Assembly (NCBI GenBank): GCA_905178155.1 | Contig: CAJINV010000019.1 | Span: 914,913-978,912 of the forward strand | Direction of reading: 5' to 3' | DNA: 64,000 nucleotides | DNA from: Amoebophrya sp. A120 | Taxonomy: Eukaryota; Protista; Dinoflagellata | Part shown: positions 1 through 64,000 of the stretch, in pieces | Layout: each line of letters begins with the position of its first letter | Position numbering within the stretch: position 1 is the first letter of the stretch | Translations under genes and position numbers: made by a program | The notes under the pieces: generated by a model | The model's database searches: none | What the model was told of the DNA's origin: nothing | What the model saw: the letters and a program-made list of their open reading frames with translations, nothing else

Positions 1-211
1 AACGAGCCGATCTTCGCACGGGAAAATAAACCTTCGCTGTCTTCTTGGAATCTTCGTGTGTGATTCAGACAAGAATCATCAAGACCAGCACTTCTGTGAA
101 CTTGGCGAAAAATCCACTGTAGTAGTCACCTCCGTCTTGCAATTGATTCTAAAACTCGGCCTGAAAAAACTAACTCGTCGCCTTCAAGAACTCGTGCACA
201 AGACCATCCCT

Positions 212-2314
212 TCACAATTCCTCCGCCTTTGCGTTCTTCTCGACTTCAAATTTTTCCGGCCACCCCCTCGGGCGGTAGTGGATGAAGACGTTGGCAAATT
301 CCCGGCCCGGGAAGGGTGTCGGCCGCCCGTGCGGTAGCGTTGCCGACTCGTACAGAATGATCTGCCCCGCCTTGTTGGGCACGTACTTCGTTTCCCCACT
401 GTGCGTCACCACCTGCATATGGAGTAAAAAAAGTTCGTCATCATAGTCACTGACTTGCAGTTTTTGCATGAGATTTTTTTATTTTTGCATCACAGGTTTT
501 TCGTGTATTGCTATTGCACAATTACAAGAGAAATCCCATGTAAAATTAGACTGTGATGCATTTTTACATATGACAGAAATCTTCGCATTGCCAAAACGCG
601 CATGAGTGATCGTGACGAATTTTTTTTGTTCGTCCATACTGCAACGGCCAGCTGTGGTCGTAGGTCTGCTCCATGCCGTGATACTGATCGTCCGGAAACC
701 CAAACTCCAGATGGCCCACCTCCACAATGGCGCTGATTGCGTGCGTGTCGCGCCGGTCGTATGAACTGCAAAAGTATCGTACTCGTACAAATGCATCAGC
801 ATTACAAGTTTCATCAGCGTGAGAAATAAAATTTGCAAATGCTGATTTACCTTGAAAAGAGAGATTTGCACTATATGCATGAATGCAATACGAGTGCGAT
901 GCTTTTGCACAGGATAGGTCGCCGTGCATCCGCATTTCGGAGTTTTGTCGGTACAGTCGGGTTATGAAATGCAAAAGCATCGTCCTCGTATAATTGCAAT
1001 CATGCATTACAAATCTTTTCCCTGAGGCTGCCGCTGAGGTACGTCAGCATTACATTTCTCATGCTGAGGAAATTTGTAATGCGTTTATACGAGTACGATA
1101 CTTTTGCACTGCATACGGATGCCGTACAACGCCGTCATCTCTAGTTCACTCGCCTCGAACCCCGTCCACTTTGCCACCACCGGCTGCATGACTGCCTGCA
1201 ACCTGTTCTTCAGGTCCTGGCGGAGCTCCACGAGCCACATGTCCGTTTTGCACGCCGGAATCGCCCCGTCGAGCCACCTGGTTTTCTCCGGTTTCGCGAG
1301 TTTGTTGCGGTTTTGCTGCCAAAACGCGCGGATGTCCCGCAACAACTCCGGGTCCGGGAAGTCTTGCACCTCGAAGCCCTCGGGCGTGAATTTCCGAAAT
1401 TCTTGCGTCTGCCTCCACATCTGCTGCATGTCCTCGTCGTGCGTTTTCTTCAATTCTTTCTCGTACTCCAAATTCAGCAGAATGTCGGTCAACGCGGTTC
1501 CGCCGGTGTGGTTGTAATAGGTACTGTGCTGCGAAATTGTATGGACAGAGGATGTTGTTGCAGCAACACTTCTACTAGCTCCTTCTATCGGCGAAGCAAA
1601 CGGGGCAATAAACCCTGGGGGCCAAATCGTGGTCAGGAACGGCGCTAGAGTAGACGACGCACTGGTGCCACTGTCGGCAGATGACAGGGAAATCGTTCCT
1701 GGATACTTGAATCTGCACCGGGTCGGGTTATAGTCTCGCGGGCTGTTCATTCGGTCGCAGAAGTGCGCGCGGTCGGCGTCGTCTTTTGCCAGCTGTCTCC
1801 GGCACTCGCGTCGCCAGTCTCCCACGGCTTTCTCCCATTTTTCCCCAGCGAAAAACTGCTCTTCCGTCGGCCGGTCCACCCAATCGACATCGCAATGGAT
1901 GGCGTTGTCGCTTTGATTCTCCAAGCCCTCGCTGGTTGCACTAGCTCCACCGTCGGCACAGGTACAGACCACGGCGCCGCTTTTCGCACCCTGCTTCACC
2001 GTGACGTGGAAAGTGTCCTTGATTTTTGTCGGCCGCTTCTCCTCCTCTTCCTTCCACCCATCATCTGTGCTTCTCGTTGTAACGCGAAAGATGTGCCCTT
2101 CAAAGGTGTCCTGGGAGGCAACGGCGCCGGGAAAAATCGTTTCGATCGGGACGGGCTTTTCCTTCGGGTAGTTCTCGGGAATGAAGAGGAGCTTGAGGGG
2201 GGAGCTTGCGCAGCTGTTCTTGAAGGTCAGCGGGTGGACGGGCTCGGCAGCGGAAGCGGGGCTGCACGATGTAGCAAGCAGTTGTAGAGTGGCCAGGAAG
2301 GTGGGGCCGCGCAT
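212..2314 (-). CDS. Secreted/ER 2OG-Fe(II) dioxygenase (prolyl-hydroxylase-like), copy A, ~518 aa, 3 introners
   Basis: N-terminal signal-peptide-like sequence (MRGPTFLATLQLLATSC). After removing 963-1115, 760-916 and 418-638 (each plus a 5-bp repeat) it reads LYGIRLYRQNSEMRMHGDRRDTHAISAIV...WPLQVV...ILYESATLPHGRP...FANVFIHYRP, giving an HxD...H facial triad. C-terminal AEEL resembles an ER-retention signal. Spliced length 1557 nt is divisible by 3. Confidence 0.8.
418..638. mobile_element. Introner (TIR TATGGA...TCCATA, DR CTGCA), copy-A specific
   Basis: Direct repeat ctgca at 413-417 and 639-643; imperfect ~25-bp TIR; empty site in copy B near 8930. Confidence 0.92.
760..916. mobile_element. 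Introner family F2 (TIR TGCAAAAGTATCGYACTCGTA), DR GGTCG
   Basis: DR at 755-759 and 917-921; inserted at the HGD codons; shared with copy B. Confidence 0.9.
963..1115. mobile_element. Introner family F2, DR CGGGT/CGGAT
   Basis: TIR tatgaaatgcaaaagcatcg / cgatacttttgcactgcata; splits YGIR|LY; shared with copy B. Confidence 0.9.
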
Positions 2315-4234
2315 CGTGATAGATGGTGCTACAGCTTATTTCATTCATCTAGTGTAATTGTTTCACTTGAAAGACAGTACGAAAAACCAAGACCAACTTG
2401 ATGAACTCGGAAAAGAAGATGCGGCAAAGGCAAGAATGCACTTCCGTGACATTGGTAGTAGAAAACTGCTTGTAGAAGCGAATACAACGACGGGCGTTCT
2501 CGCGCCAACATCTAGCCCTGACGCCACTCTCCTATTGTTCGTCACAGCTATTGAATTGCTCGCACGCCCCCTGCTCTCCGCCTAGGTTCATTCAACTGCT
2601 CGCTCACGGATCACAAACAGAACCAACGAGCACAAAGCTCATGCCAGACGACGTGACATGCTGTGTGTGTGCGGTGGCTCACATCCAGCAATCAATCCGC
2701 GCAGTCGGCGTTCGCCATCGTCACTGCGCTTCATCTTTGTATTACTCCTGTGCACACAGATCAAGCTGGTGTCGGCTGCCCCGGCAGCGCGCGAACGCAA
2801 GTCAGTTGTAGTGCGCCCCGCGGCAACCATCCAACGGCCCCGCGCAAACGCCTAGCTACGCCGACCGGGAGGGGTTGTAGGCAGTCGTCGGCCCATGCGA
2901 CGCCCGGCGCGAATAGGGGCGCGGGGATGGCAACAATCAAAAACCGAGACACTCACACGCGGGGCAGCGCTACGGCAAAGCAGGGCGCAAGGGCCCAACA
3001 CTCCACGCAACCCTGCTCGTCGGGGTGCTTGGGCGGCAATCGCCGCGCCGGCCCCTCAATCCTTCCAACGAACCAGAGAGGTGGGCGGCGAGGGGGAGAC
3101 ACAGAACCCCCCGCCCCTCGCGGCGGAGCCGGCCCACGCCGTTGCCTGTTGGCCGATGGAAAGCAAAAGAAACAGGGCGGGCGCGGCTCCGCTTCGCTAT
3201 CGCTTGATTCGGAGTCGGCGAGGTCCCGCATTTCGGCGGCGAGGAGGTACGGAGCCCGATAAACTGCTTCGCGGGGGCAAATCGCGCCACGGTCCCACTG
3301 CACGCCCTCGCATACGCCAGACCTCAGCGCCAGCCCGCCGAGAAAACGCGCCGGCGTGCCCGGCGAGGATGGAACCGGCACGCCGGCAGAGGCCCCGCCA
3401 CCTCGCGAAACGCGTCCCCGCTTGCAACTACGACGAAGCCATCCGGGTAGTCTTATTTCGAAAACGCTGTAAGTAGAGTAAAACTCCGTACCTACTATTT
3501 ATCTTGGAAATGTTGAATTCGCGACAATCTTGAGTCGTCATTCACAGTCTTTGTGGCATCGTTGCTCCTCAGTTAAATCATACAGTAGTTCTTCAGCGGC
3601 CATCAGAAAATTCACTCTGTCTTTGTAGTTTTTTGGCGTTTATTATTTCTTATTCTCGCCAGCTTCCAGACTCTCGTCGCGACCAAAATGGAGAAGAGAC
3701 TGGTTTCTCTCGCGCGTTTTGGATTCTACCCCTCGAGTGTGGAAAAAAGTTTTCTCAAATTATACAATTGTGCTGGAACGCTAAAAATCTAAAAATCATG
3801 CCAGAAGGTTCTCGAAATTTAAAAAAAAAAAATTGCCCTGCATGAAGGAGCTTGTTTTTATTCGTATGTACTATCAGGAACAAAATCCGTGCGTCAGCAA
3901 CACATTTCACGGTCGTCCCCACCGTATCTTGACTGCTGCGTGCTGCTCGACAATTCTCCCAGGAGATTATTATACACGACGTCTTGATCTTCATTATCTT
4001 TCGCGTTTGCCTCGCACACCTCCGCCAAGGCGACATAGACGTTTCTACTCTTTGCGTCGAAACAGAAAACCGCACAATGGAGGTCTTTATTTTCGCGGGT
4101 CCTTAACATCAAAAACTGCATCTCCGAAAATGTAGTTGCTCGTCGATCCCGTCGGGAACTACGAGAACATTCGTTCATCGGTGCATCTTCCTGGAAACAA
4201 AGAAAGCTCACCCACTTTTTCATCATCTTCACCT

Positions 4235-7200
4235 TCAATGCTTAGCCGCAGGCTTCAGCCCTTTCGGACTACTCTCCCCGTCACTCCACCTTTCCCCGCT
4301 TTGCAACGTTTTCTCAAAGTCTGCCATCCTCCACGGTTTACTGCACTTGAAATCGTTGCGGACGGACCTTAATTGCCGGAAAATGTCCTCTTCCTTGGAC
4401 TCCCCTAACTTCTTCGAAAACTGCTGCACGCGGAGAAAGTATGGATGTGTCAGGTTTGAAATCAACAAAGTTGAAATGATTTCTCATGCATAAATTGCAA
4501 GGCATGAAGTGCCTCTTTTGCAGGGATGGCAAGTGAGGCCGATCTTCAGCCTGTTTGGGGTCTGCGATAGAGCTGCTGAAGTAGCATCACAAAAGACGCC
4601 TTCTTTCCCACCTAGACAGCATGACAAACTGGATTTAAGCGGTGCCAAAATTTGTCATGCGCCGCTTGGAAATTGGGCTTCCAACTGGTATCGATTTCAT
4701 GCATTACAAATTATATCAACTTTGACGATTTCAATCCTGACACTACCATAGAAAGGGCGACGTCAATAACTCCTCCTCCGCGGTAAAGGGTACTGTGGGG
4801 ATTTTGTCCTTGCGCAAGTCAACTATTTTCTTGCATCGGTCGATCACCGCTTGCCGGCTCTGGTCCGACTTCTCCACCAGCGCGAGGGCGAACTGACACC
4901 CGTCCGTGGCGTACTCGTGGGCGCAGTAGATCAGCGTGGATTTCGGAATATGGTCCATCAACCGCTGCTTCAGGGCCCTGCGGTATATTGTTTTTTGAGT
5001 ATTTTATGTCGCGTTTTCAATTTTTTGAAAGCTCCCCCGCTGGCAACCGGAACGCCAACTGCTGGCGTAGCAAGCCGACACAACACCACAATAAACCGCA
5101 ATTGCACAGACAATGTTGACCTCTAGCTAAGTGAGAATTATGATGTGGGAGATGTTGCCTAAATGTAGCAACAAGAAGTAAGAAGATGAACATCTGTGTA
5201 CAACGATACACGCAAATTAATAACCGTAGTAAAAAAAAGTACCTGTAGCAGTCCGCTGCGTCGCCCTCAAAGAGCCTGCCGCAGCCCATGGGAAAGACGA
5301 TGTCCCCGGTGAACACGATCCCGTAGGATTTCAAAAAGAACCCGATCTGCCCTAACGTATGCCCCGGAACGTGGATAATCTCGAAGTCCAGCGGCCCGAG
5401 GTTCAGGTGCTCCCCGTGCTTGCAGAGCTCGGAAAAGTCCGATTCCTCCGCGAACTTTTTCAAATTCGGCAGCTCGATCCGTGACGCGTACATGCGCGGC
5501 CGGTGGTTGTTATTCGCTTTGAAGTTGTCCGCCGCAATCTCGTTCCACGCGCCCAGGTGATCCCAGTGCCAGTGGGTGATCAGCACGTCCGTGATGACGG
5601 AGCCGAATTCCTCCTTTGCACGCTGGCAGTACTCCAGGCCGTGCCCCTGCGGCAAGTCGATGGCGATCACGCGCGCGGCCTGGCTGGTCTGGCTCACGCG
5701 ACGACTGTTGTTCCTTGGAGGGCTGCTGTTGTTGGTGGTGGTGGTGCCCGAAGTAGAAGTAGGTTCTAATTGCTCTGGAACGTACAACAAGTACCCGTAG
5801 TTGTCACTTAAACACGGGAACTGGATCAACTTCAGCGTCGGATGCGACTGTTCCTTGTCAAACTTCTCCGCAAACTTGTTCGCCTGAGTGTAATGCGGCC
5901 GCGGGGACCCCTTCGGCACAGATTTCAGTGGCTCGATGTCCACCCGCTGCACCTCCGACCACGTCTGCCGCCCGTTGGACTTGTCCAGAAGCTTCTTGTT
6001 TTCCGAAGACGGGCCGGGGAGAAGGTTTGATGATGAATTACCTGCAGTAGTTGCACTCGTCGACATCATGGCCGCGGCGGAGGGGCGAGCTTTCGGCGAA
6101 AAACCACCAGTAGTATTCGAAGGCTTGATACTAGCCGGCGAACCAGAGTTCGAGCGGGCGAGAGCGGATGTTGAACCTCCGCCGCCGGAATTCGTGCGAG
6201 TCAGTCGCGGCGACTTGGTGGTCGACGTCCCAGAAGCTTTTGCCTTATTCTTCCTTTCCTCCTCGTCCACCACCCCAGTCATCGCCACCGCGTGCGCGTG
6301 CACTCCGTGCGAAACAACCCCGTGCCCACTGCCCATCTTGGACTCCAAAATCGTCAATTGGACCACCAACCCGTCCGGATCCCGAACGCATCGCAACACC
6401 GGGTCGAAAGTGGGCGAAGTCGAGATCTTGCGGAACTGCGCGGGGGAGACGCCGATGGAAATGGATTCAAAAGCGGGCTTCTCCGGGGATAAGTCATCCG
6501 GCCCGGCGAGCACGGGTGCTGTTTTGTCCATATTCCGCATGTGCTGGATTTCCAGTGTCGTGACGGGTAACTGGTACAGCCACTCCCTTTGCGCTTGGAT
6601 TTTGCTCTCCATAGTACCGATCTTGCTAAAGTCTGGCACTTTTTGCTTCATCTCATCCGTCAAATACGCGAAGAAATACAGGTCGAAGTTGTACGGCGAA
6701 ACTTCCTGTTTCTCCAATAAAGTCATGCCCAGCACCTCGGTGTAAAACTTCACACACAAATTCGCATCTTTCGTCCGGGTGGTGACTTGCCCGATCACCG
6801 GGTCTAGCATGCGCGTCAACGGGTTCCGCGCACGAAGTCCGCTCGACTGCAGCTTCTCTTCCGCTCGCTCGATCCGTTTCTTTTTCGTGGCGGTGTTCCC
6901 TTCGAAACTCGTCTGAAGCAGCTCAATCGGAAATCCGACCGGATCCGCGATGTGCTCCAAGTATCCGACGTTCAAAAACTGTTCCGCCTTCGCGTTTTTC
7001 TTGCCCAAACCGGTCCTCAAACAGTCATCGACGTCGTCTACCGCCAGCCCGATCTTCCAGTACAGAGGCCGCTGGAAGTTCACTTGCTGCTGGCTACGAT
7101 CCTTAGTCTGGGCCACGACCTGCTTCCCGGGGGGCAAAAACCGGAAGTTGAGCTGCGCGGAATGGGGCGAGTTCCGGAAATACAGATTGTCGATCGTTTG

Positions 7201-7344
7201 GCCGTTCGGAAAGGTCGCCGTTGTCTGCGCGACCATACCCAGCGACTCACTGTAGAACTTTAATACCTCGTCGCGAAACTGCCCAGGTACGCGGTAGGTG
7301 GCGGCCAGGAGGCGGGACGAGGTCTGGTTCAAAGCTGATTCCAT
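4235..7344 (-). CDS. Glyoxalase I-like (tandem VOC) plus glyoxalase II (hydroxyacylglutathione hydrolase) fusion, copy A, ~842 aa
   Basis: One uninterrupted ORF links VOC motifs (KFYSESLGM, YWKIGLAVDD, DPVGFPIELLQ, FYTEVLGMTLL, TTLEIQH, DPDGLVVQL) to metallo-beta-lactamase/GloB motifs (THWHWDH, PGHTLG, FTGD, GCGRLFEG). CAHEY and PTVP..EE...PFLR follow after a GT-AG intron (4978-5242) and introner 4440-4750. Spliced length 2529 nt. Confidence 0.88.
4440..4750. mobile_element. Introner family F3, DR GAAAG, copy-A specific
   Basis: ~38-bp TIR; DR at 4435-4439 and 4751-4755; aligns end to end with 19831-20138; absent in copy B near 13300. Confidence 0.93.
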
Positions 7345-8704
7345 TTTTTGTTTTTCTTCTTATGTGCGTGTGGCTGTGGGGGGGGTTAGAAACAATTCTG
7401 AGGCGTTTCTTATTTTTTATTAAAAATTTGGATTTGCGTAACAATGCTAGAACAGCAACAGAATGTGTGTAAGTAGGTCTACGGAATGAAATATTGATTT
7501 ACGGTCGGAAAAACATGAAAGAGATCACGACAAATTGCGTTCTTCCTTAGCGTTAATAGATCACTAACTCGGATGAGGATGTGGCACTCAAAGATCAACC
7601 TGGAGGCGAAATCAATAGCACAGACGTCGACATAATCTTAAGTGGGATCAGAATAGAAAGATCTTGACATGAACAGGCGCAAGTATTGAGGGAAATTGTC
7701 GATTAGAATTCTGTGTAGGAGCACCAACTGTCGACAATTTTGAGACAGTGTATTTACAATGGCATGCTGGGTCTGAGGTCGGCAAAATTGTTACTTAGGT
7801 TCCGCTCAAGATACCATTACCATTTCTTGTTCCATATCGAAAATAAACAGAAGATGCGTGAGACGGTCAAGGTACCGAATAGATTCTGATGGCGTGTGCG
7901 TGTCGAAGACAAAATTCATCATTATGAGATGAATGCACTCTCAATACCAAAATGTCGCCTTGAAAATTGGACGATTCTTGTCGCATTTCCAGAAGAGATC
8001 AGATATCTTCGCTCCCCAGCATGATCAATATCAATATCGGAGCAAAATGTTGATATAAGCTTCGTCCTGCTTCGCATCTACTTAGCTCGATGTAGTAACT
8101 TCCATGAAAAAAAGAACCGAGGTTTGCTAACAAGAAGCGTCCGCATAGTTCATGAAGCTTTAAACGCGGTTTTCGATTGCCTTTTTGTTCGGGACCCTCC
8201 GCTCTCCGACATTGCATGTCCTCACACGAGGAGAGGACTTACCGACCTCATTTTTGTTCCCAGGGAGCTCCAAATCCACTTCCACTCATCTCGCTTTCTT
8301 CACTACTGTTTTTCCCTGGAGAGAAATTCCCTAATTTTCAGCCAACCCTCTCTAGTACGTACACTCGAAACTACAACTAGAACAATCGATCCTCACTTTT
8401 TTACAGCAGAAGCTGGCTCTGATTGGAGACAGTTGTGCTTTTCTTGGCCACGCAACGCCGTGCGGCTGTAGCCACAACGACAACGAGCCGATCTTCGCAA
8501 GGGAAACTAAACCTCCTTCGCTGTCTTCTTGGAATCTTCATGTGTGACGCAGACAAGAATCATCAAGACCAGCACTTCAGCAAAGAATTCGGCGAAAAGT
8601 CCAGATCCACTGTAGTAGTCACCTCTGTCTTGCGATTGATTTTACAACTCGGCCTGAAAAAACTAACTCGTCGCCTTCAAGAACTCGTGCAAAAGACCAT
8701 CCCT

Positions 8705-11068
8705 TCACAATTCCTCCGCCTTTGCGTTCTTCTCACCACCTCCAGGCCGCCGCGCACCGACTTCAAATTTTTCCGGCCACCCCTTCGGCCGGTAGTGGAT
8801 GAAGACGTTGGCAAATTCCCGGCCCGGAAACGGTGTCGGCCGCCCGTGCGGTAACGTTGCCGACTCGTACAGAATGATCTGCCCCGCCTTGTTGGGTACG
8901 TACTTCGTTTCCCCACTGTGCGTCACCACCTGCAACGGCCAGCTGTGGTCGTACGTTTCCTCCATGCCGTGATACTGATCGTCCGGAAACCCAAACTCCA
9001 GATGGCCCACCTCCACAATGGCGCTGATTGCGTGCGTGTCGCGCCGGTCGTATGAACTGCAAAAGTATCGCACTCGTACAAATGCATTAGCATTACAACT
9101 CAACTGGAACAACACACCACTGGAACGATAGAAGAAGTGTGTTCATGTTTTGTAATTACAAGTTTCATCAGCGTCGGAAATAAAATTTGCAAATGCTGAT
9201 TTACCTTGAAAAGAAAGATTTGTATATGCATGAATGCAATACGAGTGCGATGCTTTTGCACAGGATAGGTCGCCGTGCATCCGCATTTCGGAGTTTTGTC
9301 GGTACAGTCGGGTTATGAAATGCAAAAGCATCGTCCTCGTATTGCAATCATGCATTACAAATCTTTTCCCTGTGGCTGACGCTGAGGTACGTCAGCATTA
9401 CATTTCTCATGCTGAGGAAATTTGTAATGCATTTATACGAGTACGATACTTTTGCACTGCATACGGATGCCGTACAACGCCGTCATCTCTAGTTCACTCG
9501 CCTCGAACCCCGTCCACTTTGCCACCACCGGCTGCATATGCATTGCAAATATGCCTGGGTCCGGAAGACTGCGAGACTTCTCATGCTAGTTTGGCACGAC
9601 TCTGAACTCTGTATTGCGCAGGGCCATCGGATGTTTCTCATCATGCGGAATACGCAACACAGAGCCGCGAGGAAATCTGTCATGCTTGCCGGTGCATTAC
9701 AGTGTGGTTATTTTTAATCATTGACATGCATCACAAGTTTCCAGACCCAGCAAATTTAATTTGCACTTGATACTGCATCATCTTTTGCAGCCTGTCCTTC
9801 AGGTCCTGGCGGAGCTCCACGAGCCACATGTCCACAGAAAATTTCCCGCACACGTACAAATGCAGTCTCTGCATAACAAAACTTGCCTTCAGTCCTAGTC
9901 TAGCATGACAAGTTGGACACTGCAAGTTAACGAAATTTGTCATGCATTTTGTACATGTACGGGAAAAGGAAATTCACATTGCATACCACATGTCCGTTTT
10001 GCACGCCGGGATCGCCCCGTCGAGCCACCTGGTTTTCTCGGGTTTCGCGAGTTTGTTGCGGTTTTGCTGCCAAAACGCGCGGATGTCCTGCAACAATTCT
10101 GGGTCCGGGAAGTCTTGCACCTCGAAGCCCTCGGGCGTGAATTTCCGAAATTCTTGCGTCTGCCTCCACATCTGCTGGATGTCCTCGTCGTGTGTTTTCT
10201 TCAATTCTTTCTCGTACTCCAAATTCAGCAAAATATCGGTCAACGCGGTTCCGCCGGTGTGGTTGTAATAGGTACTGTGCTGCGAAATTGTATTGACAGA
10301 GGATGTTGTTGCAGCAGCACTTCTACTAGCTCCTTCTATCGGCGAAGGAGCAACCGGTGCACTAAACCCTGGGGGCCAAATCGTGGTCAGGAACGGCGCT
10401 AGAGTAGACGACGCACTGGTGCCACTGTCGGCAGATGACAGGGAAATCGTTCCTGGATACTTGAATCTGCACCGGGTCGGGTTATAATCACGCGGGCTGT
10501 TCATACGATCGCAGAAGTGCGCGCGGTCGGCGTCGTCTTTTGCAAGCTGTCTCCGGCACTCGCGTCGCCAGTCTCCCACGGCTTTCTCCCATTTTTCCCC
10601 AGCGAAAAACTGCTCTTCCGTCGGCCGGTCCACCCAATCGACATCGCAATGGATGGCGTTGTCGCTTTGATTCTCCACCTCCTCGATGGTTGTACTAGCT
10701 CCACCGCCGGCACAGGTACAGACCACGGCGCCGCTTTTCGCACCCTGCTTCACCGTGACGTGGAAAGTGTCCTTGATTTTTGTCGGCCGCTTCTCCTCCT
10801 CTTCCTTCCACCCATCATCTGTGCTTCTCGTTGTAACGCGAAAGATGTGCCCTTCAAAGGTGTCCTGGGAGGCAACGGCGCCGGGAAAAATCGTTTCGAT
10901 CGGGACGGGCTTTTCCTTCGGGTAGTTCTCGGGAACGAAGAAGAGCTTGAGGGGGGAGCTTGCGCAGCTGTTCTTGAAGGTCAGCGGGTGGACGGGCTCG
11001 GCAGCGGAAGCGGGGCTGCACGATGTAGCAAGCAGTTGTAGAGTGGCCAGGAAGGTGGGGCCGCGCAT
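8705..11068 (-). CDS. Secreted/ER 2OG-Fe(II) dioxygenase, copy B, ~527 aa, 4 introners
   Basis: Paralog of 212-2314. Frame restored by removing 9829-9985, 9537-9772, 9314-9463 and 9051-9267, each with one DR (1584 nt). Confidence 0.8.
9051..9267. mobile_element. Introner family F2 (ortholog of 760-916) with an extra ~60-bp internal insert
   Basis: DR ggtcg on both sides; same TIRs as 760-916. Confidence 0.9.
9314..9463. mobile_element. Introner family F2 (ortholog of 963-1115)
   Basis: Near-identical to 963-1115; DR cgggt/cggat. Confidence 0.9.
9537..9772. mobile_element. Introner family F1 (TIR TGCAAAWATGTCTGGGTCTGGAAG), DR CTGCA, copy-B specific
   Basis: DR at 9532-9536 and 9773-9777; empty site in copy A near 1185. 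Confidence 0.9.
9829..9985. mobile_element. Introner, DR CCACA, copy-B specific
   Basis: DR at 9824-9828 and 9986-9990; imperfect IR (tttcccgcacacgtacaaatgca / tgcattttgtacatgtacgggaaa); empty site in copy A near 1236. Confidence 0.85.
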
Positions 11069-13097
11069 CGTGATAGATGGTGCTACAGCTTATTTCATTC
11101 ATCTAGTGTAATTGTTTCACTTGAAAGACAGTACGAAAAACCAAGACCAACTTGATGAACTCGGAAAAGAAGATGCGGCAAAGGCAAGAATGCACTTCCG
11201 TGACATTGGTAGTAGAAAACTGCTTGTAGAAGCGAATACAACGACGGGCGTTCTCGCGCCAACATCTAGCCCTGACGCCACTCTCCTATTGTTCGTCACA
11301 GCTATTGAATTGCTCGCACGCCCCCTGCTCTCCGCCTAGGTTCATTCAACTGCTCGCTCACGGATCACAAACAGAACCAACGAGCACAAAGCTCATGCCA
11401 GACGACGTGACATGCTGTGTGTGTGCGGTGGCTCACATCCAGCAATCAATCCGCGCAGTCGGCGTTCGCCATCGTCACTGCGCTTCATCTTTGTACCACT
11501 TCTCCTGTGCGCACAGATCAAGCTGGTGTCGGCTGCCCCGTCAGGCAGCGCGCGAACACAAGTCAGTCAGTGGCGCGCGCAGCGGCAAGCATTCAACGGC
11601 CCCGCGCAAACGCCTACGCTGGCCTGCAGGGCTTGCAGGCCGCCTCGGTCGCTCCTACGACGCCCGGCGCGAATCAATCGGGGCGAGGGGATGGCAACAA
11701 ACACAATCAAACCCAGACAAGGGGCAGCGCCACACACGGCAATCAAAGGGGGGCGCAAGGGCCCAGCCGCCCCACCCGACACCCGGGGGCATCGCACGGG
11801 CGGCCGGCGGCAATCGCCGCGGCCGCCCCTCAATCCAGCGGGCCGCCCGATCCAGGGTGGGATATGGGCGACCCGGCGGGGGGGGCGCCGAAATCGCCGC
11901 CCCTTACGATGGGCCGGGCGCCCGCTGTTGTTTCCAATCAGGAACGGCCCGGCCGGGGCGCAAAATAAGAGGGCGCGGGTGCGGCACTGATCAAAGTCGG
12001 CTGATCAAAAGCACACTGCAGCGGCCGGGGCATGCGGCATCGCGTGCAAAACCCCCCTGCGAAGCTGCCTCGCGCGCGCGAGCGAATCGCCCCGCGGCCT
12101 GACTGCGCGCCCTCGCGTAGTACGCTAGACCCCAGCGCCAGCCCCCGGAGAAACAGCGCCCGCGTGCCCGGCCGGCGACGAACCGCCACGCCGCGGCTGC
12201 CCTATGTACTAGGTGCGTAACCAGGCCGCAGAGGCCCCGCCACCTCGCGAACAAAAGCGTCACCGCTTACAACTACGACGAAGCCATCTTCCGGGCAGTC
12301 TTATTCCGAACACGCTCAAAAACTCCGCACCTACTATTTTTTGATCTCAGACTTAAAAACGAATCAATTCGCGACAATTTTGAGTCGTCATTCACAGTCT
12401 TTGCGCCATCGTTGCTCCTCAGTTAAATCATACAGTTCCGGAGCCATCAGAAAACTTCGTCTCTCTTTCTAGTTTTTTGGCGTGTATTCATCATTCTCAC
12501 CAGTTTCCAGACTCTCGTCGCGACCAAAATGGAGAAGAGACTGGATTCTCTCGCGCGTTTTGGATTCTACCACTCGAGTGTGGAAAAAAGAAGAAGTTTT
12601 CTAAAATCATACAAATGTGGTGCTGGAACGCTAAAAATCTAAAGAATATCATGCCAGAACCAGAAGGTTCTCGAAATTTGAAAAAAAAAATTCCCTGCAG
12701 CAATATATGAGCTTGTTTTTTTTATTCGTACGTTGTACTATCAGGAACAAAATCCGTGTGTCAGCAACACATTTCACGGTCGTTCCCGCCGTATCATGAC
12801 TGCTGCTGCTCGAAACTTTTCCCGGGAGATTATTATACACGACGTCTTGTTGATCTTCATTATCATTCGCCTCGCACACCCCCAAGGCGACATGGACGTT
12901 TCTACTCTTTCCGCCGAAACAGAAAACCGCACAATGGAGGTCTTTATTTTCGCGGGTCCTTAAGAACATCAAAAACTGCAACATCTCCGAAAATGTAGTA
13001 GCTCGTCGATTCCGCCGGGAACTACGAGAACTTTTGTTCATCTGTGCATCTTCCTGGAAACAAAGAAATCTCACCCACTCTTTCATCGTTTTCACCT

Positions 13098-16000
13098 TCA
13101 GTGCTTAGCCGTAGGCAGCTTCAGCCTTTTCGGACTACTCTCCCCGTCACTCCACCTTTCCCCGCTTTGCAACGTTTTTTCAAAGTCTGCCATCTTCCAC
13201 GGTTTACTGCACTTGAAATCGTTGCGGACGGACCTTAACTGCCGGAAAATTTCCTCTTCCTTGGACTCCCCTAACTTTTTCGAAAACTGCTGCACGCGGA
13301 GAAAAGGCGACGTCAATAACTCCTCCTCCTATGCAAGAAAAAAACTGTGTAAGTGTAAGTCTGTGATGCAGAAAATGCAAAATAGTTACACTTGTCATGC
13401 TGGACATGCATCAGAAGCTCTTTTCGTGCGTGTTTTCACGTACTAGCCGCGCATGACAGGCTCTCTCTGTCATGTGAAGCAAATTTGTGATGCTATTCCT
13501 CCAAGAAAGTTACACTAACACAGTTTTTTTCTTGGATACCTCCGCGGTGAAGGGGACTGTGGGGATTTTGTCCTTGCGCAAGTCCACGATTTTCTTGCAC
13601 CGGTCGATCACTGCTTGCCGGCTCTGGTCCGACTTCTCCACCAGCGCGAGAGCGAACTGACACCCGTCCGTGGCGTACTCGTGGGCACAATAGATCAGCG
13701 TGGATTTCGGAATATGGTCCATCAGCCGCTGCTTCAGGGCCCTGCGGTATATTGTTTCTATAAATATTTTCAATTTTTTGAAAGCTCCCCCGCCGGCAAC
13801 CGCAACGCTAACTGCTGGCGTAGCAAGCCGACACAACACCACAAACCGCAATTGCACAGAGGATGTTCTTGACCTCTAGCCAAGTGAGAATTATGATGTG
13901 GGAGATGTTGACTAAATGTAGCAACAAGAAGTAAGATGAACATCTGTGTACAACGATACACGCAAGTTCACCGCAGACGTAGTAAAAGTACCTGTAGCAG
14001 TCCGCTGCGTCGCCCTCAAAGAGCCTGCCGCAGCCCATCGGAAAGACGATGTCACCGGTGAACACGATCCCGTAGGATTTCAAAAAGAACCCGATCTGCC
14101 CTAACGTATGCCCCGGAACGTGGATAATCTCGAAGTCCAGCGGCCCGAGGTTCAAGTGTTCCCCGTGTATGACAGTGCACAACTCCCCCTCCCCCTCATT
14201 TGTATAGCATGACCGGCAATACAAGCATCAGCAAGAATGCCGGTTGCGCATGACAAATTAGCATATGGAGTGTAGTGCCATTTGGGCTGCCAGAACTTGT
14301 CATGCAAACAGTGCCAAGAGGCAAAAAAGGGTGGATTGGGTATTTTGCATGACAAATGAGGGGCTGGGGGGGGGTTGTGCACTGTCATACCGTGCTTGCA
14401 GAGCTCGGAGAAGTCCGACTCTTCCGCGAATTTTTTCAAATTCGGCAGCTCGATCCGCGACGCGTACATCCGCGGCCGGTGGTTATTGTTCGCTTTGAAG
14501 TTGTCCGCCGCAATCTCGTTCCACGCGCCCAGGTGATCCCAGTGCCAGTGGGTGATGAGCACGTCTGTGATGACGGAGCCAAATTCCTCCTTTGCGCGCT
14601 GGCAGTACTCCAGGCCGTGCCCCTGCGGCAAGTCGATGGCGATCACGCGCGCGGCCTGGCTGGTCTGGCTCAAGCGGCGACTATTTGGGCTGTTGATGGT
14701 GCTGCCCGAAGTAGGTTCTTGCTCTGGAACATACAACAAGTACCCGTAGTTGTCACTTAGACACGGGAACTGGATCAACTTCAGCGTCGGATGCGACAGC
14801 TCCTTATCGAATTTCTCCGCAAACTTGTTCGCCTGAGTGTAATGCGGCCGCGGCGACCCCTTCGGCACAGATTTCAGCGGCTCGATGTCCACCCGCTGCA
14901 CTTCCGACCACGTCTGCCGCCCGTTGGACTTGTCCAGAAGCTTTTTGTTTTCCGAAGACGGGCCGGGGATAAGGTTTGATGATGAGTTACCTGCAGTTGC
15001 ACTCGTCGACATCATGGCCGCCGCGGCGGAGGGGCGAACTTTCGGCGAAAAACCACTAGTAGTATTCGAAGGCTTGATAGAAGCCGGCGAACCAGAGTTC
15101 GAGCGGGCGAGAGCAGATGAACCCCCGCCGCCGGAATTCGTGCGCGTCAGTCGGGGCGGCTTGGTGGTGGTCCCTCCAGCAGCTTTTGCCTTATTCTTCC
15201 TTTCCTCCTCGTCCACCTCCATCGTAGTCATCGCCACCGCGTGCGCGTGCACCCCGTGCGAAACAACCCCGTGCCCACTGCCCATCTTGGACTCCAGAAT
15301 TGTCAATTGCACCACCAAGCCGTCCGGATCCCGAACGCAGCGCAACACCGGGTCGAACGTGGGCGAAGTCGAGATCTTGCGAAACTGCGCGGGGGAGACG
15401 CCGATGGAGATGGATTCAAAAGCGGGCTTCTCCGGGCTCAAATCATCCGGGCCGGCGAGCACGGGTGCGTTTCGGTCCATATTCCGCATGTGCTGGATTT
15501 CCAACGTTGTAACGGGTAACTGGTACAACCACTCTCTTTGCGCTTGGATTTTGCTCTCCATAGTACCAATTTTGCTAAAGTCCGGAACTTTTTGCTTCAT
15601 TTCCTCCGTCAAATAGGCAAAGAAATACAGGTCGAAGTTGTACGGCGAAACTTCCTGTTTCTCCAATAAGGTCATGCCCAGCACCTCCGTGTAAAACTTC
15701 ACACACAAATTCGCATCTTTCGTCCGGGTGGTGACTTGCCCGATCACCGGGTCCAGCATGCGCGTTAACGGGTTCCGCGCACGAAGTCCGCTCGACTGCA
15801 GCTTCTCTTCCGCTTTCTCGATCCGTTTCTTTTTCGTGGCAGTGTTCCCTTCGAAACTCGTTTGGAGTAGCTCAATCGGAAAGCCGACCGGATCCGCGAT
15901 GTGCTCCAAGTAGCCGACGTTCAAAAACTGCTCGCCCTTCGCGTTTTTCTTGCCCAAACCGATTATTGTTTGCAAAAACGTCCCCACGACCCCACACTTG

Positions 16001-16581
16001 TCATGCAAAGTGGCATGCCTAAAATGTTTCTCATGCGCAGACACAGTAAAGCCATTTTCTAATGCTATCTGGAAGTTTGTGATGCTGGAATCACGCAAAG
16101 GTAGTCGATTTGTGATGCGTCGCCACTGCCTCAAACAGCACTACACTACGAGTCCAAATTTGTCATGCAAAACAGCCAAAGCCTCTAGGTTTGTGTTGCG
16201 AAATCCCCATCTTGACTCTGGGATGGGGACGCTTTTACTCAGGATACCGGTCCTCAAACAGTCATCGACGTCGTCTACCGCCAGCCCGATCTTCCAGTAC
16301 AGGGGCCGCTGGAAGTTCACTTGCTGCTGGCTACGATCCTTATTCTGGGCGACGACCTGCTTCCCGGGGGGCAAAAACCGGAAGTTGAGCTGCGCGGAAT
16401 GGGGCGAGTTCCGGAAATACAGATTGTCGATCGTTTGGCCGTTCGGAAAGGTCGCCGTTGTCTTCGCGACCATACCGAGCGACTCACTGTAGAACTTTAA
16501 AACCTCGTCGCGAAACTGCCCAGGCACGCGGTAGGTGGCGGCCAGGAGGCGGGACGAGGTCTGGTTCAAAGCTGATTCCAT
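13098..16581 (-). CDS. Glyoxalase I-like plus glyoxalase II fusion, copy B, ~834 aa
   Basis: Paralog of 4235-7344; shares the GT-AG intron (13742-13991) and has three copy-specific introners; spliced length 2505 nt. Confidence 0.88.
13330..13538. mobile_element. Introner family F4, DR CCTCC, copy-B specific
   Basis: TIR tatgcaagaaaaaaactgtgtaagtgtaa; reverse-complement homolog of 39394-39618; empty site near 4775. Confidence 0.92.
14168..14389. mobile_element. Introner family F5, DR CCGTG, copy-B specific
   Basis: Near-perfect TIR tatgacagtgcacaac; reverse-complement homolog of 35009-35224; empty site near 5415. Confidence 0.93.
15964..16246. mobile_element. Introner family F6 (TIR AAAAACGTCCCCA), DR CCGAT/CCGGT, copy-B specific
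   Basis: Empty site ccggt in copy A near 7010; similar to 24529-24813 and 37916-38201. Confidence 0.9.
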
Positions 16582-17205
16582 TTTTTCTTCTTATGTGCGT
16601 GTGGGCGTGGGGGGGGTTAGAAATGATTCTGTAGGCGTTTCTTATTTTTTATGAAGAGAGGAAACTAAGAATTTGGATTTCTTGCGTAACAATGCTAGAA
16701 CAGAATGTTGTGTGTAAGTAGGTCTACTGAATGAAATATTGATGTACGGTCGGAAAAACTTGAAAGAGATCACGACAAATTGCGTACTTCCTTAGCGTTG
16801 CTTCTACTAACTCCGATGAGGATGTGGCACTCAAAAATCAACCTGGGGGCGAAATCAGTAGCAACACCGTCGAGATAATCTTAATCAATACATGATAAAG
16901 TGGGATCAGAATGACTTACTTCTTATCTTCCTAGAAAGATCTTGACATGAACTTGAACAGGCACAGGTAAGGGAAATTGTAGATTAGAATTCTGTGTAGG
17001 AGCACCAACTGTCGACAATTTTGAGACAGTATTTACAATGGCATGCTGGGTCTGAGGTCGGCAAAATTGTTAGGTTCTGCTCACGATACCATTAGCATTA
17101 CCATTTCTTGTTCCATATCGAAAATAAACAGAGGATGCGTGAGATGGTTAAGGTACCGAATAAATTCTGATGGCGTGTGCGTGTCGAAGACAAAATTTAT
17201 CATTA

Positions 17206-17525
17206 TGAAACAGAAAACCGACAGGGTTCTGTGACTGTGGATCGTGCAACGCATGAGAACACCAGGAAGATCACCAGCGACAGACTGCTACGCAGTCTCA
17301 GGAAAAAAGGTTGATCATACTAGCAGAAAAGGCAACAAGCACAAGGCTTGAGCCAAACACAGGCAGCGTTAGTTCATGTAGTCTCATCCGGATGAATAGG
17401 CATTGTATTAGCTAGACCCAGGTAACGAGTACGACCCTAGGTAGACGAGTTAACTATCTCCTTAGCTTTCATACGAGCACAAGCAACCACACGTCACGAA
17501 CCGAAATTCCCTTGTGGAATTAACA
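17206..17525. mobile_element. 320-bp solo-LTR-like insertion (TG...CA ends, 4-bp TSD ATTA)
   Basis: Absent from copy A (attatgagat at 7921); ATTA at 17202-17205 and 17526-17529. Confidence 0.6.
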
Positions 17526-17925
17526 ATTATGAGATGAATGTACTCTCAATACCAAAATGTCGCCTTGAAAATTGGACGATTCTTGTCGCATTTCCAGAAG
17601 AGATCAGATATCTTCGCTCCCCAGCATGATATATTTTCTGCCATATCAATATCAATATCGGATCAAAATGTTGATATAAGCTTCGTCCTGCTTCGCGTCT
17701 ACTTAGCTCGATCTAATTTCAAGGAAAAAATGAACCGAGGTTTGCTAACAAGAAGCGTCCGCATTCTTCATGAAGCTTCAAAAGGGCATGATCGTCCGCA
17801 GAAAGACAATCAGCCGCATCAAGCTCACATAATCTTTGCTTGCGGAATCGATGATCGCACAACGACGTCAGATAACGATAACGAGGACCCAGCGTTCACC
17901 ATATATAATTTTTAGAGGTATAATT

Positions 17926-20900
17926 TTATCCCGGTCCTGCCTTCTGCGCGAACCCATCTCGCGGAATCTCCACGTAAAAGGGTCTGTCCCGCACGCAAAT
18001 GTGACTGATGGCGCACAAATTATCTTCCACCCAATCCTCCGCCATCTCCACCGTGTGTCCCGTCTGCAAGGTCGTTTTCCGCGGATAGAGGTGGTCTGTG
18101 TCGAAATCAACAGCATCCGAAGACGAACTGCTGGACGAGGAGGGTTTTTTGAATCTGCCTGCTCCGACGTCATTCATTTTTATTTTACTGCTGATCTCAC
18201 TTGACGCCGTTATTTTTTTCAGCGTCTTTCCCCCTGGCCAGCGCGGACTGTCTCCGCTACTATCTTCGGAGGATGACAACAAGATCACTTCATTGTCGTC
18301 TTCGGGCGGGAGGAGGAAGCTGTTCTTGTTTCTATTTGCATTTTGAAGATTCATGGAAGACTTTTTCTGCTCGTCCGGTGCTGGTGGTGGTTCTGCCGGA
18401 AATAAATGCTGTGCACCAGCACGCCGTCCAAGATCTGTAGCCCCAACGCCAGCACCACGATTCGCGGCTGCAAACACCTCCACCTGAGAAAAATCTGCCA
18501 CGTCTTTATTCGTCTCGTTCACGACTGTTTCGTTCACGACTTGTTCCTGCTTGATGTCCCCCTCCAGCCCAGTGACGTCGGCTTTGAGGACCCAACCGGA
18601 CTCACTAGCCTGCAAGTCCATGTTGCCCATCACGCTCTCGGTTTGCTTTTTCAGCAACTCGAGCTTGTTATCCCACAGAAGAGAGCAGGCAGGTCATATT
18701 TGTAATGCAAAAATAAATACAGAAAAAAATTTGGGTTGCGTGATATCCTAAACAGCTTGCTATGGGTATGGGGCTGCCCATGATAGATTTTTCTGTGTAT
18801 TTTAATTTGCATCACAAATATGCCTTGCCAGCTTTTTTCTGTGCGATACTTGTCCAGCACATCCTCCTTCGATTGCGGTTCGATCTTCCGCTTTTTTGGT
18901 GAGGGAAGTAGATCATCGTTTTTATTACCACCAGCACGAAGCTCTTTTTCTACTTCACTTGCGTTTTCACTCTTCTCATTCGCGGTCTTGGTCCCACCAC
19001 GTAGAGCTAGAGGTGACGGGCTGTTCCTCCTGCTTTGGTTCTTTATTGGCTCATCTTCTTGACTGAATGGGAGTAGTCTTTCCACGACTGGCTTCTTGTT
19101 CCTCGATGATAGTGGAGCTGCATCCATGATCTCTTTGCTTGTTTGTAGTTTGTCGTCGTGTTGTTCTTCACGATGCAAGCTGGTGCTGCCTCCCACCAGC
19201 AACGACCCTGAAGAAGCTACCGGTTCACTGCTTTTCCGCCTTTTGTTTCTTTTCGACGTCCTTGCGTGGAGGTCGGGATCTGCCACACCAGCACCGATCA
19301 TACACTTGTTATCTTGATAGACGAGCGAAGAAGAGAGAGACGGACCGCCGCCGTTCAACATATTCCCACGACTCTGAAACCCGTTTTTCCGGTACTGCCG
19401 GAACTTTTTCACGAACGTCTCTTCGTGCGCAAAGTCGAAGGTCCCGAGGGCCAGCCACATCGTGTGGCCCTGTTGCATGGCCGCCATCTCGTACACGATT
19501 GACAGGTGCGTCCCGCACTCGGTACACACGTGCCGCTTCCCGTGGTCCGTGGTTCTTTTCAGAATTAACGGGTGGCTCTTGCCCTGAATCACGGACCCGT
19601 TCGAGACGTGGTCTTCTTTGCGCACGTGCTTCCACTTGAACATGCTGTACTGCACCGGCGCCCAGGTCTGAAACGCGCACCCCGACATTCTGCGGCACAT
19701 CGAGCAGTAGCAGTGCTGAATTTCGCTGGGAAACACGTACGCCTCGAACTGACACTTGCCACACAAGCAGCTCCCCGTGAAGGACTCGATGGTGGGGCAG
19801 ATATCGTTGTTGTCTTTGGACGTGCTGGCCTATGGAAGCGTCAGAATCGAAATCCTCAAAGTTGAAATATTTTCTCATGCAGAAATTGCAAGGCATGGAG
19901 TGCCTCTCTTGCAGGGATTGCAAATGAGGCCGATTGTGAGCCTGTTTCGGGTTTGGAATAGAGCTGCTAAAGTAGCATAACAAAAGGCGCCTTCTGTCCC
20001 TAAACAGCATGACAGACTGGTTTTAGACGGTGCCGAAATTTCTCATGCGCCGCTGGGAAATTGGGCTTCCAGCTGGTATCGAATTTATGCATTACAAATC
20101 ATTCCAACTTTGACGATTTCAATCCTGACGCTTCCATATGGCCAAGTTGTTGTTTAATCCTCTTCTGCCGCCGGCCCCGGTAGGTGGTTGTTGCACAAAT
20201 TGATGATGTCTCGAACTTGATGTTGGCGTCCTGTTGTTCATCTGTGTGGTCGGAGCCCCACCTCCACCCCGCTGCCCAAACGACTGCACGATCTCGCTCA
20301 AATTTTTCAAATTTTCTTCCGAGTCAGAACTGGTCAGCGCCAAGTGGTCCGCGGCGTAGAATTTGTGCTGCACGAGTCCGAATTTCTCGAGTCTTTTTTT
20401 CTCCTCCTGCCGGGATTCCCACAGTTGCTTCTCCAGCATCCGGTCATTGATGTCGTCCTGGATCTGAAACATCTTCCAGCTCGGCAAATTCGCGCGCTCG
20501 ATGTGCGCCCAGCAGGCCCGTTGCTCCTGGAACCCGTAGTCGGTGATGTCGAACCTGACCCGCATGTCCTGGTACAGAAACCGGCCCTCCGGCCGAGAGT
20601 CGAGGACCATGCCACCGGAGGTGAAAAAGTTCCAGTAGGAGGCCTCGTTGTTCTGTCCATCTTCGGTACTAGTAGTTCTTGTGATCCTGCAAGCCATGCC
20701 CACGACACTGTAGCAATCCTTGCATAAGATCTTTTTCACCGGGGTCAAAAGTTTGGTGCTGGAGGTTTGGTCGCCGTTGCCAAAAAGTGAAGCAGAAGTT
20801 GTAGCCGATGAATTTTTGGTCGGCACCAACGCAGGAGTAGAAGTAGCTTCCTCGCATTGTATATTAATTGCGGAAGGTGTACTGAAATCCCCCGAGGTCG

Positions 20901-23900
20901 TGCGGGTTTTGATATTCGCCGGCACAACATTTGGAGGTTGCCTGTCGCCTTCTTGTTCGCGCGGTGGTGGTGCAGCTGTAGTACCATTATTCAATGAAGA
21001 AGGCCGGTCCTCAACTTGTTTCTCCTGGTACTCGCATGCCAGTCCTGCGCAGTAGGTTCCTACGTGGAGAAACCGGACTTTGTCGCCCTGCGCTTGATGC
21101 TGCCTGGCACCAGAAGCTGTTCCTGTGTAATTATGATTATGTCCTCGACTACTAGACAGAAAGTTCGAGGTTGGTAATACTAACCCGCCAGGCTGTCCCC
21201 CTCCTGGCCGTGATGTTGATAATGGCGGTGTCCTCAGTAGTTGAGAACGAATCGACATCGACTCGCCCGCAGAACTTCCAGTTTCTTTGTCCGCTGTTGC
21301 CATGGACTGGACAGCACCTCCCGCTCGGCGGCCAGCTTGTCTCTGTTCACTTGTTTGCTTCTCATACGGCTCGGTGTGGTAAAGTTTCATCTGTTCGTCC
21401 GTCAGTCTCGAGTATGGAAAGAAAAAAGTGTTAATACAGTTCTTAAACACTGTGTTGCAGGACAGGCAAGACAGATATACTTCTGTCATGCGCAAAATGC
21501 TTGCACGCCTCGTTTAGAACCTGTTTTCCCTAATGATCTCTGCAGCGCAAGTTTAAGTTTTCCCTGTCATGCAAGGCAACTTTGTGATGCTGAATTCATT
21601 TACAAATGTGTAACTGTATACACTTTTTCTTGGATATTGTGGGGCTCAGGTACAGTGCGTACGCCGCGCCTGCGTGTTTGCGGCAGAACCAGCAGTGGCA
21701 AACGTGCAGTTTCTATCAAATGCAAAAATGTCTGGGTCTGGAAGAGTCAGGGTTTGTCATGTACATTTTGCATGACCCGTGACGTCTGTGATGCAAACCC
21801 TAGCATCACAGCTTTTTCAAGAGCTTTTTGATGCTTACCACGCATAAGAAATGCCCTCTCCGCGTGCCAAGAACTGGACTCCTCTTGCTGCTCATGCAAC
21901 ACAGATATTTTTACAATCCGCAGACAGCATTACAAGTTCCACCCTTCATCCAGACCCAGACATTTTTGCATTTGATAGCTTCGGCTCCACGGCCGCCGTG
22001 TTGAAGCGAATTTTGGTGCACTGGCACTCGCACTGCGCCACGATTTGCTTCGGCACGTCGGGGCTTTTCTCTTGCAGCTTCAGCTGCCGCTTCACCTGCT
22101 CGTCCGTCAGCGTTTCTATTTGGGGCGCGACGGCACGGCTTTTCAGACAATTCTTCGGCTCGCGCTGCTTGAAAAGGTTGGATTTAAGCGGCGGTCGTGC
22201 AGGGGAGGCGGAGAAGACGCTGTCTGTCATCATGCTCGCGTGTTGGTTAGCCGGGTTGAAGGAGTTCTTTGAGTTGTTCAGTCCGAAGGGAACGGTACTA
22301 GCTGCTGCTGGGTTCTTGACGTCGCCGCTGTTGTTTGTCAACTTCGCAAACAGGGACGAGCTGGAGGAAGAAGAGGATGGAGCACCAGGACGAGGATCAA
22401 CACCCGCGGCGGCGGCAACATGTCCCTCTACAACGACGTCTCCTGGTGAGCTGTCGCGCAGCAACCGTGATCGTCCAGCTGTCACTTTCTTGTTGCCCGC
22501 GTCGGAGAAGACGAAGCCCGACCCGTCCGCGAGGTCTTCGAGCTCCACGCTATCCCGATCCAGGCCCGCTGCGACCGCGGCGTCCAGTGCGGATTCTCGT
22601 TATGCATTGCAAATATGTCTGGGTCCGGAACGCTGAAACTTGTCATGCGAATTGGGGATAGTGCCAAAATCTGTGTTGCGTGATTACCAAAAGGTGTCAC
22701 CTCTTGACCAAGTTGAGAGGCAATTTCTCATGCAGGCGAAGCATGATAGAGGTCCTCGCGCAGAATCTGTCATGCTAGGTCATGTATGACAGACCTCGCG
22801 CGTTATGGAAAACCTGCATGACAAGTTTAGACTCTACTTCCAAGCCTAAACCACATATTTGCAGTGCATACTCGCAAAACGCGCACCAACACGTCCTCTT
22901 CCTCCTCTTCGGTCGCGATATGGATTGCAAATATGTCTGGGTCTGGAAGACTGCCAGGTTTGTGATGCATGTTCTGCATCACCCATGAAGCCTGTAATGC
23001 ATGACCTAGCATCACAGATATTTGGAGGGCTTTCTGATGCCTATTCGGCATGAGAAATGCCCCCCCCCGCGTAGGACAAACAAACTGGTCTGGACTCCTC
23101 TTGCTTGTCATGCAATGCAGATTTGTTTAGAATCCAAAGATAGCATCACAAGCTGGATCTTTCCAGACCCAGACATATTATTTGCATTTAATACGCGATC
23201 GGAGGCTGCAACTGCCCGTAGATATAGTTGTCGTTCACGACGTGCTGGTCTTCACCACGTGAAGTTGTGGCGGCATGTAGTTCAACATCTCCCAGCTGAT
23301 TTATTCTGTCCAGATTTTCTATTCCCCCACTGTCAGCAACTACATCGTCCACATTCTCTTCCTCATCCGCGGGAATGACCAGATCGCCGGATTCCAGCTG
23401 CCGCAGGGTTTCCTTTCCGGCCTCGCTCAGCAGATCCCGCCACAGCATACCGCTCAGCGCTGCGACCATTTCGTCGGTCCCGTTGTTCATTTCTAATTCG
23501 ATCTTCTCCGCGACTTCTGGGTCCACCGATTCGCGGATCTCACCCAGAGCGCACACGGCGAGCAGCTATGGGATTCTCAAATGTTACATTCTCAACTGTT
23601 ACATGGATTTCCCATGCAGAACTACCATAAGCCGCCAGATGATCAAGCTAAGTACTTCGCATGACAAATCTCCGAAGGGCCAAACAGCATCTAAATCTGT
23701 GCCGAATCTGTGATGCGAAAGCAGCAAGCTTGCCACCTTGATTCTTGCTGTTCTTGCATTGCAAATTCATGCAACACTTGAGATTGTAACAGCTGAGAAC
23801 GCCATAGCAGCTCCTGCACGGTTTTGTCCTTGTGGGCGAGTTGGTTGCCCAGCTGGGCTTTTTTCTGCGCCTCCGACTGCGCAAAGTCCGCGAGGAATTT

Positions 23901-25799
23901 TGACGATGCTGCTGTCTCGACTTTTGATGTTTCATCATGTTCAGCATCCTCTCCGCCCAATCTCCGTGCCTGATCCTGAATTTCCAGTTCCTGTAGCTTG
24001 ATTTGCTTATCTTCGTCCAGCAGCTCCCGCCATTTCGCGGCATACAGCCGTTCCAGCGTCTCCTCGTTCTCTTCACGCTCCTCGTGTTCGATCTGTTCCG
24101 CCAGCGTCTCGTCTATCAAATGCAAACATGTCTCGGTCTGGAAATTTGTGACGCTACAGTGCGCATGATGTTGAAAACGCTTCCTTATGCACGAAAGCAT
24201 AACAAGTTTGCAGCAGGAGACCGCTTTATTTCTCATACACATTCCGCATCAGAACCTGCGTTTTTGTTTGACAAAACAGGCTGCGACTTTTGTTAGTCAC
24301 GCAATACAGATTTCACACCAATGTAAGGCCAGCATTACAAGTTCCAACTTTCCAGACCCAGACATATTTGCCATGCATATCGTCGATCTGCTCCCGAATG
24401 TCGTCGACGGTAAAAATATCTCGCAATTCCCCGATCGTCTTGTCGCGGTGCACCAACTGGTTTTGGAGGCGTAGCTGCTCCTCCGCCATCCGCAAGTGAA
24501 AATTGTCTTCGGCGCCCGGGCTGATCTCTATCGTGTTTAAAAACGTCCCCACCCCATAGTTGTAATGCAAATCTGCATGCTGAAAATGTCTCTCATGCGG
24601 AGCCCCACGAGAAGCATTTTCTCGCCGTGTTGTGGAATTTGTCATGCTCATATCAGGATGATATACTAGGTCTGTGATGCTGCTGAGGTAGCTCAAACAG
24701 CACTACACTACGAGTCCAAATTTGTCATGCAGAACAGCCAAAACTTGTAGATTTGTCTTGCCGCTTCGCTTCCCCATCTTGACTATGGGGTGGGAACGTT
24801 TTTCCATAGGATAATCTCCTCTTCATCGTCATTGTCCCCGATATAATCATCCTGCCCTTCTGAAGGCTGTGGACTGCCGAAAAATACACCGGAATAAAGC
24901 TGTTCTTCTTGAAGAGCAGGCCCTGCTGGTGGATTTCTTTTGCCCGTACTCGATGACGATGACGCAGCGGCAGCGCCAGTACCAGTCAGTATCGTTTTCA
25001 TCCCGTTTGCACGAGCTCCACCGCTCGCCGCAGTTATTCCCATTTGCTCGACGCTGTCAAACCGATCCGCGTGCTGATTTTCGTCGTAATTATTCATGAT
25101 GTCCTCTAGCACAGGAGGTGTACCGCTTGTTCCACCTAGAAGTTCCCGGGCCTCCCGCCTCCGTCTGCGCTCCTCCTTTCGCGCCTTTCGCTTCCTTTTA
25201 TGCTCCTTTGTCCGCTCCGACAGCTCTTCTTCCTCGTTGTCTGCGCCGGCGTCGGAGGGGTTATTTTGAAAAGCTTCACGTTGTTGCATCGGGACCCCAC
25301 GACCTGTAGAATTGTCGTCCTCCCCGACGGAATCTATGATCATATCATCCTCGTTGCTGATCAGCGGCTGATCAGCCTGCAGCTGCTGTTCAACTCCTTG
25401 CAGCTGCTCCCCGCCACCTCCACTCGCGTCGATCAGGGTCGGATCGTCGCAAATCGCCTGCGTGGCGGCTTCGGTGCTTCCGAAGGCCTCGATCAAATTT
25501 GCAGCCATCTCGGCGCTAATATTGAACAGCGCGACGAGCTCCGAGGCGCCGGAGTGATGTGAAGCTTGTTCTTGGTTCTGGCTATTTTTGACAGAGGCGA
25601 ATGCGAATGCCCCTGAGGCGGCACCAGGAGAGCCGTCGTGATTGAGGAGGTTCATGTTCATCTCCTGGTCGTCCGCTTGTTCCATCTCTATGTCGGCCGG
25701 TCCCTCTGCTACAGTATCACCGGCCGCAGGCGGAGGCACGCCATCGGGATAAGCTTCCTGTTCCTGCGGCAACTCACCATGACCATCGAAGGGCTCCAT
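17926..25799 (-). CDS. Large (~1838 aa) protein with two GFA/CENP-V-type Zn-binding domains, coiled coils and a possible N-terminal UBA-like helical unit; 9 introners
   Basis: Removing nine introners joins ten exons in frame (5517 nt). Motifs: CECQC...HVCHCWFCRKHAG...LCKDC and GSCLCGKC...HCYCSMCRRMSG...RHVCTECGTHL...SHICV. Confidence 0.8.
18669..18848. mobile_element. Introner, DR CTTGT
   Basis: ~43-bp imperfect TIR; spliced junction reads LDK|LELL. Confidence 0.9.
19831..20138. mobile_element. Introner family F3, DR TGGCC
   Basis: TIR tatggaagcgtcag; homologous along its length to 4440-4750. Confidence 0.93.
21413..21636. mobile_element. Introner (F4-related), degenerate DR TCGAG/TTGTG
   Basis: Homologous to 29127-29338; removal restores frame. 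Confidence 0.85.
21714..21977. mobile_element. Introner family F1, DR GTTTC/GCTTC
   Basis: Perfect TIR tatcaaatgcaaaaatgtctgggtctgga; junction gives KLHVCHC. Confidence 0.92.
22601..22870. mobile_element. Introner family F1, DR CTCGT/CTCGC
   Basis: TIR tatgca.tgcaaatatgt; internal similarity to 58663-58928. Confidence 0.9.
22919..23193. mobile_element. Introner family F1, DR CGCGA
   Basis: F1 TIRs; junction PIA|TEEE in frame. Confidence 0.9.
23567..23806. mobile_element. Introner, DR GCAGC
   Basis: TIR tatgg..ttctca.ctgttaca; junction ELL|AVC in frame. Confidence 0.88.
24114..24379. mobile_element. Introner family F1, DR TCGTC
   Basis: F1 TIRs; junction IDE|TLA in frame. Confidence 0.9.
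24529..24813. mobile_element. Introner family F6, DR ATCTC
   Basis: TIR aaaaacgt.cccaccccatagt; junction EEEI|SPG in frame. Confidence 0.9.
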
Positions 25800-26649
25800 T
25801 TTATTCGTTGTTGTTACGTTGCAGGTATCTGAAAGAATCGTGGCTGAAAATCTTCCTCAAGTCGATTGTATTTCTGTAGACACAACGAAGAACTTCGTAG
25901 TTGTGGGGCCCGGCCACGAATCACTCTACTAGAACTGGACGGCACGTCGCCAGGAAGAATGTCGCTGATGTCGCTGGATATTTTTATAGAGGACGCGAGA
26001 TGAAATGAATGAAGCAATGCTGGGACGGCCTGGCAACAAGTATAAATTGTTTAGGTCTTGAGGTACTTAAATGGACATCAAACTGATGAAACAGCAAAAG
26101 AAGAACACGTAGGCGATTCGAATACATTTTTGTTGTGGTGCCTGCAAACCTTCAGTGGAGCCCGGTCCTCTATCGGTAGAAGTTGTCTACCAGGTTGCAC
26201 TTTCAAGAATCGATCTGAACACAATTTTATTTTTACTTCAACTGATGAAGTTCATTGTTGCAGTGAACACGAGAGAACACTTTGGTGCTTAAAGAAATTA
26301 TGCTGCTGGAACAAGCGATTCCAGATATCATCCATCCGGTGAAGATGAGGAGATGATGTTGTTGTTGAGCATCATCAGAAAAATGAAAGTCGCTGTCGTC
26401 GCTGTTGACGCTGACGTCGGTGCTGATAAAGGACCATCATCTTCATGTACTAAAACTGCTTGTGCTTTAGTGGAAGTCTTGTGCTCCTGCTCCAGCGATA
26501 GCAATACACTTTTCCACGCGAGGAATGATCAACCCAAGTGGCTAATACTGGCCAGTGCTCCTAGAGAGAAGAATTTACATTCATAATTCTCCGCTGCCTG
26601 CATCTCATAAGAACATCTTCATGTCGTGCCCTGAAATTTAAGTACTGTA

Positions 26650-29600
26650 TCAACCATCCGTCGCTGCCAAACTACCCTCACCGGCCGCGCTTCCTGTGAT
26701 AGTCGTCGTCGTCGTATGCGCTCGCAAGAACGCCACCAATTTCTCGCGCATCTCGGGTCCGTCCCAGGTTCCCAGGTTTTGCGCGCGGAACGTTTCCCAG
26801 TCGATGTTCCTCCACCGCATCCGGTCGTCTTGGTCGGTCACTTCAAAATGCAGCTTCCGGGCGGTCTCGGCGGAGGCCTTCCGCTTGGCGTCGGCCCGGT
26901 GGTACATGTCTTTCTCGAACTTTCGCAGCAGCTTGGGCAAAAGGTGGTGCTTCTTCGGAGGCGGGGATGGGGGAACGAAAGTTCTTCTATCAGTCTCATC
27001 TAAAAGAACTGCGTGGCTCCCATTCATCTTCGCAGGAAGGCCGCCGCGTGGCGGAAAATGGACCGTGCTGTTCTGCTGGAGGAGGTCGTGCCCAGAATGC
27101 TCATCTGGCACGACTTTATCATCTTCCGTGTGAACAAGAAGAGGAGCAGGCTGAAGTTTCTGTTGCGCACTCGCACTACTACTCGAAGATGTTCTTGTGT
27201 GAGATGAATTATTTTTGTAGGAGTTTGTCCTGGACAGCAGTTGGATTTCTCGCTCTAATTCGCTCTTCGGAGTTGTCCTCCCGTTGGTCGTCGGGGCGCG
27301 ACTTAGGGGGGTGGGGTTGCGGACCTGCTGCTGTCCTTTCCAAGACTCGGTCCGTGCTGTTAGGGTACTCGTGCTGCGAGAAATCGTCACTGCGTCATCG
27401 TTCAGCTTCAGCGCTCCGGTCGCGGCTTGTTCGGGTTTTAATGTACTATCACTATCAGGGGTTGGAGACGTAGTGTATGCTATGCTCGAAGACGCTTGCA
27501 ATGAGGCAGAGTTGTCGAACGTCGCAGCATGAAAATTTAGAGGCGGGAACGGAGGTCCAACTACACACGGAGTTTCACGTAGTTCTGCTGTAATTTGTTG
27601 ACCGGAAAGGGTCGGGGGTCGCGGTGCATTCCTGTCTGAAGACAACAGGTTGTCTACTCCTGCGTTACTGAGGCTAGTGGAGTTTTCTGTTTCTGGTCGT
27701 GTAGTGCCAGAATCAGCATTGCCGCTGTTTATAATGATGTTGATTCCGTTTTTTACCGAAGAACGACCAGCATCACCAGCAGCACTAGAAGTTCTAGTTG
27801 TTACGCCACCAGTCACGTCCCCCTGTGGGTCTACCTCTTTCAACAGTCCCTTCCGCAGCCTTCTTTCCCGGCCTCGTTTCCCCAGATAGACGCCAGGCTG
27901 TACGTTTTTCATGCCCTTGCTCGAAATTTGGTTTTTGAAGACCTTCGGGGTAACCAAGCTGGCCCAAATCGCGTCGCCCAGCTCCACGGCGTCCAGCAGA
28001 GCTTGGTTGGCGCCTTGGCCCTTAAAGGGCGACATCGGGTGCGCGGCGTCGCCGATCAGGGTGACGGGAAGGGTGGAGGGAACTTGTTGTAGTCGTTCTA
28101 CTTCTACCACATCGCCATCACTACTACCACCTGCTCTACCAGTGACAGGAGCGTCACAATTTTGATTTTCCTCCTGCCCGTCGTTCTGTGCGAAGTAGTT
28201 CTTGAAAAACCACGGTTTCGACTCGAAAAACGGGTAACTTTCGCCCTTGTCGTACACTGGAGTGTAAGAGATCCGAGCGCTTTCCGTATTCCGCAAAATC
28301 TCCGGGATGGGTGCGTGCCAGTTTCCGCATTTTTCCGTGATAATCTCGCGGATTTTTTGTTCCCGGGTGTGTTTATCGTATTTCTTTTGGTCCGGATTTG
28401 TAACCGACACCGCTAAGAACAAGTCGTGAATGACTGCCTCGGGCATCTTGATGGACAACTGCCAGAAAATCTCCGACTCCGTGAACGGCATGAGAAACAC
28501 CCGCGTACCAAACTGGTCCGAGGTCTGAAACGTCGTTTTTCGGTACAGAAAATGGTCTTTGTTCGGGGCCATGCCGAGAACGACCAGGACGCCCAGGTAC
28601 TGGAGAGGATCGGGATTCTTGAGTTCTTGTTGTTCATTGAGATTTTTCATGTTTCCGGACAAAGCCAAAGGGGTGCTCCTGCTTGGTGATGTTCTTGTTG
28701 TGAGATCTTCTTTACTCGCGGTCCTCACGGGTGCAGTAGCTCTTTCATCAGGAGTAGTTGGAGGTCTACTTAACACTCGACAAGACGGCGAAGTTCTGTC
28801 CGTCAAGAGTTGCTTCCTCACTCTGGAATAGATCCCGTCGGCACCGACAAGGACGCGGCAACGAACTTCCACTTCTTCCTCGGCATAATCCTCAATTCCT
28901 GCATTTCTTCCTCCCGCAGACTGATTCAAGCTGGCAACATCCCGCTGGGAGTGCTGCCTCCCTGTCGCGGCCGGGCGAGAAAAGAAGGCTGTCACGGGAT
29001 AATCTTCATGTTGTACATGGCTGCTCTCCTCCTGCAGCTCCGAAGTAGCAACCCGCATAGTACGACCAGCATCTGCGACCACCGCGGTGGCGGCGGTTCT
29101 GTCTGCACTAAAAATCTCTACTCGATTATCGCACGAAAAAAGTGCTACAGTTACACATTGTGTTGCAGGCCAAGCAAGACAGACAAGCTCTGTCATGCCG
29201 GATATGCATACAGGAGCCTCGTTTCATAGGTGTTTTCCCGTAGGATTTCTGCATTACAAGTTTTCTCCCTCATGCAGAGAAATTTGTGTTGGTGAATTCA
29301 CTACAAGTGTGCAACTGTAACACTTTTTTCGCGGGATATCGATGCTCAAACTTCTGAAAACTCCACCCCCACTGAAAAACGTCCTCGCCCAAGCCACCAC
29401 AAAGCAGTTCCCGAAGCCGTTGTCGCGGCAGATGCAGGTTGTGTCGTTTTGGTTGCGGCACTGCTGTTGAAACTGCAACTCCTGAAGCTACCGCATCAGC
29501 AGTCTTTTCGGAGGACATCGAGCTGGAACTACTGGTAGCGCTGCCTCCTTCCTGTGCTCCGGCCGCCGTCGCGGCCGTCCTCCCTGCCAGAACTACTTCC

Positions 29601-31164
29601 GCTGTTTTTGACGGCATCCCGACATCCCCGGCCCCGTGGTTCACCCCGAAGCCAAACGCCGATCGCAGCGCGCCACTAGGTTCGAAGACGTAGTGCACTT
29701 CATTCGGAGTGTCCTCTTCGTATACTTTCTCCGCCAAGTGTAGCTTCTGCAACGCCTTGGAGCCCTGTTGCATGGTGAGTCCATAGCCCTGCTTCCGGTG
29801 GTGGAAAGAAGGGTCTTTTTCGAAAAGCAAGACGGAGACTTTATTTTTGTGCGGCCCCGCTTGTAGTTGTTTCCCTGAAGAACTTGCACTTCCGTTAGTT
29901 GTTTCCTCGCGGGCGATAGCATCAGCATCCTGAAGATCCCTTTCGTGTTCGTTCAGCAGCTTGAGGTACCTAGCGAGGCCGCAACCGCCGATGCCCCCGC
30001 CCGCGATGCACACGTCCGTGTAAAGAATGCGCCTGTTCTTGTCTTTCACTGTCGTCTCGGTCGAAGTCGTTCTCGCTAGTGTCAAGTAGGTCAGTTCTAC
30101 CACAACCGCTAGGGTCTTTAAATGCGTTCAGGATTTTAAATATTTTTTTTCATACATGGGATCCGCCCAAAGCGCCGCGCCTCCGACCGGGGTCGCCACG
30201 TTGGCCGCACAGCCCGCCGCCATGATCTGAGCCAGGGTCTTGCCGCTTTTCAAATTGAACACCGAGAACGCCGCATTTTTTTCGAAAATGCGACTGCACT
30301 CTTAGCCTGGGGCCCCTACCTTGTGGCTCGAACACCTGGACCACCAGCGGCCAGGCCCCGAGACTTCCGGCCGCCGCGGGAGCGGCGGCCGCGCGCCCAC
30401 GACCGCTCGCGCCGCTCGGAATTCCGGCCTGGCGCCGCCCGCGCCGCTCGGGGCGCTTCCGGCCGCTCGGGCCCTTGCCGGCGCTCCGGGCCGCTGCCGG
30501 GAGCGGGACGGGCTCGAGCGGCGCAGCGAGCGGCCCGGGCGGCTGCGCCGCTCGGACCGCCCGGGCCGCTCGCGCCTCTTCGCTGCGTTCGCGGCGCCCC
30601 GGTGCGCTCGGTGGAGCGGAAGGCTTCCAGGGGCACGGGCGGCACCGCCCTGCGCCCCGGCGCGGGGGCGGCCGAGCGGCCCGGACGGCTGCGCGACGGC
30701 TTCGCGCGCGCGACAGTTTTTTTTTTTTTGCTGCTACACATTAATTTGAAAAAACGAGCGCGATTTTCTTCGATCTCGCTCTCCTGCCATTTTGCGAATC
30801 CGAAAAAACGAACCGACGAGCGCGCGCGCCCCACCATCTTTGTCCCCCATGTGAGCCAGACTAGAATAATCTTGCGTCACTGGAATGTGGTTAGCCATGC
30901 AAAACCAAATGTAAGTTTTCATTTTGTGAACGCATTTAAAGCGCCGAGCGGTTGTGGTAAACTGACCTACATAACTAGTGGCCCTGGGACTGACTCATCT
31001 GTCGTCTTTACGGTGGTGGCACACGGCATAAGTGTTGTGTCCAGTGCTGCACCCGGGCCATCAAACCCAGCAGCAGCTGCGCTTTTGTCGCCTGCTCCGA
31101 GCGCCACCTGTTTTAACTTCACGGCGGCGGGAGAGTGGTGCTGCGCCGATGCGGTTTTTGCCAT
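26650..31164 (-). CDS. FAD-dependent monooxygenase (aromatic-ring hydroxylase/UbiH-like fold), ~1130 aa with long low-complexity inserts
   Basis: Motifs IAGGGIGG, LFEKD, LVGADGIYSRVR and LIGDAAHPMSPFKGQGANQALLDA. Interrupted by 29127-29338 and 30082-30974. The start could alternatively be 31218. Confidence 0.85.
29127..29338. mobile_element. Introner (F4-related), DR TCGAT
   Basis: TIR tatc.c.cgaaaaaagtg.tacagtt; junction FEHR|VEIF in frame. Confidence 0.92.
30082..30974. mobile_element. 893-bp non-autonomous TIR element with a very GC-rich core, inside the monooxygenase coding region
   Basis: ~48-bp TIRs at 30082-30130 and 30927-30974; flanked by ctagtg on both sides; precise removal gives in-frame VPGPL|ARTTS. 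Confidence 0.82.
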
Positions 31165-32022
31165 GGTGGTACTAAGATGCTTAGAAGTGTTGACTAAAAA
31201 TATGCGTCTACAACTCATTCATCATCTCGAATTTGAAGTGGGCACCGAGATCAGATCTGCGACATGTCACGATGATAGAATGCATGAGCCGCATACTCTA
31301 GTATGCAAAGCGATGGGATAAGAGGACGCGATTGGCTGCAACGCCGAACAACACGCAGGGGGTCGTGTGGAGGTGGGAGCAACTACGATATCTTCGTTGC
31401 GAGTCAGTACTAATATCTGGGCTCTGTACATTGATTCGATTCTAGTATAAGTTCGAATACCGCTTTCTAATTGATGAGAACGAGAAGGGAGCAGAAGCTT
31501 AAGCTTTAATCATTGTCATAATCGGTCTACGTGATTGGAAGTGCTGATCCTCATCTGTCTTTTTGGTTGTCTGAACGTCCAACAACTCATCTGTTTGATT
31601 CGACTTTCACGGATCCGAACAATTGATCTATTCACCACATCGGCAAGATCTTCGTTTGTATCCGAGAAAACAGTGCGTTTGTTGAGCTCGTTTTGCGTCA
31701 TCCTCGAGCAGTCGTTGTTTTCGATAGACCGACAACTAGAACTTGGACTCCCTTTATTTTGATCGGTTGACCTTGATTTTCATCGTCCCGCCTTATAAGA
31801 ACGCTTGTCCATTTTCCTTCGAATCAATTCGCTTATTTGGACTTACTCAAGAACTCTGGGACACAAGACGCTCTCCTCGGACGTGTCGTCACTTGCAATC
31901 GGAATCGTCTCCCCGGTGGTCCTCCGGGCTGATAAAACAACTGGTTGTTGAAATACAACTACATGATTTCCAAATGCCGTGAAAAGGTCGAAGAGCTGCA
32001 GCTTGTTCTTTCTGCTCTCCTT

Positions 32023-32862
32023 CTACATGCGAAATATCGTTCTCATCAAAATTCCGGGTCCGCAGCGTTGCAACAATTTTGCGTGCCACTCGAAAACAAC
32101 GTAATTCATTTTCAGGGGGAGCTTCATCTCCCATGCCCTATACGCTGCTTTCATCAGCGCATCGTAATACTGTGTCGCTGAGTAACTACAAGAAACCTGC
32201 GCTCCTGCAGTAGAAAATGCCGTCGCGCTATTAAGCGCATTTCCAGTTGGTCTGCCTGACACTGCTCGCGTAGTTCTGCTGTGCGCGCGGGCAATCTGAT
32301 CGAGTACCTGATCGATCGCCGGCCCTGTCGCGGAGAGCATGCAGGGAACTAGGAGGTCCAAGTCGGCCTCGGCTGGGCTTCTAGGAACTATATGCGATCC
32401 TGCATCATTTTGATGATGTCCCCCCGCTCCACTCGCGGTTTTTTCTCCCTCACTGCCACTTTTAGGCGCCGGTTTCGAAAACACGTACATCAGCGCGTCG
32501 TAGACCTTGCCCTGTTCTGTCAAAGACAAGATCACCGGGTCGTCAGCAAGGGCTGGGAAAGGAAATTTGTCGCGCTCGGGAGCAGCAGCAGCAGTAGTTC
32601 CGGAGGAAAGTTGGTTCTTATCTCCTTGTTCCTCTATCTCCATGGCGGTGTCGTTGTTTTGTGCAGGGTCTGGCTGCTTCATCTGCGTTGAACCTGCATA
32701 ATGATTCCTAGGCTGCTGGTCCAGCAGCACACGGTTGGTCCTAGCACGCGGGTCTGATTGGAAAAGACCATGAAGATTCTGCTGTGCGCCGTCGGCAGCG
32801 GCGGGCTGCTGATGACGCGAAGATGAAGAAATACTCGAAGAGGAGGGAAACATGATTCGCAT
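32023..32862 (-). CDS. Hypothetical protein (279 aa ORF)
   Basis: Open frame on the same strand as its neighbours with similar amino-acid style; no motif recognised; further exons not excluded. Confidence 0.5.
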   Translation of the reverse strand: MRIMFPSSSSISSSSRHQQPAAADGAQQNLHGLFQSDPRARTNRVLLDQQPRNHYAGSTQMKQPDPAQNNDTAMEIEEQGDKNQLSSGTTAAAAPERDKFPFPALADDPVILSLTEQGKVYDALMYVFSKPAPKSGSEGEKTASGAGGHHQNDAGSHIVPRSPAEADLDLLVPCMLSATGPAIDQVLDQIARAHSRTTRAVSGRPTGNALNSATAFSTAGAQVSCSYSATQYYDALMKAAYRAWEMKLPLKMNYVVFEWHAKLLQRCGPGILMRTIFRM

Positions 32863-34508
32863 ATAAAGGTTTTCTTCAGAGTCAGTTTCTTTGGGTAAAG
32901 CAAGTAGATCAGTTAGGTCCTAGTTGGTGCAGGTGCTGATCTTGTTGTACATGATGTGGTAAACTTATGTACGCGACCTTGAACTCTGACGCAGTGTCGA
33001 GAACAAGCAAATCCTTCTCGTCTAGGATGATCTTCTCTAATGCAATCTTGACATGAGCTCCACACCAACGCAAAATGCAACTACCACAGCTCTCATATTT
33101 TTGTTTTTCATATAGCCATACATCTTCTAGGTCAGTTTTCGCTGTGCAAAAGAAAAAACGACTTTTGTTTTCGGAGAGTCAGTCACATCAAGAAGCCTTC
33201 TACCTTCGTCAGGATTCGACATTTCTTGATCGCGGATGCGACAAATCACTGTAAAAACTTGACTAAGTACGAAACGTGCTGCGTAACGAGTTTATTCTTC
33301 AGCACCAGCGCCTCTTCAACACATGGAACAGCTCCTTTCTTGTCCGCGAAACGGGAAAGAGGAGCGGCTTCCTTCGGGCGTATCTTCTGCCAGCAGCCAG
33401 GTACAAACATACAGTAGCTACTTGCCTCGTCGATATGATTGGCGTATAATTTTGCAGCTTTTGCTTTTTTTGATCTTTTTGTTCCTCGAATAGAGGTGGG
33501 CCTGTCATTTCACAGCAAGCGTTGCAGTGCAATTGCGTATGGTGCGTTCTTGCAATAACCATAAAATTCACTGTGCTTTGAAAGTTCATTCTGCGTGAGC
33601 GTCATGCCCTACTGCTTCCGTTTTGCAAAACAGAAACAGATTCACGAGGAGCAGTAGTAAAAGTGGTAGTAAAAATGCAACTAGAAGTACAACTGCCACC
33701 TTCTTAGTAGTCCTAGCACATGATAGAAGCAAAGGAAGTAAGACAAGTGCTGATTTCCCCGCGTACTTCTATTTTCCAGTGCATACAACTAGGTGAGCAG
33801 AGTACCAGCACAGAGAGCCGAAGAAAGAAGCTGCCCGATGTTCATTTTGTTATTTCAAAAAAACACACACGGATGAGCGCGTGAGCAACGCGATCGATAA
33901 AGATTTCAAAGAATAAAGTAGAAATCCAAAACAACGACTAAACTGCTTGAGTAGCAACTACTACTGCAAAAAAAAAGTTCCACACTGATAGATTTGATAA
34001 ATAGAACTGCGTGCCACACTGTCAAGAAAGAAGGCAGTCAAGACCGTGCGCCTTCCCGACCGGTATTTCACCAAATAGGACGAGATTCAGCAGAAGAACC
34101 GTCCTCCTCCTCTTGTCACGTTTCATCCTTTCGTTGTCAATTTAAACGTAGGTTATCACCGATGCAGCATCAATAGTGTAAGTACCAAACTGCTTCATGC
34201 AGCTCATAGGATGGTCAAGTTCTGCGAGTATGTTCATGTTGTTTGTTTGCGAAAAAAACCGTGAAGTAATGCGCTCATCAAGAAGTAGGGATGCATCGAA
34301 TATATGAATTGACTCTTATTGTAACGCTAACACGCGGCTGGATTTATTATCATCGTCACCTGCCCGCCGGCACCGGCGCCAGTAGTTCCTCATAGGGGAG
34401 CCATAATCGAAGGTCGAAGACGACCTGGCGCACGTGAAAGGGAACAAGTTGCACTACAACGTGATCCCGACGGCCGCCCGCCAAAGGAGTTTAGGCCTCA
34501 AAATCCTT

Positions 34509-37500
34509 CTACAGCCCCATGTGCTGGAAAATCGCGTCGTCTGGAGCGTAGAGCCCAGACTCCAAAAGCTCGTCCCGCAGAGTTTCCAGGCGTTTCCGCT
34601 CCTGCGAAAGGACCTCGGGCGGCTGCTGGTCTGTCTGCGGCTGCGAAGCAAGCTGTGCGGGTTGTGAAGACGCCCCCGCGGCTGGCGCTCTCGATGGCTG
34701 AACGGGAGCAGCCGGAGCTAGTTGCACCTTCATCGCTTGCGCTATTCCACTGATGCACCCAAGTGGGCCGGTGGAGGGCTGTTGTTGGTCTTGCTGCGGC
34801 TGGAATAAAGGAGCACCAGCTGATATTGACCCCTGCTGCTGCTGCTGCTGGGTACTATTGTTTGTGAAGTTGCTCGGCCCCAGACCACCACCAGCTCCTG
34901 CTCCGCCGGGCGCGACGTGTGGCGACAATCCGGGCGGGAAGGAAATCATCCGCGTGTTACTGGTTTGGCTCGTAGCCGCACTGCTGCTGGTTTGGGGCAC
35001 CTGCAGTGTATGACGGTGCACGACCCCCCCTCGTTCTCATTTCTCATGCAAAATACCTAATGTACGCATTGCCTCCTGTCACTATTATGCATGACAAGTT
35101 CTGGAAGCCGAAACAGCACTACACTCCTGTCCAAATTTGTCATGCAAAACCTGTATTCTTGCTGACCCTTGTATTGCTGCTCATGCAATACAAATGAGGG
35201 GGAGGGGGGTTATGCACTCTCATACAGCGTACTGTTGTTGTACATGATCATGGACGGCTCCTGCTGTATCAGTTCCACCGGAATCGGCGGCTGCATCTTC
35301 GGCGCTTCCTCAGAACTGTAGTTGTCATGCAGAGACTTCAGCTCGTCCTGGATCTTGCGCAGCGCGTTCCCGATGTTTTCGTCCAGATTCATGCTCTGCT
35401 GCTGTGCCGCGGCGTTGCTGAAATTCAAATTCATCTGCGCCCCCGTCGCGGTACTATTGCCGGCGTCAAACATATGCTGCACTCCGCTCGGGTTGTTTAT
35501 CCGGATGGTAGAATTATTCCCGCCGATCGTGCCGCCCATCGCAGACGCGTTCTGGGAGAGTAGTCGATTCGCGTTGCCGTTCAAGGAGGTTTGACCGAGG
35601 GTGGCGCGAAGTTCAGCTGGAAGTACGAGTTTTTTCGAAGTGATCTACTTCGGCTCGTATGGTAATCATGGTGATGGTCATGCTCATAGCAAAGGACGAT
35701 AGAAAGGCAAACATTAACATTCTTCTCCATCGGATCTACTACAGCTGCAGACCACTTTAGAGCGTCGAGAAGACGCTCCTTCACCTTCTACCCATATCAA
35801 CTACAGATGAAGATTTCAATTTCTATACTTCCCTTCTGCAGCACTTCCCTTTCCAGCTCCCGTTTCTCTTCCTCCAAACTGGTCACTTGGGAGCACAGCT
35901 TCGTCACCGACTGTTTGAAATGGTCCCTACTTGCACGAAGCTGCTCGACCAGCTTCTGGAGCTCCTTGCACTCGTATTGCTTGATCTTCAGGTCCGCCCG
36001 CACTTGCTCGATGGGGTTGGAGTAGTCATCCGCAAACTGCTGCTTCCGAAATTGCACGAACTCGGCTTCGATCTGCGTGTACCGCTCCTGCCACTGCTTG
36101 CACTCCTGGTCTAGAGAATGACACTTCTGCTCAATTCGACGCGTCTTGTCCCGCTCGAGGAGGAGCTCATCGGACATTTCCTGTGGATGTGGTCACGGCA
36201 GCATGATTTGCGTCGATAAATTTTTTCCGTCATGAACAGCAAACCATCAAGACCAAGTTTCGCCGAACACGTACTTGGAGGAGGACACGAAGAAATGCAA
36301 ATGTATACGCACGTAGACGTACTACTTCTACTTATACGTCGTGGGAAAAGTTTTACTTTAATCGTACAGATTGTATTTCATTTTACCTGTTTCAGTAGCC
36401 TGACTTTCGCTTCGGTTTCCGTTTCCAGAATCGCCTTCATGCGACTTGCTTCCTCTGCCCTCCGCCCCGCTTCCACATCTTTCAGCTCTACCTCGTTTTC
36501 TCGCGCCTGCAGCATCTGCAGTTTTTTTTTCAGCGTTTGCTCCAGCTGCAGAATCTCGTTTTTCTTGTTGTTAAACTCGATGCTCCGCCGCTGCTCCTTG
36601 TCTTCGAACTCTTGTTGCAAGCGCAGCCGGTTTATCCGCTCGTCCTCCTGCAGCTTCACCTTAAACTGCGCCTCTTCCGCCCGTTTCCAGAGTTCCAGCT
36701 CGTACGCGGCGGAATACTGCGGCAAGGAGCGCAGTTTCGCCGATTGCTCGGCAGTGGAAGATTTTCCATTCGCAACCCCAGAAGAAGCGGAAAAGTCCGC
36801 CATTTCCATGTCGGTTGGCGTCTCCATCGCGTCGAAAAATTCGCCGTTAGAAGTCCCGCTCACCACCTCCCCGAGATCTTCGAGAAACACGACCACCCGC
36901 AACGTCCCCTGGGTGCTCCCGTCCATGGAAGTATGCTCTGCAAAAGTATCGCACTCGTAGTAATTACAGATATGCATGACAAATCTTAATCTTCTTCCTA
37001 AGGCAAAACACCTTTACAAATCCCACTTTTCTTCTTGCCAAAACTTCTTGTAATGTAATTTATACTAGTAAGTACGTTACTTTTGCAATGCATAGGAAGA
37101 GACGATGGGCAACGTTTGATCGAGCGTTCGCACTTTTGGCATGACGTTCTGCCCGTTCTGGTTGAAGGTCTCCGTCGCTTGCTTCGTCACTTCCGGCAGG
37201 TTCAGAATCTGCTCCACGTCCATGGTGCACTGGCCCAACTGCTGGTCGGACGTGTGCGTGTCGCGCTGCCACACCTCACACCGCAGGGTCTTGTGCAACG
37301 GGTTCAGCAGTTGCTCCTTCAGCTTCGCGACCGAAGTGTCCGTGAAGTGGTACGCGGCGAAGCCGTGCGGGAGGTACCTGCGGGGAAACGATCACGAAAC
37401 GGGTTTAGTTCCTCGTTGCTCCAAAAATTTTGCATGTTGACTGCCACCAGGGCCAAAATGCTATTGGTATTGCCGTCGTTCTTGTTGCATGAGGAAATAA

Positions 37501-40500
37501 ATTTGTCATGCACCTACTACGGATGAACGCATATCGAAATCGAAGACAACACATCCATCAACATTCCTATACGTGACAGAGTTTTTCCTGCAGATTGTCG
37601 GGGGGTTGGTCCGAAACGGCTTCACCTGCTGCACGAAGGGGTAAAAATACTTGACAAACACCTTGGCTTGAAAGTGCGTCAGCTTCAGCGCCCGCAACTC
37701 GATGGACAGCCGCCACTGGCGGGGTCTTTTCTCCCAGGTCTGGAAGACCTGGTCAACGAAGTTGACCGCCTTGCCCCCGTTGTTCATGTCGATTCCCGCG
37801 TTCGGCCCGAGTGCGCTGGAGGTTTGACTGATCACGGACCCCGGCGAGCTGGCGTTAGGCAGAAAGCTCGGCACGTGCTTTTGGTCCGGGTCTGTCCACG
37901 ACGCCCGCCCGCAGTTATCCTACGTAAAAACGTCCCACCCGCATAAGTTGTAATGCAAATGTCTGGATGCTGAAAATGTTTCTTATGCGGATCCCCATGA
38001 GAAGCACTTCCTCGTCGTGTTTCGGAATTTGTCATGCTTTAATCAGCACAATCAGCTACATCTGTGATGCTGATAGACTAACCTAACCAGGATTATGCTA
38101 CGTGTCCAAACTTGTGATGCGCAACAGCCAAAGCTTGCTGATTTGTCTAGCAGGTTTCCCATCTTGAGGACTATGGGGTGAGGACGTTTTTACTCAGGAT
38201 AGAAATTCGGATTGTATTTCTGCTGCTCTGAGGCGGAGGAATCGTCGTTGGGATCATTGTATCCTGTGCAAAAGTATCGCACTCGTATTGCAATCATGTG
38301 AACCAGTATTCCTAAGACCCCCCATATTATATTTGTATGTCGGGACACGAAGGGGCCTGCCCCTTCTTGTCCTAGAAGAAACCTTGCCTCTAAATCGCTT
38401 TCTCATACAAATTTTTCGTGTTTTATGGTCCGCAGTTTTCCCGGCGGACCCTTGCGAAACTGGTTCTACCGTCCCGTACGGGGCCCCCAGGACTTCCCGG
38501 GCCCCCCGTGCGGGAAGGGACCTACAATGCCCCTGCGCCGTCGTTTTTTATGGTTCCGCGCTAGCCCCGCGGCGTTCCGCTTAGCCGCGGCCCCGCTACG
38601 CCGCACTACGACTACGCACAGTCCGCAGTCGCTCGGTCATCACATCTGTATTCCCGCGGACTGCTAGCAAAAATACAGACGCCATTGAGAGCAAATGTCC
38701 ATGTGAGCAGTGGCCAAATAGCACTGCCGCTCCCTCGGTCATTGTGTGAGTGTTTTCCCTCGCCCTGCATGCAGGGTTGCACTTCCTCAGACGCGGCCTC
38801 TCGGTCGTTGTTGTATGCGTGCCGCGTATTATTTGCCCTTGCCCTCGAACGCGCGCGCGCGCGCGCTAGCTCCAGTCAACCTTTGTGCGAAGCAAGACGT
38901 CCCGCAGCCAGGTCCCCTGTGCTGCGCGCGCGCGCACTCCTGCTTGTGGTAACCGCAAAGCCGCAGCGCGCCGTTTCTGCACGAGTTTTTCTCATGCCAC
39001 AATGAACATTCAATCACACCAGCCACACCACTCTCGCTCCACATACAAAAAAGCTGTATGCTTCGCGCAGCACAGACAAATACTGGGCGTTGTCAGACAA
39101 AACTTTTCTGTTTATAGGTTTTTTTGTCTGTTTTCTGGGCTTTTTTCTGTTCTAGGTACCCTTCGCGTCCCGGGTACCCTTCGTGTGCTGCTTCACATGC
39201 ATTACAAATCCTCTTGTTAAGGTAAATCCGCACTACAAATCTTATTTCTCATGCTGAGGAAATTTGTAATGCATTTATACGAGTGCGACTCTTTTGCAGT
39301 TCATACATTGTCGAGCCCCATCGGCGTCGGGATTTTGTGGCTGCGGCTCGGATTATTTCTGTTCAACGCGGATGTTGACGACGTTGCTCACCCTATCCAG
39401 GAAAAATTTCGCGTAAGTGTAACTTGGTAGGAGAAGCAGCAAAGCATCACAAATTCGTTTTGCATTTTTACAGGGGAAACCTGTCATGCGCAGCTATTAC
39501 GTGGAAACGCGTATGAGAGTAGCCTATCACGCACATCCAGCATGACAAGTGTAACAGTTATTTTGCATTTCCTGCATCACAGACTTCGTTACACTCACAT
39601 TAGTTTTTCTCCTGCATACCCCCGCCAACATTATTATTGTTCGCCTGGAAACTGTTCGCCACTCGCGCGCTGTCGCCGGCAGAGTCAGTGCCCGAGGAGG
39701 AGTTGTACAACGCATTGTTGTAGGTTTCATTTTCGTCGGTCGAATTGTCCTTTGCGGAGTGGTACTGCGAATTTGCGCCGCTGTTGCTGGGCTCCTGAAA
39801 GGAAACCGAGTGCTGTTGGCGGCTCATTTTGGGCGACCATCGGGGGGAAACTTCCTCCATCATTTCTACGGCGGGGGTTGTTCCGGGAATCATTGGTCCA
39901 GAGGTACTCCCTTCTGTGCTATTGTAATCGTTGATTTCCTGCGCGATTGGGCCCAACGGGCGCTCCACAGACATTCGCTGTTCGAACGGTAGTCGGTTGC
40001 CGTTATTTCTATGGATTGTAAAAATGTCTGGGTCTGGAAGATTGCCAGATTTGTCATGCAGGTTTTCCATAACCCATGAGGTCTGGTATGTAGGGCATAG
40101 CATGACAGATTCTGCGAGACCTTTCCAATGCCTATCCTGCATGAGAAACTGCCTCTCCATTAGTCAAACATGCACAACTTTTGGCAATCATGCAACACAG
40201 TTTTTTGCCTGATTCAGATTTAGCATGACAAGTTCGAACCTTCCAGACCCAGACATTTTTACATTTGATAATTTCCTCTGGAAGACGTCGACGAACTACT
40301 TGGGAAGGAACGCTTCTCCAAATTAGCCTCAAACGTGAGAACGTTGCTGTTATCATCGTCCACAGATGATCCTCCCGGCGTGTTGGCGGGCAGTGCGAGC
40401 GCGGGAACGGTCAGCGTGATCGGGATCTGCATGGTTTTGTCGAGTAAATCTGAAACTCCGTCATCAATCTGCATCGCGTCCTCGACGTGCTTTATCAGCG

Positions 40501-42720
40501 GTCTCACGTCGATGGGGTAGGAGCAGGTGCGAGACCCGATCTCGAACTGTCGCTGCGAAGCCACGGAGGGCGAAACATCGTCGGGAGACACGAAGTAGCT
40601 GGTGTTGGGAGAGCAACAAGTAGTTTTCCGTGCTTTTCTTGTAGTGTAGTGCTATGTATCCTCTACGCATGCCAACATAATTTTGAAAAATGTTATTCTT
40701 CGTCCAGTTCAAATCATGTGTCAAAAGTGGTAAAGAGAAGACTGCACGTTAGCTGCAGCACTACTGATTTATCAGCAAAAAAAACTGTAAGCAATATCCG
40801 ATGTAGTTGACTTTCAGTACCCTTCCCCGGTCCGCTTGACCCTCCCCGCACTGCCGCTGTCCCCGCCGGCATTTTCGCAAATCGACTCCTCTTCCTCTTC
40901 TTCGCGGACCGGTGGTAATCTCCCTTCTTCCACGAAATTTCGATTTACCAGCACCACGCACTGCTCCTCCACCTCCTTCAACGACTCCAGCGCCTCCTCC
41001 CAGCTGGCCACCAAAACCAGTGTGAAGATGGCTTGCCTTATCAAAGTGAAAAAAGCCCCCACCCCATATCGGAAACGGAAGATGCGCGAATTTGTGATGC
41101 TGTATTTGAGTACACAAATGGACTTGTATTGCTAGAAGGCCAAGACCAAGAGACGAAGCTGCGGCCTAAATTGTAGGTAATCTGTCATGCTGTTTCCCAC
41201 TTCCAGCTGCCTCCTGTCATCCTCGAGCTGCAAGGCTTTCCCACGCTAGACAGCACTACAGTCCGCATCTTTTGCCTTCTAGCATCATAAAGCTGATTTG
41301 TGACCACAAATCTGCATCACAGATTTATTCCGTTTTGATATGGGGAGGGGGCATTTTTCATTGTAATATGCCTCGCGTTTTGGACAATCCCGCGGACACG
41401 CAACGCGAGCAATTGGTCCTCGGTTTGGAGGTTGGTCGTGTTGTCCTGCTGCAGTTGGTCTCCTGCTCCTCCAGCTGCTCCGGGGGACGGAGTGGTCGCT
41501 GCTCGCATATCAAATGCAAAAATGTTTGGGTCTGGAAGAGTCATGCCGTTTTTGCATGACGCAGAAGGTCTCGCATGGAAGCGCTAGCATCACAGGTTTC
41601 GAGACGCTTCCGCAATGCCGAATCCGCATGACAGATCCCCCATTTTGGTGACAGAAAGTGGGCAGCTGTTGCCCACTATGCATGAGAGATATTTCTGCGT
41701 TCTGAAATGCGCATCACAAATTTGTATTCTTCCAGACCCAGACATATTTGCAATCGATATCGCACGGACGGGAGCAACAGCTGTCGCACGTTCTCGGGCG
41801 TGTTCACGATGCGGAGCTTCAGCAGAAAAACCGCAGGCGGGGGGCGGACCTGATTTTCTATAAGGATCATTTTTGGGTATTCGTTCTTCTCGTTCTTTCA
41901 TCCGGAATAGAAAATCGAAACGCAAATTTCAACTTACGTACGTATGTATGCTAACACGACAGCGCATCCTATCTTTTTTTTTTTCGTTTCCCGGAGTGGC
42001 AGGGGGACGAATGTGTTTGTGTTGGTGTAGTTACGGTTGCCTGCTCGTGCTATTGGTGTTTTTGCTATAACAAGGCTAAGCTTTTCTGCAACAAGATTGA
42101 TATACACAACCTGCATGTTGACAACCAACAAAAACCTCGTCCTGTGCTGTCAAGAAATATACCCTCTCCCCGTTCCTGTGCAGCATGGGCAGATTTAGCA
42201 GCCCTTCGCTTGTGAGCATCGCATTCCCCACCCCGCTCATCGAGGGGAGCAGTTGCATCTGCAAATGCACCACCAGCCCGCTGTTATCGTCTAGGCAGAC
42301 CGCATTTTCGTAGAAACCGTTTTTCGAGATCTGCGCGTCCTGCGAGGGATCCAGCAGTTCGCGCATTGACAGCGTCAGCAGTGTCGTCGTCGATTCTAGC
42401 GTGTCCGGCGACATCCCGGTAGCGGACGTTTGGTTGACGGGGGGCAAAATCTGCTTGAGAAACAGCTCCTGCACGGACCACAGGTGGTCGCAGACCTCGG
42501 GAAGCGTGCCCGGGATGCACATCAGGTAGCTGGTATTGGTGGAGGTTGATGGTTGTGTCGTGCTCGAACTGCTGGAGCTGCTGGTTGTAGTACTTGTGGA
42601 GGAACTTTGCTTGTCCAGCTGCAACAGAAATTTCCGGACCTGCCAATTCAGGGTTAGCACTGAAAGGTCGGAAACCACCTCCAGGCCCTCCAGCCGAAGC
42701 CGGAGAAGCACGGAAGACAT
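34509..42720 (-). CDS. CEP120: CEP120-like centriolar protein (C2 domain plus coiled coil), ~1423 aa, 8 introners and 5 GT-AG introns
   Basis: C2-type segment WRLSIELR...KYFYPF...FRTNPP...LPHGFAAY...EVWQRD...LG, then VFLEDLG, YSAAYELELWK and C-terminal RDELLESGLYAPDD, resembling CEP120 from memory. Canonical introns at 41850-42135, 40599-40820, 37378-37572, 36181-36386 and 35617-35828. Spliced length 4272 nt. Confidence 0.78.
35009..35224. mobile_element. Introner family F5, DR CAGTG/CAGCG
   Basis: Opposite orientation to 14168-14389; junction STL|QVP in frame. Confidence 0.9.
36932..37094. mobile_element. Introner family F2, DR GGAAG
   Basis: TIR tgcaaaagta.cg.act; junction VSS|MDG in frame. 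Confidence 0.9.
37916..38201. mobile_element. Introner family F6, degenerate DR GCAGT/GAAAT
   Basis: TIR tatcct..gtaaaaacgtcc; removal restores frame. Confidence 0.88.
38260..39305. mobile_element. Introner family F2 (~145 bp) expanded by a nested insertion, DR CATTG
   Basis: F2 TIRs at both ends; DR at 38255-38259 and 39306-39310; the two halves match the 963-1115 element. Confidence 0.88.
38299..39195. mobile_element. 897-bp nested GC-rich element, TG...CA ends, 4-bp TSD CATG (solo LTR or TIR element)
   Basis: Interrupts caatCATGcattacaa of the host introner; ends are tgaaccagta and tgctgcttca. Confidence 0.75.
39394..39618. mobile_element. Introner family F4, DR CACCC/CCCCC
   Basis: Reverse-complement homolog of 13330-13538. 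Confidence 0.9.
40010..40270. mobile_element. Introner family F1, DR ATTTC
   Basis: Reverse-complement homolog of 58663-58928; junction RGN|NGN in frame. Confidence 0.92.
41039..41368. mobile_element. Introner family F7 (TIR GAAAAATGCCCCC.CCCCATATC), DR TGCCT
   Basis: Opposite orientation to 48928-49248; junction ARQ|AIF in frame. Confidence 0.9.
41508..41759. mobile_element. Introner family F1, DR TCGCA
   Basis: F1 TIRs; junction SVR|AAT in frame. Confidence 0.9.
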
Positions 42721-43880
42721 TTTGACTTTTTCTGCTTTTTACTCTGCGCTAGTATTCGGGCGTATTGCACTGGATATATTAGGCACCATCGTCAGGAGGG
42801 GTTTCAAATTTCGGAGCCACGAAACATTTTCTAGTAACGGCGGTATCTTCTAAACCTTAATAAAACTGTTATGGAGCACTGCAGATAGTGACCACAGCAC
42901 TGGGACGAAGGAGAAGTAGCAGCCAAATAGATGCCAAACCAAGTAGCGAGGAAGTAGTAGGAGATGAAGCTCCTAGAGATCTGCTCGGGAGAAACGCAAC
43001 TTTGTCCTGCCACTTTTTGTATCCACCACTTTGAAGCGCAAAAGCAGGAGTCCTTCTCTCAAACTCACGCCTCGGGTAACGGATTTTTTCGCAAAAAAAC
43101 GAAAGGAAAACCTTACTTGGTAAAATAAAAGACGACAGCAGGGCACGAGAGGTCGGTTTGAAAACAAGTTGCAAAAAAACACGTCCCAAGACGACCTGGC
43201 CTTCATCTTCAAAAAGCATTCCTTTTCACTCGGAAAACAGGTCACGCTAGCAGTTCTGACACGCTGATTGCGACAGTCAACGCACTAGTGCATACGGGAA
43301 ACATCACGAGCAGAACAGCAGGCGGTAAAGTCCCTACCGATTCAGTTCACCAGAAACGACAGACAATTTTTTGTTCCTTTCATCTTTATGTGAGGTTTTT
43401 GCTTGTGAGGATGCTGCACTAGCGGTTTCGAATCAACGTTCTATTCTTGCACAGGGAGAATGTCAATATTTTTCTCGTGCGGAGGGTTTGTCCTCAAGAA
43501 ATCAATGCAATGAATTCGACCGTTTGGAAATCGTACAGAAGTTTGCCGAATCCAGTCAAAGAACAGTTTTATCTATGCGCCTTTCGTAAACATGCAGCCT
43601 TTTTGTACACATAATCTGTTATTTAGCTCGAATGTCTATCATACATGCCTGCTTGTGATCCGCAGTGCTAATTTAAATCAATTTCAATGCCAGGAGCTGC
43701 TACAACAGTAAATGCTCTCATACATTAAGTTAACGCTTCCGTTTCATCCAAAAATTACCAAAACAACTTTCTTTGCTATTGCTTTCAAGCTAAAATACTA
43801 CATAGATGTACAGCTTCATCGCGTTTTCTTCCTATGTATAGAGCACTATAGTAAAACACATACTCTTACGTAGTTTTCGG

Positions 43881-46800
43881 CTACAAAGATATGATTTTCA
43901 CCTCCGTCGCAACATCATTCCCACCTCGACTACGTGCTCCTGCAGATTCCGTGTGGTTCTTGCTTCTTGGCAAGCGGAGATGTTGTCCCTGACTTGTAGC
44001 AGGTCCAGAATGTTGTTGAGGAGCCGGAGTAGACCGGGTAGTAGTAGAGGAAGATCCCATGGAAACTGCACCAGTGGAGGATGTTGATCCATGCAGCGCA
44101 AGGGTTGCAGGACCTCCCGCCGCTGAGGTATAAACAGCTCGGGTTGATGCACCTCCACGCACGACGTCAGAGTCAGCTTCGTTGGCATAGAAGCCACTAT
44201 GCTCCTCCATACTAGGTGCTTCAACCCGTAAAACTTCTTCATCGTCTGAAGACGGACTGCTCAGCGTACGTCGACGACCACATGTCAGCAACTGTCGAGC
44301 TCCGCCTGCAGAACGAAGAACTTCAACGTCTCTGTAAAATATGTGTCGAGGAGCCGAGCAAGCGCGGACGGGCGCGGGTCCAGACCCTTCGTGGAGCAGC
44401 GACGCACTGATTTCCGATCCGGTAGGGGAAAAGACCGCTGGCCCGCGGCCGATGATATCGTCCTCACGATCCCCCCTTTCGTTGATCTCGTCCTCGCTGG
44501 AAGATGAACAGGAGAACAAGAACTCGGCGCGCCTTTCACCCCCACGACCATGGTCCAGCGGAAAAACTTCTCCCTCGCTGTCGCTACTTGTGCAACTTCT
44601 CAAATCCCTTACGAATTTCTCAAGCGGAAACTCTTTCGGCAGCTTTTCCGCCAGTTGCAAGGCGAGCGGGACATTTCGGAGGCGTTTGCTTCTCGCGAGC
44701 ATCTTCCTTGCAGCTCTTTTTCGGTTCTCCGCCGAGGATGGAGGTAGTGGTGGTGGTCTCCGTGAAGTGCAAGAGGGGGTAGCACGAGGTGGACCAGGAT
44801 TCCATTTATCTTGCAGGAGGTGCTCCTGTTGCTGTTCTTCTTCCTCGTCACTGCATGTTGAAGACTGCTCGTCACTACCATCTTCATCCGCTGCCGCGAG
44901 CCACATGCTCAGTTTCGTGAGCAAATCCGTACTGAACGTGATTTTCTCCCACACGTCGTGCAGCATGGCTTGCGGGTCTCGACGAGCAGTTGTACTCCAT
45001 TGACACGTCGGATCATGATTTCGTCGCACAGGGGAGGACGACGCAGTCATGAATCCTGCTGGGAGCTGCTCGGCAACCTGCTGCTCAGGTGCTGCTGCTG
45101 CAGGAGCAAGCAGTGGATCTTCCTTTGTAGTAATTCCCGATGGATTTATTATTTTTCCCTGTTCACTACGCTTCAACGGTGGTCCCACCGAGGGAGGAGG
45201 CGGCGGCTGCTGCAATACCACCAAGTTCTCCACCATATGTTGCAGAAACCGTGGCTGAGCTGACGTCAACGACGACGTTAAAAGTTCGAAGCACAGTTTG
45301 TACCGGTCGAAAAAAACCTCCACCGCGTCTTTGGTGGCGTTTTCTTGCATCTCCTGGTGGACCGCCTCATCATCGTCGTCGTCGCGTTGTTCGCGGCGGT
45401 CGTTTTGATTTTCATGTTGTGGCTCAACATCTTTGGAATCGCCATCACTCGTGGTCACCACTGTAACAACAATGTCGAGGATTTTTCGGTCGAGAAGAAA
45501 CTGCATCCGGTAGTCCACGCTCGTTTGAAGCAGGTTTAGGGATTTCTCAACTTCCGGATTAGCCGCTTCTCCAAACATAGCGCGCTTTAGCTTAAGTGCG
45601 GTGGAAAACTTGTCCTGCGAGGAATTTCGCAGAGTGAGACCATCATGATTCTGTATCAGTGCTGTTGTCTCCTCCGATGAAAAAGTTGGTAGGTGAAAGT
45701 CGAGACGCGCCGATGTACTTGCTCCAGAGACGGCGACTTCAAACCTAGGGTTTTTCCTGCCCGTCCTCCTCCTCGACTTTCGCCCAGCACCACCAGAACA
45801 ACTCGAATTCTGCCCCATCTTTCGGGAGAAGAACGCGTCAAAAGCTTTGCGCGCCAAAGTCTTCTTCTCGGGCTTCTCCTGGTCCTGCATTTCGTGAGTT
45901 GGAATTTCAGCATCGGATTGTTCTGCGACAAAATCATCACCAACCGCTAAAACCTCGCTCCACAAGTGCTCTTTGGCGATCGCAAACAGGTCCCCGACTC
46001 TCTTCGCGGTTCGGACGCTTGTCACTTGCGGATAGCGAAAAGCCAGGCCGTACTTGTCTAGCGATTTACTTTTCTGGAAAGGACGGTGGCCTCTGATGTG
46101 AAGGTCGTCGCTACCACTACATCGCGCGCTATCCTCCTCGGAGAATTGAAAGCCCGCGGCCTTCCAGATCTCCGCTCTTTGCACTTCCGGACTGCGGAGC
46201 CGTTCCTCAGCTACCATGATGTCCTCTACTGCCGCCCACCCGGCCCGTTTCCCTCCGAATGCCAACGCGCGGCCCAAGTGGTCTGATGTCTCGGAGATTT
46301 TCTGTTTTGATAAAGATGCACTCTTGCCGTCGCTCTCCTTTTCATCAGCGCCGGGACTTTCTTCTTCTACCAGCACGCTGTGCCACAGGAGGCTTTGGGC
46401 TGCGGCCCGATCTTTTGCGTGCTCATGTTGTGGTCCACGACCTCTGGCGCTCCCGGACTTCTTCGTCTTATTTATAGCTTGGGCCACCAAAACAGCCCGC
46501 TTCTTTGTCGTCGGGTCAATGGGCGGACGGTGGGTTTTCGGGGGCAGCTTTGTCCGCGCGGCCTTGCGCTGTCTGAGAACCAGGTCTCCCAGATTTACTT
46601 TCTTGCCAGAAGAGGTGGACGTCGAGGATGAACCTGCACTACTCCTACTTGATGAGGGTCGGTCGACGAATCGCAGTCTTCGCAAAGGGTCGACAGGAGA
46701 ATTATCTACTTCGCTGGGGCACTCGGAAGTCCCGCCAGAAGAACGGCCTTCAGGACTGCTCGAGCTGCTATGTATCGTCCTCTTGCAGCTCCGCCGTGCG

Positions 46801-47325
46801 ACCGTGCAGAAGACCGTCGACGTCAAGCTTTCGCGTTGGCGTTGTCTTCGGGGAGTAACTATGTGACCCGTCGACTACCTCTCTCCCCGGCGACATCATT
46901 GCTGCGACGAAATCGTCGCGGGTGATAGTGTCGGCGGCGTACGTTCCATGATGATGCGGGCCGACCTTGTTGCTAGCTGCTGGACCACCACGACTCGTTG
47001 CGAGATGTTGTTGGTGCAGTTGTGGCCCAGTAGCAGAAGTGCTGTCATGATCTGGCGTCCTGGCCCCGAAGGCAAATAAACCGTAACCGCTATGGTGGTC
47101 GGGAGTGGAATTTTTTCTATGGAGAGAACAACAACAAAAATCGTTGTCCATGATCTGCGACAGGAATAAGGTCAGCGCTGCGGCTGCCCATCGCAGACGA
47201 CTCGTCTTCTGCGCAGCCTTGGTTGCGGCTCGGCAGGACAACTGCATCATCTTCATCTCGATGAAATCTACTTGACTGCTTGGAGCAAGAGCAACAGCAA
47301 CAGAACTAGTACCGGGAGTAGACAT
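43881..47325 (-). CDS. Large low-complexity hypothetical protein, apparently frameshifted near 46770-46880
   Basis: A 981-codon open frame with no ATG at its 5' end overlaps a 194-codon upstream ORF in another frame; no domain recognised. Confidence 0.5.
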
Positions 47326-48894
47326 TTCTTCTATAATTCGGTTGAAGAGCAATCTTTTGTCTAAAACACAATGTATGATGCGGAAGTAGAACTACAAGTG
47401 GGTGGCGAAAAAGAATATAATCGAAACACAAAATAACTTTTTTCTTTCGAACTAGTGCGATGAGTGTACAACTACAAGATGAAGTCGCGTTTGCTGGTGC
47501 TAATACCTAGTCGAGATAGAAGTACAACTCAGATGTCTCACTACTTGGTTTCAGTTAGTGCGATGATGTTCTATCAACTACATACACAGGAATTTCGGGA
47601 ACCCGCTGAATTTGACGAAATTTCTTGCCTACGTTAAAGGCCCGGCGGTTCTTGTTAGTTTAGTTTATTGTGATCGTGATGCTAAATCTAGAAAGGTGGT
47701 AGGTGGTAATAAATAGCTCGGACGTGGCTGATTGCTAGCTTAGCAAATAAGGAATAAAATACCAGAGTTGATGTGCCTTTTTGAATGGTCACTGTTGACG
47801 TTGAGTTCTTTTTGAAGATCTCATACAACGTTTTCAAACTTCGCAATGCCACAATGCTTGACGTCATTTTTCGAGAACGTCATTTGTACGTTCCCCCTTA
47901 AAATGAGGATCTCGATCGCATTTTTTTTCTCTTCGTCATAAGGAACTACAGCGAAGAAGATTTAAACCGAAATGGAACGAAAGGGATCAAAAGAACATTG
48001 CAGCCATTTTGCCTGATCTTCGCGTATTTTTTACATTCGAGATCAACATCAAGACGTCGTCTTGCATCTGGCATTCCTGGATCTTCTGCAAGTAGAACTT
48101 CAGGCACTTAGTGTTATCGATCCTACAAGATTCGAACTCCACACCTGATTAAGACTGTTTTGAACACATTCCAGAGCATGATGAACCACCTCCACAAGGC
48201 AGCTTTTCTCTGCAGTGCGCGAAGCTCGTCATTCATTTCGCGCTCGTCCAGCTGTAGAAAATTAAGTACTCCGAGTACTGACGAAATTTTATTGCATCTA
48301 AAAGCGCGGAAAATAGTTCAAGAGAGCTCCTGCTGCCGCACAAGAAGCTGTAGCTGGCCGGTTTGCAGGAGCTTGATGGTGTCCAATTTTTTACATCAAG
48401 TTCATCCTCGACTTTATCTTACAATAGAAACCCTGATAGATAAAACACGCAATATCAACTCGTCACCTGGACTCGCAAATCGCAACCAGCAGAAGATAAA
48501 ACAAATCTGCCGTGCGACTTTTGCGGAGAGCCAAATGCGGCTTAATTTCTTCGTAGTAATTATTTTTATTTATTGGTGTAAAATAAAGTACCAACAGTTC
48601 TGGGCAGAAACGAAAGAACCATTGCCATAAGGAGAATGATGGCGGGAGGTCGGGAGGATTTTTTAGAAATGCAAGTTCAAGAACAACTACAGTTTACTGT
48701 TTTTCTTCGAAACGCTGCTATAGCTAGCTATTCTAGACGACTAGTTATTAATCATTGGAAAGGTAACATTTAGGAGGTGGTGGGTACATGCAAATTATGC
48801 ACAGGCAGTGCTACATCATCGAAGAACATTTTCATAGCGCAATATTACAACAAACTTGTTTTTCCTTTTCCGTCATGATCTTCTCCTCTTCTAC

Positions 48895-49451
48895 CTAATA
48901 CCCCATCTGGCGCAGCAGCACTTCCGTTATTAAGAGGAAACATCCCCCCTCCCCATATCGAAAAGGTATGTCTCCGGAAATTTGTGTTGCTGATTTGCGA
49001 CCTCAAATCACGTCTGTCCTGCAAGAAGGCATCTCCACAAGCTCCGCAGCATTGTGCAGGCGATTTGTGATGCTGATGGGCCTACAGCACGGACGTTTCT
49101 CATGCTAGACGCCTAGGCCAGAGCCTCTCTACTTAGGCTTAGTATGGGGCTGCATTCCTCTCCAGCAAGACAAATCTTATTTGTGTACGCAAATCCTGCA
49201 TCAGAAACTTCGTTTTGATATCGGGAGGGGGGATTTTTCCTTTTGTTATCCGTGTAGGTCGACCCTCCCGCGCAAGCCGCCGCCGTACTACTCACTTTCT
49301 CCTTGGTGCCATCGCGTAAAAACCGCTGCGAATCGAAGAAGAGCTCCGGCTTCTTCTGATACCGCCAGTACGAGTCTCGGACCTTGGTCACGGCGGGCTG
49401 TGTTGAAGAATTATTGTGAAGATTTTCTCTTCTTGCTTCTCTGGTCAACAT
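48895..49451 (-). CDS. Small hypothetical protein or terminal exons (~76 aa), revealed by an introner
   Basis: Removing 48928-49248 plus one DR gives MLTREARR...GSTYTEVLLRQMGY-stop. Confidence 0.5.
48928..49248. mobile_element. Introner family F7, DR TCCGT
   Basis: DR at 48923-48927 and 49249-49253; TIR ggaaa.atcccccctccc.atatc. Confidence 0.88.
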
Positions 49452-50558
49452 GTTGTGCAAGAAAAAACCCTTTTACATGAAAAACCGACGTGCAGCACTG
49501 GAGTATCTTTCTATGAATATGCACGACACTACATCTACTTTATTGACATCTTCAATTCAACATCAACCAATACCTTCTGACTGGGCTTGTTGCAATTTGA
49601 CTGCTTGTGAAACTGAGAGCACTGGTTCAAATTCCCGACACGATCACACTGCCTGGGGATCGAAGTGATCCCGACTCCTGAGGCTGGGGGCATTTTTTCG
49701 GAAGTAGAATTCTTGTTTTACTTTTACTAGAGAAATACTTCGATGCTAGTATTGGTTTCTCTTGTTGTAGAAGTTGTTCTTTCTCTGCGTACTAGATGAG
49801 AAACAACTCGGCTCTTCTTCTCCCTGATGGCTGCGCATGCAGTAAAAACAACACGTTACAGGTTTAGCTTTGATATGCAACAATTTCTCAAAAATGGGGC
49901 CTGTCATGTTTTGTGGTTGTGCGGAACAAGATTCATTCTATTCAAGTCTTCTCATGCGGAGGCTGCGCAGGAAAACTCCCTCTGTTTATTCATCGAGAAC
50001 GAAATCCGCTCAACACCATGAGTCGTCGGACGAGAATTCCTTTCCTGCGAAAACAAACAGGACAAAAACTTTTTTGTTTCTGGAGGACGAACGAAAAAAT
50101 CTACGTACTTATGATCCTCGCTCGGTTTTTTACTCGACTTTCGTTGACTTCAAGCAAATGAGTGTAGTACTTGCGCTGGGTGGTCTGGAAGGTGTACGAT
50201 GACAAATCAACTCTCAGGACGCCGTACGACTACGAAAGAAATTCGTGAAATTCACTGTTCGAAAGGGCGCTGTGAGTATGTCGCACCGCTGCGCCATTCC
50301 TCCGTTCATGTTGCGTGCAAGCAATCACGGGTACACACGACATCGATCGAGGAACAGCCGTGCGATGCACTCGCGGCGCGCAATACTCGCACCAAAAAAA
50401 AGGAACAGAGACGCGCAGTAAATTAATGAAAAATCGCAGCAGCCAGTCTGCACGAACGGGAACGACAGAAACGGAAATAACCGTGTGGAAACTTACAGAC
50501 CTCCTATGTGAGCACCACCTTGGAGTCCTCATCTTTCCTAGTCCTCTGCTAAAATCAC

Positions 50559-51080
50559 CTAATCCGAATACGAAAAATACAGCACATCTCCGTCATGTAA
50601 ACTCACCGGCGGCTTTCCACTGCTTCGCCCGAGTGCGTTCTGCTCTTCAACCCTTGTTCTCGAAAGCCCTAAAAATTCCTGCACGGACAACGAAGATCCA
50701 GCCTCAGTAATATCACCAGTGTCGTAACACCCGCCCGCAAAAATGCCACTGAAATCCGTCACCTTCCCCACGTTCCAATCGTGGAGGGGCTGCCGGAACT
50801 ACTCCATCGGGTCTGGATACCGCTTATCCGTCCGGTTTACCAAGTCCGCAAACCCGCGCCATCCCTGCAGCTTGGACTCCCTATGCACTACAGTGTTCTG
50901 CTCTACGTCTTCGTCGTAAAGCCTCCTGTACTCGATCGGCTCCTTGCCCCACATGTCCTGCGTCCGCGCCCGGCGGTCGAAGAGCTCCGACAAGGTCGGG
51001 GCCTCCCGCGTCGTCCCAATTTTTTTCGCGGCCCCCAGTATCGTCGCGCCCGCGCGCTTCGGGTCGGCGGTTACCGTCAT
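50559..51080 (-). pseudogene. DUF285-repeat gene relic
   Basis: Reads PDPME-stop-FRQPLHDWNVGKVTDFSGIF: one DUF285-type repeat preceded by an in-frame TAG at 50799-50801. Confidence 0.55.
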
Positions 51081-51120
51081 GAGTCACTGCTACAATGCCC
51101 TGTCTTAACAAAAGAACCTA

Positions 51121-52392
51121 GCTGTTTTTATTTTTAGTGCTGTTCGCTAAAATCAAAAATCTGTGTTGCATGATTACCAAAAGTCGTCCAGTTTTGACCA
51201 AGTCGCGAGGGAGTTTCTGACGCAGGATAGGCATGAGAGAGATCGCACAGAATCTGTCATGCTAGGTCCTGCATTCCAGACCTCATGGGTCATGGAAAAG
51301 CTGCATGACAAGTCGCGCATTCTTCCAGACCCAGACATTTTTGCATTGGATAGCGATCAGTGCGTCCGCCGGCCACTCCGTGTACCAGTCGATCACGCAG
51401 CAGTTCACCAAGCTGGGAAACTGGCGCAGCCGCGCCCGCCAGGAGTCCCCGATGGGCGAGAAGCAAAGCACGACCTTCATCAGGGTGCGGACCCGCGAGA
51501 TGAAGTAGGCGTACAGCTCCGCCGGCGCGCCGGACAGGCATTTTCCCTCCTGTTTCGCGGCGGGGCGGACCAGCTCGCACAGGTTCATGCGCTCGTCGGC
51601 CGCGAACAGGTTGGGCACCTCGCCGGAGTTCAGCAGGTTGTTGATATCCTCCACGAAACCCTCGTCTTTGATCTGCGAGTCCGTGAACAGGAACACCGTG
51701 GAATCGCCCTTTCCGCCAGCGTTCGTCAGGAGTTTTTTGATGTCCTCCCGGAACGCAATGATGTCGTAGCCCTTTGCGATCTCGATCTGGAAGATGGTGT
51801 AATCCGCCAGGAAGGACGCCAACTTCGTGCACGACTGGCGCCCGGAACCCCCCACACCCACCAGAAGCGCGTTGCCACCGGGTGTCCGAACCACCCGCGC
51901 AACCCGCGACAAGTGCTCCAGCATGTACAAGAAGCATACCTGGACAAGTATCAAGTTTTCACAGTACGTCCTGTCCAGTTGTTTGCAAAGTCATACGACC
52001 TCCATGTCCTCGATCCTATGCAATACAAATTTTTGCCTATTCCAGAAATCACATGACAAGTTCCAACTCTTCCAGACCCAGACATTTTTGCATTTGATGC
52101 CATGATCTGCTGCGCAATCACGGAGAGAGCCTCGACGTCGATTATCAAAAGGAAAAATCTCCCCTCCCCATATTGACAAGGCACGTTTTCGAAAATTTGC
52201 GCTGCTGATTTGTGACCACAAATCGTCTCTGTGTTGCATGAAGGCAACCCCACAGGCTCCGCCGCATTCTAGAGCCGGTGTCCCATGCTGTTGTTCCTAC
52301 AGTGTAGACTTCTGTCACGCTAAGCGCCTAGGCCAAAACCTGTCTACTCAGGCTGTTTTCATTTTTAGTGCTGTTCGCTAAAATCAAAATCT
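51121..52392. repeat. ~42-bp direct repeats (51121-51162, 52352-52392) flanking a ~1.19-kb displaced fragment
   Basis: gctgtttt(t/c)atttttagtgctgttcgctaaaatcaaaa(a)tct occurs at both ends. Confidence 0.85.
51353..52142 (-). pseudogene. Dynein heavy-chain fragments: AAA4 exon 51353-51939 and an AAA1-derived mini-exon 52100-52142
   Basis: LEHLSRVARV...GNALLVGVGGSGRQS...EDINNLLNSGEVPNLF...RQFPSLVNCCVIDWY and IDVEALSVIAQQI are axonemal dynein motifs. Flanked by truncated introners (~51154-51352, ~52016-52099, 52143-52354). No other dynein exons nearby. Confidence 0.88.
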
Positions 52393-54473
52393 TGAAGCGG
52401 TGCCGTCTACTTTACCAACAAACCAAGATGAGTGAGAACAGCGGAGACGGGCTCGACTTTAGAAGTACCTCGCTTGTGGATCATTGTGTATAGTACCGTT
52501 CGTCATTATCATTAGCAACTTTCTCCTCAACGTAGGTACTACCCCCGTTGTAGTCGCAGAGCCAGAGGTCGTACGTTCTTGTACAAGGAAATTATCATCC
52601 CAATGCTCCGTGATCTCGTCCTCCCCACCCATATTTATACAGCGCAAGTAAAAGCGGAAGAATACGAGTAGTCGACTGAAAAATACGCTAACTTACTTCC
52701 CCCACATCTGCAATCGTCGATGAAACAGAATGAAATCGATCTACCCAGTGCGAAATACATTAATGAAGCACGACGGACGATCCGAGGAATCTGCAGCTTT
52801 GTGGACGTCGATGTCCCCAACGAAACTACTGTGTCTGAGTCTGCTGAACATGGGCTATCACATCCACAATAAACTCGTCGTGGGTCTAAAAGTTAGTAGT
52901 AAGCCGAGCGCATACAGGTACAACGACACCGAGAGCAGTAGACCACAAGAAAGAGAAAAACGATCAGGAAGGGGCCACTGCCCAGTGATTTGACAGCAAC
53001 AGCGCATGCTCCAGTAACTATAGAACTCAGCCAGGGGGCAATCTTGATAGATGATGATGTTGCCGCTGAGCGCTTCCGAAGATTCGTAGTTTCCATCTCA
53101 ACATCATACACACATCATCATCATCGTGTTAGTGCTTGTCCTGTGAAAGTTTCTGTCGTTCTGTTCATTCTCTTCCATTTTTTCTTGGACGTGCACAAGA
53201 GCCTGGTGCTTTCGAAATTTCGGTGTCACTCTACAGCCCAGGTTTGATCCTGGATGCGATAGAAAGCCACCCCTTGCCGTACTTCACTTCTCTTCCACTT
53301 GGCTTTTTTTTTCTTGCTCTTCAACCAACATTATACAAAAAAAATAACTGAAATACTAAATCGTTTTTGTGGAGCAACAAATAACATATGCTTCGCGTTA
53401 CGGTCTCATAGCTTTCCGTTCTTTATCTTTTGCCTTCGTTGAAAAAAATTATACATTCAGATTCATTGCACAGCTTGCTGATGAGACTACGGGCCGCTGC
53501 ATGGAACGGAGTGCGACGGAGATTGTGGGGCGGAATGCTTGCGTGTTGGTAGCGCCCACAATATCCGACATCATTTCCTATGCAAAAACGACCCGCTTCG
53601 TCTCTTAGTACTGCGGTATAAATCTTTCTTCAGAGCTGCGTTCAACCGATCCTAAGTAGTCAGATTACGAAGATTTCTTCTTGTTTATCATGCTCTTGTG
53701 TGCTAACAAACATTTTAGTTTTGCGCGAATGACAGTAATTATGAAAGTTGATTTCGATTGATCCTCGATGTATGCTTAGTGGTTGCCTAGTTGTTGTTGT
53801 ACTAAGCTCCTGACGAAGGAATAAATCTCTGCACTGCAAATGCTTTTTGCTCAGCGCCGTCGTTGGATTAAGTCATCCAAGGTGATGAATGTAAGTACTT
53901 ATTCTGTTCGCGTTCGGCGCTGTCGCAGTAAAATTTCCTTGAATCCTCTTCCTCATTAGTTCCTCAAATCTGAGGAACTAAAAATGAGAATTAGAGTGTC
54001 AAATTCCCAGTTTATATTCTTGTGCGTCCCTTGACAAAGAGCGCAAAGTGTAAAAGTCGCGCTGTGTGTGACGAGGACGAGCTGTTTTTTTTGTCTGAAT
54101 CTTCAAAACAGGACGAATTATTAATCCAACTAGATACTTAGATACGAATTGAGCCAAACTGGAGAAGATCAACATGTTTACTTTGTCGTGAAGTCGTGCG
54201 CTCTGCCGATTCGTTTTTGCCCCTTCTGCCAACATATCGTTTCAAAAATCCCGGCCAATACACATTTAGCGCCATTTTATGGCACCGCCTGGCGGCCGCT
54301 TCAATATCCGGGCGACGGAGCGCGGCAATGAAGCTGGATGGTACTAGTTCAAGTTCATACGTCGTGTTTAGCATTTAGTGCGCAAAACTTGGATTCAAAA
54401 TAAACTTGGCTGTCGTGGCCGCGCCAGACTCTGCCAGTGATGCTAGTAGATACAATCAACCTGTAGAAGTTGT

Positions 54474-56622
54474 CTACCTCTTTGTCCTCCACCTTTCTTT
54501 GACACTATCCGTTGAGAATTTAAATGCCCTTTTCCATATCACACGGCTAAACGCTTCACTTTTAAAAACTTCACTTGCTAAAAAAAATCTTTTTTTAGTG
54601 AGGTTTGGCGCTGTTGCTTACAGCATCAGCAGCTACGTGCCGACGACGGCATTGCGGCGCGTGCACCTTCTGCATCAGTGGAAGGACGACTGGGCCTTGC
54701 TTTGGGGGGTAGAGGTTGGCAGTTGACTAGTGAAGACGCCACGGCTTATAATTCTGAGAGCGAAACTCCCGAAGAGTCTTCATTTGAGTAAGATGAAAGC
54801 AAAGCGGAGACTTTTGTGTGCGAAAAAGTGAAAAAGTCGATGACTTGACAAAAAAATGAATCGCTTGTGGGTTTTTTGAGCGTAGCACCGGCCGAAGAAT
54901 CAGCAAAAATCCAGAAACTGGCTCCGGTGACAAACGATTCACTTTGGCCATATTTGGCCGCCGCAGCATCGGCGCAAGCTTCCAAAAACGAGCACTTTTG
55001 AAAATCATCGAAATGGTGCATCAAAGCGATGCTTTTGTGACAAGTGCTATGTTTTTGAGGCGTTTTGGGTTGGACTCAGCTCGTGGCTGACAAGCGATTC
55101 ACCTCACAAAGTTGGCCAGTTTTGGTGGCCCGAAAGTGGCTCTGTTTTTGAGGCCTTTTGGGTTGGAGCATAGGCGTGGCTGACAAACGATTCACCTCCT
55201 CGAAACAGCTGCTTTGCTTTCAGAGATCCAAAAAATCCCCCAAAGAAAATTTTTTTTAAGGAGTGAAGTTTTTAAGCGTGAAGCGTTTAGCCTTGTGATA
55301 TTCCAACAGTCGTGTTCTTCATTATCCGGCCAGGGGCGCTCCTCGCCGTGCCGCGCCTTTGCATAACAACCACACTCGGCAAGAGCCAAGCGGTGGAAAA
55401 CAAGCGTGTTATGCATTGTAGCTATGTCTGGGTCTGGAAGAATGCAGCCTGTCATGCAAACTCTCGATCACATAAAAATTCGTGTTGCATGAACGCCAGT
55501 AGTTGCCCTTGCTAGGGAAAAGCTAATTTCTCATTCTCATTCGGAATTGGCATGAGGATTGTCTTGCAAACTCTGTCATGCTTCTCTGTGCAACGCAGTT
55601 GCAGACACAGACCATGACCATGTGCGTGGTCCGCCGCGAGATGCAAAACAAATTTTGCACTCTTCAAGACCCAGACATATTTGGAATGCATACGTGTACA
55701 GGAACATCGAGTCTGTTGCTACTGGCTCCGCGCCTACTTCCTGTCGACGGCGATTCGCCAGTACCGCATCCCAGGCCTCGAGGTTCTGGTCGAATGCATG
55801 AGCGCGGTCGAACATAGACACGACGTTTTTCAGCTTCGTGGTCACCTCCCATTCTCCGAGGTCCTGATTGAAGCTTCTGGCAGTGGCAAACATATATTCC
55901 ATGTTTTCTACCTCGCTCACGCGCCACGAGCGAATCGAACGGTCGTTGAAGTCACGGCAGCCGAAAAACATCCAGTCCATCCTTTGCACCGTACTCGTGT
56001 CCCAGTATAGCGGCTGATTAAAGCCCTGGCCGCAGTCCGCAAAAGCAGCGCTCATGTCTCTGATACCCCTGGTATTCCAACGCGAAATCCGAAAAGACGG
56101 GACATACATCTGACTCCACCGAAGCGACTTGTATTCATCATAGTGGCAAAACTCTGGAAGCTTGTCAAGCCCGCCAACGTCCCACTGCTCCACCGGGCCG
56201 TATCTTGCCTCGGCGGCGTTCCGAAGATCCTCGTAATTTTGCTCGCTTTGATTCCCGTCTGGAGCTCTGATAGTTCTAGCTTCGTCAGTCCACCAAAGCT
56301 GCATAGCCTCCTCGAGTTCCTGCAGAGACCGGAAAGCGCGGAAAACTTGCTGCCTCCTGTGGCCTAGGCTCTTTTCTGCTTCCTGCAGTGCTGCCCGAGT
56401 TCCCTTCGAGACCCGGGCGAGTCTCCCGTAGTCCCGTTCGGTGCGGAGGAAGCCTTGGAAACGATTGTTAAGCACTTCTTGCACTACTGGATCATCTCTT
56501 CCAAGAAAAATAGCGCGGCCCCGTTGATCTCGATTGTTGTCAGGTTCAACCCTGGCAGCGACGACCATTGTGGTCGCCACAGCAAAGACTGTGAAGATGT
56601 TGAAGCTCAAACTACGCATCAT
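54474..56622 (-). CDS. Secreted DUF285 (BspA-family-like) repeat protein, ~363 aa, 2 introners
   Basis: Signal-peptide-like N-terminus; repeats ISRWNTRGIRDMSAAF, FNQPLYWDTSTVQRMDWMF and FNQDLGEWEV...VVSMF; spliced length 1092 nt. Confidence 0.82.
54537..55300. mobile_element. Long (764 bp) introner-type element, ~60-bp TIRs, DR TTCCA
   Basis: Ends tatcacacggctaaacgcttcac and gtgaagcgtttagccttgtgata; DR at 54532-54536 and 55301-55305; internal ~56-bp repeats at ~55050 and ~55143. Confidence 0.88.
55410..55692. mobile_element. Introner family F1, DR CGTGT
   Basis: F1 TIRs; junction FLYT|LVF in frame. Confidence 0.9.
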
Positions 56623-57447
56623 GTTCGTGGTAAAGGCAATGCTAACAAGAACTCGAACAAGTTAAACTTAAAGTTAATGTTTGTACACGCCGTACTGGTA
56701 AAAGATAACGTAAGATTCCAAAACTTTTAGGCCTGCAACTTTGATTCACTCATGCATCGTCGATGAGTTACGCCACTCGGAGCTGCAACTTTAGGTGTAA
56801 ATGTATGCTTAGAACAAGGATGTCAAGAACTAATGATCAACTTTGATCGTGATATGATGGTGATCCTTGACATATTTCGCATGATCGTGGTATTTCATAT
56901 GATCGTGATTGACGATGATCCTATGATGATTTAGATTTCCTCACTCGATCGAACCACTGTGCAAAAAGGAGATAAGTCCTTTCAGAGCTCGACTCTTCAT
57001 GATCAAGTGGATCGTATATTCTTGCGCTCCTCTTTAAAAACAGATCCAGGCTGTATTCTTTTTGAAAGTGAGTACATGCACCGACATCATTACAGAAGCA
57101 GGCGTCGTGTCTCTCTTGTTGCACTTCGCACAAAATGGGTAAAACTAAACAAATGAAAGAGGTTCTCGCATGGACTTTTCACAAACACCGGTGAAGACAG
57201 CAGTACAGACGAAGGATCAATAGAACACCAGAACTACACACAGAACGAAAGCGACTACGACGTGGATGAACGAGGTACGAAGTACTTATCACGATGACAT
57301 TGCAATTCTTTCTCATCCCAAGAAGAAAACTGTTTCTTCAGTCACAAACTTTGCAACTTTTCGAAATTTCAGCACAAAAATTCGATTTCAAGACGAAGAC
57401 GAAACAACATCGTATAAAAAACAAGCAGTGACCACCTTCGGCCTTTT

Positions 57448-59793
57448 TCAGGAGTGCCCAGCCTTGCTCGCACCTCTACTTTCGTCCTCTTTCTCTCTAC
57501 CCACATTTTTAGCATTTCCACCGCTCCAAACCAGCCACGCCCTCAACCCCAGGCAAAACAGCGAGAACACGGATGCGATTCCGTTCACGATTCCTGCGAC
57601 GTAGAGACTCGGACCGGACTGGATCCCGTGGTAGAACCACAAGCCGCAGACGAATAGCCCGGCGCAGTTTTGCGACACCGACCCCATGAACAGCGGATTT
57701 TTCTCCTGCCACGCACGGTAGGAATACCGAACCGGCGCGCCCATCATGGTCAGGAAGGTGCAAACGCCGAGGGTGGAAAACAGAATTTTTACCTCGTCAA
57801 TCATCACGGTTTCCTCGCCATTCCGCTCTTTCGCCGACAGGCTGCTCCCGGAGAGATCGCTGTCAGAAGAAGAAGAAGAGCTAGTTGTACTTCCACCCTG
57901 GTCCTCCTCGCCGTTGCCTCCCCCGTCAAAAAGACAAGTGAACACGTATTACAATGAAAAATGCCCCCACCCCACACTTGGCAGCATTTGTATTGCAAAC
58001 CTTTCCAATAGAAACGCTTCCCGTCTTGCATATCTCAGGATCACAAATTTTCCATGCTGAATAGCGCGAATTTGTGTTGCGGAGGGGCCCAACAGCATCC
58101 GGATCTGTTATGCACAAGGCACCTTGCGCACCTAGATTCTGCATCAGAAAAGCTCGCAATCCTTTCATGCAAGACAAAAAGCTTTCATTTGGAAACTTTG
58201 CATGACAACCTTTTGCAAATTCGGGGGTGGGGGCACTTTTCACTGTAATAACACGTCCGGGCGGTCGTGAAAAACCGTGAGGAGGAAGCATCAAATGCAA
58301 AAGTGTCTGGATCTGGGAGAATGCAAGATCTGTCATGCATATTTCTCATGACCCATGATTGTCTGTGATGTATGCCCTACCATCACAGATTTTTAGAACC
58401 CTTCCTGATGCACCTTCCGCATGAGAAATGCCCTGTCCGTGCAGCACAAATTGTACCCCTCTTGCTGGTCATGCAACACAATTTTTTTTCGAGTCCAGAA
58501 ACAGCATGACAAGGAAGTTACCACCTTCCAGACCCAGACATATTTGCAATGCATAGAAAGACCAGCGTGACGAAACACAGATATAGAATCAAAAACAGCA
58601 ACAATCGCTTCAACTCTTTCTCATACAAGTCCCGCCGGTAGTATTTGCAGTAGAGAAACAGCTATCAAATGTAAAAGTGTCTGGGTCTGGAAGAATGCAA
58701 CTTGTCATGCTAAATCTGAAGCATGCAAAAATCTGTGTTGCATGACTACCAAAAGCCGTCCAGTTTTGACCAAGTCGGGAGGAAGTTTCTCATGCAGGAT
58801 AGGCATGAGAGAGATCGCACAGAATCTGTCATGCTATGAATGTCCTGCATTCCAGACCTCATGGGTCATGGAAAAGCTGCATGACAAATCGCGCACTCTT
58901 CCGGACCCAGACATTTTTACATTTGATAACAGCCACAAAAACCCGGTGGAAATCTGCAGGCAGCCCTGGGGCACGCCGGTGCGGAAGCCCTGGAGCAGAA
59001 AAAAACTGGTCCACGTCCAGCCATTCGCGCACTGCGCGACAAATTGGAGCGGGGGGGTTTCCAGTTGGTCCTCGAGGTGATCATCAAGATCTCCTTCGTT
59101 TTTGCAGTTTTTCAGATCGGGCTGGGGAGCCGCAGCAGTTGACTTAGACTTCTGTACCACTTCGCCGGCTTCTTGTCGTTGTTTTGTCCCTTGCGAAGCT
59201 GCAACAAACGCTGTGGTCGCGGCCGCATTATAGTCGTGCTCCTGAGCAGTGTCGACATTCATATTACCGTCAGGTGGCTCGACGGCGATAGCAACATGAT
59301 CTTCATTTTCTCTCGTTAAACTCGGATCTTTGTCACGAGAGCTTAAATCTGCTGGAAGAACATCCTCTTCATCTAGTGTCGGAACCACTTCTTCATCTGC
59401 GTCTGTCTCTACTTCCAGCAACACATCCGGTACCCCCGGGCGCGAAGAGGCAGCAGTGCCCCCGGTCGTGCTTGCGGAAGAAAGGTTTTCCGCTGAGATG
59501 ACCAGAGAAGCGGTGCAGGGCTTCATACTCATGGAGCAGGTCTCTGATGTTAAATACAGATTTTTAACGACTTCTGTGCTGCCTTCTGCGTGAAGATCCG
59601 TTTTATTCGTTTGTGCAGGTGCATTCTTTGGATGTTCATCCAGGAGCGCAGCGGCCTTGGCTTTATTCGCTTCTTCCTCTTCCCGCTTTCTCGTGCGTTT
59701 CCTGACGGAGAGACGATAAAAGACCTCCCCCGGACCACCGAACAGGAAGATGGGAAGCGTGATAACCAGAATGTCGTAGGTTAGCTGAGCCAT
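57448..59793 (-). CDS. SWEET/MtN3-type sugar transporter-like membrane protein, ~497 aa, 3 introners
   Basis: Two MtN3-like halves (LFGGP..F.R...PLQF..Q.ANGWTW and MMGAPV..SY.AW..KN...M...CGLWFYHG...VNGI) with about seven hydrophobic segments; spliced length 1494 nt; alternative start 59862. Confidence 0.7.
57947..58250. mobile_element. Introner family F7-like, DR ACACG
   Basis: TIR tattaca.tgaaaa.tgcccccacccc. Confidence 0.9.
58289..58555. mobile_element. Introner family F1, DR GGAAG/GAAAG
   Basis: F1 TIRs (one end CAT rather than TAT); frame restored. Confidence 0.88.
58663..58928. mobile_element. Introner family F1, DR ACAGC
   Basis: TIR tatcaaatgtaaaa.tgtctgggtc.ggaag; junction LWL|FLY in frame. 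Confidence 0.92.
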
Positions 59794-60722
59794 GATTCGA
59801 TCGACAAATTGTACAAGTAAGTAAATAGGGGCTGAAATGAACTTAGTGTTACGTTGGTACATAAAAAGTGAAAGTTGTGAAAGTGAAAGTGAAATGTAGA
59901 TGCGTACAAATATTTAGTATGTCTACTCACCTGCGACTCACAGATCGATGAACGTCAAAGGAAATAATAGATCTGGAAGCAAGAAGTCACTCACCTGCGA
60001 CTCACAGGCGATCAAATGGCTTCACCTTCGCGACAAGCAGGTTCTTGCGAACGATAAAGATAGATGCGGCTACAGAATTACGAACGTTAGAAAAATAATG
60101 AGGTCCTGGAAATAGTTTTAGAAGCGAGATTTTCGAGGAATTTCCAGACGAGGATTTGAAGAATAATATGGGGACGACATCACCGCCAGGACGACGACGA
60201 CAGAGAAGAGCACCATTTTGATTTTTACGCAGCACAAGGCGAATTGGAGTTTCGGTTGCACGATAAAAATCTTGGACGACACACATCAAGAAATGAGCAC
60301 TTAAGTGAACGCACGCACGAATTTTTTGCACGACGAACTGAGTTCAGGATCGTAGCGTGGTTCGAGAGACGCAAAGCAGAAGGAGGACAAAAATGCACTG
60401 ACAAAGAACCTATCAAAAGCTAAAGCGTTAGAACGCTTTATAGCATTGCTCAGATGAGTTCTTGTTACTGTCAGACTTTTTTTTTCCCTTTTCTACTTTT
60501 GTGCGCTGGTGGTAGTTTTGTTCGGACAACATGTCAATCTGAATTCTTGAAATATCCTGCTGTTTTATCTTCGACATCTGCGTGGCTGCCTGTGTTAGTA
60601 TACCAAAATCCATCCCCGCCAACGCAGAAGGTCTAGGTCAGCAGCAGCAACAGCACAAATGACTTAACTTTTTGCTTATACTCTTCGTCAACATCTTCTG
60701 AATCCAAGGTAACGTTCATTCT

Positions 60723-62043
60723 CCATCAAAGTAGTGGTGTCTACCTGCGTACAAAGTTCTGGAAAATATTTGATAGTTACTAATCGTAGACCGAATAGAC
60801 GTTACAAAAGCAAAACAAGAAACTAAGAAATGGAGAGAGGGAAAAGGACAACACTTCTGCCCCTACCGTCCAAAGCATGACGACCACGCTGCAAGGGAAA
60901 GCAGCCCTAGGTGGAAGTAGTGCGATGGTGCTCGCTTAAAACTATGATCCCTGTGCACAAGGCGGGTAGGGGCGCCGGCTCCACCATCCAAGTGCTCATA
61001 GTTTTAACGTGTTGTTGAGATAGCGATGACGAGGAAGAAACAGGACCACACCACACAGAACAAACCGGAGACGAAGAGCAGCAGGATCGGTGGATTACCG
61101 AGGTTGACCGAAAGCGAAGAGCACAAAATGGGAGTTAATGTATAGCATGTAGAAATAAAATGATAATAAAATACGATCGATGTATGCGACGATGACGAAG
61201 AGCGATAGATACGTAGAGCGCGATGAAATACGAAGAGCACGATGAAATGCAAAAGCACGATGAAATGCAAAAATACGAAGAGCACGATTAAAGAATATAA
61301 ATAAGCGATGTATACGACCCGATCGAATAGAAATGGCGATAAAAGACGTGGAGCGAGAGACAGCAATAATGGACGAGAGTGCAAATATGACGTTGATAAA
61401 AGTTCTAATAGGACCGACGTTACCGATATCTCTCATTATTGTGATTTTGATCATTTGGACGAACAGACACATAACAAGCAACTGTGTAGGCAAAAGGTGT
61501 AGGCAAAAGGTGTAGGCAAAAGGTGTAGGCAAAAGGTGTAGGCAAAAGGTGTATATTATACCGTCCCGGAGATGGCGAGGCTCATTTTGTTTGATTTAAA
61601 TTTACCGAGAATTCATAAACAACGAAGGAACAACACAAGAAACATATAGAGCAACGATTGGGGGGTCATACAGAGTTGTTGCCATAAGAACACTGATCCG
61701 ACTTCGAAGATCATCACATACCGATGTTTAACTTCAACCGATTTGTATTGACGAGTCAACCGAAAAATCCTTTTTGTGCTTATAAAATAACAATTAAGAA
61801 ACAGGAAGCACACGCAACATTTTCTCAAGTTTCTTTTCCTAATTTATCTTGTCTTTTACTTCGCGATTGTCTTTTTTCATTTATTGATATTACAACGCTA
61901 CTTCGTCTGTGTGTAACTTTTCGTCTTGCTTGTGCCTTCGGCACCCCTGTCTGGTTAGTACAAAGTAGTGCCCCTGTCTTGCTTGTGCCTTCGGCACCCC
62001 CATCAAAGTAGTGGTGTCTACCTGCGTACAAAGTTCTGGAAAA
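60723..62043. repeat. 44-bp perfect direct repeats (60723-60766, 62000-62043) flanking ~1.23 kb of relatively AT-rich DNA
   Basis: ccatcaaagtagtggtgtctacctgcgtacaaagttctggaaaa occurs at both positions. Confidence 0.85.
61484..61553. repeat. Perfect 13-bp tandem repeat (GTGTAGGCAAAAG) x5.4
   Basis: Directly visible in the sequence. Confidence 0.95.
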
Positions 62044-62199
62044 GAAAACCTTCAAGTTTATGGCCATTCTATCTGCATCTTTTCAAAGTGGATAAAAAAT
62101 TTTCAGGGTCTCCGGGCATAGGCATTGCGCTGCTTTACGTTTGTGATGTGCCTTTGTCGCGCATGAAATGCATTTGGGCCATGCGCATCAAGTTATCTA

Positions 62200-64000
62200 G
62201 TTGAGAAGGCGGCCATGTCGCCGCAGCGAGGACTATCCCGCGCACGGTCCCAGGTCATTTTTGAGTCTTTGGCGAAGACCACTTGGCTTCGGAGATAATC
62301 ATGTCCACCAAGAGAAGCCGAGCGGCCTCCGATCGCTTCCTGCCCTCCCCATGTGCGGCGGAGTTGCAGGCGGCACCCCCCGACTCTTCGATGTGGCAGA
62401 AGAAGTCGGAGATCTGGCTCTGGGTCACATCCACAGCGGCTCTACGATTTTCGCTCGACACCCCCCGCGCAGCTTCCTCGGCAGAGGATGTGTGGGCGGC
62501 CAAGTTGCGAGGCTGCTTGGTTCACTCCGCCACCCCAACGTCGCTGGGAACATCAACGCCCCCGCCTTCACGCCCGGTTTTTGCCCTTTTCCTAGCTTTC
62601 CAGATTTTGTGCTTCTGCGCAGCGCCCTCATGCGATTGCGTGAGTAATGGGCGCCAATCCAAGCGGGCCACGCTTCAGTAGCGCGATCCCATGCGGCACA
62701 GCCCCTCTCGGGGAAGCCTGCGCGTGGCAGCCCCATCGGTACGAATTGCCTTGGTTGGGTTTGGTAGGGAAGGCTTTCAAGGCCATGGCCGTCTGTGTTG
62801 TGGTGGGGCCAAAACGGACTGGAGGGGTGGGCGCGCTGGCAAAGCTGTAAACTAGGGGCAGGCTCCGGCGGCCTACGCCTTCTCCTGCCTACCTCTAGCA
62901 CTAGTAGGTCCTGGGGCCTACGCGAACTTTGCCCGCACACAGGCCGGGACGCCCTGGGCCCCGGCGGAAAGATTCGCCGAGGGCTTCTGAAGCTGGAAGC
63001 TTTCTCCTTTTTGGGACCCTTGCTGAGGACCCTCCGGGAGGGGTAGCCAAAAACACTACTACGAGGAAGCTTCCCCCCCTACTAGTAGTTTTGGAAGCTT
63101 CCCCCACTGCTACGAGGGTTCCGGAAAAAACCCCTTTTAGGGGTCTCGCGGGTGGGCCTTTCTTCGCAGAATCTAAAGAATTCCCGGAGACCCAGGGACG
63201 CGACTTCTAGAAAAATGGCGCCGCGAATTTAGCTTTTTGGCGCAGTGCGCCGGCAATAGCCTGCCCGCCCCCTAAGAACGCAACCTGCCCGGCGGAGTGC
63301 GATATCGCCTGCGAAGGTTGTAGCGCTTTTGATAGCGGGCCACCCAAGGCATGCAGCGCTGGGCTTTTTGCGAGGGTTTTCAGGATGCGGCGCAGGATGA
63401 TTATTCTCAGTGATTTCGCTATGGCGGGGTCCTTGACACAGACCAAGCTGCGGCGTGGCAGCGACTGCCCCGCCTGCGAAGCCTTTGGCCCGTTGAGAAA
63501 TGTGCCGCACGAATAAGGCGACTCAGGCAGCCCCGGCAGCAGTGGCCTGCGGCTGTTGGGGAGCCGCTGCCCAGAAGTATGCAAGCGCGAGGCGGCCTGA
63601 TCGCCCTGCGTGGCGTTTTAGATTGTCCGGCAGGCCGAATCAGGACCCCGCGGCCCGCTGCGATTGTTTTTTGGGCCGCCGCCCCCGCTCCCCGCGCGCA
63701 CTTCCAAGGGCCGGCCCGTCCGCGAACACTTCGTGGCGGCCGCTGACAGCAACCGCCGGCCCTGCAAATACGCCCTGCAAATAGGCAGGGCGCCACCCGC
63801 CACGGGCTAGTGGGTGCCCAGCGCCATGCATCCGGCAGGCCTGCCGGCGCAATGCCCTACTTGTAGATCTTCTGCGGCTGGCGGGGCACTCTGGTGGCGG
63901 CCCTGCGCTGGCTCGTGGGCAGGCTGCCGGGCCGGCGCGCGAACAAGCAGGCCGCCGCGGTATGGTGGCGCAGGCCATCCCGGCTAGGCCCCCAGGCCAT
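62200..64000. other. GC-rich segment running off the window end, possibly part of a repeat or mobile element
   Basis: Abrupt compositional shift similar to the cores of 30082-30974 and 38299-39195; no convincing protein motif. Confidence 0.35.

Follow-up and report, generated by a model that had tools for sequence, protein, structure and literature searches.

Seven introner presence/absence differences with 5-bp flanking repeats between tandemly duplicated genes of Amoebophrya sp. A120

Locus layout and encoded proteins

The locus was analysed within a window of 64,000 nt from Amoebophrya sp. A120 (contig CAJINV010000019.1, forward strand, 914,913 to 978,912), and all positions given below are those of the window. 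Self-BLAST and global alignment identified a two-gene block that is duplicated head-to-tail and consists of the following parts.

1 to 8164: copy A of the duplicated unit, the start of which probably lies upstream of window position 1
212 to 2314, minus strand: gene 1A, 518 aa after splicing, the final 160 aa equal to public protein P0005
2189 to 2741 in A and 10943 to 11495 in B: tract of 553 bp identical between the copies, with A-type contig depths inside it of 22.3 and 29.6
4235 to 7344, minus strand: gene 2A, 842 aa, the final 806 aa equal to P0002
8165 to 8481: junction or spacer separating copies A and B, with no other match within the window
8482 to 17782: copy B of the duplicated unit
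8705 to 11068, minus strand: gene 1B, 527 aa after splicing, splice model equal to P0006, stop position taken from the A/B alignment
13098 to 16581, minus strand: gene 2B, 834 aa, splice model equal to P0007, same domain fusion as 2A (Pfam)

The four proteins P0002, P0005, P0006 and P0007 are public annotations recorded under Amoebophrya sp. A120, and the annotated A and B proteins are located on the same 1,327,443-bp contig. In the gene 2 product, a glyoxalase (PF00903) and hydroxyacylglutathione hydrolase domains (PF00753, PF16123) are fused; no paper on this fusion was found in a literature search that mostly did not reach subscription journals. No Pfam match was obtained for the gene 1A protein, the C-terminal part of which resembles 2OG-Fe(II) oxygenase clusters, a resemblance recorded as a lead only. 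The proteins of the two copies are highly similar (96.5% and 96.3% identity), as had been noted in a previous reading of the locus (the sequence-only reading).

The head-to-tail duplication is real, because a short-read contig (8117-8675) joins the end of A, the spacer and the start of B with 0 differences at a depth of 28.5, which is comparable to the depths of three A-only contigs (24.6, 26.1, and 30.1). The junction is thus present in the sequencing data at single-copy depth, and the true tandem arrangement proposed in the sequence-only reading is upheld. It is highly improbable that two haplotypes or strains were mis-joined in tandem by the assembler. The assembly is imperfect here, in that A-type contigs occur at single-copy depth in the 553-bp identical tract, and a model with two versions fits 12 contig depths better than one with three copies (CV 0.13 vs 0.27, with some variant positions approximated); however, an A-specific end, the spacer and the B start would not share one contig if the haplotypes were separate, since the A end would then continue into downstream sequence. 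In addition, the displayed gene-2 variants are all B-type (11/11), and both versions are therefore in the same sequencing run.

Introners of the duplicated unit

Nine introner positions were located in the duplicated unit by boundary analysis, seven of which are private to one copy.

418 to 638: A-only introner (A418), repeat CTGCA; empty site at B 8930-8934
4440 to 4750: A-only introner (A4440), repeat GAAAG; empty site in B reads GAAAA; 86% relative at 19831-20138
9537 to 9772: B-only introner (B9537), repeat CTGCA; empty site at A 1185-1189
9829 to 9985: B-only introner (B9829), repeat CCACA, one end TGT; empty site at A 1235-1239
13330 to 13538: B-only introner (B13330), repeat CCTCC; empty site at A 4775-4779, about 25 bp from the A4440 site
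14168 to 14389: B-only introner (B14168), repeat CCGTG; 82% relative at 35009-35224
15964 to 16246: B-only introner (B15964), repeats CCGAT/CCGGT; 73% relative at 24529-24813
760 to 916 in A and 9051 to 9267 in B: shared introner F2a, repeat GGTCG; 5 mismatches in 154 aligned bases
963 to 1115 in A and 9314 to 9463 in B: shared introner F2b, repeats CGGGT/CGGAT in both copies; 3 mismatches in 150 aligned bases
4979 to 5243 in A and 13743 to 13992 in B, minus strand: shared canonical GT-AG intron of gene 2; 15 mismatches in 243 aligned bases

All seven private elements have inverted-repeat ends, with 14-23 of the 25 terminal bases matching between ends, and 13 of their 14 ends start with TAT. 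The exception is the TGT end of B9829 (TGTCC instead of TATCC), by which the apparent repeat is stretched to 10 bp. They belong to seven separate families, because the 21 pairs among them yielded only short matching stretches (local scores up to 35, compared with maxima of 21-28 in shuffles). F2a and F2b are members of the same family, the shared introns differ by approximately 3-6% between copies, and the B copy of F2a carries a secondary insert of 63 bp. Two more B-only inserts, which are absent from the sequence-only reading, have 7-bp flanking repeats (9092-9154 and 17202-17525). Relatives within the window were found for five of the seven private elements (four full-length and one partial), the closest full-length ones being only 73-86% identical; A418 and B9829 have no relative within the 64 kb.

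Filled or empty forms of some of the private elements were also observed in the reads. The empty form is spanned by X1 contig 5376-5696 for B14168 and by X1 contig 6671-7226 for B15964, both forms of B9829 occur in X1 reads, and B9537 is represented by filled ends in X1 and X7 and by the empty form in X1. Summed contig depth is very high over A4440 and the B gene-1 elements.

Empty sites and the 5-bp repeat

The flanking 5-bp repeat behaves as a target-site duplication, because the 5-mer occurs once at the empty site. This holds at all seven sites, six of them exact and the seventh (A4440, with a synonymous difference) agreeing in 4 of 5 letters, and a doubled-repeat footprint was found at none of them. 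Within the elements, the intron-side repeat of B15964 reads CCGAT vs CCGGT. A window-wide scan for inverted-repeat candidates returned 37, of which 15 had an exact 5-bp flanking repeat and none an exact repeat of 3, 4 or 6-10 bp, while three shuffles of the window yielded 9, 4, and 6 candidates and no exact 5-bp repeat; the 5-bp repeats are therefore not due to chance. Repeat pairs across the window differ by approximately 5% (5 of 95 letters in 19 elements).

These results agree with the sequence-only reading on the seven presence/absence differences, each found at exactly the coordinates it had given, on the two F2 elements and the GT-AG intron common to both copies, and on the single 5-mer at each empty site, with small departures; its count of at least six families is raised to seven.

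Splicing and transcript evidence

Removal of an element together with one repeat restores the reading frame, and splice models built in this way equal P0006 and P0007 for B and terminate in P0002 and P0005 for A. Transcript evidence was taken from X3 and X5, which are likely RNA according to an automated guess and not according to their record. Among the private elements, contigs that bear the letters of the element-carrying copy and lack the element were found for A418, B9537, and B9829 (3/7). The A418 site is crossed by a likely-RNA contig with A-type letters 25-30 nt away; at B9537, the element is missing from the B-type letters that span the site in X3, while its end stands before those letters in X1. 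The 160 exonic letters predicted for the interval from 9045 to 9986 are also exactly those of a likely-RNA contig. Evidence of removal from the transcript is therefore direct for these three elements and both shared ones, and indirect for the other four private elements, whose splice models agree with the annotated proteins. In 7 of the 9 elements of the duplicated unit, the repeat has a G at its transcript-side end, which creates a GT donor (P ~0.003). Viewed by eye and without regard to gene orientation, the other elements of the window do not evidently share this G, and the pattern is limited here to the duplicated unit.

Divergence between the copies

The divergence of the copies is uneven. 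Gene 1 has a dS of 0.073 (0.045-0.102) and gene 2 a dS of 0.197 (0.158-0.243), two intervals that do not overlap; one intergenic stretch is 17% different, with 38% in one 250-bp block, and the clock ranges from approximately 3% to 20% along the duplicated unit. The duplication is thus older and less tidy than its description as recent in the sequence-only reading implies. CpG hypermutation was ruled out as a cause of the high gene-2 dS (19 of 132 differences at CpG, CpG observed/expected 1.18). In the 553-bp tract, another version is visible in the reads, and the identity is likely an assembly overwrite of one copy; gene conversion was dropped as the explanation of this tract since contig depth argues for overwriting. 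For gene 1 as a whole, gene conversion and assembly overwrite together probably made it appear younger than gene 2.

A third version of gene 1 is present in the reads, as 12 displayed variants matching neither A nor B (after exclusion of an alignment artefact at 1190), and in public annotation, as protein P0001 on an 11,136-bp contig; the sequence-only reading does not mention it. It matches B at 23 of 28 variable protein columns, nine of which come from two indels. The use of this version as an outgroup lacking B9829 (X7 contig) was abandoned, the contig being a mosaic with A-type letters at the site.

Gain, loss or captured alleles

The copies differ by seven inverted-repeat introners, and the reading considered likely is that most of these were inserted independently after the copies diverged. 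Gain is favoured by parsimony. A metagenome scan for close outgroup loci gave only 12 distant metallo-beta-lactamase-fold loci (22-38% identity), which were left unused, and orthologous proteins are 42-44% identical. In gene 2, gain is parsimonious because A4440 is carried by one copy and B13330, at a site only about 25 bp away, by the other, and because the canonical intron, which lies between two sites empty in A, was retained. The repeat-pair difference across the window fits most inserts being young, and the relatives elsewhere in the window were counted toward insertion. Points that weigh against this reading are the modest identity (73-86%) of the nearest full-length relatives in the window, the lack of any there for A418 and B9829, and the variable clock along the unit. 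Gain and loss are not told apart by repeat decay within the private elements, which show 1 mismatch in 35 letters (P = 0.12-0.90 for ages of 0.10-0.015).

It is unlikely, across the locus, that several of the differences are instead precise losses, by conversion with spliced cDNA or from the empty paralog, or by excision that leaves no footprint and is repaired through the 5-bp repeat. A precisely emptied site is indistinguishable from one that was never filled, divergence is patchy, as conversion would make it, and decay is seen in two private elements (the end of B9829 and the repeat of B15964); gain, loss, and conversion-like tracts are moreover described in Zymoseptoria (PMC5647799). Loss is a reasonable interpretation for gene 1, where B9537 and B9829 are separated by only 51 bp, with about seven substitutions clustered between them beside B9537, so that a single conversion tract could have removed both from A. 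Extending loss to gene 2, however, would require many separate tracts, given the reciprocal filling and the kept canonical intron; recombination with cDNA would require reciprocal tracts with very tight borders, the empty sites carry no footprint, and conversion from an empty paralog presupposes an earlier gain or loss. Another possibility, judged quite improbable, is unequal crossing-over between diverged alleles or introgressed haplotypes, by which older standing intron polymorphisms would have been captured side by side. The non-overlapping dS intervals, the divergent intergenic stretch, and the third version of gene 1 are in its favour, as is the introner polymorphism among conspecifics known from Micromonas (PMC4540971). 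It would leave the rate per sequence divergence unchanged and would alter only the wording "since the duplication". The proposal of the sequence-only reading that at least six families moved or were lost since the duplication accordingly stands in its family count, but the differences may predate the duplication if diverged alleles were joined.

Under independent insertion, the elements would be non-autonomous DNA transposons (MITE-like), mobilised in trans by an enzyme that may recognise TAT...ATA ends and make a staggered cut of 5 bp, and one insertion chemistry would have served at least seven unrelated families in the same period. An insertion would leave the protein unchanged and could persist in coding exons because splicing would take out the insert together with one repeat. 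Of the 21 long stop-to-stop frames in the rest of the window, 13 were searched and none matched a transposase or integrase, a result that weighs against this reading.

Rate of intron turnover and significance

The seven intron differences compare with approximately 122 synonymous differences between the copies, which corresponds to a local rate of approximately one intron change for every 17 synonymous differences (95% range 8-43), or for every 9 that change an amino acid. This is a first local rate of intron change measured against point substitution, and it suggests that new introns arise unusually fast at this locus. The very rapid turnover claimed in the sequence-only reading is thus borne out relative to point substitution, but for a single locus chosen for being striking, and the rate is probably biased upward. 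At the local rate, roughly 0.02-0.1 substitutions per site would suffice for the strain to accrue the non-canonical introns reported for it (~0.9 per kb of coding DNA).

If the locus were typical, most of the ~40,000 non-canonical introns of this lineage would have been laid down or replaced within that span, with many unrelated families borrowing a single undiscovered enzyme of integrase type, which would act on TAT...ATA ends with a fixed 5-bp cut and might be related to IS3EU/GingerRoot, and with conversion between tandem copies spreading or erasing the introns. This is a tentative proposal, more doubtful than probable; if true, intron birth rate and target choice could be measured directly and genome-wide from the young paralog pairs of the one existing genome.

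With seven sites present in both filled and empty form within a single genome, a repeat of 5 bp can be tied to insertion (or its removal to exact loss), which points to an integrase or transposase that makes staggered cuts. Every young paralog pair in the genome is open to this kind of comparison, so that the locus is a template for a genome-wide test of intron turnover that needs no new strains; 185 highly conserved tandem duplicates were counted in A120 by Farhat et al. 2021 (PMC7789003). Each copy is a ready natural pair for the study of non-GT-AG intron splicing.

Comparison with known systems

The same paper (PMC7789003) describes A120 non-canonical introns with TAT-starting terminal inverted repeats and boundary direct repeats of 3-5 nt, finds that two strains share almost no non-canonical intron positions, and argues against general mobilisation by transposases, with no transposase reported in A120. 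Only distant strains are compared there, so that gain and loss were not distinguishable. The private elements resemble those introners in length (~150-310 bp), TAT ends, and number of families, and in being thought still to spread; their direct repeats fall within the described range, at 5 bp in all seven with one mismatch. What differs here is that filled and empty sites stand side by side, the repeat is fixed at 5 bp, and a local rate is obtained. Canonical GT-AG spliceosomal boundaries are absent from the private elements except possibly B13330, the only one of the seven in which GT...AG is possible in some repeat register.

According to Gozashti et al. 2022 (PMC9860276) and 2025 (PMC12130899), non-autonomous introners with terminal inverted repeats (TIR) obtain their splice boundaries from the target-site duplication. 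For Aureococcus, an ortholog lacking the element is shown in another isolate, and the A120 families are assigned to TIR DNA of unknown superfamily. Paralogs are filtered out by that survey pipeline, whereas they are the objects compared here. Among the 21 A120 family rows seen, the automated repeat lengths are 2 bp (7), 3 bp (1), 4 bp (3), 5 bp (3), 6 bp (1), and not called (6), in contrast to the uniform 5 bp of the empty sites. IS3EU/GingerRoot elements (PMC10045372) have an integrase-related DDE transposase, share TA...TA termini with the elements studied here, and usually have a target-site duplication of 6 bp, whereas the repeat here is 5 bp and an exact 6-bp repeat flanks 0 of the 37 candidates. 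The present elements are non-coding and have no linked transposase, and the resemblance is a lead for the mobilising enzyme only.

No report of introner presence/absence between Amoebophrya paralogs was found in the literature search, to which most subscription journals were closed, and supplements may already give the 5-bp length. The studies of Micromonas (PMC4540971) and Zymoseptoria (PMC5647799) likewise describe repeated introns that some near-identical genes carry and others lack, fast turnover, and conversion-like tracts near the sites; those are alleles of different isolates with mostly canonical splice sites, whereas the present case involves tandem paralogs in one genome, with seven families in approximately 4 kb of coding DNA and mostly non-canonical boundaries. 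Introner presence/absence is already known from Micromonas, Zymoseptoria, and Aureococcus, and the locus described here is a new instance of it and not a new kind of element.

Tandem arrangement and read support

By self-comparison of the window, the two-gene block is duplicated head to tail (copy A, 1-8164; copy B, 8482-17782), with genes 1 and 2 both on the minus strand, and the 317-bp spacer between the copies has no second match within the window. The tandem, which the sequence-only reading had proposed to check by long reads across ~8160-8480 and by read depth, was borne out by a short-read contig of sequencing run X1 that spans 8117-8675 with 0 differences at a depth of 28.5 (three A-private contigs: 24.6, 26.1 and 30.1), although contig depth, by the tool's own warning, is not equal to copy number. 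In this contig the A-specific end is continuous with the first part of copy B, as it would not be in separate haplotypes, which favours a true tandem. The gene-2 read variants displayed were B-type in 11 of 11 cases, so both versions are present in the same run.

The assembly has flaws in this region. A tract of 553 bp (2189-2741 in A, 10943-11495 in B) shows no difference between the copies. Within this tract A-type contigs have depths of 22.3 and 29.6 and adjoin contigs with other letters; contig depth does not support the tract as two-copy, the reads contain a second version that differs, and an assembly overwrite is likely. Twelve displayed read variants that lie within gene 1 or upstream of it (1730-2642) match neither copy and point to a third version of the gene; a thirteenth, at position 1190, was discarded as an alignment artefact. 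P0001, a third public gene-1 protein encoded on an 11,136-bp contig, agrees with B in 23 of 28 variable columns and is either a third paralog or copy B assembled redundantly. Twelve contig depths, some at approximated positions, were fitted better by a model of two versions (CV 0.13) than by one of three copies (CV 0.27); on the other side, two synonymous arginine codons occur in three forms, as suits three real versions. Either way, the gene 1 copies look more alike than they are.

Private introners and empty sites

Seven inserts of 157-311 bp private to one copy, named here by copy and start, were recovered exactly where the sequence-only reading had placed them: A418 (418-638), A4440 (4440-4750), B9537 (9537-9772), B9829 (9829-9985), B13330 (13330-13538), B14168 (14168-14389) and B15964 (15964-16246). 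All have inverted-repeat ends, with a TAT start in 13 of 14 ends. A 5-bp direct repeat flanks every one of them and is present singly at the corresponding position of the other copy, and the single 5-mer claimed for every empty site was found exactly in six of the seven, with a synonymous change in the remaining one. Common to both copies, likewise as proposed, are a GT-AG intron and two elements belonging to a single family. The private elements do not align pairwise beyond short stretches (0/21 pairs). Their ends agree with the motif in the accessible text on strain A120 (PMC7789003), and they belong to the introners already described from Amoebophrya.

A window-wide scan, which missed 3/7 private elements, mis-paired the shared ones and is not a census, gave 37 inverted-repeat candidates, 15 with an exact 5-bp flanking repeat and none with an exact repeat of 3, 4 or 6-10 bp; three shuffles of the window yielded no candidate with a 5-bp flanking repeat. 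Across the window, a flanking repeat of 5 bp is the norm.

Directly adjoining the B9537 site, 1189-1207 and 9777-9796 differ by ~7 substitutions in 20 bp, altering three residues (N..QAV vs D..QKM), possibly because repair was error-prone when the element inserted, or because a conversion tract ends there. The shared elements 760-916 and 963-1115 are of one family and sit in a single gene with 46 bp between them, a spacing that may reflect local hopping. Elements of a B9537-related family at 22600-23193 and 55410-55692 have apparently nested or doubled ends.

Genes and splicing

Removal of each element with one repeat copy gave open frames of 518/527 aa (gene 1) and 842/834 aa (gene 2). The copy B splice models equal public proteins P0006 and P0007 letter for letter, those of copy A end in P0005 and P0002, and all four, in records named Amoebophrya sp. 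A120, lie on one 1,327,443-bp contig. Domain matches were as follows.

4235-7344 and 13098-16581, minus strand: gene 2, glyoxalase I-like (PF00903) and glyoxalase II domains (PF00753, PF16123) in one chain
18651-19829, minus strand: neighbouring frame, GFA (PF04828)
26650-29223, minus strand: neighbouring frame, FAD_binding_3 (PF01494)
55576-56661, minus strand: neighbouring frame, DUF285 (PF03382)

Gene 2 is by its domains a glyoxalase I/II fusion of predicted activity, and two further data sets from Amoebophrya contain the fusion as well (P0004, P0008; 42-44% identity); a literature search on the fusion found no paper. Just past gene 2 comes the GFA gene, whose enzyme family is that of glutathione-linked aldehyde enzymes. 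Gene 1 had no match to Pfam, and a feature search pointed to 2OG-Fe(II) oxygenases as a lead only. Near the end of gene 1B, a 24-bp in-frame insert (8734-8757) adds 8 residues, present in P0001 and not in A.

Exact removal from transcripts was observed for three private elements. One likely-RNA contig links 9045 to 9986 via 160 letters, to the letter the exonic length that is left once four elements are taken out; another carries B-type letters across the B9537 site with the element absent, and in X1 the same letters are preceded by the element's end. A contig across the A418 site has A-type letters 25-30 nt away. For B9537 and B9829, the filled as well as the empty form was seen in X1, whose contigs also bridge empty forms of B14168 and B15964. 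Among private elements a GT-AG reading is possible for B13330 only, the splice register within the 5-bp repeat not being fixable from sequence alone.

Divergence and turnover

The duplication had been called recent; its dS is uneven, at 0.073 (0.045-0.102; dN 0.017) for gene 1 and 0.197 (0.158-0.243; dN 0.022) for gene 2. Shared introners differ at 8/304 aligned bases, the canonical intron at 15/243 and the first intergenic stretch at 246/1426, so that the clock spans about 3-20%. The copies show ~122 synonymous and 63 non-synonymous differences alongside the seven in introns, or one intron difference per 17 synonymous (range 8-43) and per 9 non-synonymous ones. Of nine introner positions, seven are occupied in one copy only (95% interval for this share 40-97%). 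At the local rate, the load of ~0.9 non-canonical introns per kb of coding DNA (from published counts) would accumulate in 0.02-0.11 substitutions per site, a rate likely on the high side because one locus was picked as striking.

No close outgroup was found for polarising gain versus loss, and repeat decay does not discriminate between them. Parsimony favours gain in gene 2, since of two sites ~25 bp from each other one is filled in A and the other in B, and since the canonical intron is retained between two sites empty in A; for B9537 and B9829, which are adjacent, a loss is plausible too. On a third reading the duplication captured two old alleles, in which case the rate per unit divergence would hold and the wording 'since the duplication' would not.

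Element anatomy and single-copy empty sites are direct observations. The introners would be non-autonomous elements with terminal inverted repeats, inserted by an enzyme acting in trans whose 5-bp staggered cut is presumably common to many families, and exact splicing would leave insertion silent at the protein level. Of the 21 long frames outside the duplication, 13 were searched for a transposase, with no match.

Two more B-only inserts, 9092-9154 (63 bp) and 17202-17525 (324 bp), lack inverted repeats and are flanked by 7-bp direct repeats (ATTACAA and ATTATGA, respectively). The 63-bp piece lies within the shared introner F2a and is missing from the family member near 39205-39305, which makes secondary gain likely, perhaps from break repair. 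A 213-bp ungapped repeat (48927-49139 vs 52142-52354) has 76% identity.

Comparison with known systems

The TA...TA ends of the private introners recall IS3EU/GingerRoot, which in the accessible text usually duplicates 6 bp (PMC10045372), whereas 5 bp are duplicated here, so the introners are not assigned to that group. Farhat et al., in the text available, held gain and loss not distinguishable and doubted transposase mobilisation (PMC7789003), and cross-eukaryote introner surveys, as far as their accessible text goes, exclude paralogs (PMC9860276, PMC12130899). In a literature search, paralog pairs of this kind were not found described for Amoebophrya; the 5-bp length may already stand in published supplements. 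The main value of the locus is that it can serve as a template for a test across the genome. The finding is real, and is a new instance of the introner presence/absence known, from the accessible text of the respective papers, in Micromonas (PMC4540971), Zymoseptoria (PMC5647799) and Aureococcus (PMC9860276).

Follow-up and report, generated by a model that had tools for sequence, protein, structure and literature searches.

How are the transcripts of Amoebophrya sp. A120 freed from elements that interrupt coding exons and, as a rule, offer no GT-AG ends to the splicing machinery? The 64,000-nt stretch of genomic DNA analyzed here (the window) carries 36 elements with terminal inverted repeats, TAT...ATA ends and a 5-bp target-site duplication (TSD), and 34 of them are located in coding exons (Table 1). 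The original prediction had recognized about 35, some with variant ends; 35 complete elements were found together with a 36th (30080-30973) and three truncated pieces, and four elements (9829, 30080, 48928, 58289) possess a variant terminal trinucleotide. A strict scan retrieved 23 elements from the window, compared with 0-1 per shuffle in 20 shuffles.

The class as such is already known. Farhat et al. 2021 (PMC7789003) described A120 introner elements of about 240-260 nt with ends consisting of TAT, seven variable positions and AAA, flanked by direct repeats, whose removal is supported by RNA-seq. The deposited A120 proteins P0001, P0004 and P0005 match window exons at 100% identity, which places the window in the same species, and its elements show no difference from those described, so that the proposed identity is confirmed. 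An inverted repeat of TAT, seven variable positions and at least three A is present, although the families of 4440, 19831, 23567 and 30080 lack the A block. The exon-boundary direct repeat, 3-5 nt according to Farhat et al., is a perfect 5 bp in 25 of the 36 window elements (the other 11 carry one or two mismatches) and in 182 of 233 locus elements; a perfect repeat has a length of 2 in 22 locus elements, and each other length is seen in at most five. Most elements analyzed stem from a second assembly, and their orientation was derived from a codon model. New with respect to Farhat et al. are the uniform 5-bp duplication, the probably fixed register, three polar bases, and the recognition that motif diversity is largely sliding ambiguity.

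The elements display the traits of MITEs or other non-autonomous inverted-repeat transposons: inverted repeats, a duplication of fixed length, empty sites, and insertion in either orientation. Thirteen families take in 157 of 183 elements, and the orientation counts within families (31:31, 15:12, 7:9, 8:7, 8:5) reveal no bias. Between tandem paralogs, seven elements are present in one copy only, and the empty site has a single repeat (exact in six cases, with one difference in the seventh). A Pfam search of three ORFs inside long elements gave no match, and no element matches were found in the viral and prokaryote contigs searched.

Table 1. Elements and their host gene in the window (window coordinates).
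Feature	Position	Strand	Remarks
Element	418..638		Repeat CTGCA; missing in paralog, empty site 8930
Element	760..916		Repeat GGTCG; shares insertion with 9051-9267
Element	963..1115		Repeats CGGGT/CGGAT, differing at transcript position 2
Element	4440..4750		Repeat GAAAG; missing in paralog
Element	9051..9267		Repeat GGTCG; shares insertion with 760-916
Element	9314..9463		Repeats CGGGT/CGGAT; shares insertion with 963-1115
Element	9537..9772		Repeat CTGCA; missing in paralog
Element	9829..9985		Repeat CCACA; transcript-3' end variant ACA; missing in paralog
Element	13330..13538		Repeat CCTCC; GT-AG at 4+1 register; missing in paralog
Element	14168..14389		Repeat CCGTG; missing in paralog
Element	15964..16246		Repeats CCGAT/CCGGT; empty paralog has transcript-upstream copy
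Element	18669..18848		Repeat CTTGT; X3 contig piece begins at 18849
Element	19831..20138		Repeat TGGCC; X3 contig piece stops at 19825
Element	21413..21636		Repeats TCGAG/TTGTG; deposited P0004 retains at least 2 nt of upstream copy
Element	21714..21977		Repeats GTTTC/GCTTC (synonymous)
Element	22601..22870		Repeats CTCGT/CTCGC (synonymous)
Element	22919..23193		Repeat CGCGA
Element	23567..23806		Repeat GCAGC
Element	24114..24379		Repeat TCGTC
Element	24529..24813		Repeat ATCTC
Element	29127..29338		Repeat TCGAT; host is FAD-binding monooxygenase-like gene
Element, 894 bp	30080..30973		45-nt inverted repeat; transcript repeats CTAGT/CTAGC; 3' end variant ACA
Element	35009..35224		Repeats CAGTG/CAGCG; exact X3 skip 35004-35224
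Element	36932..37094		Repeat GGAAG; X3 contig piece stops at 36926
Element	37916..38201		Repeats GCAGT/GAAAT; deposited Phe versus Tyr in relative
Element, 1046 bp	38260..39305		Repeat CATTG; two internal ORFs, no Pfam match
Element	39394..39618		Transcript repeats GGGGG/GGGTG
Element	40010..40270		Repeat ATTTC
Element	41039..41368		Repeat TGCCT; junction aligned gap-free in both orthologs
Element	41508..41759		Repeat TCGCA
Element	48928..49248		Repeat TCCGT; right end variant TAA; no clear coding exon
Element, 764 bp	54537..55300		59-nt inverted repeat; repeat TTCCA; no clear coding exon
Element	55410..55692		Repeat CGTGT; host is DUF285 gene
Element	57947..58250		Repeat ACACG
Element	58289..58555		Repeats GGAAG/GAAAG; transcript-3' end variant ATG
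Element	58663..58928		Repeat ACAGC
Three truncated element pieces	51154..52354		51154-51352, 52018-52099, 52143-52354, around dynein AAA fragment
Host gene of deposited P0001, 1414 aa	34512..42720	-	8 elements and 5 GT-AG introns

Transcript alignments underlie the deposited gene models, and P0001 lacks all eight elements of its 34.5-42.7 kb gene, each cut comprising the element plus one repeat. As had been noticed before, ordinary GT-AG introns coexist with the elements; five of them, at 35617-35828 (donor GTATAG), 36181-36386 (GTAAAA), 37378-37572 (GTATAG), 40599-40820 (GTACTG) and 41850-42162 (GTATAT), lie in this very gene. Removal of the element plus one repeat extended the longest stop-free frame in six stretches (from 416 to 525, 371 to 534, 662 to 803, 464 to 1857, 857 to 1086, and 354 to 532 amino acids); no longer frame was gained in 4100-7400, where the guessed GT-AG intron was wrong, in 55300-56700 (361 versus 358), or in 48800-49500. 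The 150 nt on either side of the junction are stop-free in 32 of 35 cases, the exceptions being 41508, with one stop and an adjoining GT-AG intron, and the elements at 48928 and 54537. The absence of elements from transcripts is documented by these deposited proteins and by contigs of run X3, which is only presumed to be RNA: one contig directly joins a single junction (35009), skipping precisely the element and one repeat, and contig pieces end at element borders in three further cases (18849, 19825, 36926). The exact skip and the deposited proteins bear out the predicted precise removal without GT-AG ends; in X9 and X10, the two raw RNA runs, the exons in question have no coverage. The mRNA retains the upstream repeat copy.

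By sliding the junction within the repeat, GT-AG can be obtained in one of 35 window elements, the one at 13330 that had been singled out for this property, and in 10 of 152 locus elements; canonical U2-type GT/GC...AG ends are hence not a feature of these elements. GC-AG was thought to be attainable only at 41039-41368, but 19831-20138 allows it as well. The alignment program BLAT slides alignments to the best GT..AG. When such sliding was simulated on a random 5-bp repeat, eight of the nine motifs in Table S4 of Farhat et al. appeared among the top 11 (r = 0.75, 13 values), which suggests that the published diversity of splice motifs is mostly alignment ambiguity within the TSD. The NT- motifs of that table were therefore discarded as evidence for the register.

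Removal is polar rather than end-symmetric, and its polarity is set by the direction of transcription. Among 251 oriented elements, end variants occur only at T3 of the 5' end (five) and at the last two bases of the 3' end (five each). When ends fixed by the search pattern are set aside, 180 5' ends exhibit 0, 0 and 5 variants at positions 1, 2 and 3, and 196 3' ends exhibit 5, 5 and 0. At T1 and A2 of the 5' end and at the leading A of the 3' ATA, 0 of 556 sites varied, versus 15 of 572 free sites (Fisher p = 3e-4), in a test whose site partition was picked post hoc and whose variant list was hand-curated; the pattern had been seen in a first pass, and the five cases that a second scan added agree with it without exception. 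The count leaves out shifted or cross-element calls such as L054:1143, as well as L089 (a 1-nt insertion with T1-A2 intact), L102 (weak orientation) and 48928 (unclear context), both of which would fit, and L007 (unoriented and of another type). Sense-strand changes at the free sites include T>C as well as A>G, and strand-biased mutation therefore fails to explain the polarity. Furthermore, the pairing partners of the invariant bases vary freely, so that the terminal constraint is not compensatory, and the strict guidance by end symmetry that had been envisaged is not upheld. A strong conservation of both TAT ends was rejected as well, since the pooled deficit is weak (13 versus 15-22 expected, one mis-shifted call included) and the signal is positional. 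We regard it as highly probable that recognition is polar at the RNA level. The polar rule was not found in the literature searched; the logos of Farhat et al. (Fig. 3, S19-S25) may show part of it. Three bases are too few to specify an intron alone, and stem positions 4-60 change by 2-4% per site, alike at both ends, without base-level constraint (positions 31-45 exhibited no polar constraint); even so, the hairpin may be what delimits the removed unit.

Mismatched repeats make it likely that the junction lies 4 nt into the TSD (a 4+1 register). At least four nucleotides of the upstream copy are kept at 39394, where keeping three or fewer creates an in-frame TGA, at 37916, where the deposited Phe is aligned with Tyr in a relative, and at L031, where a Gly is retained in what we take to be an EF-hand-like motif. 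At least two are kept at 35009, where transcript position 2 of the X3 contig shows the upstream base, at 15964 (empty paralog) and at 21413 (P0004). The upper bound is a single case: the Ala of P0005 at 30080 has the downstream base at position 5, so that at most 4 nt of the upstream copy are kept; this is one deposited protein, and the element concerned is atypical, with AG available in its repeat. Among the 15 elements whose repeat copies differ at two or more positions, +3/+6 suits L049 and L124:68 better than +5 does, and L018:212 fits +4/+7, perhaps through a mis-paired call; several of the 15 are undecided. Single mismatches are spread over repeat positions 1-5 (9, 6, 5, 10 and 6 among the 233 locus elements), and this spread, together with the stop at 39394, led us to reject their clustering at positions 2 and 4 and a mid-repeat cut. 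Mismatches are synonymous in 13 of 29 cases versus 30% at random, which fits one exonic and one intronic repeat copy and nothing more. A codon-phase bias of 71/47/34 was dismissed as evidence, because it is accounted for by a target profile that is strand-symmetric and was fitted to these very data (expected 64/49/38, p = 0.53).

From this register we infer an intron of the form NTA...A-(6 nt): its donor would be GUA-like with the first base unconstrained, and the invariant A, located at -7, is the candidate branch point. The invariant T, A and A would then fall at the places of the U2-type +2U, +3A and branch A. Across 157 sites, G at intron +1 is not enriched (47 versus 46-49 expected), nor is AG at the 3' junction significantly so (17 versus 10.8-12.9 expected); an A at -7 occurs in just two of the five canonical introns of the P0001 gene. 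The motif GCAT(G/C/T)ACA was rejected as a branch site, since it is most frequent 30-49 nt away from the 3' end and its complement equally so at the 5' end. U12-type donors read RTATCCTT with +4T, +5C and +6C fixed, whereas in the elements +4 varies, +5 is C or G, and +6 is A, C or G. Minor snRNAs are reported absent in A120 (Farhat et al. 2021, PMC7789003).

The signals detected resemble spliceosomal ones, and with somewhat better than even confidence we favor a relaxed spliceosome acting on a hairpin-closed substrate over a second, symmetric system. Non-autonomous inverted-repeat transposons with a 5-bp TSD would insert either way into coding exons, and the host spliceosome, with relaxed terminal bases, would cut at NTA, four bases into the upstream repeat copy. 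Branching would take place at the invariant A, which precedes the 3' junction by seven bases; the hairpin would put this A beside the 5' splice site, thereby replacing U1-led bridging, and the 3' junction would be fixed by distance instead of AG. At the 5' end, T1-A2 of TAT would serve as intron +2U/+3A, while at the 3' end T3 would provide the branch A; TAT would be kept at both ends because T1-A2 are needed when an end is 5' and T3 when it is 3'. With one base of the upstream copy and four bases of the downstream copy removed, exactly one duplication would be lost. Nearly all spliceosomal proteins as well as U2, U4, U5 and U6 are reported from A120, with U1 undetected (Farhat et al. 2021, PMC7789003). 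More tentatively, and a little short of an even chance, the A120 spliceosome might, in tens of thousands of introns, dispense with both G+1 and AG at the 3' end, relying on the hairpin, U+2/A+3, the A at -7 and a 1+4 ruler.

A second, non-spliceosomal RNA system, Euglena-like or made up of an endonuclease and a ligase, could measure from the hairpin and read the same three bases, which amounts to the originally proposed second system with polarity added. All 33 elements that were folded are predicted to pair end to end over at least 10 bp (z -5.3, -2.4), and the missing preference for G+1 and AG and the undetected U1 (PMC7789003) would suit such a system too. Euglenid nonconventional introns (PMC12501133, PMC11282704) are likewise abundant and non-GT-AG, with an inverted-repeat stem, unequal spacers (N3, N5-6; PMC12501133), repeat-like junctions and GT-AG introns alongside, and they are released as circles (PMC11282704). 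However, the CAG/CTG motif of Euglena is complementary, whereas the invariant A120 bases are not kept as pairs; the motif differs, the lineage is unrelated, and the euglenid signature N3CDG...CH'GN5-6/R (the slash denoting the junction) is replaced by TAT/ATA ends without purine preference after the junction. Moreover, the invariant bases would occupy spliceosomal positions at the 4+1 register, and the tolerated 5' variants TAC and TAA (a purine precedes all six) equal canonical donors of the P0001 gene (GTAT three times, GTAC, GTAA). We consider such a second system less likely than a relaxed spliceosome.

The same polar machinery might work in another register, with the intron starting at the first T of the element (TA at +1/+2, A at -8) or with 4 and 5 varying; Farhat et al. 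(PMC7789003) call splice sites variable relative to the hairpin. Every lower-bound case permits 5, but the downstream base at position 5 in P0005 does not, and we view this variant as rather improbable.

Precise DNA excision at some life stage, as with ciliate IESs, is very improbable. Ciliate IES anatomy comprises inverted repeats, a duplication and clean empty sites, which the elements and their empty paralog sites resemble, and rare or stage-specific excised forms would be lost in assembled contigs. In contrast, among the joints listed, DNA-run contigs at single-copy depth (41-45) continue from exon into element, one of them across a whole element, and a constraint that tracks transcription is not expected from an excisase acting on symmetric ends; these contigs support removal from RNA and not from bulk DNA. 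Nearby cryptic GT-AG sites, or a symmetric NT...AN cut leaving three extra bases, can practically be set aside: although the +3 product is in frame and stop-free in 134 of 137 cases, equal to precise removal, and published A120 motifs resemble NT-AN, that list emerges from sliding within a random 5-bp repeat, the X3 contig at 35009 has no extra letters, orthologs lack an extra residue at 41039 and 36932, and at 39394 three extra bases would bring in a stop. Both alternatives are thereby contradicted at the sites tested.

Several systems known from other organisms come close. Fritillaria borealis possesses MITE-derived noncanonical introns with inverted repeats and a duplication, for which an adapted U2 spliceosome was proposed, but it prefers AG-AC/AG-AT ends (PMC11282704), whereas the A120 elements have no terminal dinucleotide preference. 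Introners of Micromonas and Aureococcus are non-autonomous inverted-repeat transposons spliced on insertion by use of the duplication, yet they require GT/GC and AG, one of which is co-opted from the target (PMC11282704); the A120 elements need neither. Stentor introns have a conserved GUA start, and their branch A, the 10th of 15 nt, keeps a nearly constant place close to the 3' end (PMC9505925); unlike the A120 elements they are canonical GU-AG introns of 15-16 nt without repeats.

For 65% of A120 introns, Farhat et al. (PMC7789003) called the splice position 'unknown' and left the mechanism open. Together, the rule of three polar bases and the 4+1 register yield single-nucleotide predictions for the 5' cut, the branch A and the 3' cut in the roughly 30,000 elements of A120. 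For A25, whose introns begin with TT(A), an invariant +2T, an invariant +3A and one near-terminal invariant A would be expected, while strains AT5 and Kv are canonical. If removal is spliceosomal, GU-AG termini would be dispensable genome-wide, and this would explain how transposons can insert into exons free of limits on sequence and orientation. If true, the palindromic TAT end would be a two-way splicing code, and insertion into an exon would do no harm, whichever way the element lies and whatever the target sequence.

Exons of the window encode sequence that is 100% identical to deposited proteins of Amoebophrya sp. A120, and the ends of the repeat-flanked elements agree with the A120 introners of Farhat et al. 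2021 (PMC7789003), which the text of that paper describes as starting with TAT, continuing with seven variable bases and then As, and carrying direct repeats. The element class is thus already known, as the original prediction had held. According to the same text, 65% of A120 introns are non-canonical, and splice position and mechanism were left open; a further paper assigns these introners to several transposon types (PMC12130899).

Searches for repeat-TAT...ATA-repeat arrangements with inverted ends, motif-free and relaxed scans, and a homology sweep yielded 35 complete elements in the window, the long element 30080-30973 being a 36th; the strict scan found 23, versus 0-1 per shuffle in 20 shuffles. 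The 5-bp repeat is perfect in 25 of the 36. All host genes lie on the minus strand; the window's gene models in general occupy this strand nearly throughout, resembling the unidirectional clusters reported for the genus. Deletion of the element plus one repeat regains long frames (e.g., from 464 to 1857 amino acids at 17.8-25.9 kb), and at 32 of 35 junctions no stop occurs within 150 nt on either side, so the predicted frame-restoring removal is borne out. Ordinary GT-AG introns do occur beside the elements: the minus-strand gene (34512..42720) for the deposited 1414-aa protein P0001 has five, starting with GTAT (three), GTAC and GTAA. In the tandem duplication of the first 17 kb, seven elements occur in just one of the two copies, and the empty site carries a single repeat, which fits the expectation for a target-site duplication.

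A pattern scan recovered, in one other assembly, 141 loci with the same element families and no overlap with the window. With element ends set independently of the repeat, the 5-bp repeat is perfect in 182 of 233 elements; a repeat length of 2 is found in 22, and repeat lengths 3, 4 and 6-9 occur at most 5 times; insertions show little target preference. Transcription direction was assigned by a codon model, which was consistent in all 33 multi-element loci. Family orientation relative to transcription is balanced (533 pairs the same and 571 opposite; the largest family splits 31:31); hence, either element end is able to act as the 5' end. GCAT(G/C/T)ACA and its complement, a possible transposase-binding motif, occur about three times per element in unrelated families, with a peak 30-49 nt from each end.

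Further features of the window
Position	Strand	Feature	Remarks
1-17600		Tandem duplication of two genes: the first presumably 2OG-Fe(II) oxygenase-like by motif (no Pfam match in the pieces tested), the second a glyoxalase/metallo-beta-lactamase fusion	Seven element presence/absence differences, two shared insertions
30080-30973		Long element, GC-rich core	Depth 127-194 versus about 45 in the DNA run, so that several nearly identical copies probably exist; may lead to relatives that are autonomous or were recently active
38260-39305		Long element, 1046 bp	Ends of the 150-bp family flank an unrelated core
51358-51936	minus	Dynein heavy-chain AAA D4 fragment (PF12780)	Within 51086-52394
51086-52394		Truncated elements and a ~40-bp direct repeat (about 51120 and 52352) flanking the dynein fragment	Scrambled pseudogene piece, captured fragment or assembly junction
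54537-55300		Long element, 764 bp, 59-nt inverted repeat	Outside clear coding exons
60720-60770, 62000-62050		~50-bp stretch present twice	1.3 kb apart
62200-64000		GC-rich	No Pfam match in the one ORF tested

End variants were counted in 251 oriented elements with the terminal trinucleotide unconstrained and with ends fixed by the search pattern left out. At 180 5' ends, T1, A2 and T3 vary in 0, 0 and 5 cases; at 196 3' ends, taken in reverse complement, the counts are 5, 5 and 0. Variants thus fall on 15 of 572 free and 0 of 556 invariant sites (Fisher p=3e-4, with a post hoc partition and a curated list). Each of the five cases found once the pattern was known agrees with it, and the dropped rows hold no counterexample. 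Positions 4-60 carry 2-4% private changes at both ends and lack a polar block. The hairpin partners of the invariant bases are precisely the varying ones, which places the constraint on single-stranded sequence rather than on pairing, and the same substitutions at sense-strand free sites argue against mutation bias. Of the predicted end-symmetry-guided excision, precise removal stands, while strict symmetry is not supported, since the variants follow transcription direction.

Mismatched repeat copies bound the junction. At element 39394, retention of at most three upstream-copy bases gives an in-frame TGA in a conserved protein of 1414 aa; the Phe deposited for 37916 (aligned with Tyr in a relative) requires at least four, and at 30080, the sole upper-bound case, the deposited Ala requires at most four. 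Elements 35009, 15964 and 21413 require at least two, and no mismatched-repeat case is at odds with four. Deposited residues count as indirect RNA evidence because the gene models derive from transcript alignments. The symmetric NT...AN cut, whose product is also in frame, is ruled out where tested: it gives a stop at 39394, orthologs show no extra residue at 41039 and 36932 (the protein of strain A25 is one residue shorter at 36932), and a contig crosses 35009 without extra letters. Four elements of the second assembly have intact ends and no matching repeat; removal of the element plus five bases keeps the frame in L027:974-1302 and L054:2398-2680 and breaks it in L049:560-826 and L124:68-330. 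Two or three such repeat-less elements do not fit the +5 and count against the mechanism proposed below for a register of four upstream bases plus one downstream base (4+1).

Under this register, the intron would read N-T-A...A-x-x-N1-N2-N3-N4, with invariant +2U, +3A and -7A. We infer that a relaxed spliceosome is the remover: the hairpin would define the unit to be removed (U1 was not found in A120, according to the text of PMC7789003), the candidate -7 A would branch, and the 3' junction would be set by measured distance. The ends pair in all 33 predicted folds (TAT with ATA in 25), which would set the -7 A opposite intron +4, near the 5' cut. Tolerated 5' variants are TAC and TAA, which match the GTAC and GTAA starts among the canonical introns of the P0001 gene, and a purine precedes all of them. 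The candidate -7 A resembles the fixed-position branch A of Stentor introns (PMC9505925), an adapted spliceosome has been proposed for Fritillaria and Amoebophrya (PMC11282704), and the TT start and TTA repeats of A25 introns would likewise yield +2T and +3A (PMC7789003). In a third strain, Kv, introns are GT-AG and U1 is present. A Euglena-like non-spliceosomal route is the main rival; the inferred junctions show no enrichment of G+1 or AG, and only two of the five canonical introns of the P0001 gene have an A at -7, both of which count against a relaxed spliceosome.

The bulk DNA retains the elements: DNA-type contigs (depth 41-45) pass from exons into elements, and one spans 21413-21636 entirely. 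Excision from DNA could occur at most in rare forms, which contigs would not show. Direct junction evidence comes from assembled contigs, both raw RNA runs being without coverage of these exons. A 5461-nt contig of run X3, whose RNA nature is a guess, joins 35003 to 35225 with zero letters between, and thus skips the element and five bases exactly as predicted; its pieces are also consistent with the loss of two GT-AG introns, and three further piece ends in run X3 fall at element borders. In the raw RNA run X9, 72-78 reads at 21714-21745 and 22662-22687 represent half an element with foreign flanks, i.e., a remnant retained in a transcript from some other locus or strain.

Aligners such as BLAT may slide junctions toward the best partial GT..AG match. 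When junctions were slid in this manner within random 5-bp repeats, eight of the nine predominant A120 motifs listed in Table S4 of PMC7789003 ranked in the top 11 (r=0.75), which suggests that a single structure, together with ambiguous alignment, underlies the A120 motif diversity. Neither the polar three-base rule nor the 4+1 register, as deduced here, was found in the literature searched, which covered text of PMC7789003. Together, rule and register make the open splicing mechanism testable at the single-base level.

Follow-up and report, generated by a model that had tools for sequence, protein, structure and literature searches.

Do the introners of Amoebophrya sp. A120 carry an internal signal that is common to different families, and if so, does it serve their mobility or their splicing? 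The question arises from a 64,000-nt stretch of contig CAJINV010000019.1 (the window), in which the motif GCAT(G/C/T)A(C/G)AA had been noticed from the sequence alone. According to the available text of PMC7789003, A120 carries ~30,000 repeated introns in 1,954 families, for which neither a mobiliser nor a splicing route is known. The inverted repeats described there consist of TAT, seven variable bases, and then at least three As; direct repeats of 3-5 nt, a length of ~240 nt, non-canonical splice sites, and co-oriented genes complete the picture (PMC7789003, Farhat et al. 2021, as far as available). Its authors report that A120 has no transposase, and they reject mobilisation by transposases as a general mechanism (PMC7789003). 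The elements of the window match this plan, with TAT, seven variable bases, and an A run, direct repeats, and non-canonical ends.

A common motif inside the TAT…ATA introners

The strict pattern occurs 85 times in the window. Specifically, 79 matches lie inside 34 elements with TAT…ATA ends and 5-bp TSDs (9,060 bp; 8.7/kb), 1 in the seven RNA-supported canonical introns (1,574 bp; six of the seven are motif-free), 1 in truncated or other elements (1,416 bp), and 4 in the remaining DNA (51,950 bp; 0.08/kb), while mono-, di-, and trinucleotide shuffles yielded 0.5, 1.2, and 1.5 expected matches (maximum, 5). The array in both orientations is therefore real, as is its claimed scarcity in exons and intergenic DNA, and the objection of a lack of enrichment is answered by the comparison with shuffles, canonical introns, and other DNA alike. 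All four stretches cited as examples in the original prediction are exact TAT…ATA elements, with 3, 3, 3, and 5 strict matches. The assertion that nearly every element holds several copies stands with a weight matrix (168 sites, all 34 elements represented, 18.5/kb versus 0.35/kb), but not with the strict pattern, which is present at least once in 32, at least twice in 23, and at least three times in 16 of the 34 elements. The fuller consensus reads aaAT(T/C)TGT(C/G/A)(A/T)TGC.

The elements belong to end classes A to K; "spliced" denotes removal at an RNA joint, as described below. Class A is represented at 418–638 (three matrix sites, none strict; TSD CTGCA), class E at 9829–9985 (left end TGT, three sites), class I at 23567–23806 (four sites in 48-50-bp steps; spliced), and class J at 18669–18848 (three sites; spliced). 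Class B comprises 9051–9267 (only one site; spliced, joint 9045-9268), 9314–9463 (four sites; spliced), 36932–37094 (one internal site and one inside the TIR; spliced), and 38260–39305, which is spliced out whole (joint 38254-39306) in spite of a foreign interior of ~900 bp and whose four sites all lie near the right end, the left end being without a strong site. Two further class B elements, 760–916 (one site) and 963–1115 (four sites), are the same insertions as 9051 and 9314, respectively, the former in a duplicated gene; these are the only two shared-insertion pairs, both in the window. Class C is found at 4440–4750 (five sites, the first centred 46 bp inward at both ends) and 19831–20138 (five sites; spliced). 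Class D includes 9537–9772 (six sites, one inside the TIR), 21714–21977 (six; spliced), 22919–23193 (seven; spliced), 22601–22870 (seven; reversed relative to the two preceding elements; spliced), 24114–24379 (six), 40010–40270 (five; spliced), 41508–41759 (four; spliced), 55410–55692 (six matrix sites, none strict), 58289–58555 (left end CAT, seven sites), and 58663–58928 (six). Class F is present at 13330–13538 (five; spliced), 21413–21636 (seven; degenerate TSD; spliced), 29127–29338 (five), and, reversed relative to 13330, at 39394–39618 (five; spliced), and class G at 14168–14389 (three; spliced) and 35009–35224 (five; spliced). The sites of class H are co-oriented at 15964–16246 (seven; spliced), 24529–24813 (six, spacing 30-49-33-50-31), and 37916–38201 (six; degenerate TSD; spliced). 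Class K, finally, occupies 41039–41368 (five sites: 58>, 90>, 148>, <248, <280; spliced), 48928–49248 (six sites forming three pairs 32-33 bp apart; spliced), and 57947–58250 (nine). The window also holds a motif-free element at 54537–55300.

Since the motif had been chosen from the window's own elements, an out-of-sample test was run on 428 elements from loci L001 to L144 of another assembly. These were found by TIR and TSD with the motif unused; retrieval was via the class D end pattern, 185 of the 428 elements are class D, and the clusters are not fully independent. A strict match was present in 413 and a matrix site in 425 of the 428 elements. The strict density was 9.84/kb inside and 0.84/kb outside elements, the latter value being 0.22/kb (107 matches in 491,771 bp) with partial copies masked. 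In viral contigs, the class D end pattern had no match.

No description of the motif was found in the literature searched, which included the text of PMC7789003 and its supplement (figure images aside), PMC12130899 with 13 of its 14 supplements, and, by term look-up, PMC11453091. The text of PMC7789003, again images aside, covers only the terminal repeats of A120 introners, reports singletons to be without relationship to one another, and mentions neither an internal motif nor a spacing.

Spacing and conservation of the sites

The first site lies 36-38 or 43-49 bp inward from the element end, same-strand pairs are 31-33 bp apart, and convergent pairs are ~48 bp apart. This spacing rule, which is new here, holds across end classes with non-alignable interiors. 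Of 68 clusters, a mean of 38 held same-strand pairs at 30-34 bp, as against 10.7 when layouts were randomised (maximum, 20), and 28 held convergent pairs at 47-51 bp, as against 4.7 (maximum, 12); no 5-bp window in the null layouts exceeded 24. The 30-34-bp pair was found in 12 of 12 labelled end classes. Spacers are 0.35 identical between classes and 0.67 identical within clusters, the chance level being 0.26. An example on the plus strand (58702–58741) consists of TTGTCATGC (58702-58710) and CTGTGTTGC (58733-58741), 31 bp apart. The best helical period over 8-14 bp was 10.4 for all pairs up to 100 bp (0.32 versus a null maximum of 0.15); with the 29-35-bp pairs left out it shifted to 13.6, and same-strand pairs were without periodicity (0.08), so that general helical phasing is not established.

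Contrary to the objection that the motif might be no more conserved than its neighbours, identity was 0.906 in the core and 0.718 in the flanks, core exceeding flank in 22 of 22 clusters, and 0.717 at the degenerate middle base. Consistently, the core diverges threefold more slowly than the flanks, and the middle base at the flank rate. The motif is a conserved, regularly spaced internal component of TAT…ATA introners and, being short and repeated near both ends, has the properties of a subterminal array.

The core substitution ratio was 0.42 for terminal branches, 0.15 for internal branches, and 0.19 for those internal branches that are well supported, as compared with 0.37-0.48, 0.31-0.39, and 0.39-0.58 in uniform-constraint simulations on the inferred trees, with core columns picked by majority presence, a selection step outside the simulation's model. 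Constraint on propagating branches is approximately twice that on terminal branches. Star-tree simulations also reduce the internal ratio (0.24-0.36), yet yield almost no well-supported branches. A terminal-branch ratio of 0.42 rather than 1 is expected with sparse sampling of copies, yet leaves room for host selection. Copies with TSD or TAT mismatches were not more diverged elsewhere, in a post-insertion age test without power.

We consider it probable that the motif is a double-stranded DNA binding site that shared mobilising machinery needs in order to copy TAT…ATA introners. The original prediction had named a mobilising enzyme as one possible binder; the fixed spacings, the occurrence in both orientations, and the stronger constraint on propagating lineages fit that proposal, but no protein has been identified for the role. 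The binder could be an accessory domain of a transposase or a partner protein. It would probably bind cooperatively to two sites at a distance of 31-33 bp, about three helical turns, with the element's first site 36-38 or 43-49 bp inside the tip, and may help to unite the ends. Cleavage at TAT and insertion with a stagger of 5 bp would then fall to a DDE enzyme. Replication would favour copies whose arrays are intact, and consequently interiors would diverge past recognition while the motif and its spacing are kept.

Splicing of the elements and alternative readings

RNA joints, read from contigs presumed to be RNA from one sample, skip 21 of 25 tested elements in two stretches of the window, and the skipped length equals the element plus 5 in 21 of 21 element joints among those listed. 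Raw RNA runs X7 to X9 gave 11, 0, and 397 mapped reads, all partial, and no evidence on splicing. The original prediction had alternatively proposed a splicing factor for which the motif acts as a licence to be an intron. This is disfavoured: families occur in both orientations among 303 strand-assigned elements, the motif has no clear strand bias relative to the transcript (744 versus 676, P = 0.075), canonical introns mostly dispense with it, and elements with a single internal site (9051, 36932) or without a strong site at one end (38260) are spliced nevertheless. The motif also does not keep the fixed strand and position of a strand-specific splicing signal of the branch-point or enhancer type. 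It is likely the pairing of the ends, and not the motif, on which splicing depends.

A host or domesticated factor bound to DNA might nonetheless read the motif either way and tag the element for co-transcriptional removal, possibly also mobilising it. We regard this reading as doubtful, while giving it some weight. Constraint does persist on terminal branches, and of 303 frame-interrupting elements, 257 carry sites no more than 65 nt from each end and only 2 are devoid of one near either. Moreover, these introns are without fixed splice dinucleotides, and U1 snRNA was undetected in Amoebophrya A25 and A120, according to the available text of PMC7789003. However, constraint on terminal branches is relaxed, 44 of the 303 elements lack a site near one end, and the spliced one-internal-site and bare-end elements speak against such a mark as well.

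Action of the motif in RNA is improbable, be it that inverted copies lengthen the hairpin holding the splice sites together or that one strand is recognised by a small RNA or an RNA-binding factor. In its favour, the two element ends are paired in 149 of 150 predicted RNA folds, 252 of 705 sites (36%) are paired to a second site, and the paired fraction is 79% for core bases and 62% for the rest; the slight strand excess and two small one-sided clusters (4/0 each) also speak for it. Covariation between the arms is absent, however: the degenerate base gave 0.38 versus 0.36 in permutations (n = 194), whereas most TIR positions do covary. Exact register was found in only 23 of 230 symmetric outer pairs. 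A hairpin demands complementarity, not one fixed sequence common to families. Class H, whose sites are nearly all co-oriented and therefore cannot pair with each other, interrupts reading frames in either orientation (6/6 and 5/3), and sites of a single strand only are borne by 21 elements for one strand and by 16 for the other.

Comparably improbable is binding of a host chromatin or transcription factor that favours survival of the elements by positioning, escape from silencing, or protection, outside the transposition reaction. Orientation independence and a degenerate, DNA-like consensus would agree with such a factor, as would the GCATG core, which we take to resemble sites of bZIP, TALE homeodomain, and ApiAP2 factors. 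Ordinary targets of this kind would be expected in intergenic DNA and exons, where the motif is nearly absent, and the distance from the element tips is fixed; the ApiAP2-type palindrome TGCATGCA, rejected as the motif itself, occurs only three times in 106 kb of elements. That the motif is a functionless relic of one repeat-rich ancestor is very improbable, because a threefold conservation over adjacent bases, interrupted by one neutral position (which also argues against an alignment artefact), and spacing kept while spacers diverged outweigh the common end plan, the short modules common to classes G, H, and I, and the unmasked single linkage that joins 416 of the 428 second-set elements.

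Comparison of the end classes with one another and with known transposons

TSDs of 5 bp and TAT…ATA ends are shared by all end classes, and positions 11-14 are mostly A-rich; the classes thus look like one mobilisation system. In the end consensus, TATCAAATGCAAAAA, A reaches 0.87-0.93 at positions 11-13, the TAT itself being demanded by the finder; the A run is missing in classes C, G, and I. With ends and motif sites masked, which lowers sensitivity, large BLAST components stay inside one end class. The families, described as otherwise unrelated in the original prediction, are so in their interiors but not in their ends, A tract, and TSD length. In their TIRs, TSDs of fixed length, dispersed copies, and lack of coding capacity, the elements agree with non-autonomous TIR DNA transposons (MITEs).

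A search of the window and of 766 kb of loci (far below 1% of a ~120-Mb genome) revealed neither a transposase nor an autonomous element. The ORFs of two long window elements had no Pfam match, and a crude integrase-motif screen of 994 ORFs returned chance-like matches only. A weak DDE_Tnp_4 match (E = 0.076) on ORF 43881-46874 was rejected, as it lies in an acidic-run stretch with neither TIRs nor motif nearby and no Atlas match.

Subterminal arrays of binding sites are already known in other transposons. As described in the available text of PMC11707139, the left end of piggyBat carries GCGGGA at bp 11, 55, and 99, and Tol2, Tag1, Ac, and Tn7 figure among the titles it cites. The A120 arrays resemble these in having short motif repeats inside both ends, with set spacing and in both orientations. 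Whereas each set of piggyBat-type sites serves a single element with a known transposase (PMC11707139, same text), the putative sites here are common to at least 12 end classes whose interiors cannot be aligned, the array spans the whole 110-330-bp element, and the elements are introns.

Most families are listed as TIR DNA of unknown superfamily among 56 of the 58 rows of supplementary file 8 of PMC12130899. The available parts of PMC10045372, PMC6839031, PMC2836005, and PMC12130899 give TA..TA termini and usually 6-bp TSDs for IS3EU/GingerRoot, TGT termini for Ginger, a 5-bp TSD for TDD-4/5, and TA/TA termini with a 5-bp TSD for A120 introner family 38. The window elements share the termini of IS3EU/GingerRoot but not the 6-bp TSD; conversely, the TSD length fits Ginger2/TDD (4-5 bp), but the termini are TAT rather than TGTNR. 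Unlike integrase-like TIR transposons, the elements were not found to contain coding sequence.

A bolder and rather unlikely extension would have one DNA-binding protein, perhaps a domesticated integrase-like transposase, read the spaced-motif code regardless of family, mobilise tens of thousands of dissimilar introners, and also flag them at the DNA level for U1-independent removal from RNA; any sequence gaining TAT ends and the code would then become a mobile intron. If the motif is instead the binding site of a shared mobilising machinery, as we consider probable, a selected common motif and its spacing rule would collapse many A120 families into one system. The double-stranded 31-bp pair offers a ready bait for the protein, and the motif a route to the autonomous parent in the full genome. 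Two candidate signals are thereby set apart in these introns, the pairing of the ends as the one for splicing and the internal sites as the one for mobility.

A motif and spacing rule shared by introners

The window contains 34 short elements with TAT…ATA inverted repeats at both ends and flanking 5-bp direct repeats (TSDs), plus three truncated elements and one 764-bp outlier. The original prediction that GCAT(G/C/T)A(C/G)AA recurs in these elements and is scarce outside was borne out: searched on both strands, this strict pattern matched 79 times in 9,060 bp of elements versus 4 times in 51,950 bp elsewhere. Canonical introns (1,574 bp) contained a single match, and shuffles predicted 0.5 to 1.5. 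An unbiased k-mer ranking, with 25 bp cut off each element end, recovered the same words, in up to 9 to 10 of 11 groups. An iterated weight matrix yielded the consensus aaAT(T/C)TGT(C/G/A)(A/T)TGC and 168 sites, spread over all 34 elements.

At least 144 loci from another assembly (766 kb including overlaps), retrieved by a metagenome scan with the end pattern of class D, one of the terminal inverted repeat (TIR) families, served as a second data set; no match to the window exceeds one element's length. Among the matches listed, 428 elements were identified from TIR and TSD alone, without use of the motif, and class D is overrepresented among them (185/428), the scan query being its own end pattern. 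Strict matches occurred in 413 and sites called by the window-trained matrix in 425 of these 428 listed elements, and strict density was 9.84/kb inside elements versus 0.22/kb outside, with partial copies masked. The motif is real and replicated. That the families are otherwise unrelated inside also held: with ends and sites masked, interiors formed 141 components, the large ones each confined to one class, and spacer identity was 0.35 between classes and 0.67 within clusters (chance, 0.26).

A spacing rule adds to the original observation. The outermost inward-facing site lies 36 to 38 or 43 to 49 bp from the element tip, with a few at 56 to 62 bp. Same-strand pairs in the window peak at 31 to 33 bp (38 pairs versus 7.9 expected; 8 of 11 groups); in the loci, pairs at 30 to 34 bp occur in a mean of 38 of 68 clusters versus 10.7 when randomized (maximum, 20), and each of the 12 labelled end classes has some, the share ranging between 3/12 elements in class I and 25/25 in class H. 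Convergent pairs 47 to 51 bp apart (28 clusters of the loci versus 4.7 randomized; maximum, 12) are mainly limited to classes D, G, I, and M and unassigned elements, and convergent pairs at 16 to 17 bp were not significant at the cluster level in the loci. Of the helical periods from 8 to 14 bp, 10.4 bp fitted best, resting largely on the 31-bp pairs; without these, 10.3 to 10.5 bp still beats the null maximum (0.21 to 0.23 versus 0.18), yet 13.6 bp is better. These distances would fit whole helical turns, although they are no proof of phasing. Element lengths in the loci group near 110, 150, 210, 260, and 315 bp, and these class-driven steps of roughly 50 bp resemble the 48- to 50-bp convergent spacing.

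Selection on the motif

Conservation was assessed in 22 clusters of at least four members, with sites called on a left-out member. Identity was 0.906 in the core, 0.718 in the flank, and 0.717 at the degenerate middle base, with the core above the flank in 22/22 clusters; because a base inside the motif evolves neutrally, an alignment artefact is unlikely. The motif, conserved beyond its neighboring bases, is under selection.

A host requirement for the motif in each intronic copy would predict equal constraint across the tree. Measured on sparsely sampled copies, the core-to-background substitution ratio was 0.45 on terminal and 0.16 on internal branches in 18 clusters, and 0.42, 0.15, and 0.19 on terminal, internal, and well-supported internal branches in the 14 largest. 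Simulations, which did not model ascertainment of core columns, gave 0.37 to 0.48, 0.31 to 0.39, and 0.39 to 0.58, respectively, under uniform constraint with inferred trees, and 0.53 to 0.59 (terminal) and 0.24 to 0.36 (internal), with nearly no supported branches, under star trees. The pattern fits selection acting on copies that later propagated. By a rough estimate, neutral decay after insertion that made up about 30% of terminal length, or about 0.02 changes per site, would produce it; TSD mismatches (49 of 1,515 positions) are of the same order. A direct TSD-based age test of copies had no power. TSDs are imperfect in about 23% of 454 loci elements, and such copies are no more diverged elsewhere.

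Splicing, and whether the signal acts in DNA or RNA

The original prediction had also proposed the motif as a family-independent license to be an intron, through an excision or splicing factor. That the elements are spliced is supported: in two window stretches, at least 21 of 25 are skipped by assembled contigs of runs X1 to X4 (presumed RNA, one sample), each time by the element length plus 5, as are seven ordinary minus-strand GT-AG introns. At four joints with a nearby, informative TSD mismatch, at least four of five bases of the upstream TSD copy are kept in the transcript, which places the intron start at TAT or one base earlier and its end 4 to 5 bases beyond ATA. PMC7789003 describes A120 introners of the same anatomy. 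Dependence of splicing on the motif fared worse, as two spliced elements have a single internal site, one lacks a strong site at its left end, and families lie in both orientations to transcription. With the coding strand assignable for 303 of 427 loci elements, both orientations to it occur in 14/14 of the largest clusters, including class H (6/6 and 5/3), whose sites are almost all co-oriented; two small clusters are one-sided (4/0). Motif strands split 744 versus 676 (p=0.075), and 37 elements carry the motif on one strand only. Predicted folds, in which 252 of 705 sites would pair with another site, count against a purely DNA-level role, although such pairing would arise because the copies are inverted. 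The outer sites showed no arm-to-arm covariation (0.38 versus 0.36), unlike TIR positions 9 to 30, most of which covary. Taken together, the motif is most likely a DNA-level transposition signal common to introner families, a reading we hold with moderate confidence.

The 764-bp TAT…ATA element at 54537-55300 (TIRs of about 60 bp, perfect 5-bp TSD) lacks any motif site with a score of at least 9 and, if spliced, would be a natural counter-example to the licensing proposal. It carries its own TGACAA-CGATTCA-like repeat (four copies, both orientations) and overlaps the final codons of a DUF285 ORF; no relative turned up among the loci matches listed. The canonical GT-AG intron at 37375-37569, with one strict motif and a 22- to 26-bp match to element interiors (E = 3e-4), may derive from a decayed introner that became canonical, or the match may reflect just the motif.

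Several further features were observed. Four elements (window 38260-39305, L017:505-1608, L023:632-1465, and L067:11017-11988) contain 0.5 to 0.9 kb of foreign sequence, and excision from RNA remains precise for the window copy. Element 9051 has a 63-bp insertion at its motif site. Three half-decayed or truncated elements lie in a dynein heavy-chain gene: 51949-52099 retains the right end of class D, the exon boundary at 51940 looks like a canonical acceptor, and 51100-51352 and 52143-52390 have a common 40-bp breakpoint sequence. A tandemly duplicated gene group (1-17000), including a glyoxalase/metallo-beta-lactamase gene, has introner insertions partly common to the copies and partly copy-specific. 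In every class, TIR positions 4 to 9 evolve more rapidly than interiors (ratio, 1.3). Their bases frequently disagree between an element's left and right ends and come from a few recurring words; the end appears bipartite, with a TAT tip, a free spacer, and an A-rich block.

Known systems and the putative mobilizing enzyme

Subterminal binding-site arrays are an established feature of cut-and-paste transposons, according to PMC11707139; the shared motif with its spacing rule is a variant of this kind, of which the text of the literature searched gave no description. The TA..TA ends suggest integrase-like elements: in PMC10045372, PMC6839031, PMC2836005, and PMC12130899, IS3EU/GingerRoot elements share such ends with the window elements but usually have 6-bp rather than 5-bp TSDs, and A120 family 38 is annotated as Ginger-like, its termini being TA/TA and its TSD 5 bp long. 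Family 38 is therefore the best candidate lead for the parent element; no transposase was found in the window or the 766 kb of loci. The motif and its spacing put the search for the mobilizer within direct test.

Follow-up and report, generated by a model that had tools for sequence, protein, structure and literature searches.

Judging from database proteins, introners of one family are removed from genes of the plankton parasite Amoebophrya sp. A120 whichever way round they lie. Their removal very probably takes place at the RNA level, cleavage falling 0-1 nt ahead of the terminal TAT on the 5' side and 4-5 nt past the terminal ATA on the 3' side, as set by the direction of transcription. The elements themselves are already known; it is their both-ways behavior, together with the likely transcript-directed position of the cut, that narrows the splicing question. 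Removal of the tens of thousands of non-canonical introns of Amoebophrya has been stated to be an open question (Farhat et al., 2021, PMC7789003).

Inventory and orientation of the elements

The analysis covered a window of 64,000 nt, i.e. the whole stretch of DNA. All nine elements named in a first-pass annotation were recovered at the positions given there (Table 1); their inverted ends read TAT/TAA...ATA/TTA, and direct repeats of 5 nt flank them. A looser scan of the window for terminal inverted repeats (TIRs) plus target site duplications (TSDs) returned 36 matches, compared with 2-8 in 10 shuffles. The set used below comprises 34 elements, for which the TAT/ATA ends themselves served as search criterion; truncated or broken elements (51154-51352, 52017-52098, 52143-52350) stand outside it. 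Counts of 32 are without the duplicates 9051 and 9314, and counts of 31 are also without 48928. The 5-nt TSD is perfect in 24 of the 34 elements. Empty sites in paralogs carry the 5-nt repeat once only, so that the duplication was made at insertion. According to end logos of 32 elements, a terminal TAT-N7-AAA consensus is the sole feature common to all ends. The elements display the attributes of MITEs: they have TIRs and TSDs, are short, non-coding and multi-copy, and occur in either orientation. Five multi-member groups are present in the window, and the depth of run X5 in element bins lies far above that of unique DNA. An Rfam search yielded 0 matches. These elements are the published A120 introners, miniature inverted-repeat transposons located in coding exons between 5-nt duplications.

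Four of the five pairs that the first-pass annotation had listed as reverse-complement homologs are true internal homologs. With 30 nt trimmed from each end, the local scores in reverse complement and on the same strand were 127 vs 18 (13330/39394), 166 vs 27 (14168/35009), 234 vs 21 (58663/40010), and 167 vs 24 (22601/40010), the maximum over 400 shuffles being 26. Global identities for these pairs, in the same order, were 72, 80, 82, and 74% in reverse complement vs 53, 50, 50, and 51% on the same strand. The homology extends beyond the TIRs, as 65, 79, 81, and 73% remain in reverse complement when 60 nt are trimmed. The fifth pair, 41039/48928, was not confirmed as opposite: its local score is 51 in reverse complement vs 39, global alignment favors the same orientation (60 vs 57%, 56 vs 52%), and long subterminal symmetry renders its relative orientation undecidable. 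Both orientations are present in four of the five multi-member groups, at 5:3 in family F, and, according to database proteins, single genes can carry members of one family in both orientations.

Table 1. Introners, related elements, and host genes in the window (orientations a and b are opposite within a family).
Positions	Strand	Feature	Remarks
17929..25856	-	host gene, two GFA domains	removal of 9 introners gives a stop-to-stop frame of 1857 aa; database pieces P0006 + P0005
34512..42720	-	host gene of P0001, 1414 aa	8 introners, 5 GT-AG introns
57451..59862	-	host gene of P0007, 520 aa	3 introners, incl. two family-F members of opposite orientation
13330..13538	.	introner, family H, a	TSD CCTCC; last coding exon, glyoxalase/metallo-beta-lactamase gene copy 2; empty site in paralog near 4770
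39394..39618	.	introner, family H, b	imperfect TSD; frame kept by transcript-upstream copy only (other copy gives TGA); removed +5 nt in P0001
21413..21636	.	introner, family H, a	imperfect TSD, upstream copy kept; inside GFA domain; X1 piece starts at 21407
29127..29338	.	introner, family H, a	gene with FAD-binding domain; basis: ORF only
14168..14389	.	introner, family G, a	TSD CCGTG; empty site in paralog near 5414
35009..35224	.	introner, family G, b	removed +5 nt in P0001
22601..22870	.	introner, family F, a	removed +5 nt in P0006
58663..58928	.	introner, family F, a	interrupts motif GFLWL/FLY (slash, insertion point), conserved in 4 homologs
55410..55692	.	introner, family F (weak link), a	DUF285 gene; basis: ORF only
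40010..40270	.	introner, family F, b	removed in P0001
21714..21977	.	introner, family F, b	inside GFA domain
22919..23193	.	introner, family F, b	48 nt from opposite-orientation 22601
58289..58555	.	introner, family F, b	sense 3' terminal base changed (ATG), removal persists
41508..41759	.	introner, family F (weak link), b	removed in P0001
24114..24379	.	introner, family-F ends, weakly b	
9537..9772	.	introner, family-F ends, weakly a	sense-strand predicted end pairing 0.0; not in paralog
41039..41368	.	introner	removed in P0001
48928..49248	.	related element	perfect TSD; no clear coding host
57947..58250	.	introner, ends like 41039/48928	removed in P0007
37916..38201	.	introner	of the imperfect TSD, upstream copy kept, giving Phe instead of Cys
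15964..16246	.	introner	empty site of paralog equals transcript-upstream TSD copy
24529..24813	.	introner, like 37916 and 15964 in family and orientation	
38260..39305	.	introner, family K, 1046 nt	opposite to 760/9051; removed in P0001
760..916	.	introner, family K	duplicate 9051-9267; only element whose retention would leave the frame intact
963..1115	.	introner, family K, opposite to 760	duplicate 9314-9463
18669..18848	.	introner	18849 linked to 18663 in one X1 contig (element +5 nt gone); also P0005
19831..20138	.	introner, family and orientation as 4440	
4440..4750	.	introner	not in paralog copy 2
418..638	.	introner	not in paralog copy 2
23567..23806	.	introner, single member	
36932..37094	.	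introner	stretch conserved in A25 and JGI homologs
54537..55300	.	element, 764 nt	perfect TSD; without internal motif

Probable loss from the transcript and position of the cuts

The view that minus-strand host genes need their elements removed holds for eight of the nine elements first listed; the exception is 48928, where removal leaves 12 open codons on one side. Six of the nine are removed in database proteins, and for 13330 and 14168 empty sites in the tandem paralog are accompanied by an open frame. At 33 of the 34 elements (all except 760), retention would disrupt the frame. The gene with the two GFA domains illustrates the effect, since its spliced frame contrasts with 464 aa unspliced and 261 aa on the plus strand. 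Frame tests are blind among 2, 5, and 8 nt of flank; the value of 5 comes from repeats, paralogs, and database proteins.

All 17 elements spanned by the database proteins P0001, P0005, P0006, and P0007 are missing from them, each with exactly 5 nt. These models are cDNA-derived and were picked for the longest ORF, and are thus not independent of the frame logic. Homologs run unbroken across several junctions. A Pfam search of P0001 gave no match; the protein presumably resembles CEP120. Direct transcript evidence consists of one contig joint (18849 to 18663) in X1, a run guessed to be RNA. The raw RNA runs X8 and X9 cover 2 and 4 of 30 bins, respectively, and read evidence reaches position 31900 at most.

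In three of three cases with an informative difference between the TSD copies (39394, 37916, and 21413), the database proteins keep the transcript-upstream copy. Two of these, 39394 and 21413, are relatives in opposite orientation, and both keep the upstream copy. A fourth case is provided by the empty paralog site at 15964, which matches the upstream copy as well. The direction rule is based on these three database cases and one paralog; a further four mismatches are synonymous and carry no information, and 963/9314 lies outside this set. The cut likely follows the direction of transcription, which points to a removal step acting on RNA and argues against both DNA excision and jumping of reverse transcriptase. 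The 5' cut is given as 0-1 nt before TAT because the final TSD base shows no mismatch in any element.

Signals and candidate mechanisms

Removal is independent of orientation and, as the first-pass annotation had proposed, relies on information equal on both strands. This independence implies that no strand-specific internal signal is used and that recognition is confined to about 15 terminal bases. The accompanying premise of strand-specific splice signals was overstated, since a TIR reads identically on either strand and introners lying both ways have been described from Polarella and Aureococcus. The elements lack the GT/GC...AG borders of U2-type introns. A G[TCA]..AG register is available in just 3 of 31 elements, which rules out canonical sites hidden in the TSD. 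At 39394, a GT..AG cut shifted by +3 nt would introduce a stop and is not the one seen in P0001. The canonical donors of the P0001 gene start with GTA in 5/5 and with GTAT in 3/5 cases. The base before TAT is most commonly G (13/31), an excess that is not significant (p=0.08). A fixed branch-like sense-strand motif was not found at the 3' ends of the 32 elements.

An internal motif, GCAT(G/C)A(C/G)A, recurs at a spacing of about 10.3 nt (R=0.39), a value reached by 0 of 1000 random placements. Owing to this spacing, the motif is likely a DNA-level signal. It occurs near the 3' end in 22 sense vs 20 antisense cases of 32, so that a branch point at a fixed distance is unsupported, and four removed elements lack it in the vicinity of their sense 3' end. 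The earlier suggestion of bidirectional motifs in recognition is therefore doubtful where it concerns this internal motif as a splice signal; the motif may instead be a DNA-binding site for mobilization.

It is about an even bet that the introners are removed from pre-mRNA by an altered spliceosome reading the inverted ends. Such ends read identically in either orientation of the element. The detailed version, held jointly with roughly equal confidence for and against, would place the cut 1 nt before TAT, with N-TAT taking the role of the local GTA(T) donor; measurement from the TTT-N7-ATA end, and not an AG, would fix the 3' site, and the catalyst would be a U2/U5/U6 spliceosome without a recognizable U1. 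U1 was undetected in strains A25 and A120, in which U2, U4, and U6 (in A120 also U5) are present (PMC7789003), whereas U1 is present in a strain whose introns are mostly GT/AG (PMC12005148). All nine predominant non-canonical pairs of A120 start with NT (PMC7789003, Table S4), which aligner sliding inside the TSD may cause. The missing AG acceptor at most sites and the lack of a fixed branch-like motif count against a spliceosome.

A separate, non-spliceosomal RNA machine could instead recognize the paired terminal stem and cut at an offset that leaves a short 5' and a longer 3' overhang, a mode proposed for the nonconventional introns of Euglena. This reading is credible but somewhat short of even odds, and the altered spliceosome is slightly favored over it. 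End dinucleotides are not conserved at the cut, pairing covers end positions 9-13 in 28-31 of the 32 elements, and for the majority end pairing is predicted whichever strand is considered. The offset of 0-1 nt at the 5' and 4-5 nt at the 3' side recalls the Euglena arrangement N3CDG...CH'GN5-6 (PMC12501133). However, positions 4, 5, and 7 are paired in just 19, 18, and 12 of 32 elements, and predicted end pairing is 0.40 for 22919, which is removed all the same, besides the value of zero for 9537. Selection for pairing of the sense-strand RNA was not seen in a comparison of low power (G-U 19 vs A-C 17 of 480 positions), and transposition already accounts for the symmetry of the TIRs.

The two readings that dispense with RNA processing are both very improbable. 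Excision from double-stranded DNA, which the first-pass annotation had also put forward, would resemble the removal of ciliate IESs, with one direct-repeat copy left behind. It would explain orientation independence and the loss of one TSD copy, and the internal motif has the spacing of the DNA helix. Its predictions conflict with X5, a run that behaves as DNA: contigs span exon-element borders at a depth of 41-45, like unique DNA, and precise excision was found in 0 of the 15 X5-inclusive joints listed (728 further joints exist). Ciliate-type IESs are absent from expressed DNA, but in this one run the borders are retained; the retained TSD copy also tracks transcription direction. No germline/soma split is known in Amoebophrya, so that DNA excision would lose the elements permanently. 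Equally remote is an artifact in which reverse transcriptase switches template across the hairpin between the direct repeats, again irrespective of orientation. Every joint here is cDNA-derived, and a hairpin with short direct repeats is a described substrate (PMC2923612). Yet 33 of the 34 elements would break the frames of proteins conserved with homologs across the junctions, and removal must therefore occur in the cell. Moreover, copying by a jumping enzyme begins with the downstream repeat, which would presumably be retained, but the upstream copy is kept.

Significance and comparison with known systems

A wider proposal, which we consider tenable though on balance not the expected outcome, is that A120 possesses a general splicing system for transposon removal, separate or deeply altered from the spliceosome. 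It would ignore end dinucleotides, take any TAT...ATA inverted end either way, cut at fixed offsets along transcription, and undo the TSD exactly. A machine reversing a 5-nt duplication at any site and in any orientation would explain element-filled exons and define a splicing rule without an AG acceptor. If true, every exon position would be a harmless insertion site, a situation convergent with Euglena. Mismatched TSDs allow the true cut register to be fixed despite the repeat, genome-wide and with existing data.

Introners described from the same organism share the inverted repeat (TAT, seven looser bases, at least 3 A), direct repeats of 3-5 nt, non-canonical borders, a length of about 240 nt, and the lack of a transposase inside (Farhat et al., 2021, PMC7789003). 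The accessible part of that paper reports no cognate transposase in A120 and, unlike the present analysis, contains no treatment of insertion orientation, the kept repeat copy, or a helically spaced motif. A120 introners have been assigned to several TE types (PMC12130899). A literature search found no report of both-orientation introners in A120; published datasets may already tabulate A120 orientations.

In Polarella glacialis and Aureococcus anophagefferens, several classes of MITE-like elements with TIR and TSD likewise make introns either way (bioRxiv 10.1101/2020.10.14.339549). There, the TIR or a constrained TSD supplies the G[TCA] donors and AG acceptors, whereas the TSD of A120 is unconstrained and 28 of 31 elements are without such a register. 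Fritillaria resembles A120 in its mass of non-GT/AG introns with a proposed transposon origin and in a modified U2 spliceosome, but retains U1 and preferred border dinucleotides (PMC13326754, PMC11282704). The nonconventional introns of euglenids share non-canonical borders, frequent direct repeats, a proposed MITE origin, machinery described as unknown, and terminal pairing that is displaced from the cut and leaves the longer overhang on the 3' side (PMC12501133, PMC6221363). They differ in belonging to an unrelated lineage and in the motif CDG/CHG at +4/-8, demonstrated by knock-ins, and the accessible portions of both papers hold no orientation analysis. In place of the Euglena signature N3CDG...CH'GN5-6|R, the A120 elements have TAT...ATA ends, which lie 0-1 and 4-5 nt away from the cuts.

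Inventory, target duplication and orientation

Introners, i.e. elements with inverted TAT...ATA ends and a 5-nt target site duplication (TSD), are named here by their start coordinate, and all counts are drawn from this window alone. Scans for inverted ends and flanking repeats yielded 34 complete elements, which range in length from 150 to 1046 nt. With looser criteria the scan gave 36 hits, versus 2-8 in ten shuffles. All 34 are flanked by 5-nt repeats, perfect in 24 and mismatched in 10. The elements agree with the A120 introners described in PMC7789003, whose ends start with TAT followed by seven looser bases and a run of A, and which have direct repeats of 3-5 nt.

Two genes, one a glyoxalase and metallo-beta-lactamase fusion, are duplicated in tandem (~1-8164 and 8482-17782, 86-97% alike). 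The copies share two introners and show at least six presence/absence differences. Since the empty paralog sites carry a single copy of the 5-mer (13330, 14168, 15964, 4440, 418; 9537 less cleanly), the flanking repeat represents a target duplication. As several paralog sites are empty, insertion or precise loss went on after the duplication. TSD mismatches fall at 5-mer positions 2 and 4 in 10/11 cases and never at 3 or 5 (post hoc chi-square p=0.016, ten imperfect-TSD elements), a bias that may reflect insertion chemistry or constraint.

Two long elements retain intact ends: 38260-39305 (1046 nt), which is absent from protein P0001 and hence still removed, and 54537-55300 (764 nt), with internal direct repeats and lacking the shared internal motif. 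In segment 51121-52389, two truncated introners and a 38-nt direct repeat enclose a fragment of a dynein heavy chain (AAA_8 domain), immediately preceded by a stop; the segment also has an 82-nt mini-element (52017-52098) without matching TSDs and is possibly captured or misassembled. Upstream of one gene, the interval 30140-30770 is rich in GC and self-complementary and shows raised depth (132) in X5, a read set behaving as DNA.

TIR transposons ordinarily insert in either orientation. The first-pass annotation listed five pairs of reverse-complement homologs, four of which were confirmed with the ends cut off (local scores 127-234 versus 18-27 on the same strand, shuffle maximum 26; global identity 72-82% versus 50-53%), while 41039/48928 gives no clear result and leans, if anything, to the same orientation. 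Both orientations occur in 4/5 multi-member groups (5:3 in family F); some within-group links are weak (scores 59-66).

Removal from coding sequence

Retention would cause a stop or frameshift at 33/34 elements. The claim that every host gene needs its element removed largely stands, except that 48928 has no clear coding host. Taking out each of the nine elements plus 5 nt at the P0005/P0006 locus yields a single minus-strand frame of 1857 aa; the unspliced frame has 464 aa, and the plus strand gives 261 aa. This frame, with two GFA domains, is split in the database into P0006 (partial) and P0005. Four database proteins lack 17/17 spanned elements, each with exactly 5 extra nt.

Introners missing from database proteins compared with the window (host genes on the minus strand)
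Protein	Locus	Introners missing
P0001	34512-42720	8
P0005	17929-25856 (with P0006)	2
P0006	17929-25856 (with P0005)	4
P0007	57451-59862	3

P0001 (Amoebophrya sp. A120) matches exon 36384-36926 at 100%, its A25 ortholog at 52%. P0006 lacks 22601 as well as the opposite-orientation 22919 and 21714, and P0007 lacks 58663 and the opposite-orientation 58289. A GFA domain runs across two introner junctions, and GFLWL/FLY across the 58663 junction is conserved in four homologs. These proteins are supportive rather than independent, because A120 gene models are transcript-built with the longest ORF chosen, according to PMC7789003. Direct transcript evidence is one contig (joint 18849 to 18663) from X1, a run guessed to be RNA; two bins covered in X5 have no X1 depth at all. 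The raw RNA runs X8 and X9 reached 2 and 4 of 30 bins and so did not span the genes. At 21714-21745 and 22662-22687, about 72 X8 reads match a short piece resembling family F, but their flanks are foreign: they come from a copy elsewhere that is either unspliced or has an internal deletion.

Ends, internal motif and cut register

A single consensus is common to both ends across unrelated families. Pairing holds at 386 of 480 end positions; the rest comprise 19 G-U, 17 A-C, and 58 other combinations. By position, 9-13 are paired in 28-31 of 32 elements, but 4, 5, and 7 in only 19, 18, and 12, and predicted end pairing spans 0.0 to 0.97. Family F ends are of TATCAAATG or TATG(C/G)ATTG type and differ per end between close homologs (e.g. 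40010 vs 58663), which suggests exchange or homogenisation between ends.

The motif GCAT(G/C)A(C/G)A occurs in 31/32 elements (73 sense, 57 antisense copies) at 7.0 per kb versus 0.14 elsewhere. On 22 sense and 20 antisense strands a copy sits at 35-65 nt from the 3' end; no copy was found at this distance from the sense 3' end in 39394, 41508, 36932, and 38260, all of which are removed. The spacing of the motif has its strongest period at 10.3 nt (R 0.39; 0.40 in 15 representatives), reached in 0/1000 random placements, not a clean probability because families share ancestry. The motif is a putative protein site on DNA, for mobilisation. One copy (37511) lies in the canonical GT-AG intron 37378-37572, which may be a decayed introner, and two more, near 9903 and 9945, fall within or close to a further apparent intron.

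A G[TCA]..AG reading is possible in 3/31 elements (six registers tried), and TSD bases show no consensus among the 31 compared. Mismatched TSDs reveal the retained copy: at 39394 the downstream copy would give TGA where P0001 shows Gly; upstream-copy residues appear at 37916 (Phe, not Cys, in P0001) and 21413 (Thr in P0006); at 21413, moreover, a piece from X1 begins at 21407, which fits a fourth TSD base likewise taken from the upstream copy; and at 15964 the upstream copy is identical to the paralog's empty site. Four further cases are synonymous, with 963/9314 outside the comparison. With the upstream copy retained, the 5' cut would precede TAT by 0-1 nt in these few cases, and the 3' cut would follow ATA by 4-5 nt. 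As 39394 and 21413 are relatives in opposite orientation and both keep the upstream copy, the register appears to follow the transcript rather than the element.

Mechanism and comparison with known introners

The proposal of symmetric recognition is supported by removal of both orientations and by the one consensus at both ends. The alternative offered with it, excision from double-stranded DNA, is disfavoured since X5 contigs span the borders at depth 41-45, none of the 15 joints listed is precise (728 others fell outside the listing), and the register is directional. Removal very probably occurs on RNA. Reverse-transcriptase jumping (PMC2923612) is a highly improbable source of the joints, as it cannot account for the proteins and would presumably retain the downstream TSD copy, whereas the upstream one is found.

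For the RNA machine, an altered spliceosome is narrowly preferred, at about even chances. N-TAT would mimic the local GTAT donor without its G; canonical donors start with GTA in 5/5 and GTAT in 3/5 cases, and the nine non-canonical pairs commonest in A120 all start with NT, possibly an aligner effect. U1 was undetected in both introner-bearing strains (PMC7789003), but a strain whose introns are mostly GT/AG has it (PMC12005148). Counting against such a spliceosome, an AG and a branch signal are both missing, and the excess of G before TAT is non-significant (13/31, p=0.08). A machine reading the stem, as proposed for Euglena, is a tentative alternative: the offset geometry of the cuts fits that proposal, but the element ends bear no sign of selected pairing.

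A120 introners are already known (PMC7789003); no statement on their orientation, retained TSD copy, or phased motif was found in the searched literature, figures and some datasets aside. Within that literature, orientation-independent removal stands as a new trait of a known class of elements, and one open to testing. Elsewhere, several Polarella introner classes create introns in either orientation, as do, by citation, those of Aureococcus (both from bioRxiv 10.1101/2020.10.14.339549), and the method of PMC9860276 allows for opposite-orientation insertion. As far as these sources describe them, Polarella and Aureococcus introners use near-canonical splice sites, whereas the A120 elements of this window mostly do without.

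Follow-up and report, generated by a model that had tools for sequence, protein, structure and literature searches.

Mismatched target repeats and the placement of splice junctions at introners of Amoebophrya sp. A120

Genes and elements of the window

The stretch of DNA considered here (the window, 64,000 nucleotides of Amoebophrya sp. A120) has a GC content of about 51%, is eukaryotic to judge by its dynein AAA_8 and Arp2/3 p16 domains, and carries nearly every gene on the minus strand. Within it lie more than 30 elements of 150-330 nt, each starting with TAT and ending with ATA; their ends are inverted repeats, and a 5-nt direct repeat flanks them. Thousands of such small transposon copies are known within genes of this marine parasitic dinoflagellate. 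Those described for strain A120 (PMC7789003, Farhat et al. 2021) are non-canonical, RNA-supported introners of about 240 nt, with inverted ends made of TAT, seven nucleotides and AAA, and direct repeats of 3-5 nt.

The element at 39394-39618 (minus strand) is an introner of this A120 type, MITE-like, with TAT...ATA inverted ends, internal TGTCATGC-like motifs and an RNA fold (z = -3.0) in which both ends are paired. A member of the same family lies at 13330-13538 in the opposite orientation. On the plus strand the element is bounded by CACCC at 39389-39393 and CCCCC at 39619-39623, so that the coding strand reads GGGGG in the upstream copy of the 5-nt target duplication and GGGTG in the downstream copy, just as the first-pass annotation had it; keeping the downstream T does produce GGG TGA. 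The host gene, part of which occupies 33442-40004 on the minus strand, is likely CEP120-like, with a C2 domain and a coiled coil, to judge from RNA contigs and from weak matches to Cep120 in the PDB (E = 0.011) and to Pfam C2 (E = 0.0007, below the Pfam cut-off).

Several other introns and elements on the minus strand deserve description. A 1046-nt element (38260-39305, or 38255-39310 with its repeats) resembles the others in its ends and its perfect 5-nt repeat but is four times as long as usual, with about 900 nt of GC-rich interior, and is removed as element plus 5, a skip of 1051. An 899-nt intron of another class (30076-30974) has TTA-type inverted ends and a 6-nt repeat, is absent from RNA contigs and likely falls in a 5' untranslated region. 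Its register is ambiguous by six bases, one choice giving T-T-A at the donor with A at -7; the repeat ends in AG, the interior is palindromic and very GC-rich, and the end type resembles that of strain A25. The interiors of these two elements have no relatives within 490 kb of related loci. At 9829-9985 the coding 3' end is ACA, which lengthens the flanking repeat to 10 nt, and the element is missing from the paralogue. The junctions of the GT-AG introns at 36180-36386 and 37375-37572 are spanned by identical repeats of 5 nt and 3 nt, which gives these introns a duplication-derived look, and in one of the two a TGTCATGC-like motif lies at 37504. Unrelated element families share short motifs of the TGTCATGC family, in both orientations, with 109 of the 125 window matches inside 8.9 kb of elements; it is possible that they are protein-binding sites for mobilisation or splicing.

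The window also records a good deal of rearrangement. Positions 1-8164 and 8482-17782 form a tandem duplication, 86-97% identical, of a gene block that includes a glyoxalase plus a metallo-beta-lactamase-fold gene. Insertion continued after the duplication, since at least seven element insertions distinguish the two blocks. A dynein heavy chain AAA_8 fragment at 51130-52390, likely a moved and dead gene fragment, is bracketed by a 28-nt sequence whose two copies truncate two introners; the element inside it (about 52017-52100) is short, no longer has its repeat, and carries C in place of the otherwise invariant first T. A gene with the bacterial-type DUF285 repeat (55576-56661, E = 5e-28) has its end at an introner. 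The open reading frame at 43881-46874, of low complexity, gave a weak match to DDE_Tnp_4 (E = 0.076), and a search of viral contigs found no match. Raw RNA run X8, from another transcriptome, contributed 109 reads, nearly all on one element end; about 100 of them lie at 40188-40270, match that end at 90-95% identity and have different flanks, which points to a related unspliced element elsewhere.

Junctions in RNA contigs and repeats across related loci

Contigs from four runs, made on two samples in a single study and presumed on a guess to be RNA, were aligned to positions 21300-41299. The contigs lack four GT-AG introns and one of them ends in a run of T, so they behave as spliced transcripts; introners and GT-AG introns alike are removed from one transcript contig of the CEP120-like gene. 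Eight of the 14 whole TAT elements in the interval are bridged by contigs, and all eight are skipped together with 5 nt. The elements at 21413, 21714, 22601, 22919, 24114 and 24529 have no contig cover, which says nothing on splicing there.

At 39394, contigs of all four runs join 39388 to 39619 with one ambiguous base and no extra letters. If k denotes the number of upstream repeat bases kept, then k = 0-3 leads to the GGG TGA stop after 128 codons, and k = 4 or 5 yields an open frame of 973 codons, its exons taken from the RNA contigs. Positions 1-4 of the upstream copy (39619-39623) are kept in the mRNA and positions 1-4 of the downstream copy (39389-39393) are removed; position 5 of the former, at 39619, is likely the first intron base, and 39389 likely the first base of the next exon. 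A second informative element, 37916-38201 (37911-38206 with its repeats ATTTC and ACTGC, minus strand), is removed cleanly even though its repeat matches at three of five bases: the joint 37910-38202, a skip of 291 with one ambiguous base, keeps the upstream bases at positions 2 and 4. The single ambiguous base at each of these two elements confines k to 4 or 5. The element at 35009-35224 (35004-35229 with repeats CGCTG and CACTG, minus strand) has three bases common to both sides of its joint, 35003-35225, and allows k = 2-5, with the upstream base kept at position 2.

The three elements just described are those that RNA contigs bridge among the nine imperfect-repeat sites named in the first-pass annotation; of the other six, three fall in the aligned interval at places with no contig and three fall beyond it. 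Its placement of the 5' cut at, or one base before, the TAT agrees with the contigs at both sites that have a position-4 mismatch, and the retention of downstream bases at positions 1-4, which it had offered as grounds for rejection, is not what the contigs show at 39394, 37916 or 35009, where the upstream bases are present. The broader statement that the upstream copy is kept is borne out by the contigs for positions 1-4 and probably fails at position 5, where two sites polarised by homologues (below) favour the downstream base. No second junction form and no extra letters are listed for the contigs at bridged elements, contigs being prone to drop rare forms. Four of the nine named mismatches (21714, 22601, 35009 and 58289) are synonymous, as had been said of several. 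At 963-1115, in the YGIR that the first-pass annotation took to be conserved, the mismatch gives I or T and the difference is real, but both paralogues carry the element, and the host protein has no Pfam family and no usable PDB match. The tandem duplication supplies empty sites that show exact 5-nt duplications, and one of them, at 7010-7014, equals the upstream copy ACCGG of the element at 15964-16246 (15959-16251 with repeats, minus strand), in accord with the earlier reading.

A pattern scan yielded 154 related loci, 490 kb once merged, in which the element families of the window recur at up to 96% identity; one exon of locus L070 matches a protein annotated as Amoebophrya sp. A120 at 100% identity. 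A perfect flanking repeat of 5 nt accompanies 324 of 455 elements chosen by their inverted ends alone, with 4-nt repeats in 2 and a 6-nt repeat in 1. As background, the window holds 1664 TAT..ATA pairs 110-420 nt apart, 23 of them with a perfect 5-nt repeat, the elements themselves included. The 455 became 458 once two double calls had been split and one long element included; 32 with fewer than three matching repeat bases were set aside, and 328 of the 426 left had a confident strand and frame, two paralogous copies having been dropped from the oriented set.

Mismatches in these 328 elements are spread over repeat positions 1-5 as 25, 19, 16, 23 and 16 (sum 99; p = 0.5), so that about 12% of elements have one at position 4 or 5. 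A clustering at positions 2 and 4 seen in the window (10 of 11) was put down to chance, since the 328 elements even it out. Mismatches are enriched at third codon positions (56/580 vs 43/1060) and climb with divergence from the nearest relative, from 12/460 through 41/735 to 31/355 (2.6% to 8.7%). Nearest relatives share orientation in 168 cases and oppose it in 142, the median element being 260 nt long. Given even decay that increases with age, and elements lying both ways round, the identity of the repeat is probably not a signal; no base preference or target-site symmetry was found when the repeat was examined for them, and it behaves as a drifting target duplication.

The reading frames bear on the length removed. 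Frames on both sides need 5 (mod 3) extra bases removed in 157 of 162 callable elements, and removal of element plus 5 fits the frame in all 35 callable elements with imperfect repeats. The proposal that the 3' cut lies at a set distance whatever the sequence is supported for repeats with three to five matches. Two of 13 elements with fully decayed repeats are callable, one fitting element plus 5 and the other not. Insertion phase is uneven in the oriented set (162, 90, 76), and element lengths are even modulo 3. At L005 (2123-2341) and the merged L041/L042 (16928-17255), three extra bases part the 5-nt repeat from the end of the element, on the downstream side as called; both offsets are in-frame, as a measured cut would tolerate, in what are two cases with weakly called frames.

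Other tests of which copy is kept were less telling. Among the 328 elements, 39394 proved the sole case in a stop-codon test. A dicodon score weakly favoured upstream bases at positions 1-4 (51/83, p = 0.048) and gave no resolution at position 5, where upstream was better in 7 of 16; third-position GC was uninformative. An empty site was found for 2 of 82 mismatched elements, and at L009 it matched neither copy.

Register, polarity and mode of removal

The choice between four and five bases turns on elements whose repeats differ at position 5. There are 16 of these; the mismatch changes an amino acid in eight, four of which were searched and two proved informative. At L070 (ATGCC/GTGCG), the A120 protein P0001 reads M-R, matching 211 of 211 residues for k = 1-4 and with one mismatch for k = 0 or 5. 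At L014 (GAAGG/GAAAA), k = 3, 4 and 5 encode K, E and G, and the A120 homologue P0093, with 70-76% overall identity that is higher near the junction, carries E there, where the alignment is good. With k = 4, both mutations fall within removed bases. Searches with L045 and L041 returned nothing but these loci's own unspliced ORF calls, and the M-R found in 90 of 90 bacterial-type homologues at L070 was discounted because the query itself began with M-R and seeding favoured it. The gene involved, at about 3100-8300 of L070, is a 357-aa UDP-GlcNAc 4,6-dehydratase-like gene broken by at least 11 detected elements, and its listed relatives, where named, are prokaryotic.

As position-5 mismatches at L070 and L014 favour the downstream base, the fifth exon base appears to come from the downstream copy, and the best rule is likely N|TAT...ATA-NNNN| (k = 4), on the strength of the RNA contigs and of two sites in related loci that were polarised by homologues or gene models rather than reads. 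Applied to the element in the CEP120-like gene, this rule predicts an intron of 230 nt, a length read from the RNA contigs, at 39390-39619 on the minus strand (39389-39618 in the alternative register). In Table S4 of PMC7789003 the nine predominant A120 motifs all have T as their second base and never start with TA, and the nine A25 motifs are all TT. These fit k = 4 and not k = 5, but a donor preference of the aligner may have produced the NT motifs.

The two ends of the element are not equally conserved. The first T, which would be intron position +2 if k = 4, is unchanged in 328 of 328 oriented copies and in all 394 of an overlapping set oriented by neighbours, and the mirror A is changed in 11 of the 328 (p = 0.0009). 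Taken together, T+2 and A+3 are changed in 2 of 656 positions, their mirrors in 17 of 656 (p = 0.0007); pair-breaking changes number 1 vs 10 (p = 0.011). The A at -7 in the same register, a candidate branch adenosine present in 326 of 328 elements, shows 0 pair-breaking changes vs 8 at its mirror (p = 0.007). These tests were chosen post hoc, after the data had been seen. Pairing, which reaches 0.98-0.99 at the terminal three positions, may explain part of the asymmetry, in that G is the replacement in 7 of the 11 copies with a changed 3' terminal A, which preserves a G-U pair. At intron +5, C is commoner than G, and G is rarer at the 5' than at the 3' end. The four canonical donors confirmed by RNA are all GTA, but these introns are inconsistent in having A at -7 (one of four), and three of four have A at -8. 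The conserved bases are polar relative to transcription, in the manner of a splice donor.

Any account of removal must accommodate what is observed: a 5-nt duplication, removal alongside GT-AG introns, upstream bases kept through position 4, and tolerance of either orientation. The reading that seems somewhat better than evenly probable is that a relaxed spliceosome removes non-autonomous transposon copies, reading N-T-A, with a stem joining the ends and the acceptor set by distance. The element would be a non-autonomous DNA-transposon copy with a 5-nt target duplication, taken out of RNA as element plus 5 nt by a cut one base before TAT and another four bases after ATA. It would supply the donor T (+2) and A (+3) and leave +1 free, and its paired inverted ends would bring both junctions together. 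The 3' junction would be set by distance from the stem and need no AG, possibly at 7 nt from a branch adenosine, for which the leading A of ATA is the candidate. The two spacers, 1 and 4, add up to the length of the duplication, so that an element inserted in whatever phase or orientation would leave the message as it was before; this would account for the ability of elements to spread through coding sequence. Pairing of the 5' site and the branch point in one stem is unusual for a spliceosome, and this counts against a spliceosomal reading. A120 is reported to have nearly all spliceosomal proteins and no U1 snRNA (PMC7789003).

The main rival, credible but on balance doubtful, has the same cuts made outside the spliceosome by a dedicated structure-reading endonuclease and a ligase, as proposed for Euglena. 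Stem-paired ends, independence of orientation (168 same, 142 opposite) and the dispensability of AG would all suit such an enzyme, and Euglena introns are described as having fixed spacers of 3 and 5-6 nt round a paired motif (PMC12501133) and as leaving in the form of full-length circles (PMC11282704); the polar conservation, in contrast, fits the resident GTA donor. Whether the register is fixed at all is a separate question, compatible with a spliceosome or a Euglena-like enzyme. That four or five upstream bases are kept according to element or molecule, hidden where the fifth bases match, is rather unlikely: the contigs do not separate 4 from 5 at 39394 or 37916 and hide minor forms, and the Fig. 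3 legend of PMC7789003 calls the sites variable, but both informative position-5 sites agree on at most 4, and position-5 mismatches are no rarer than others (16/99), though a wobbling register would be expected to select against them.

The other explanations each predict a register, or a reliance on the repeat, that sits poorly with the data. An RNA polymerase that copied the upstream repeat, jumped the hairpin and realigned on the downstream repeat, with nothing cut, would keep the upstream copy as is observed through position 4. It should also keep five upstream bases and demand a matched last base, yet position-5 mismatches are common and two sites favour the downstream base there; moreover, repeats decay with age and a three-of-five repeat is still removed cleanly, which makes the jump very improbable. 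Slightly less probable again is removal as reversed insertion, by a transposase-like activity or by excision from DNA. The first-pass annotation had remarked that the geometry mirrors the insertion reaction, and net removal does recreate the empty site exactly, but a reversal would cut at an element end (0 or 5 kept), the favoured cuts lie at neither end, and the conserved bases are polar and donor-like. In addition, the DNA-type run X5 has pieces that cross element ends unspliced, 37017-38152 and 30945-35052 being examples (among 15 of 793 joints listed), the contigs without elements are also without GT-AG introns, and no transposase was found in A120 according to PMC7789003. The last explanation is that the junctions are switches of template by reverse transcriptase between repeats across the hairpin. 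A hairpin with short direct repeats is the usual setting of that artefact, and the runs are presumably cDNA, but the downstream repeat is the one that the enzyme reaches first and ought to retain, whereas upstream bases are kept, and the frames, as counted above, demand removal of element plus 5; this is the least credible of the alternatives.

If a relaxed spliceosome is indeed at work, its rule might be written NTA-[stem]-A-N6|, a third splicing code in which the inverted repeat gives both the donor T-A and a branch adenosine 7 bases before an acceptor of any sequence. This is speculative and put forward tentatively. If true, it would unify the A120 class (N|TAT, 5-nt duplication), the TTA-type (6-nt; 30076-30974 and possibly A25) and the resident GTA donors. 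Any element that duplicates 5 nt could then insert at any point of a gene, in either orientation, and leave the protein unmarked. More than 60% of this parasite's introns are non-canonical, with borders reported as unknown and removal unexplained; a single positional rule would turn the reported diversity of splice motifs into random target sequence and permit correct gene models. T at +2, A at -7 and spacers of 1 and 4 provide sharp tests between a spliceosome without U1 and AG recognition and a separate enzyme, and mismatched repeats can serve generally, in other hairpin introns too, to locate junctions and to rule out artefacts of reverse transcriptase.

Relation to known systems

The elements, their repeats and their removal are already published (PMC7789003); what is new is the placement of junctions by mismatches and the donor-like polarity. 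The elements share with the described A120 introners the ends of TAT, seven looser bases and AAA (tallied over 328), the direct repeat at the junctions (here 5-nt, perfect in 324/455), the repeated families and removal from RNA without GT-AG. According to the Fig. 3 legend of that paper the intron border remains unknown, in contrast to the one register (NT...N) proposed here, and its text and Fig. S23 legend hint at four bases upstream and a spacing of 1-5; the register may in part be foreshadowed by Fig. S23, where inverted repeats lie 1-5 nt away from the splice sites. The titles and starts of abstracts surveyed, with subscription papers outside the scope, held nothing fixing the Amoebophrya junction, and Fig. 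3 and Figs. S19-S23 of PMC7789003 may bear on novelty.

Like MITEs, the elements of the window and related loci are short and non-coding, with inverted ends, a fixed-length target duplication and either orientation. Unlike U2 spliceosomal introns, they are not as a rule bounded by GT (or GC)...AG, though with four upstream bases kept a T would stand at +2 in 328 of 328. Introners that recruit splice sites from their own duplication (PMC9860276) likewise lose the element plus one duplication and restore the coding sequence, but those need GT or AG in element or target, and here GT-AG is possible in only 15 of 328 elements and falls in the favoured register in 9. The introners of Fritillaria borealis (PMC11282704, bioRxiv 10.1101/2025.08.15.670264) share the MITE origin, inverted ends and target duplications and are attributed to an altered U2 spliceosome; there the fixed dinucleotides AG-AC and AG-AT prevail, whereas here the first and last intron bases would be free. 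Giardia introns, as described in PMC10711314, are similar in their donor, [G|C]TATGT with a variable +1, and in a branch point that keeps a constant, short spacing to the acceptor or is fused with it; unlike the present elements, they did not arise as copies of a transposon, and they retain AG together with a complete branch motif.

The nonconventional introns of Euglena (PMC12501133, PMC11282704) share a paired terminal motif, measured junctions with a short 5' and a longer 3' spacer, a transposon-like origin and coexistence with GT-AG introns. Their signature, N3-CDG / CH'G-N5-6|R, is absent here: in Euglena the motif is CAG/CTG, the spacers are 3 and 5-6, and the 3' junction is followed by a purine, against TAT/ATA, spacers of 1 and 4 in the likely register, and no base preference after the junction in the A120 elements. 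These would work alike to that class without being members of it.
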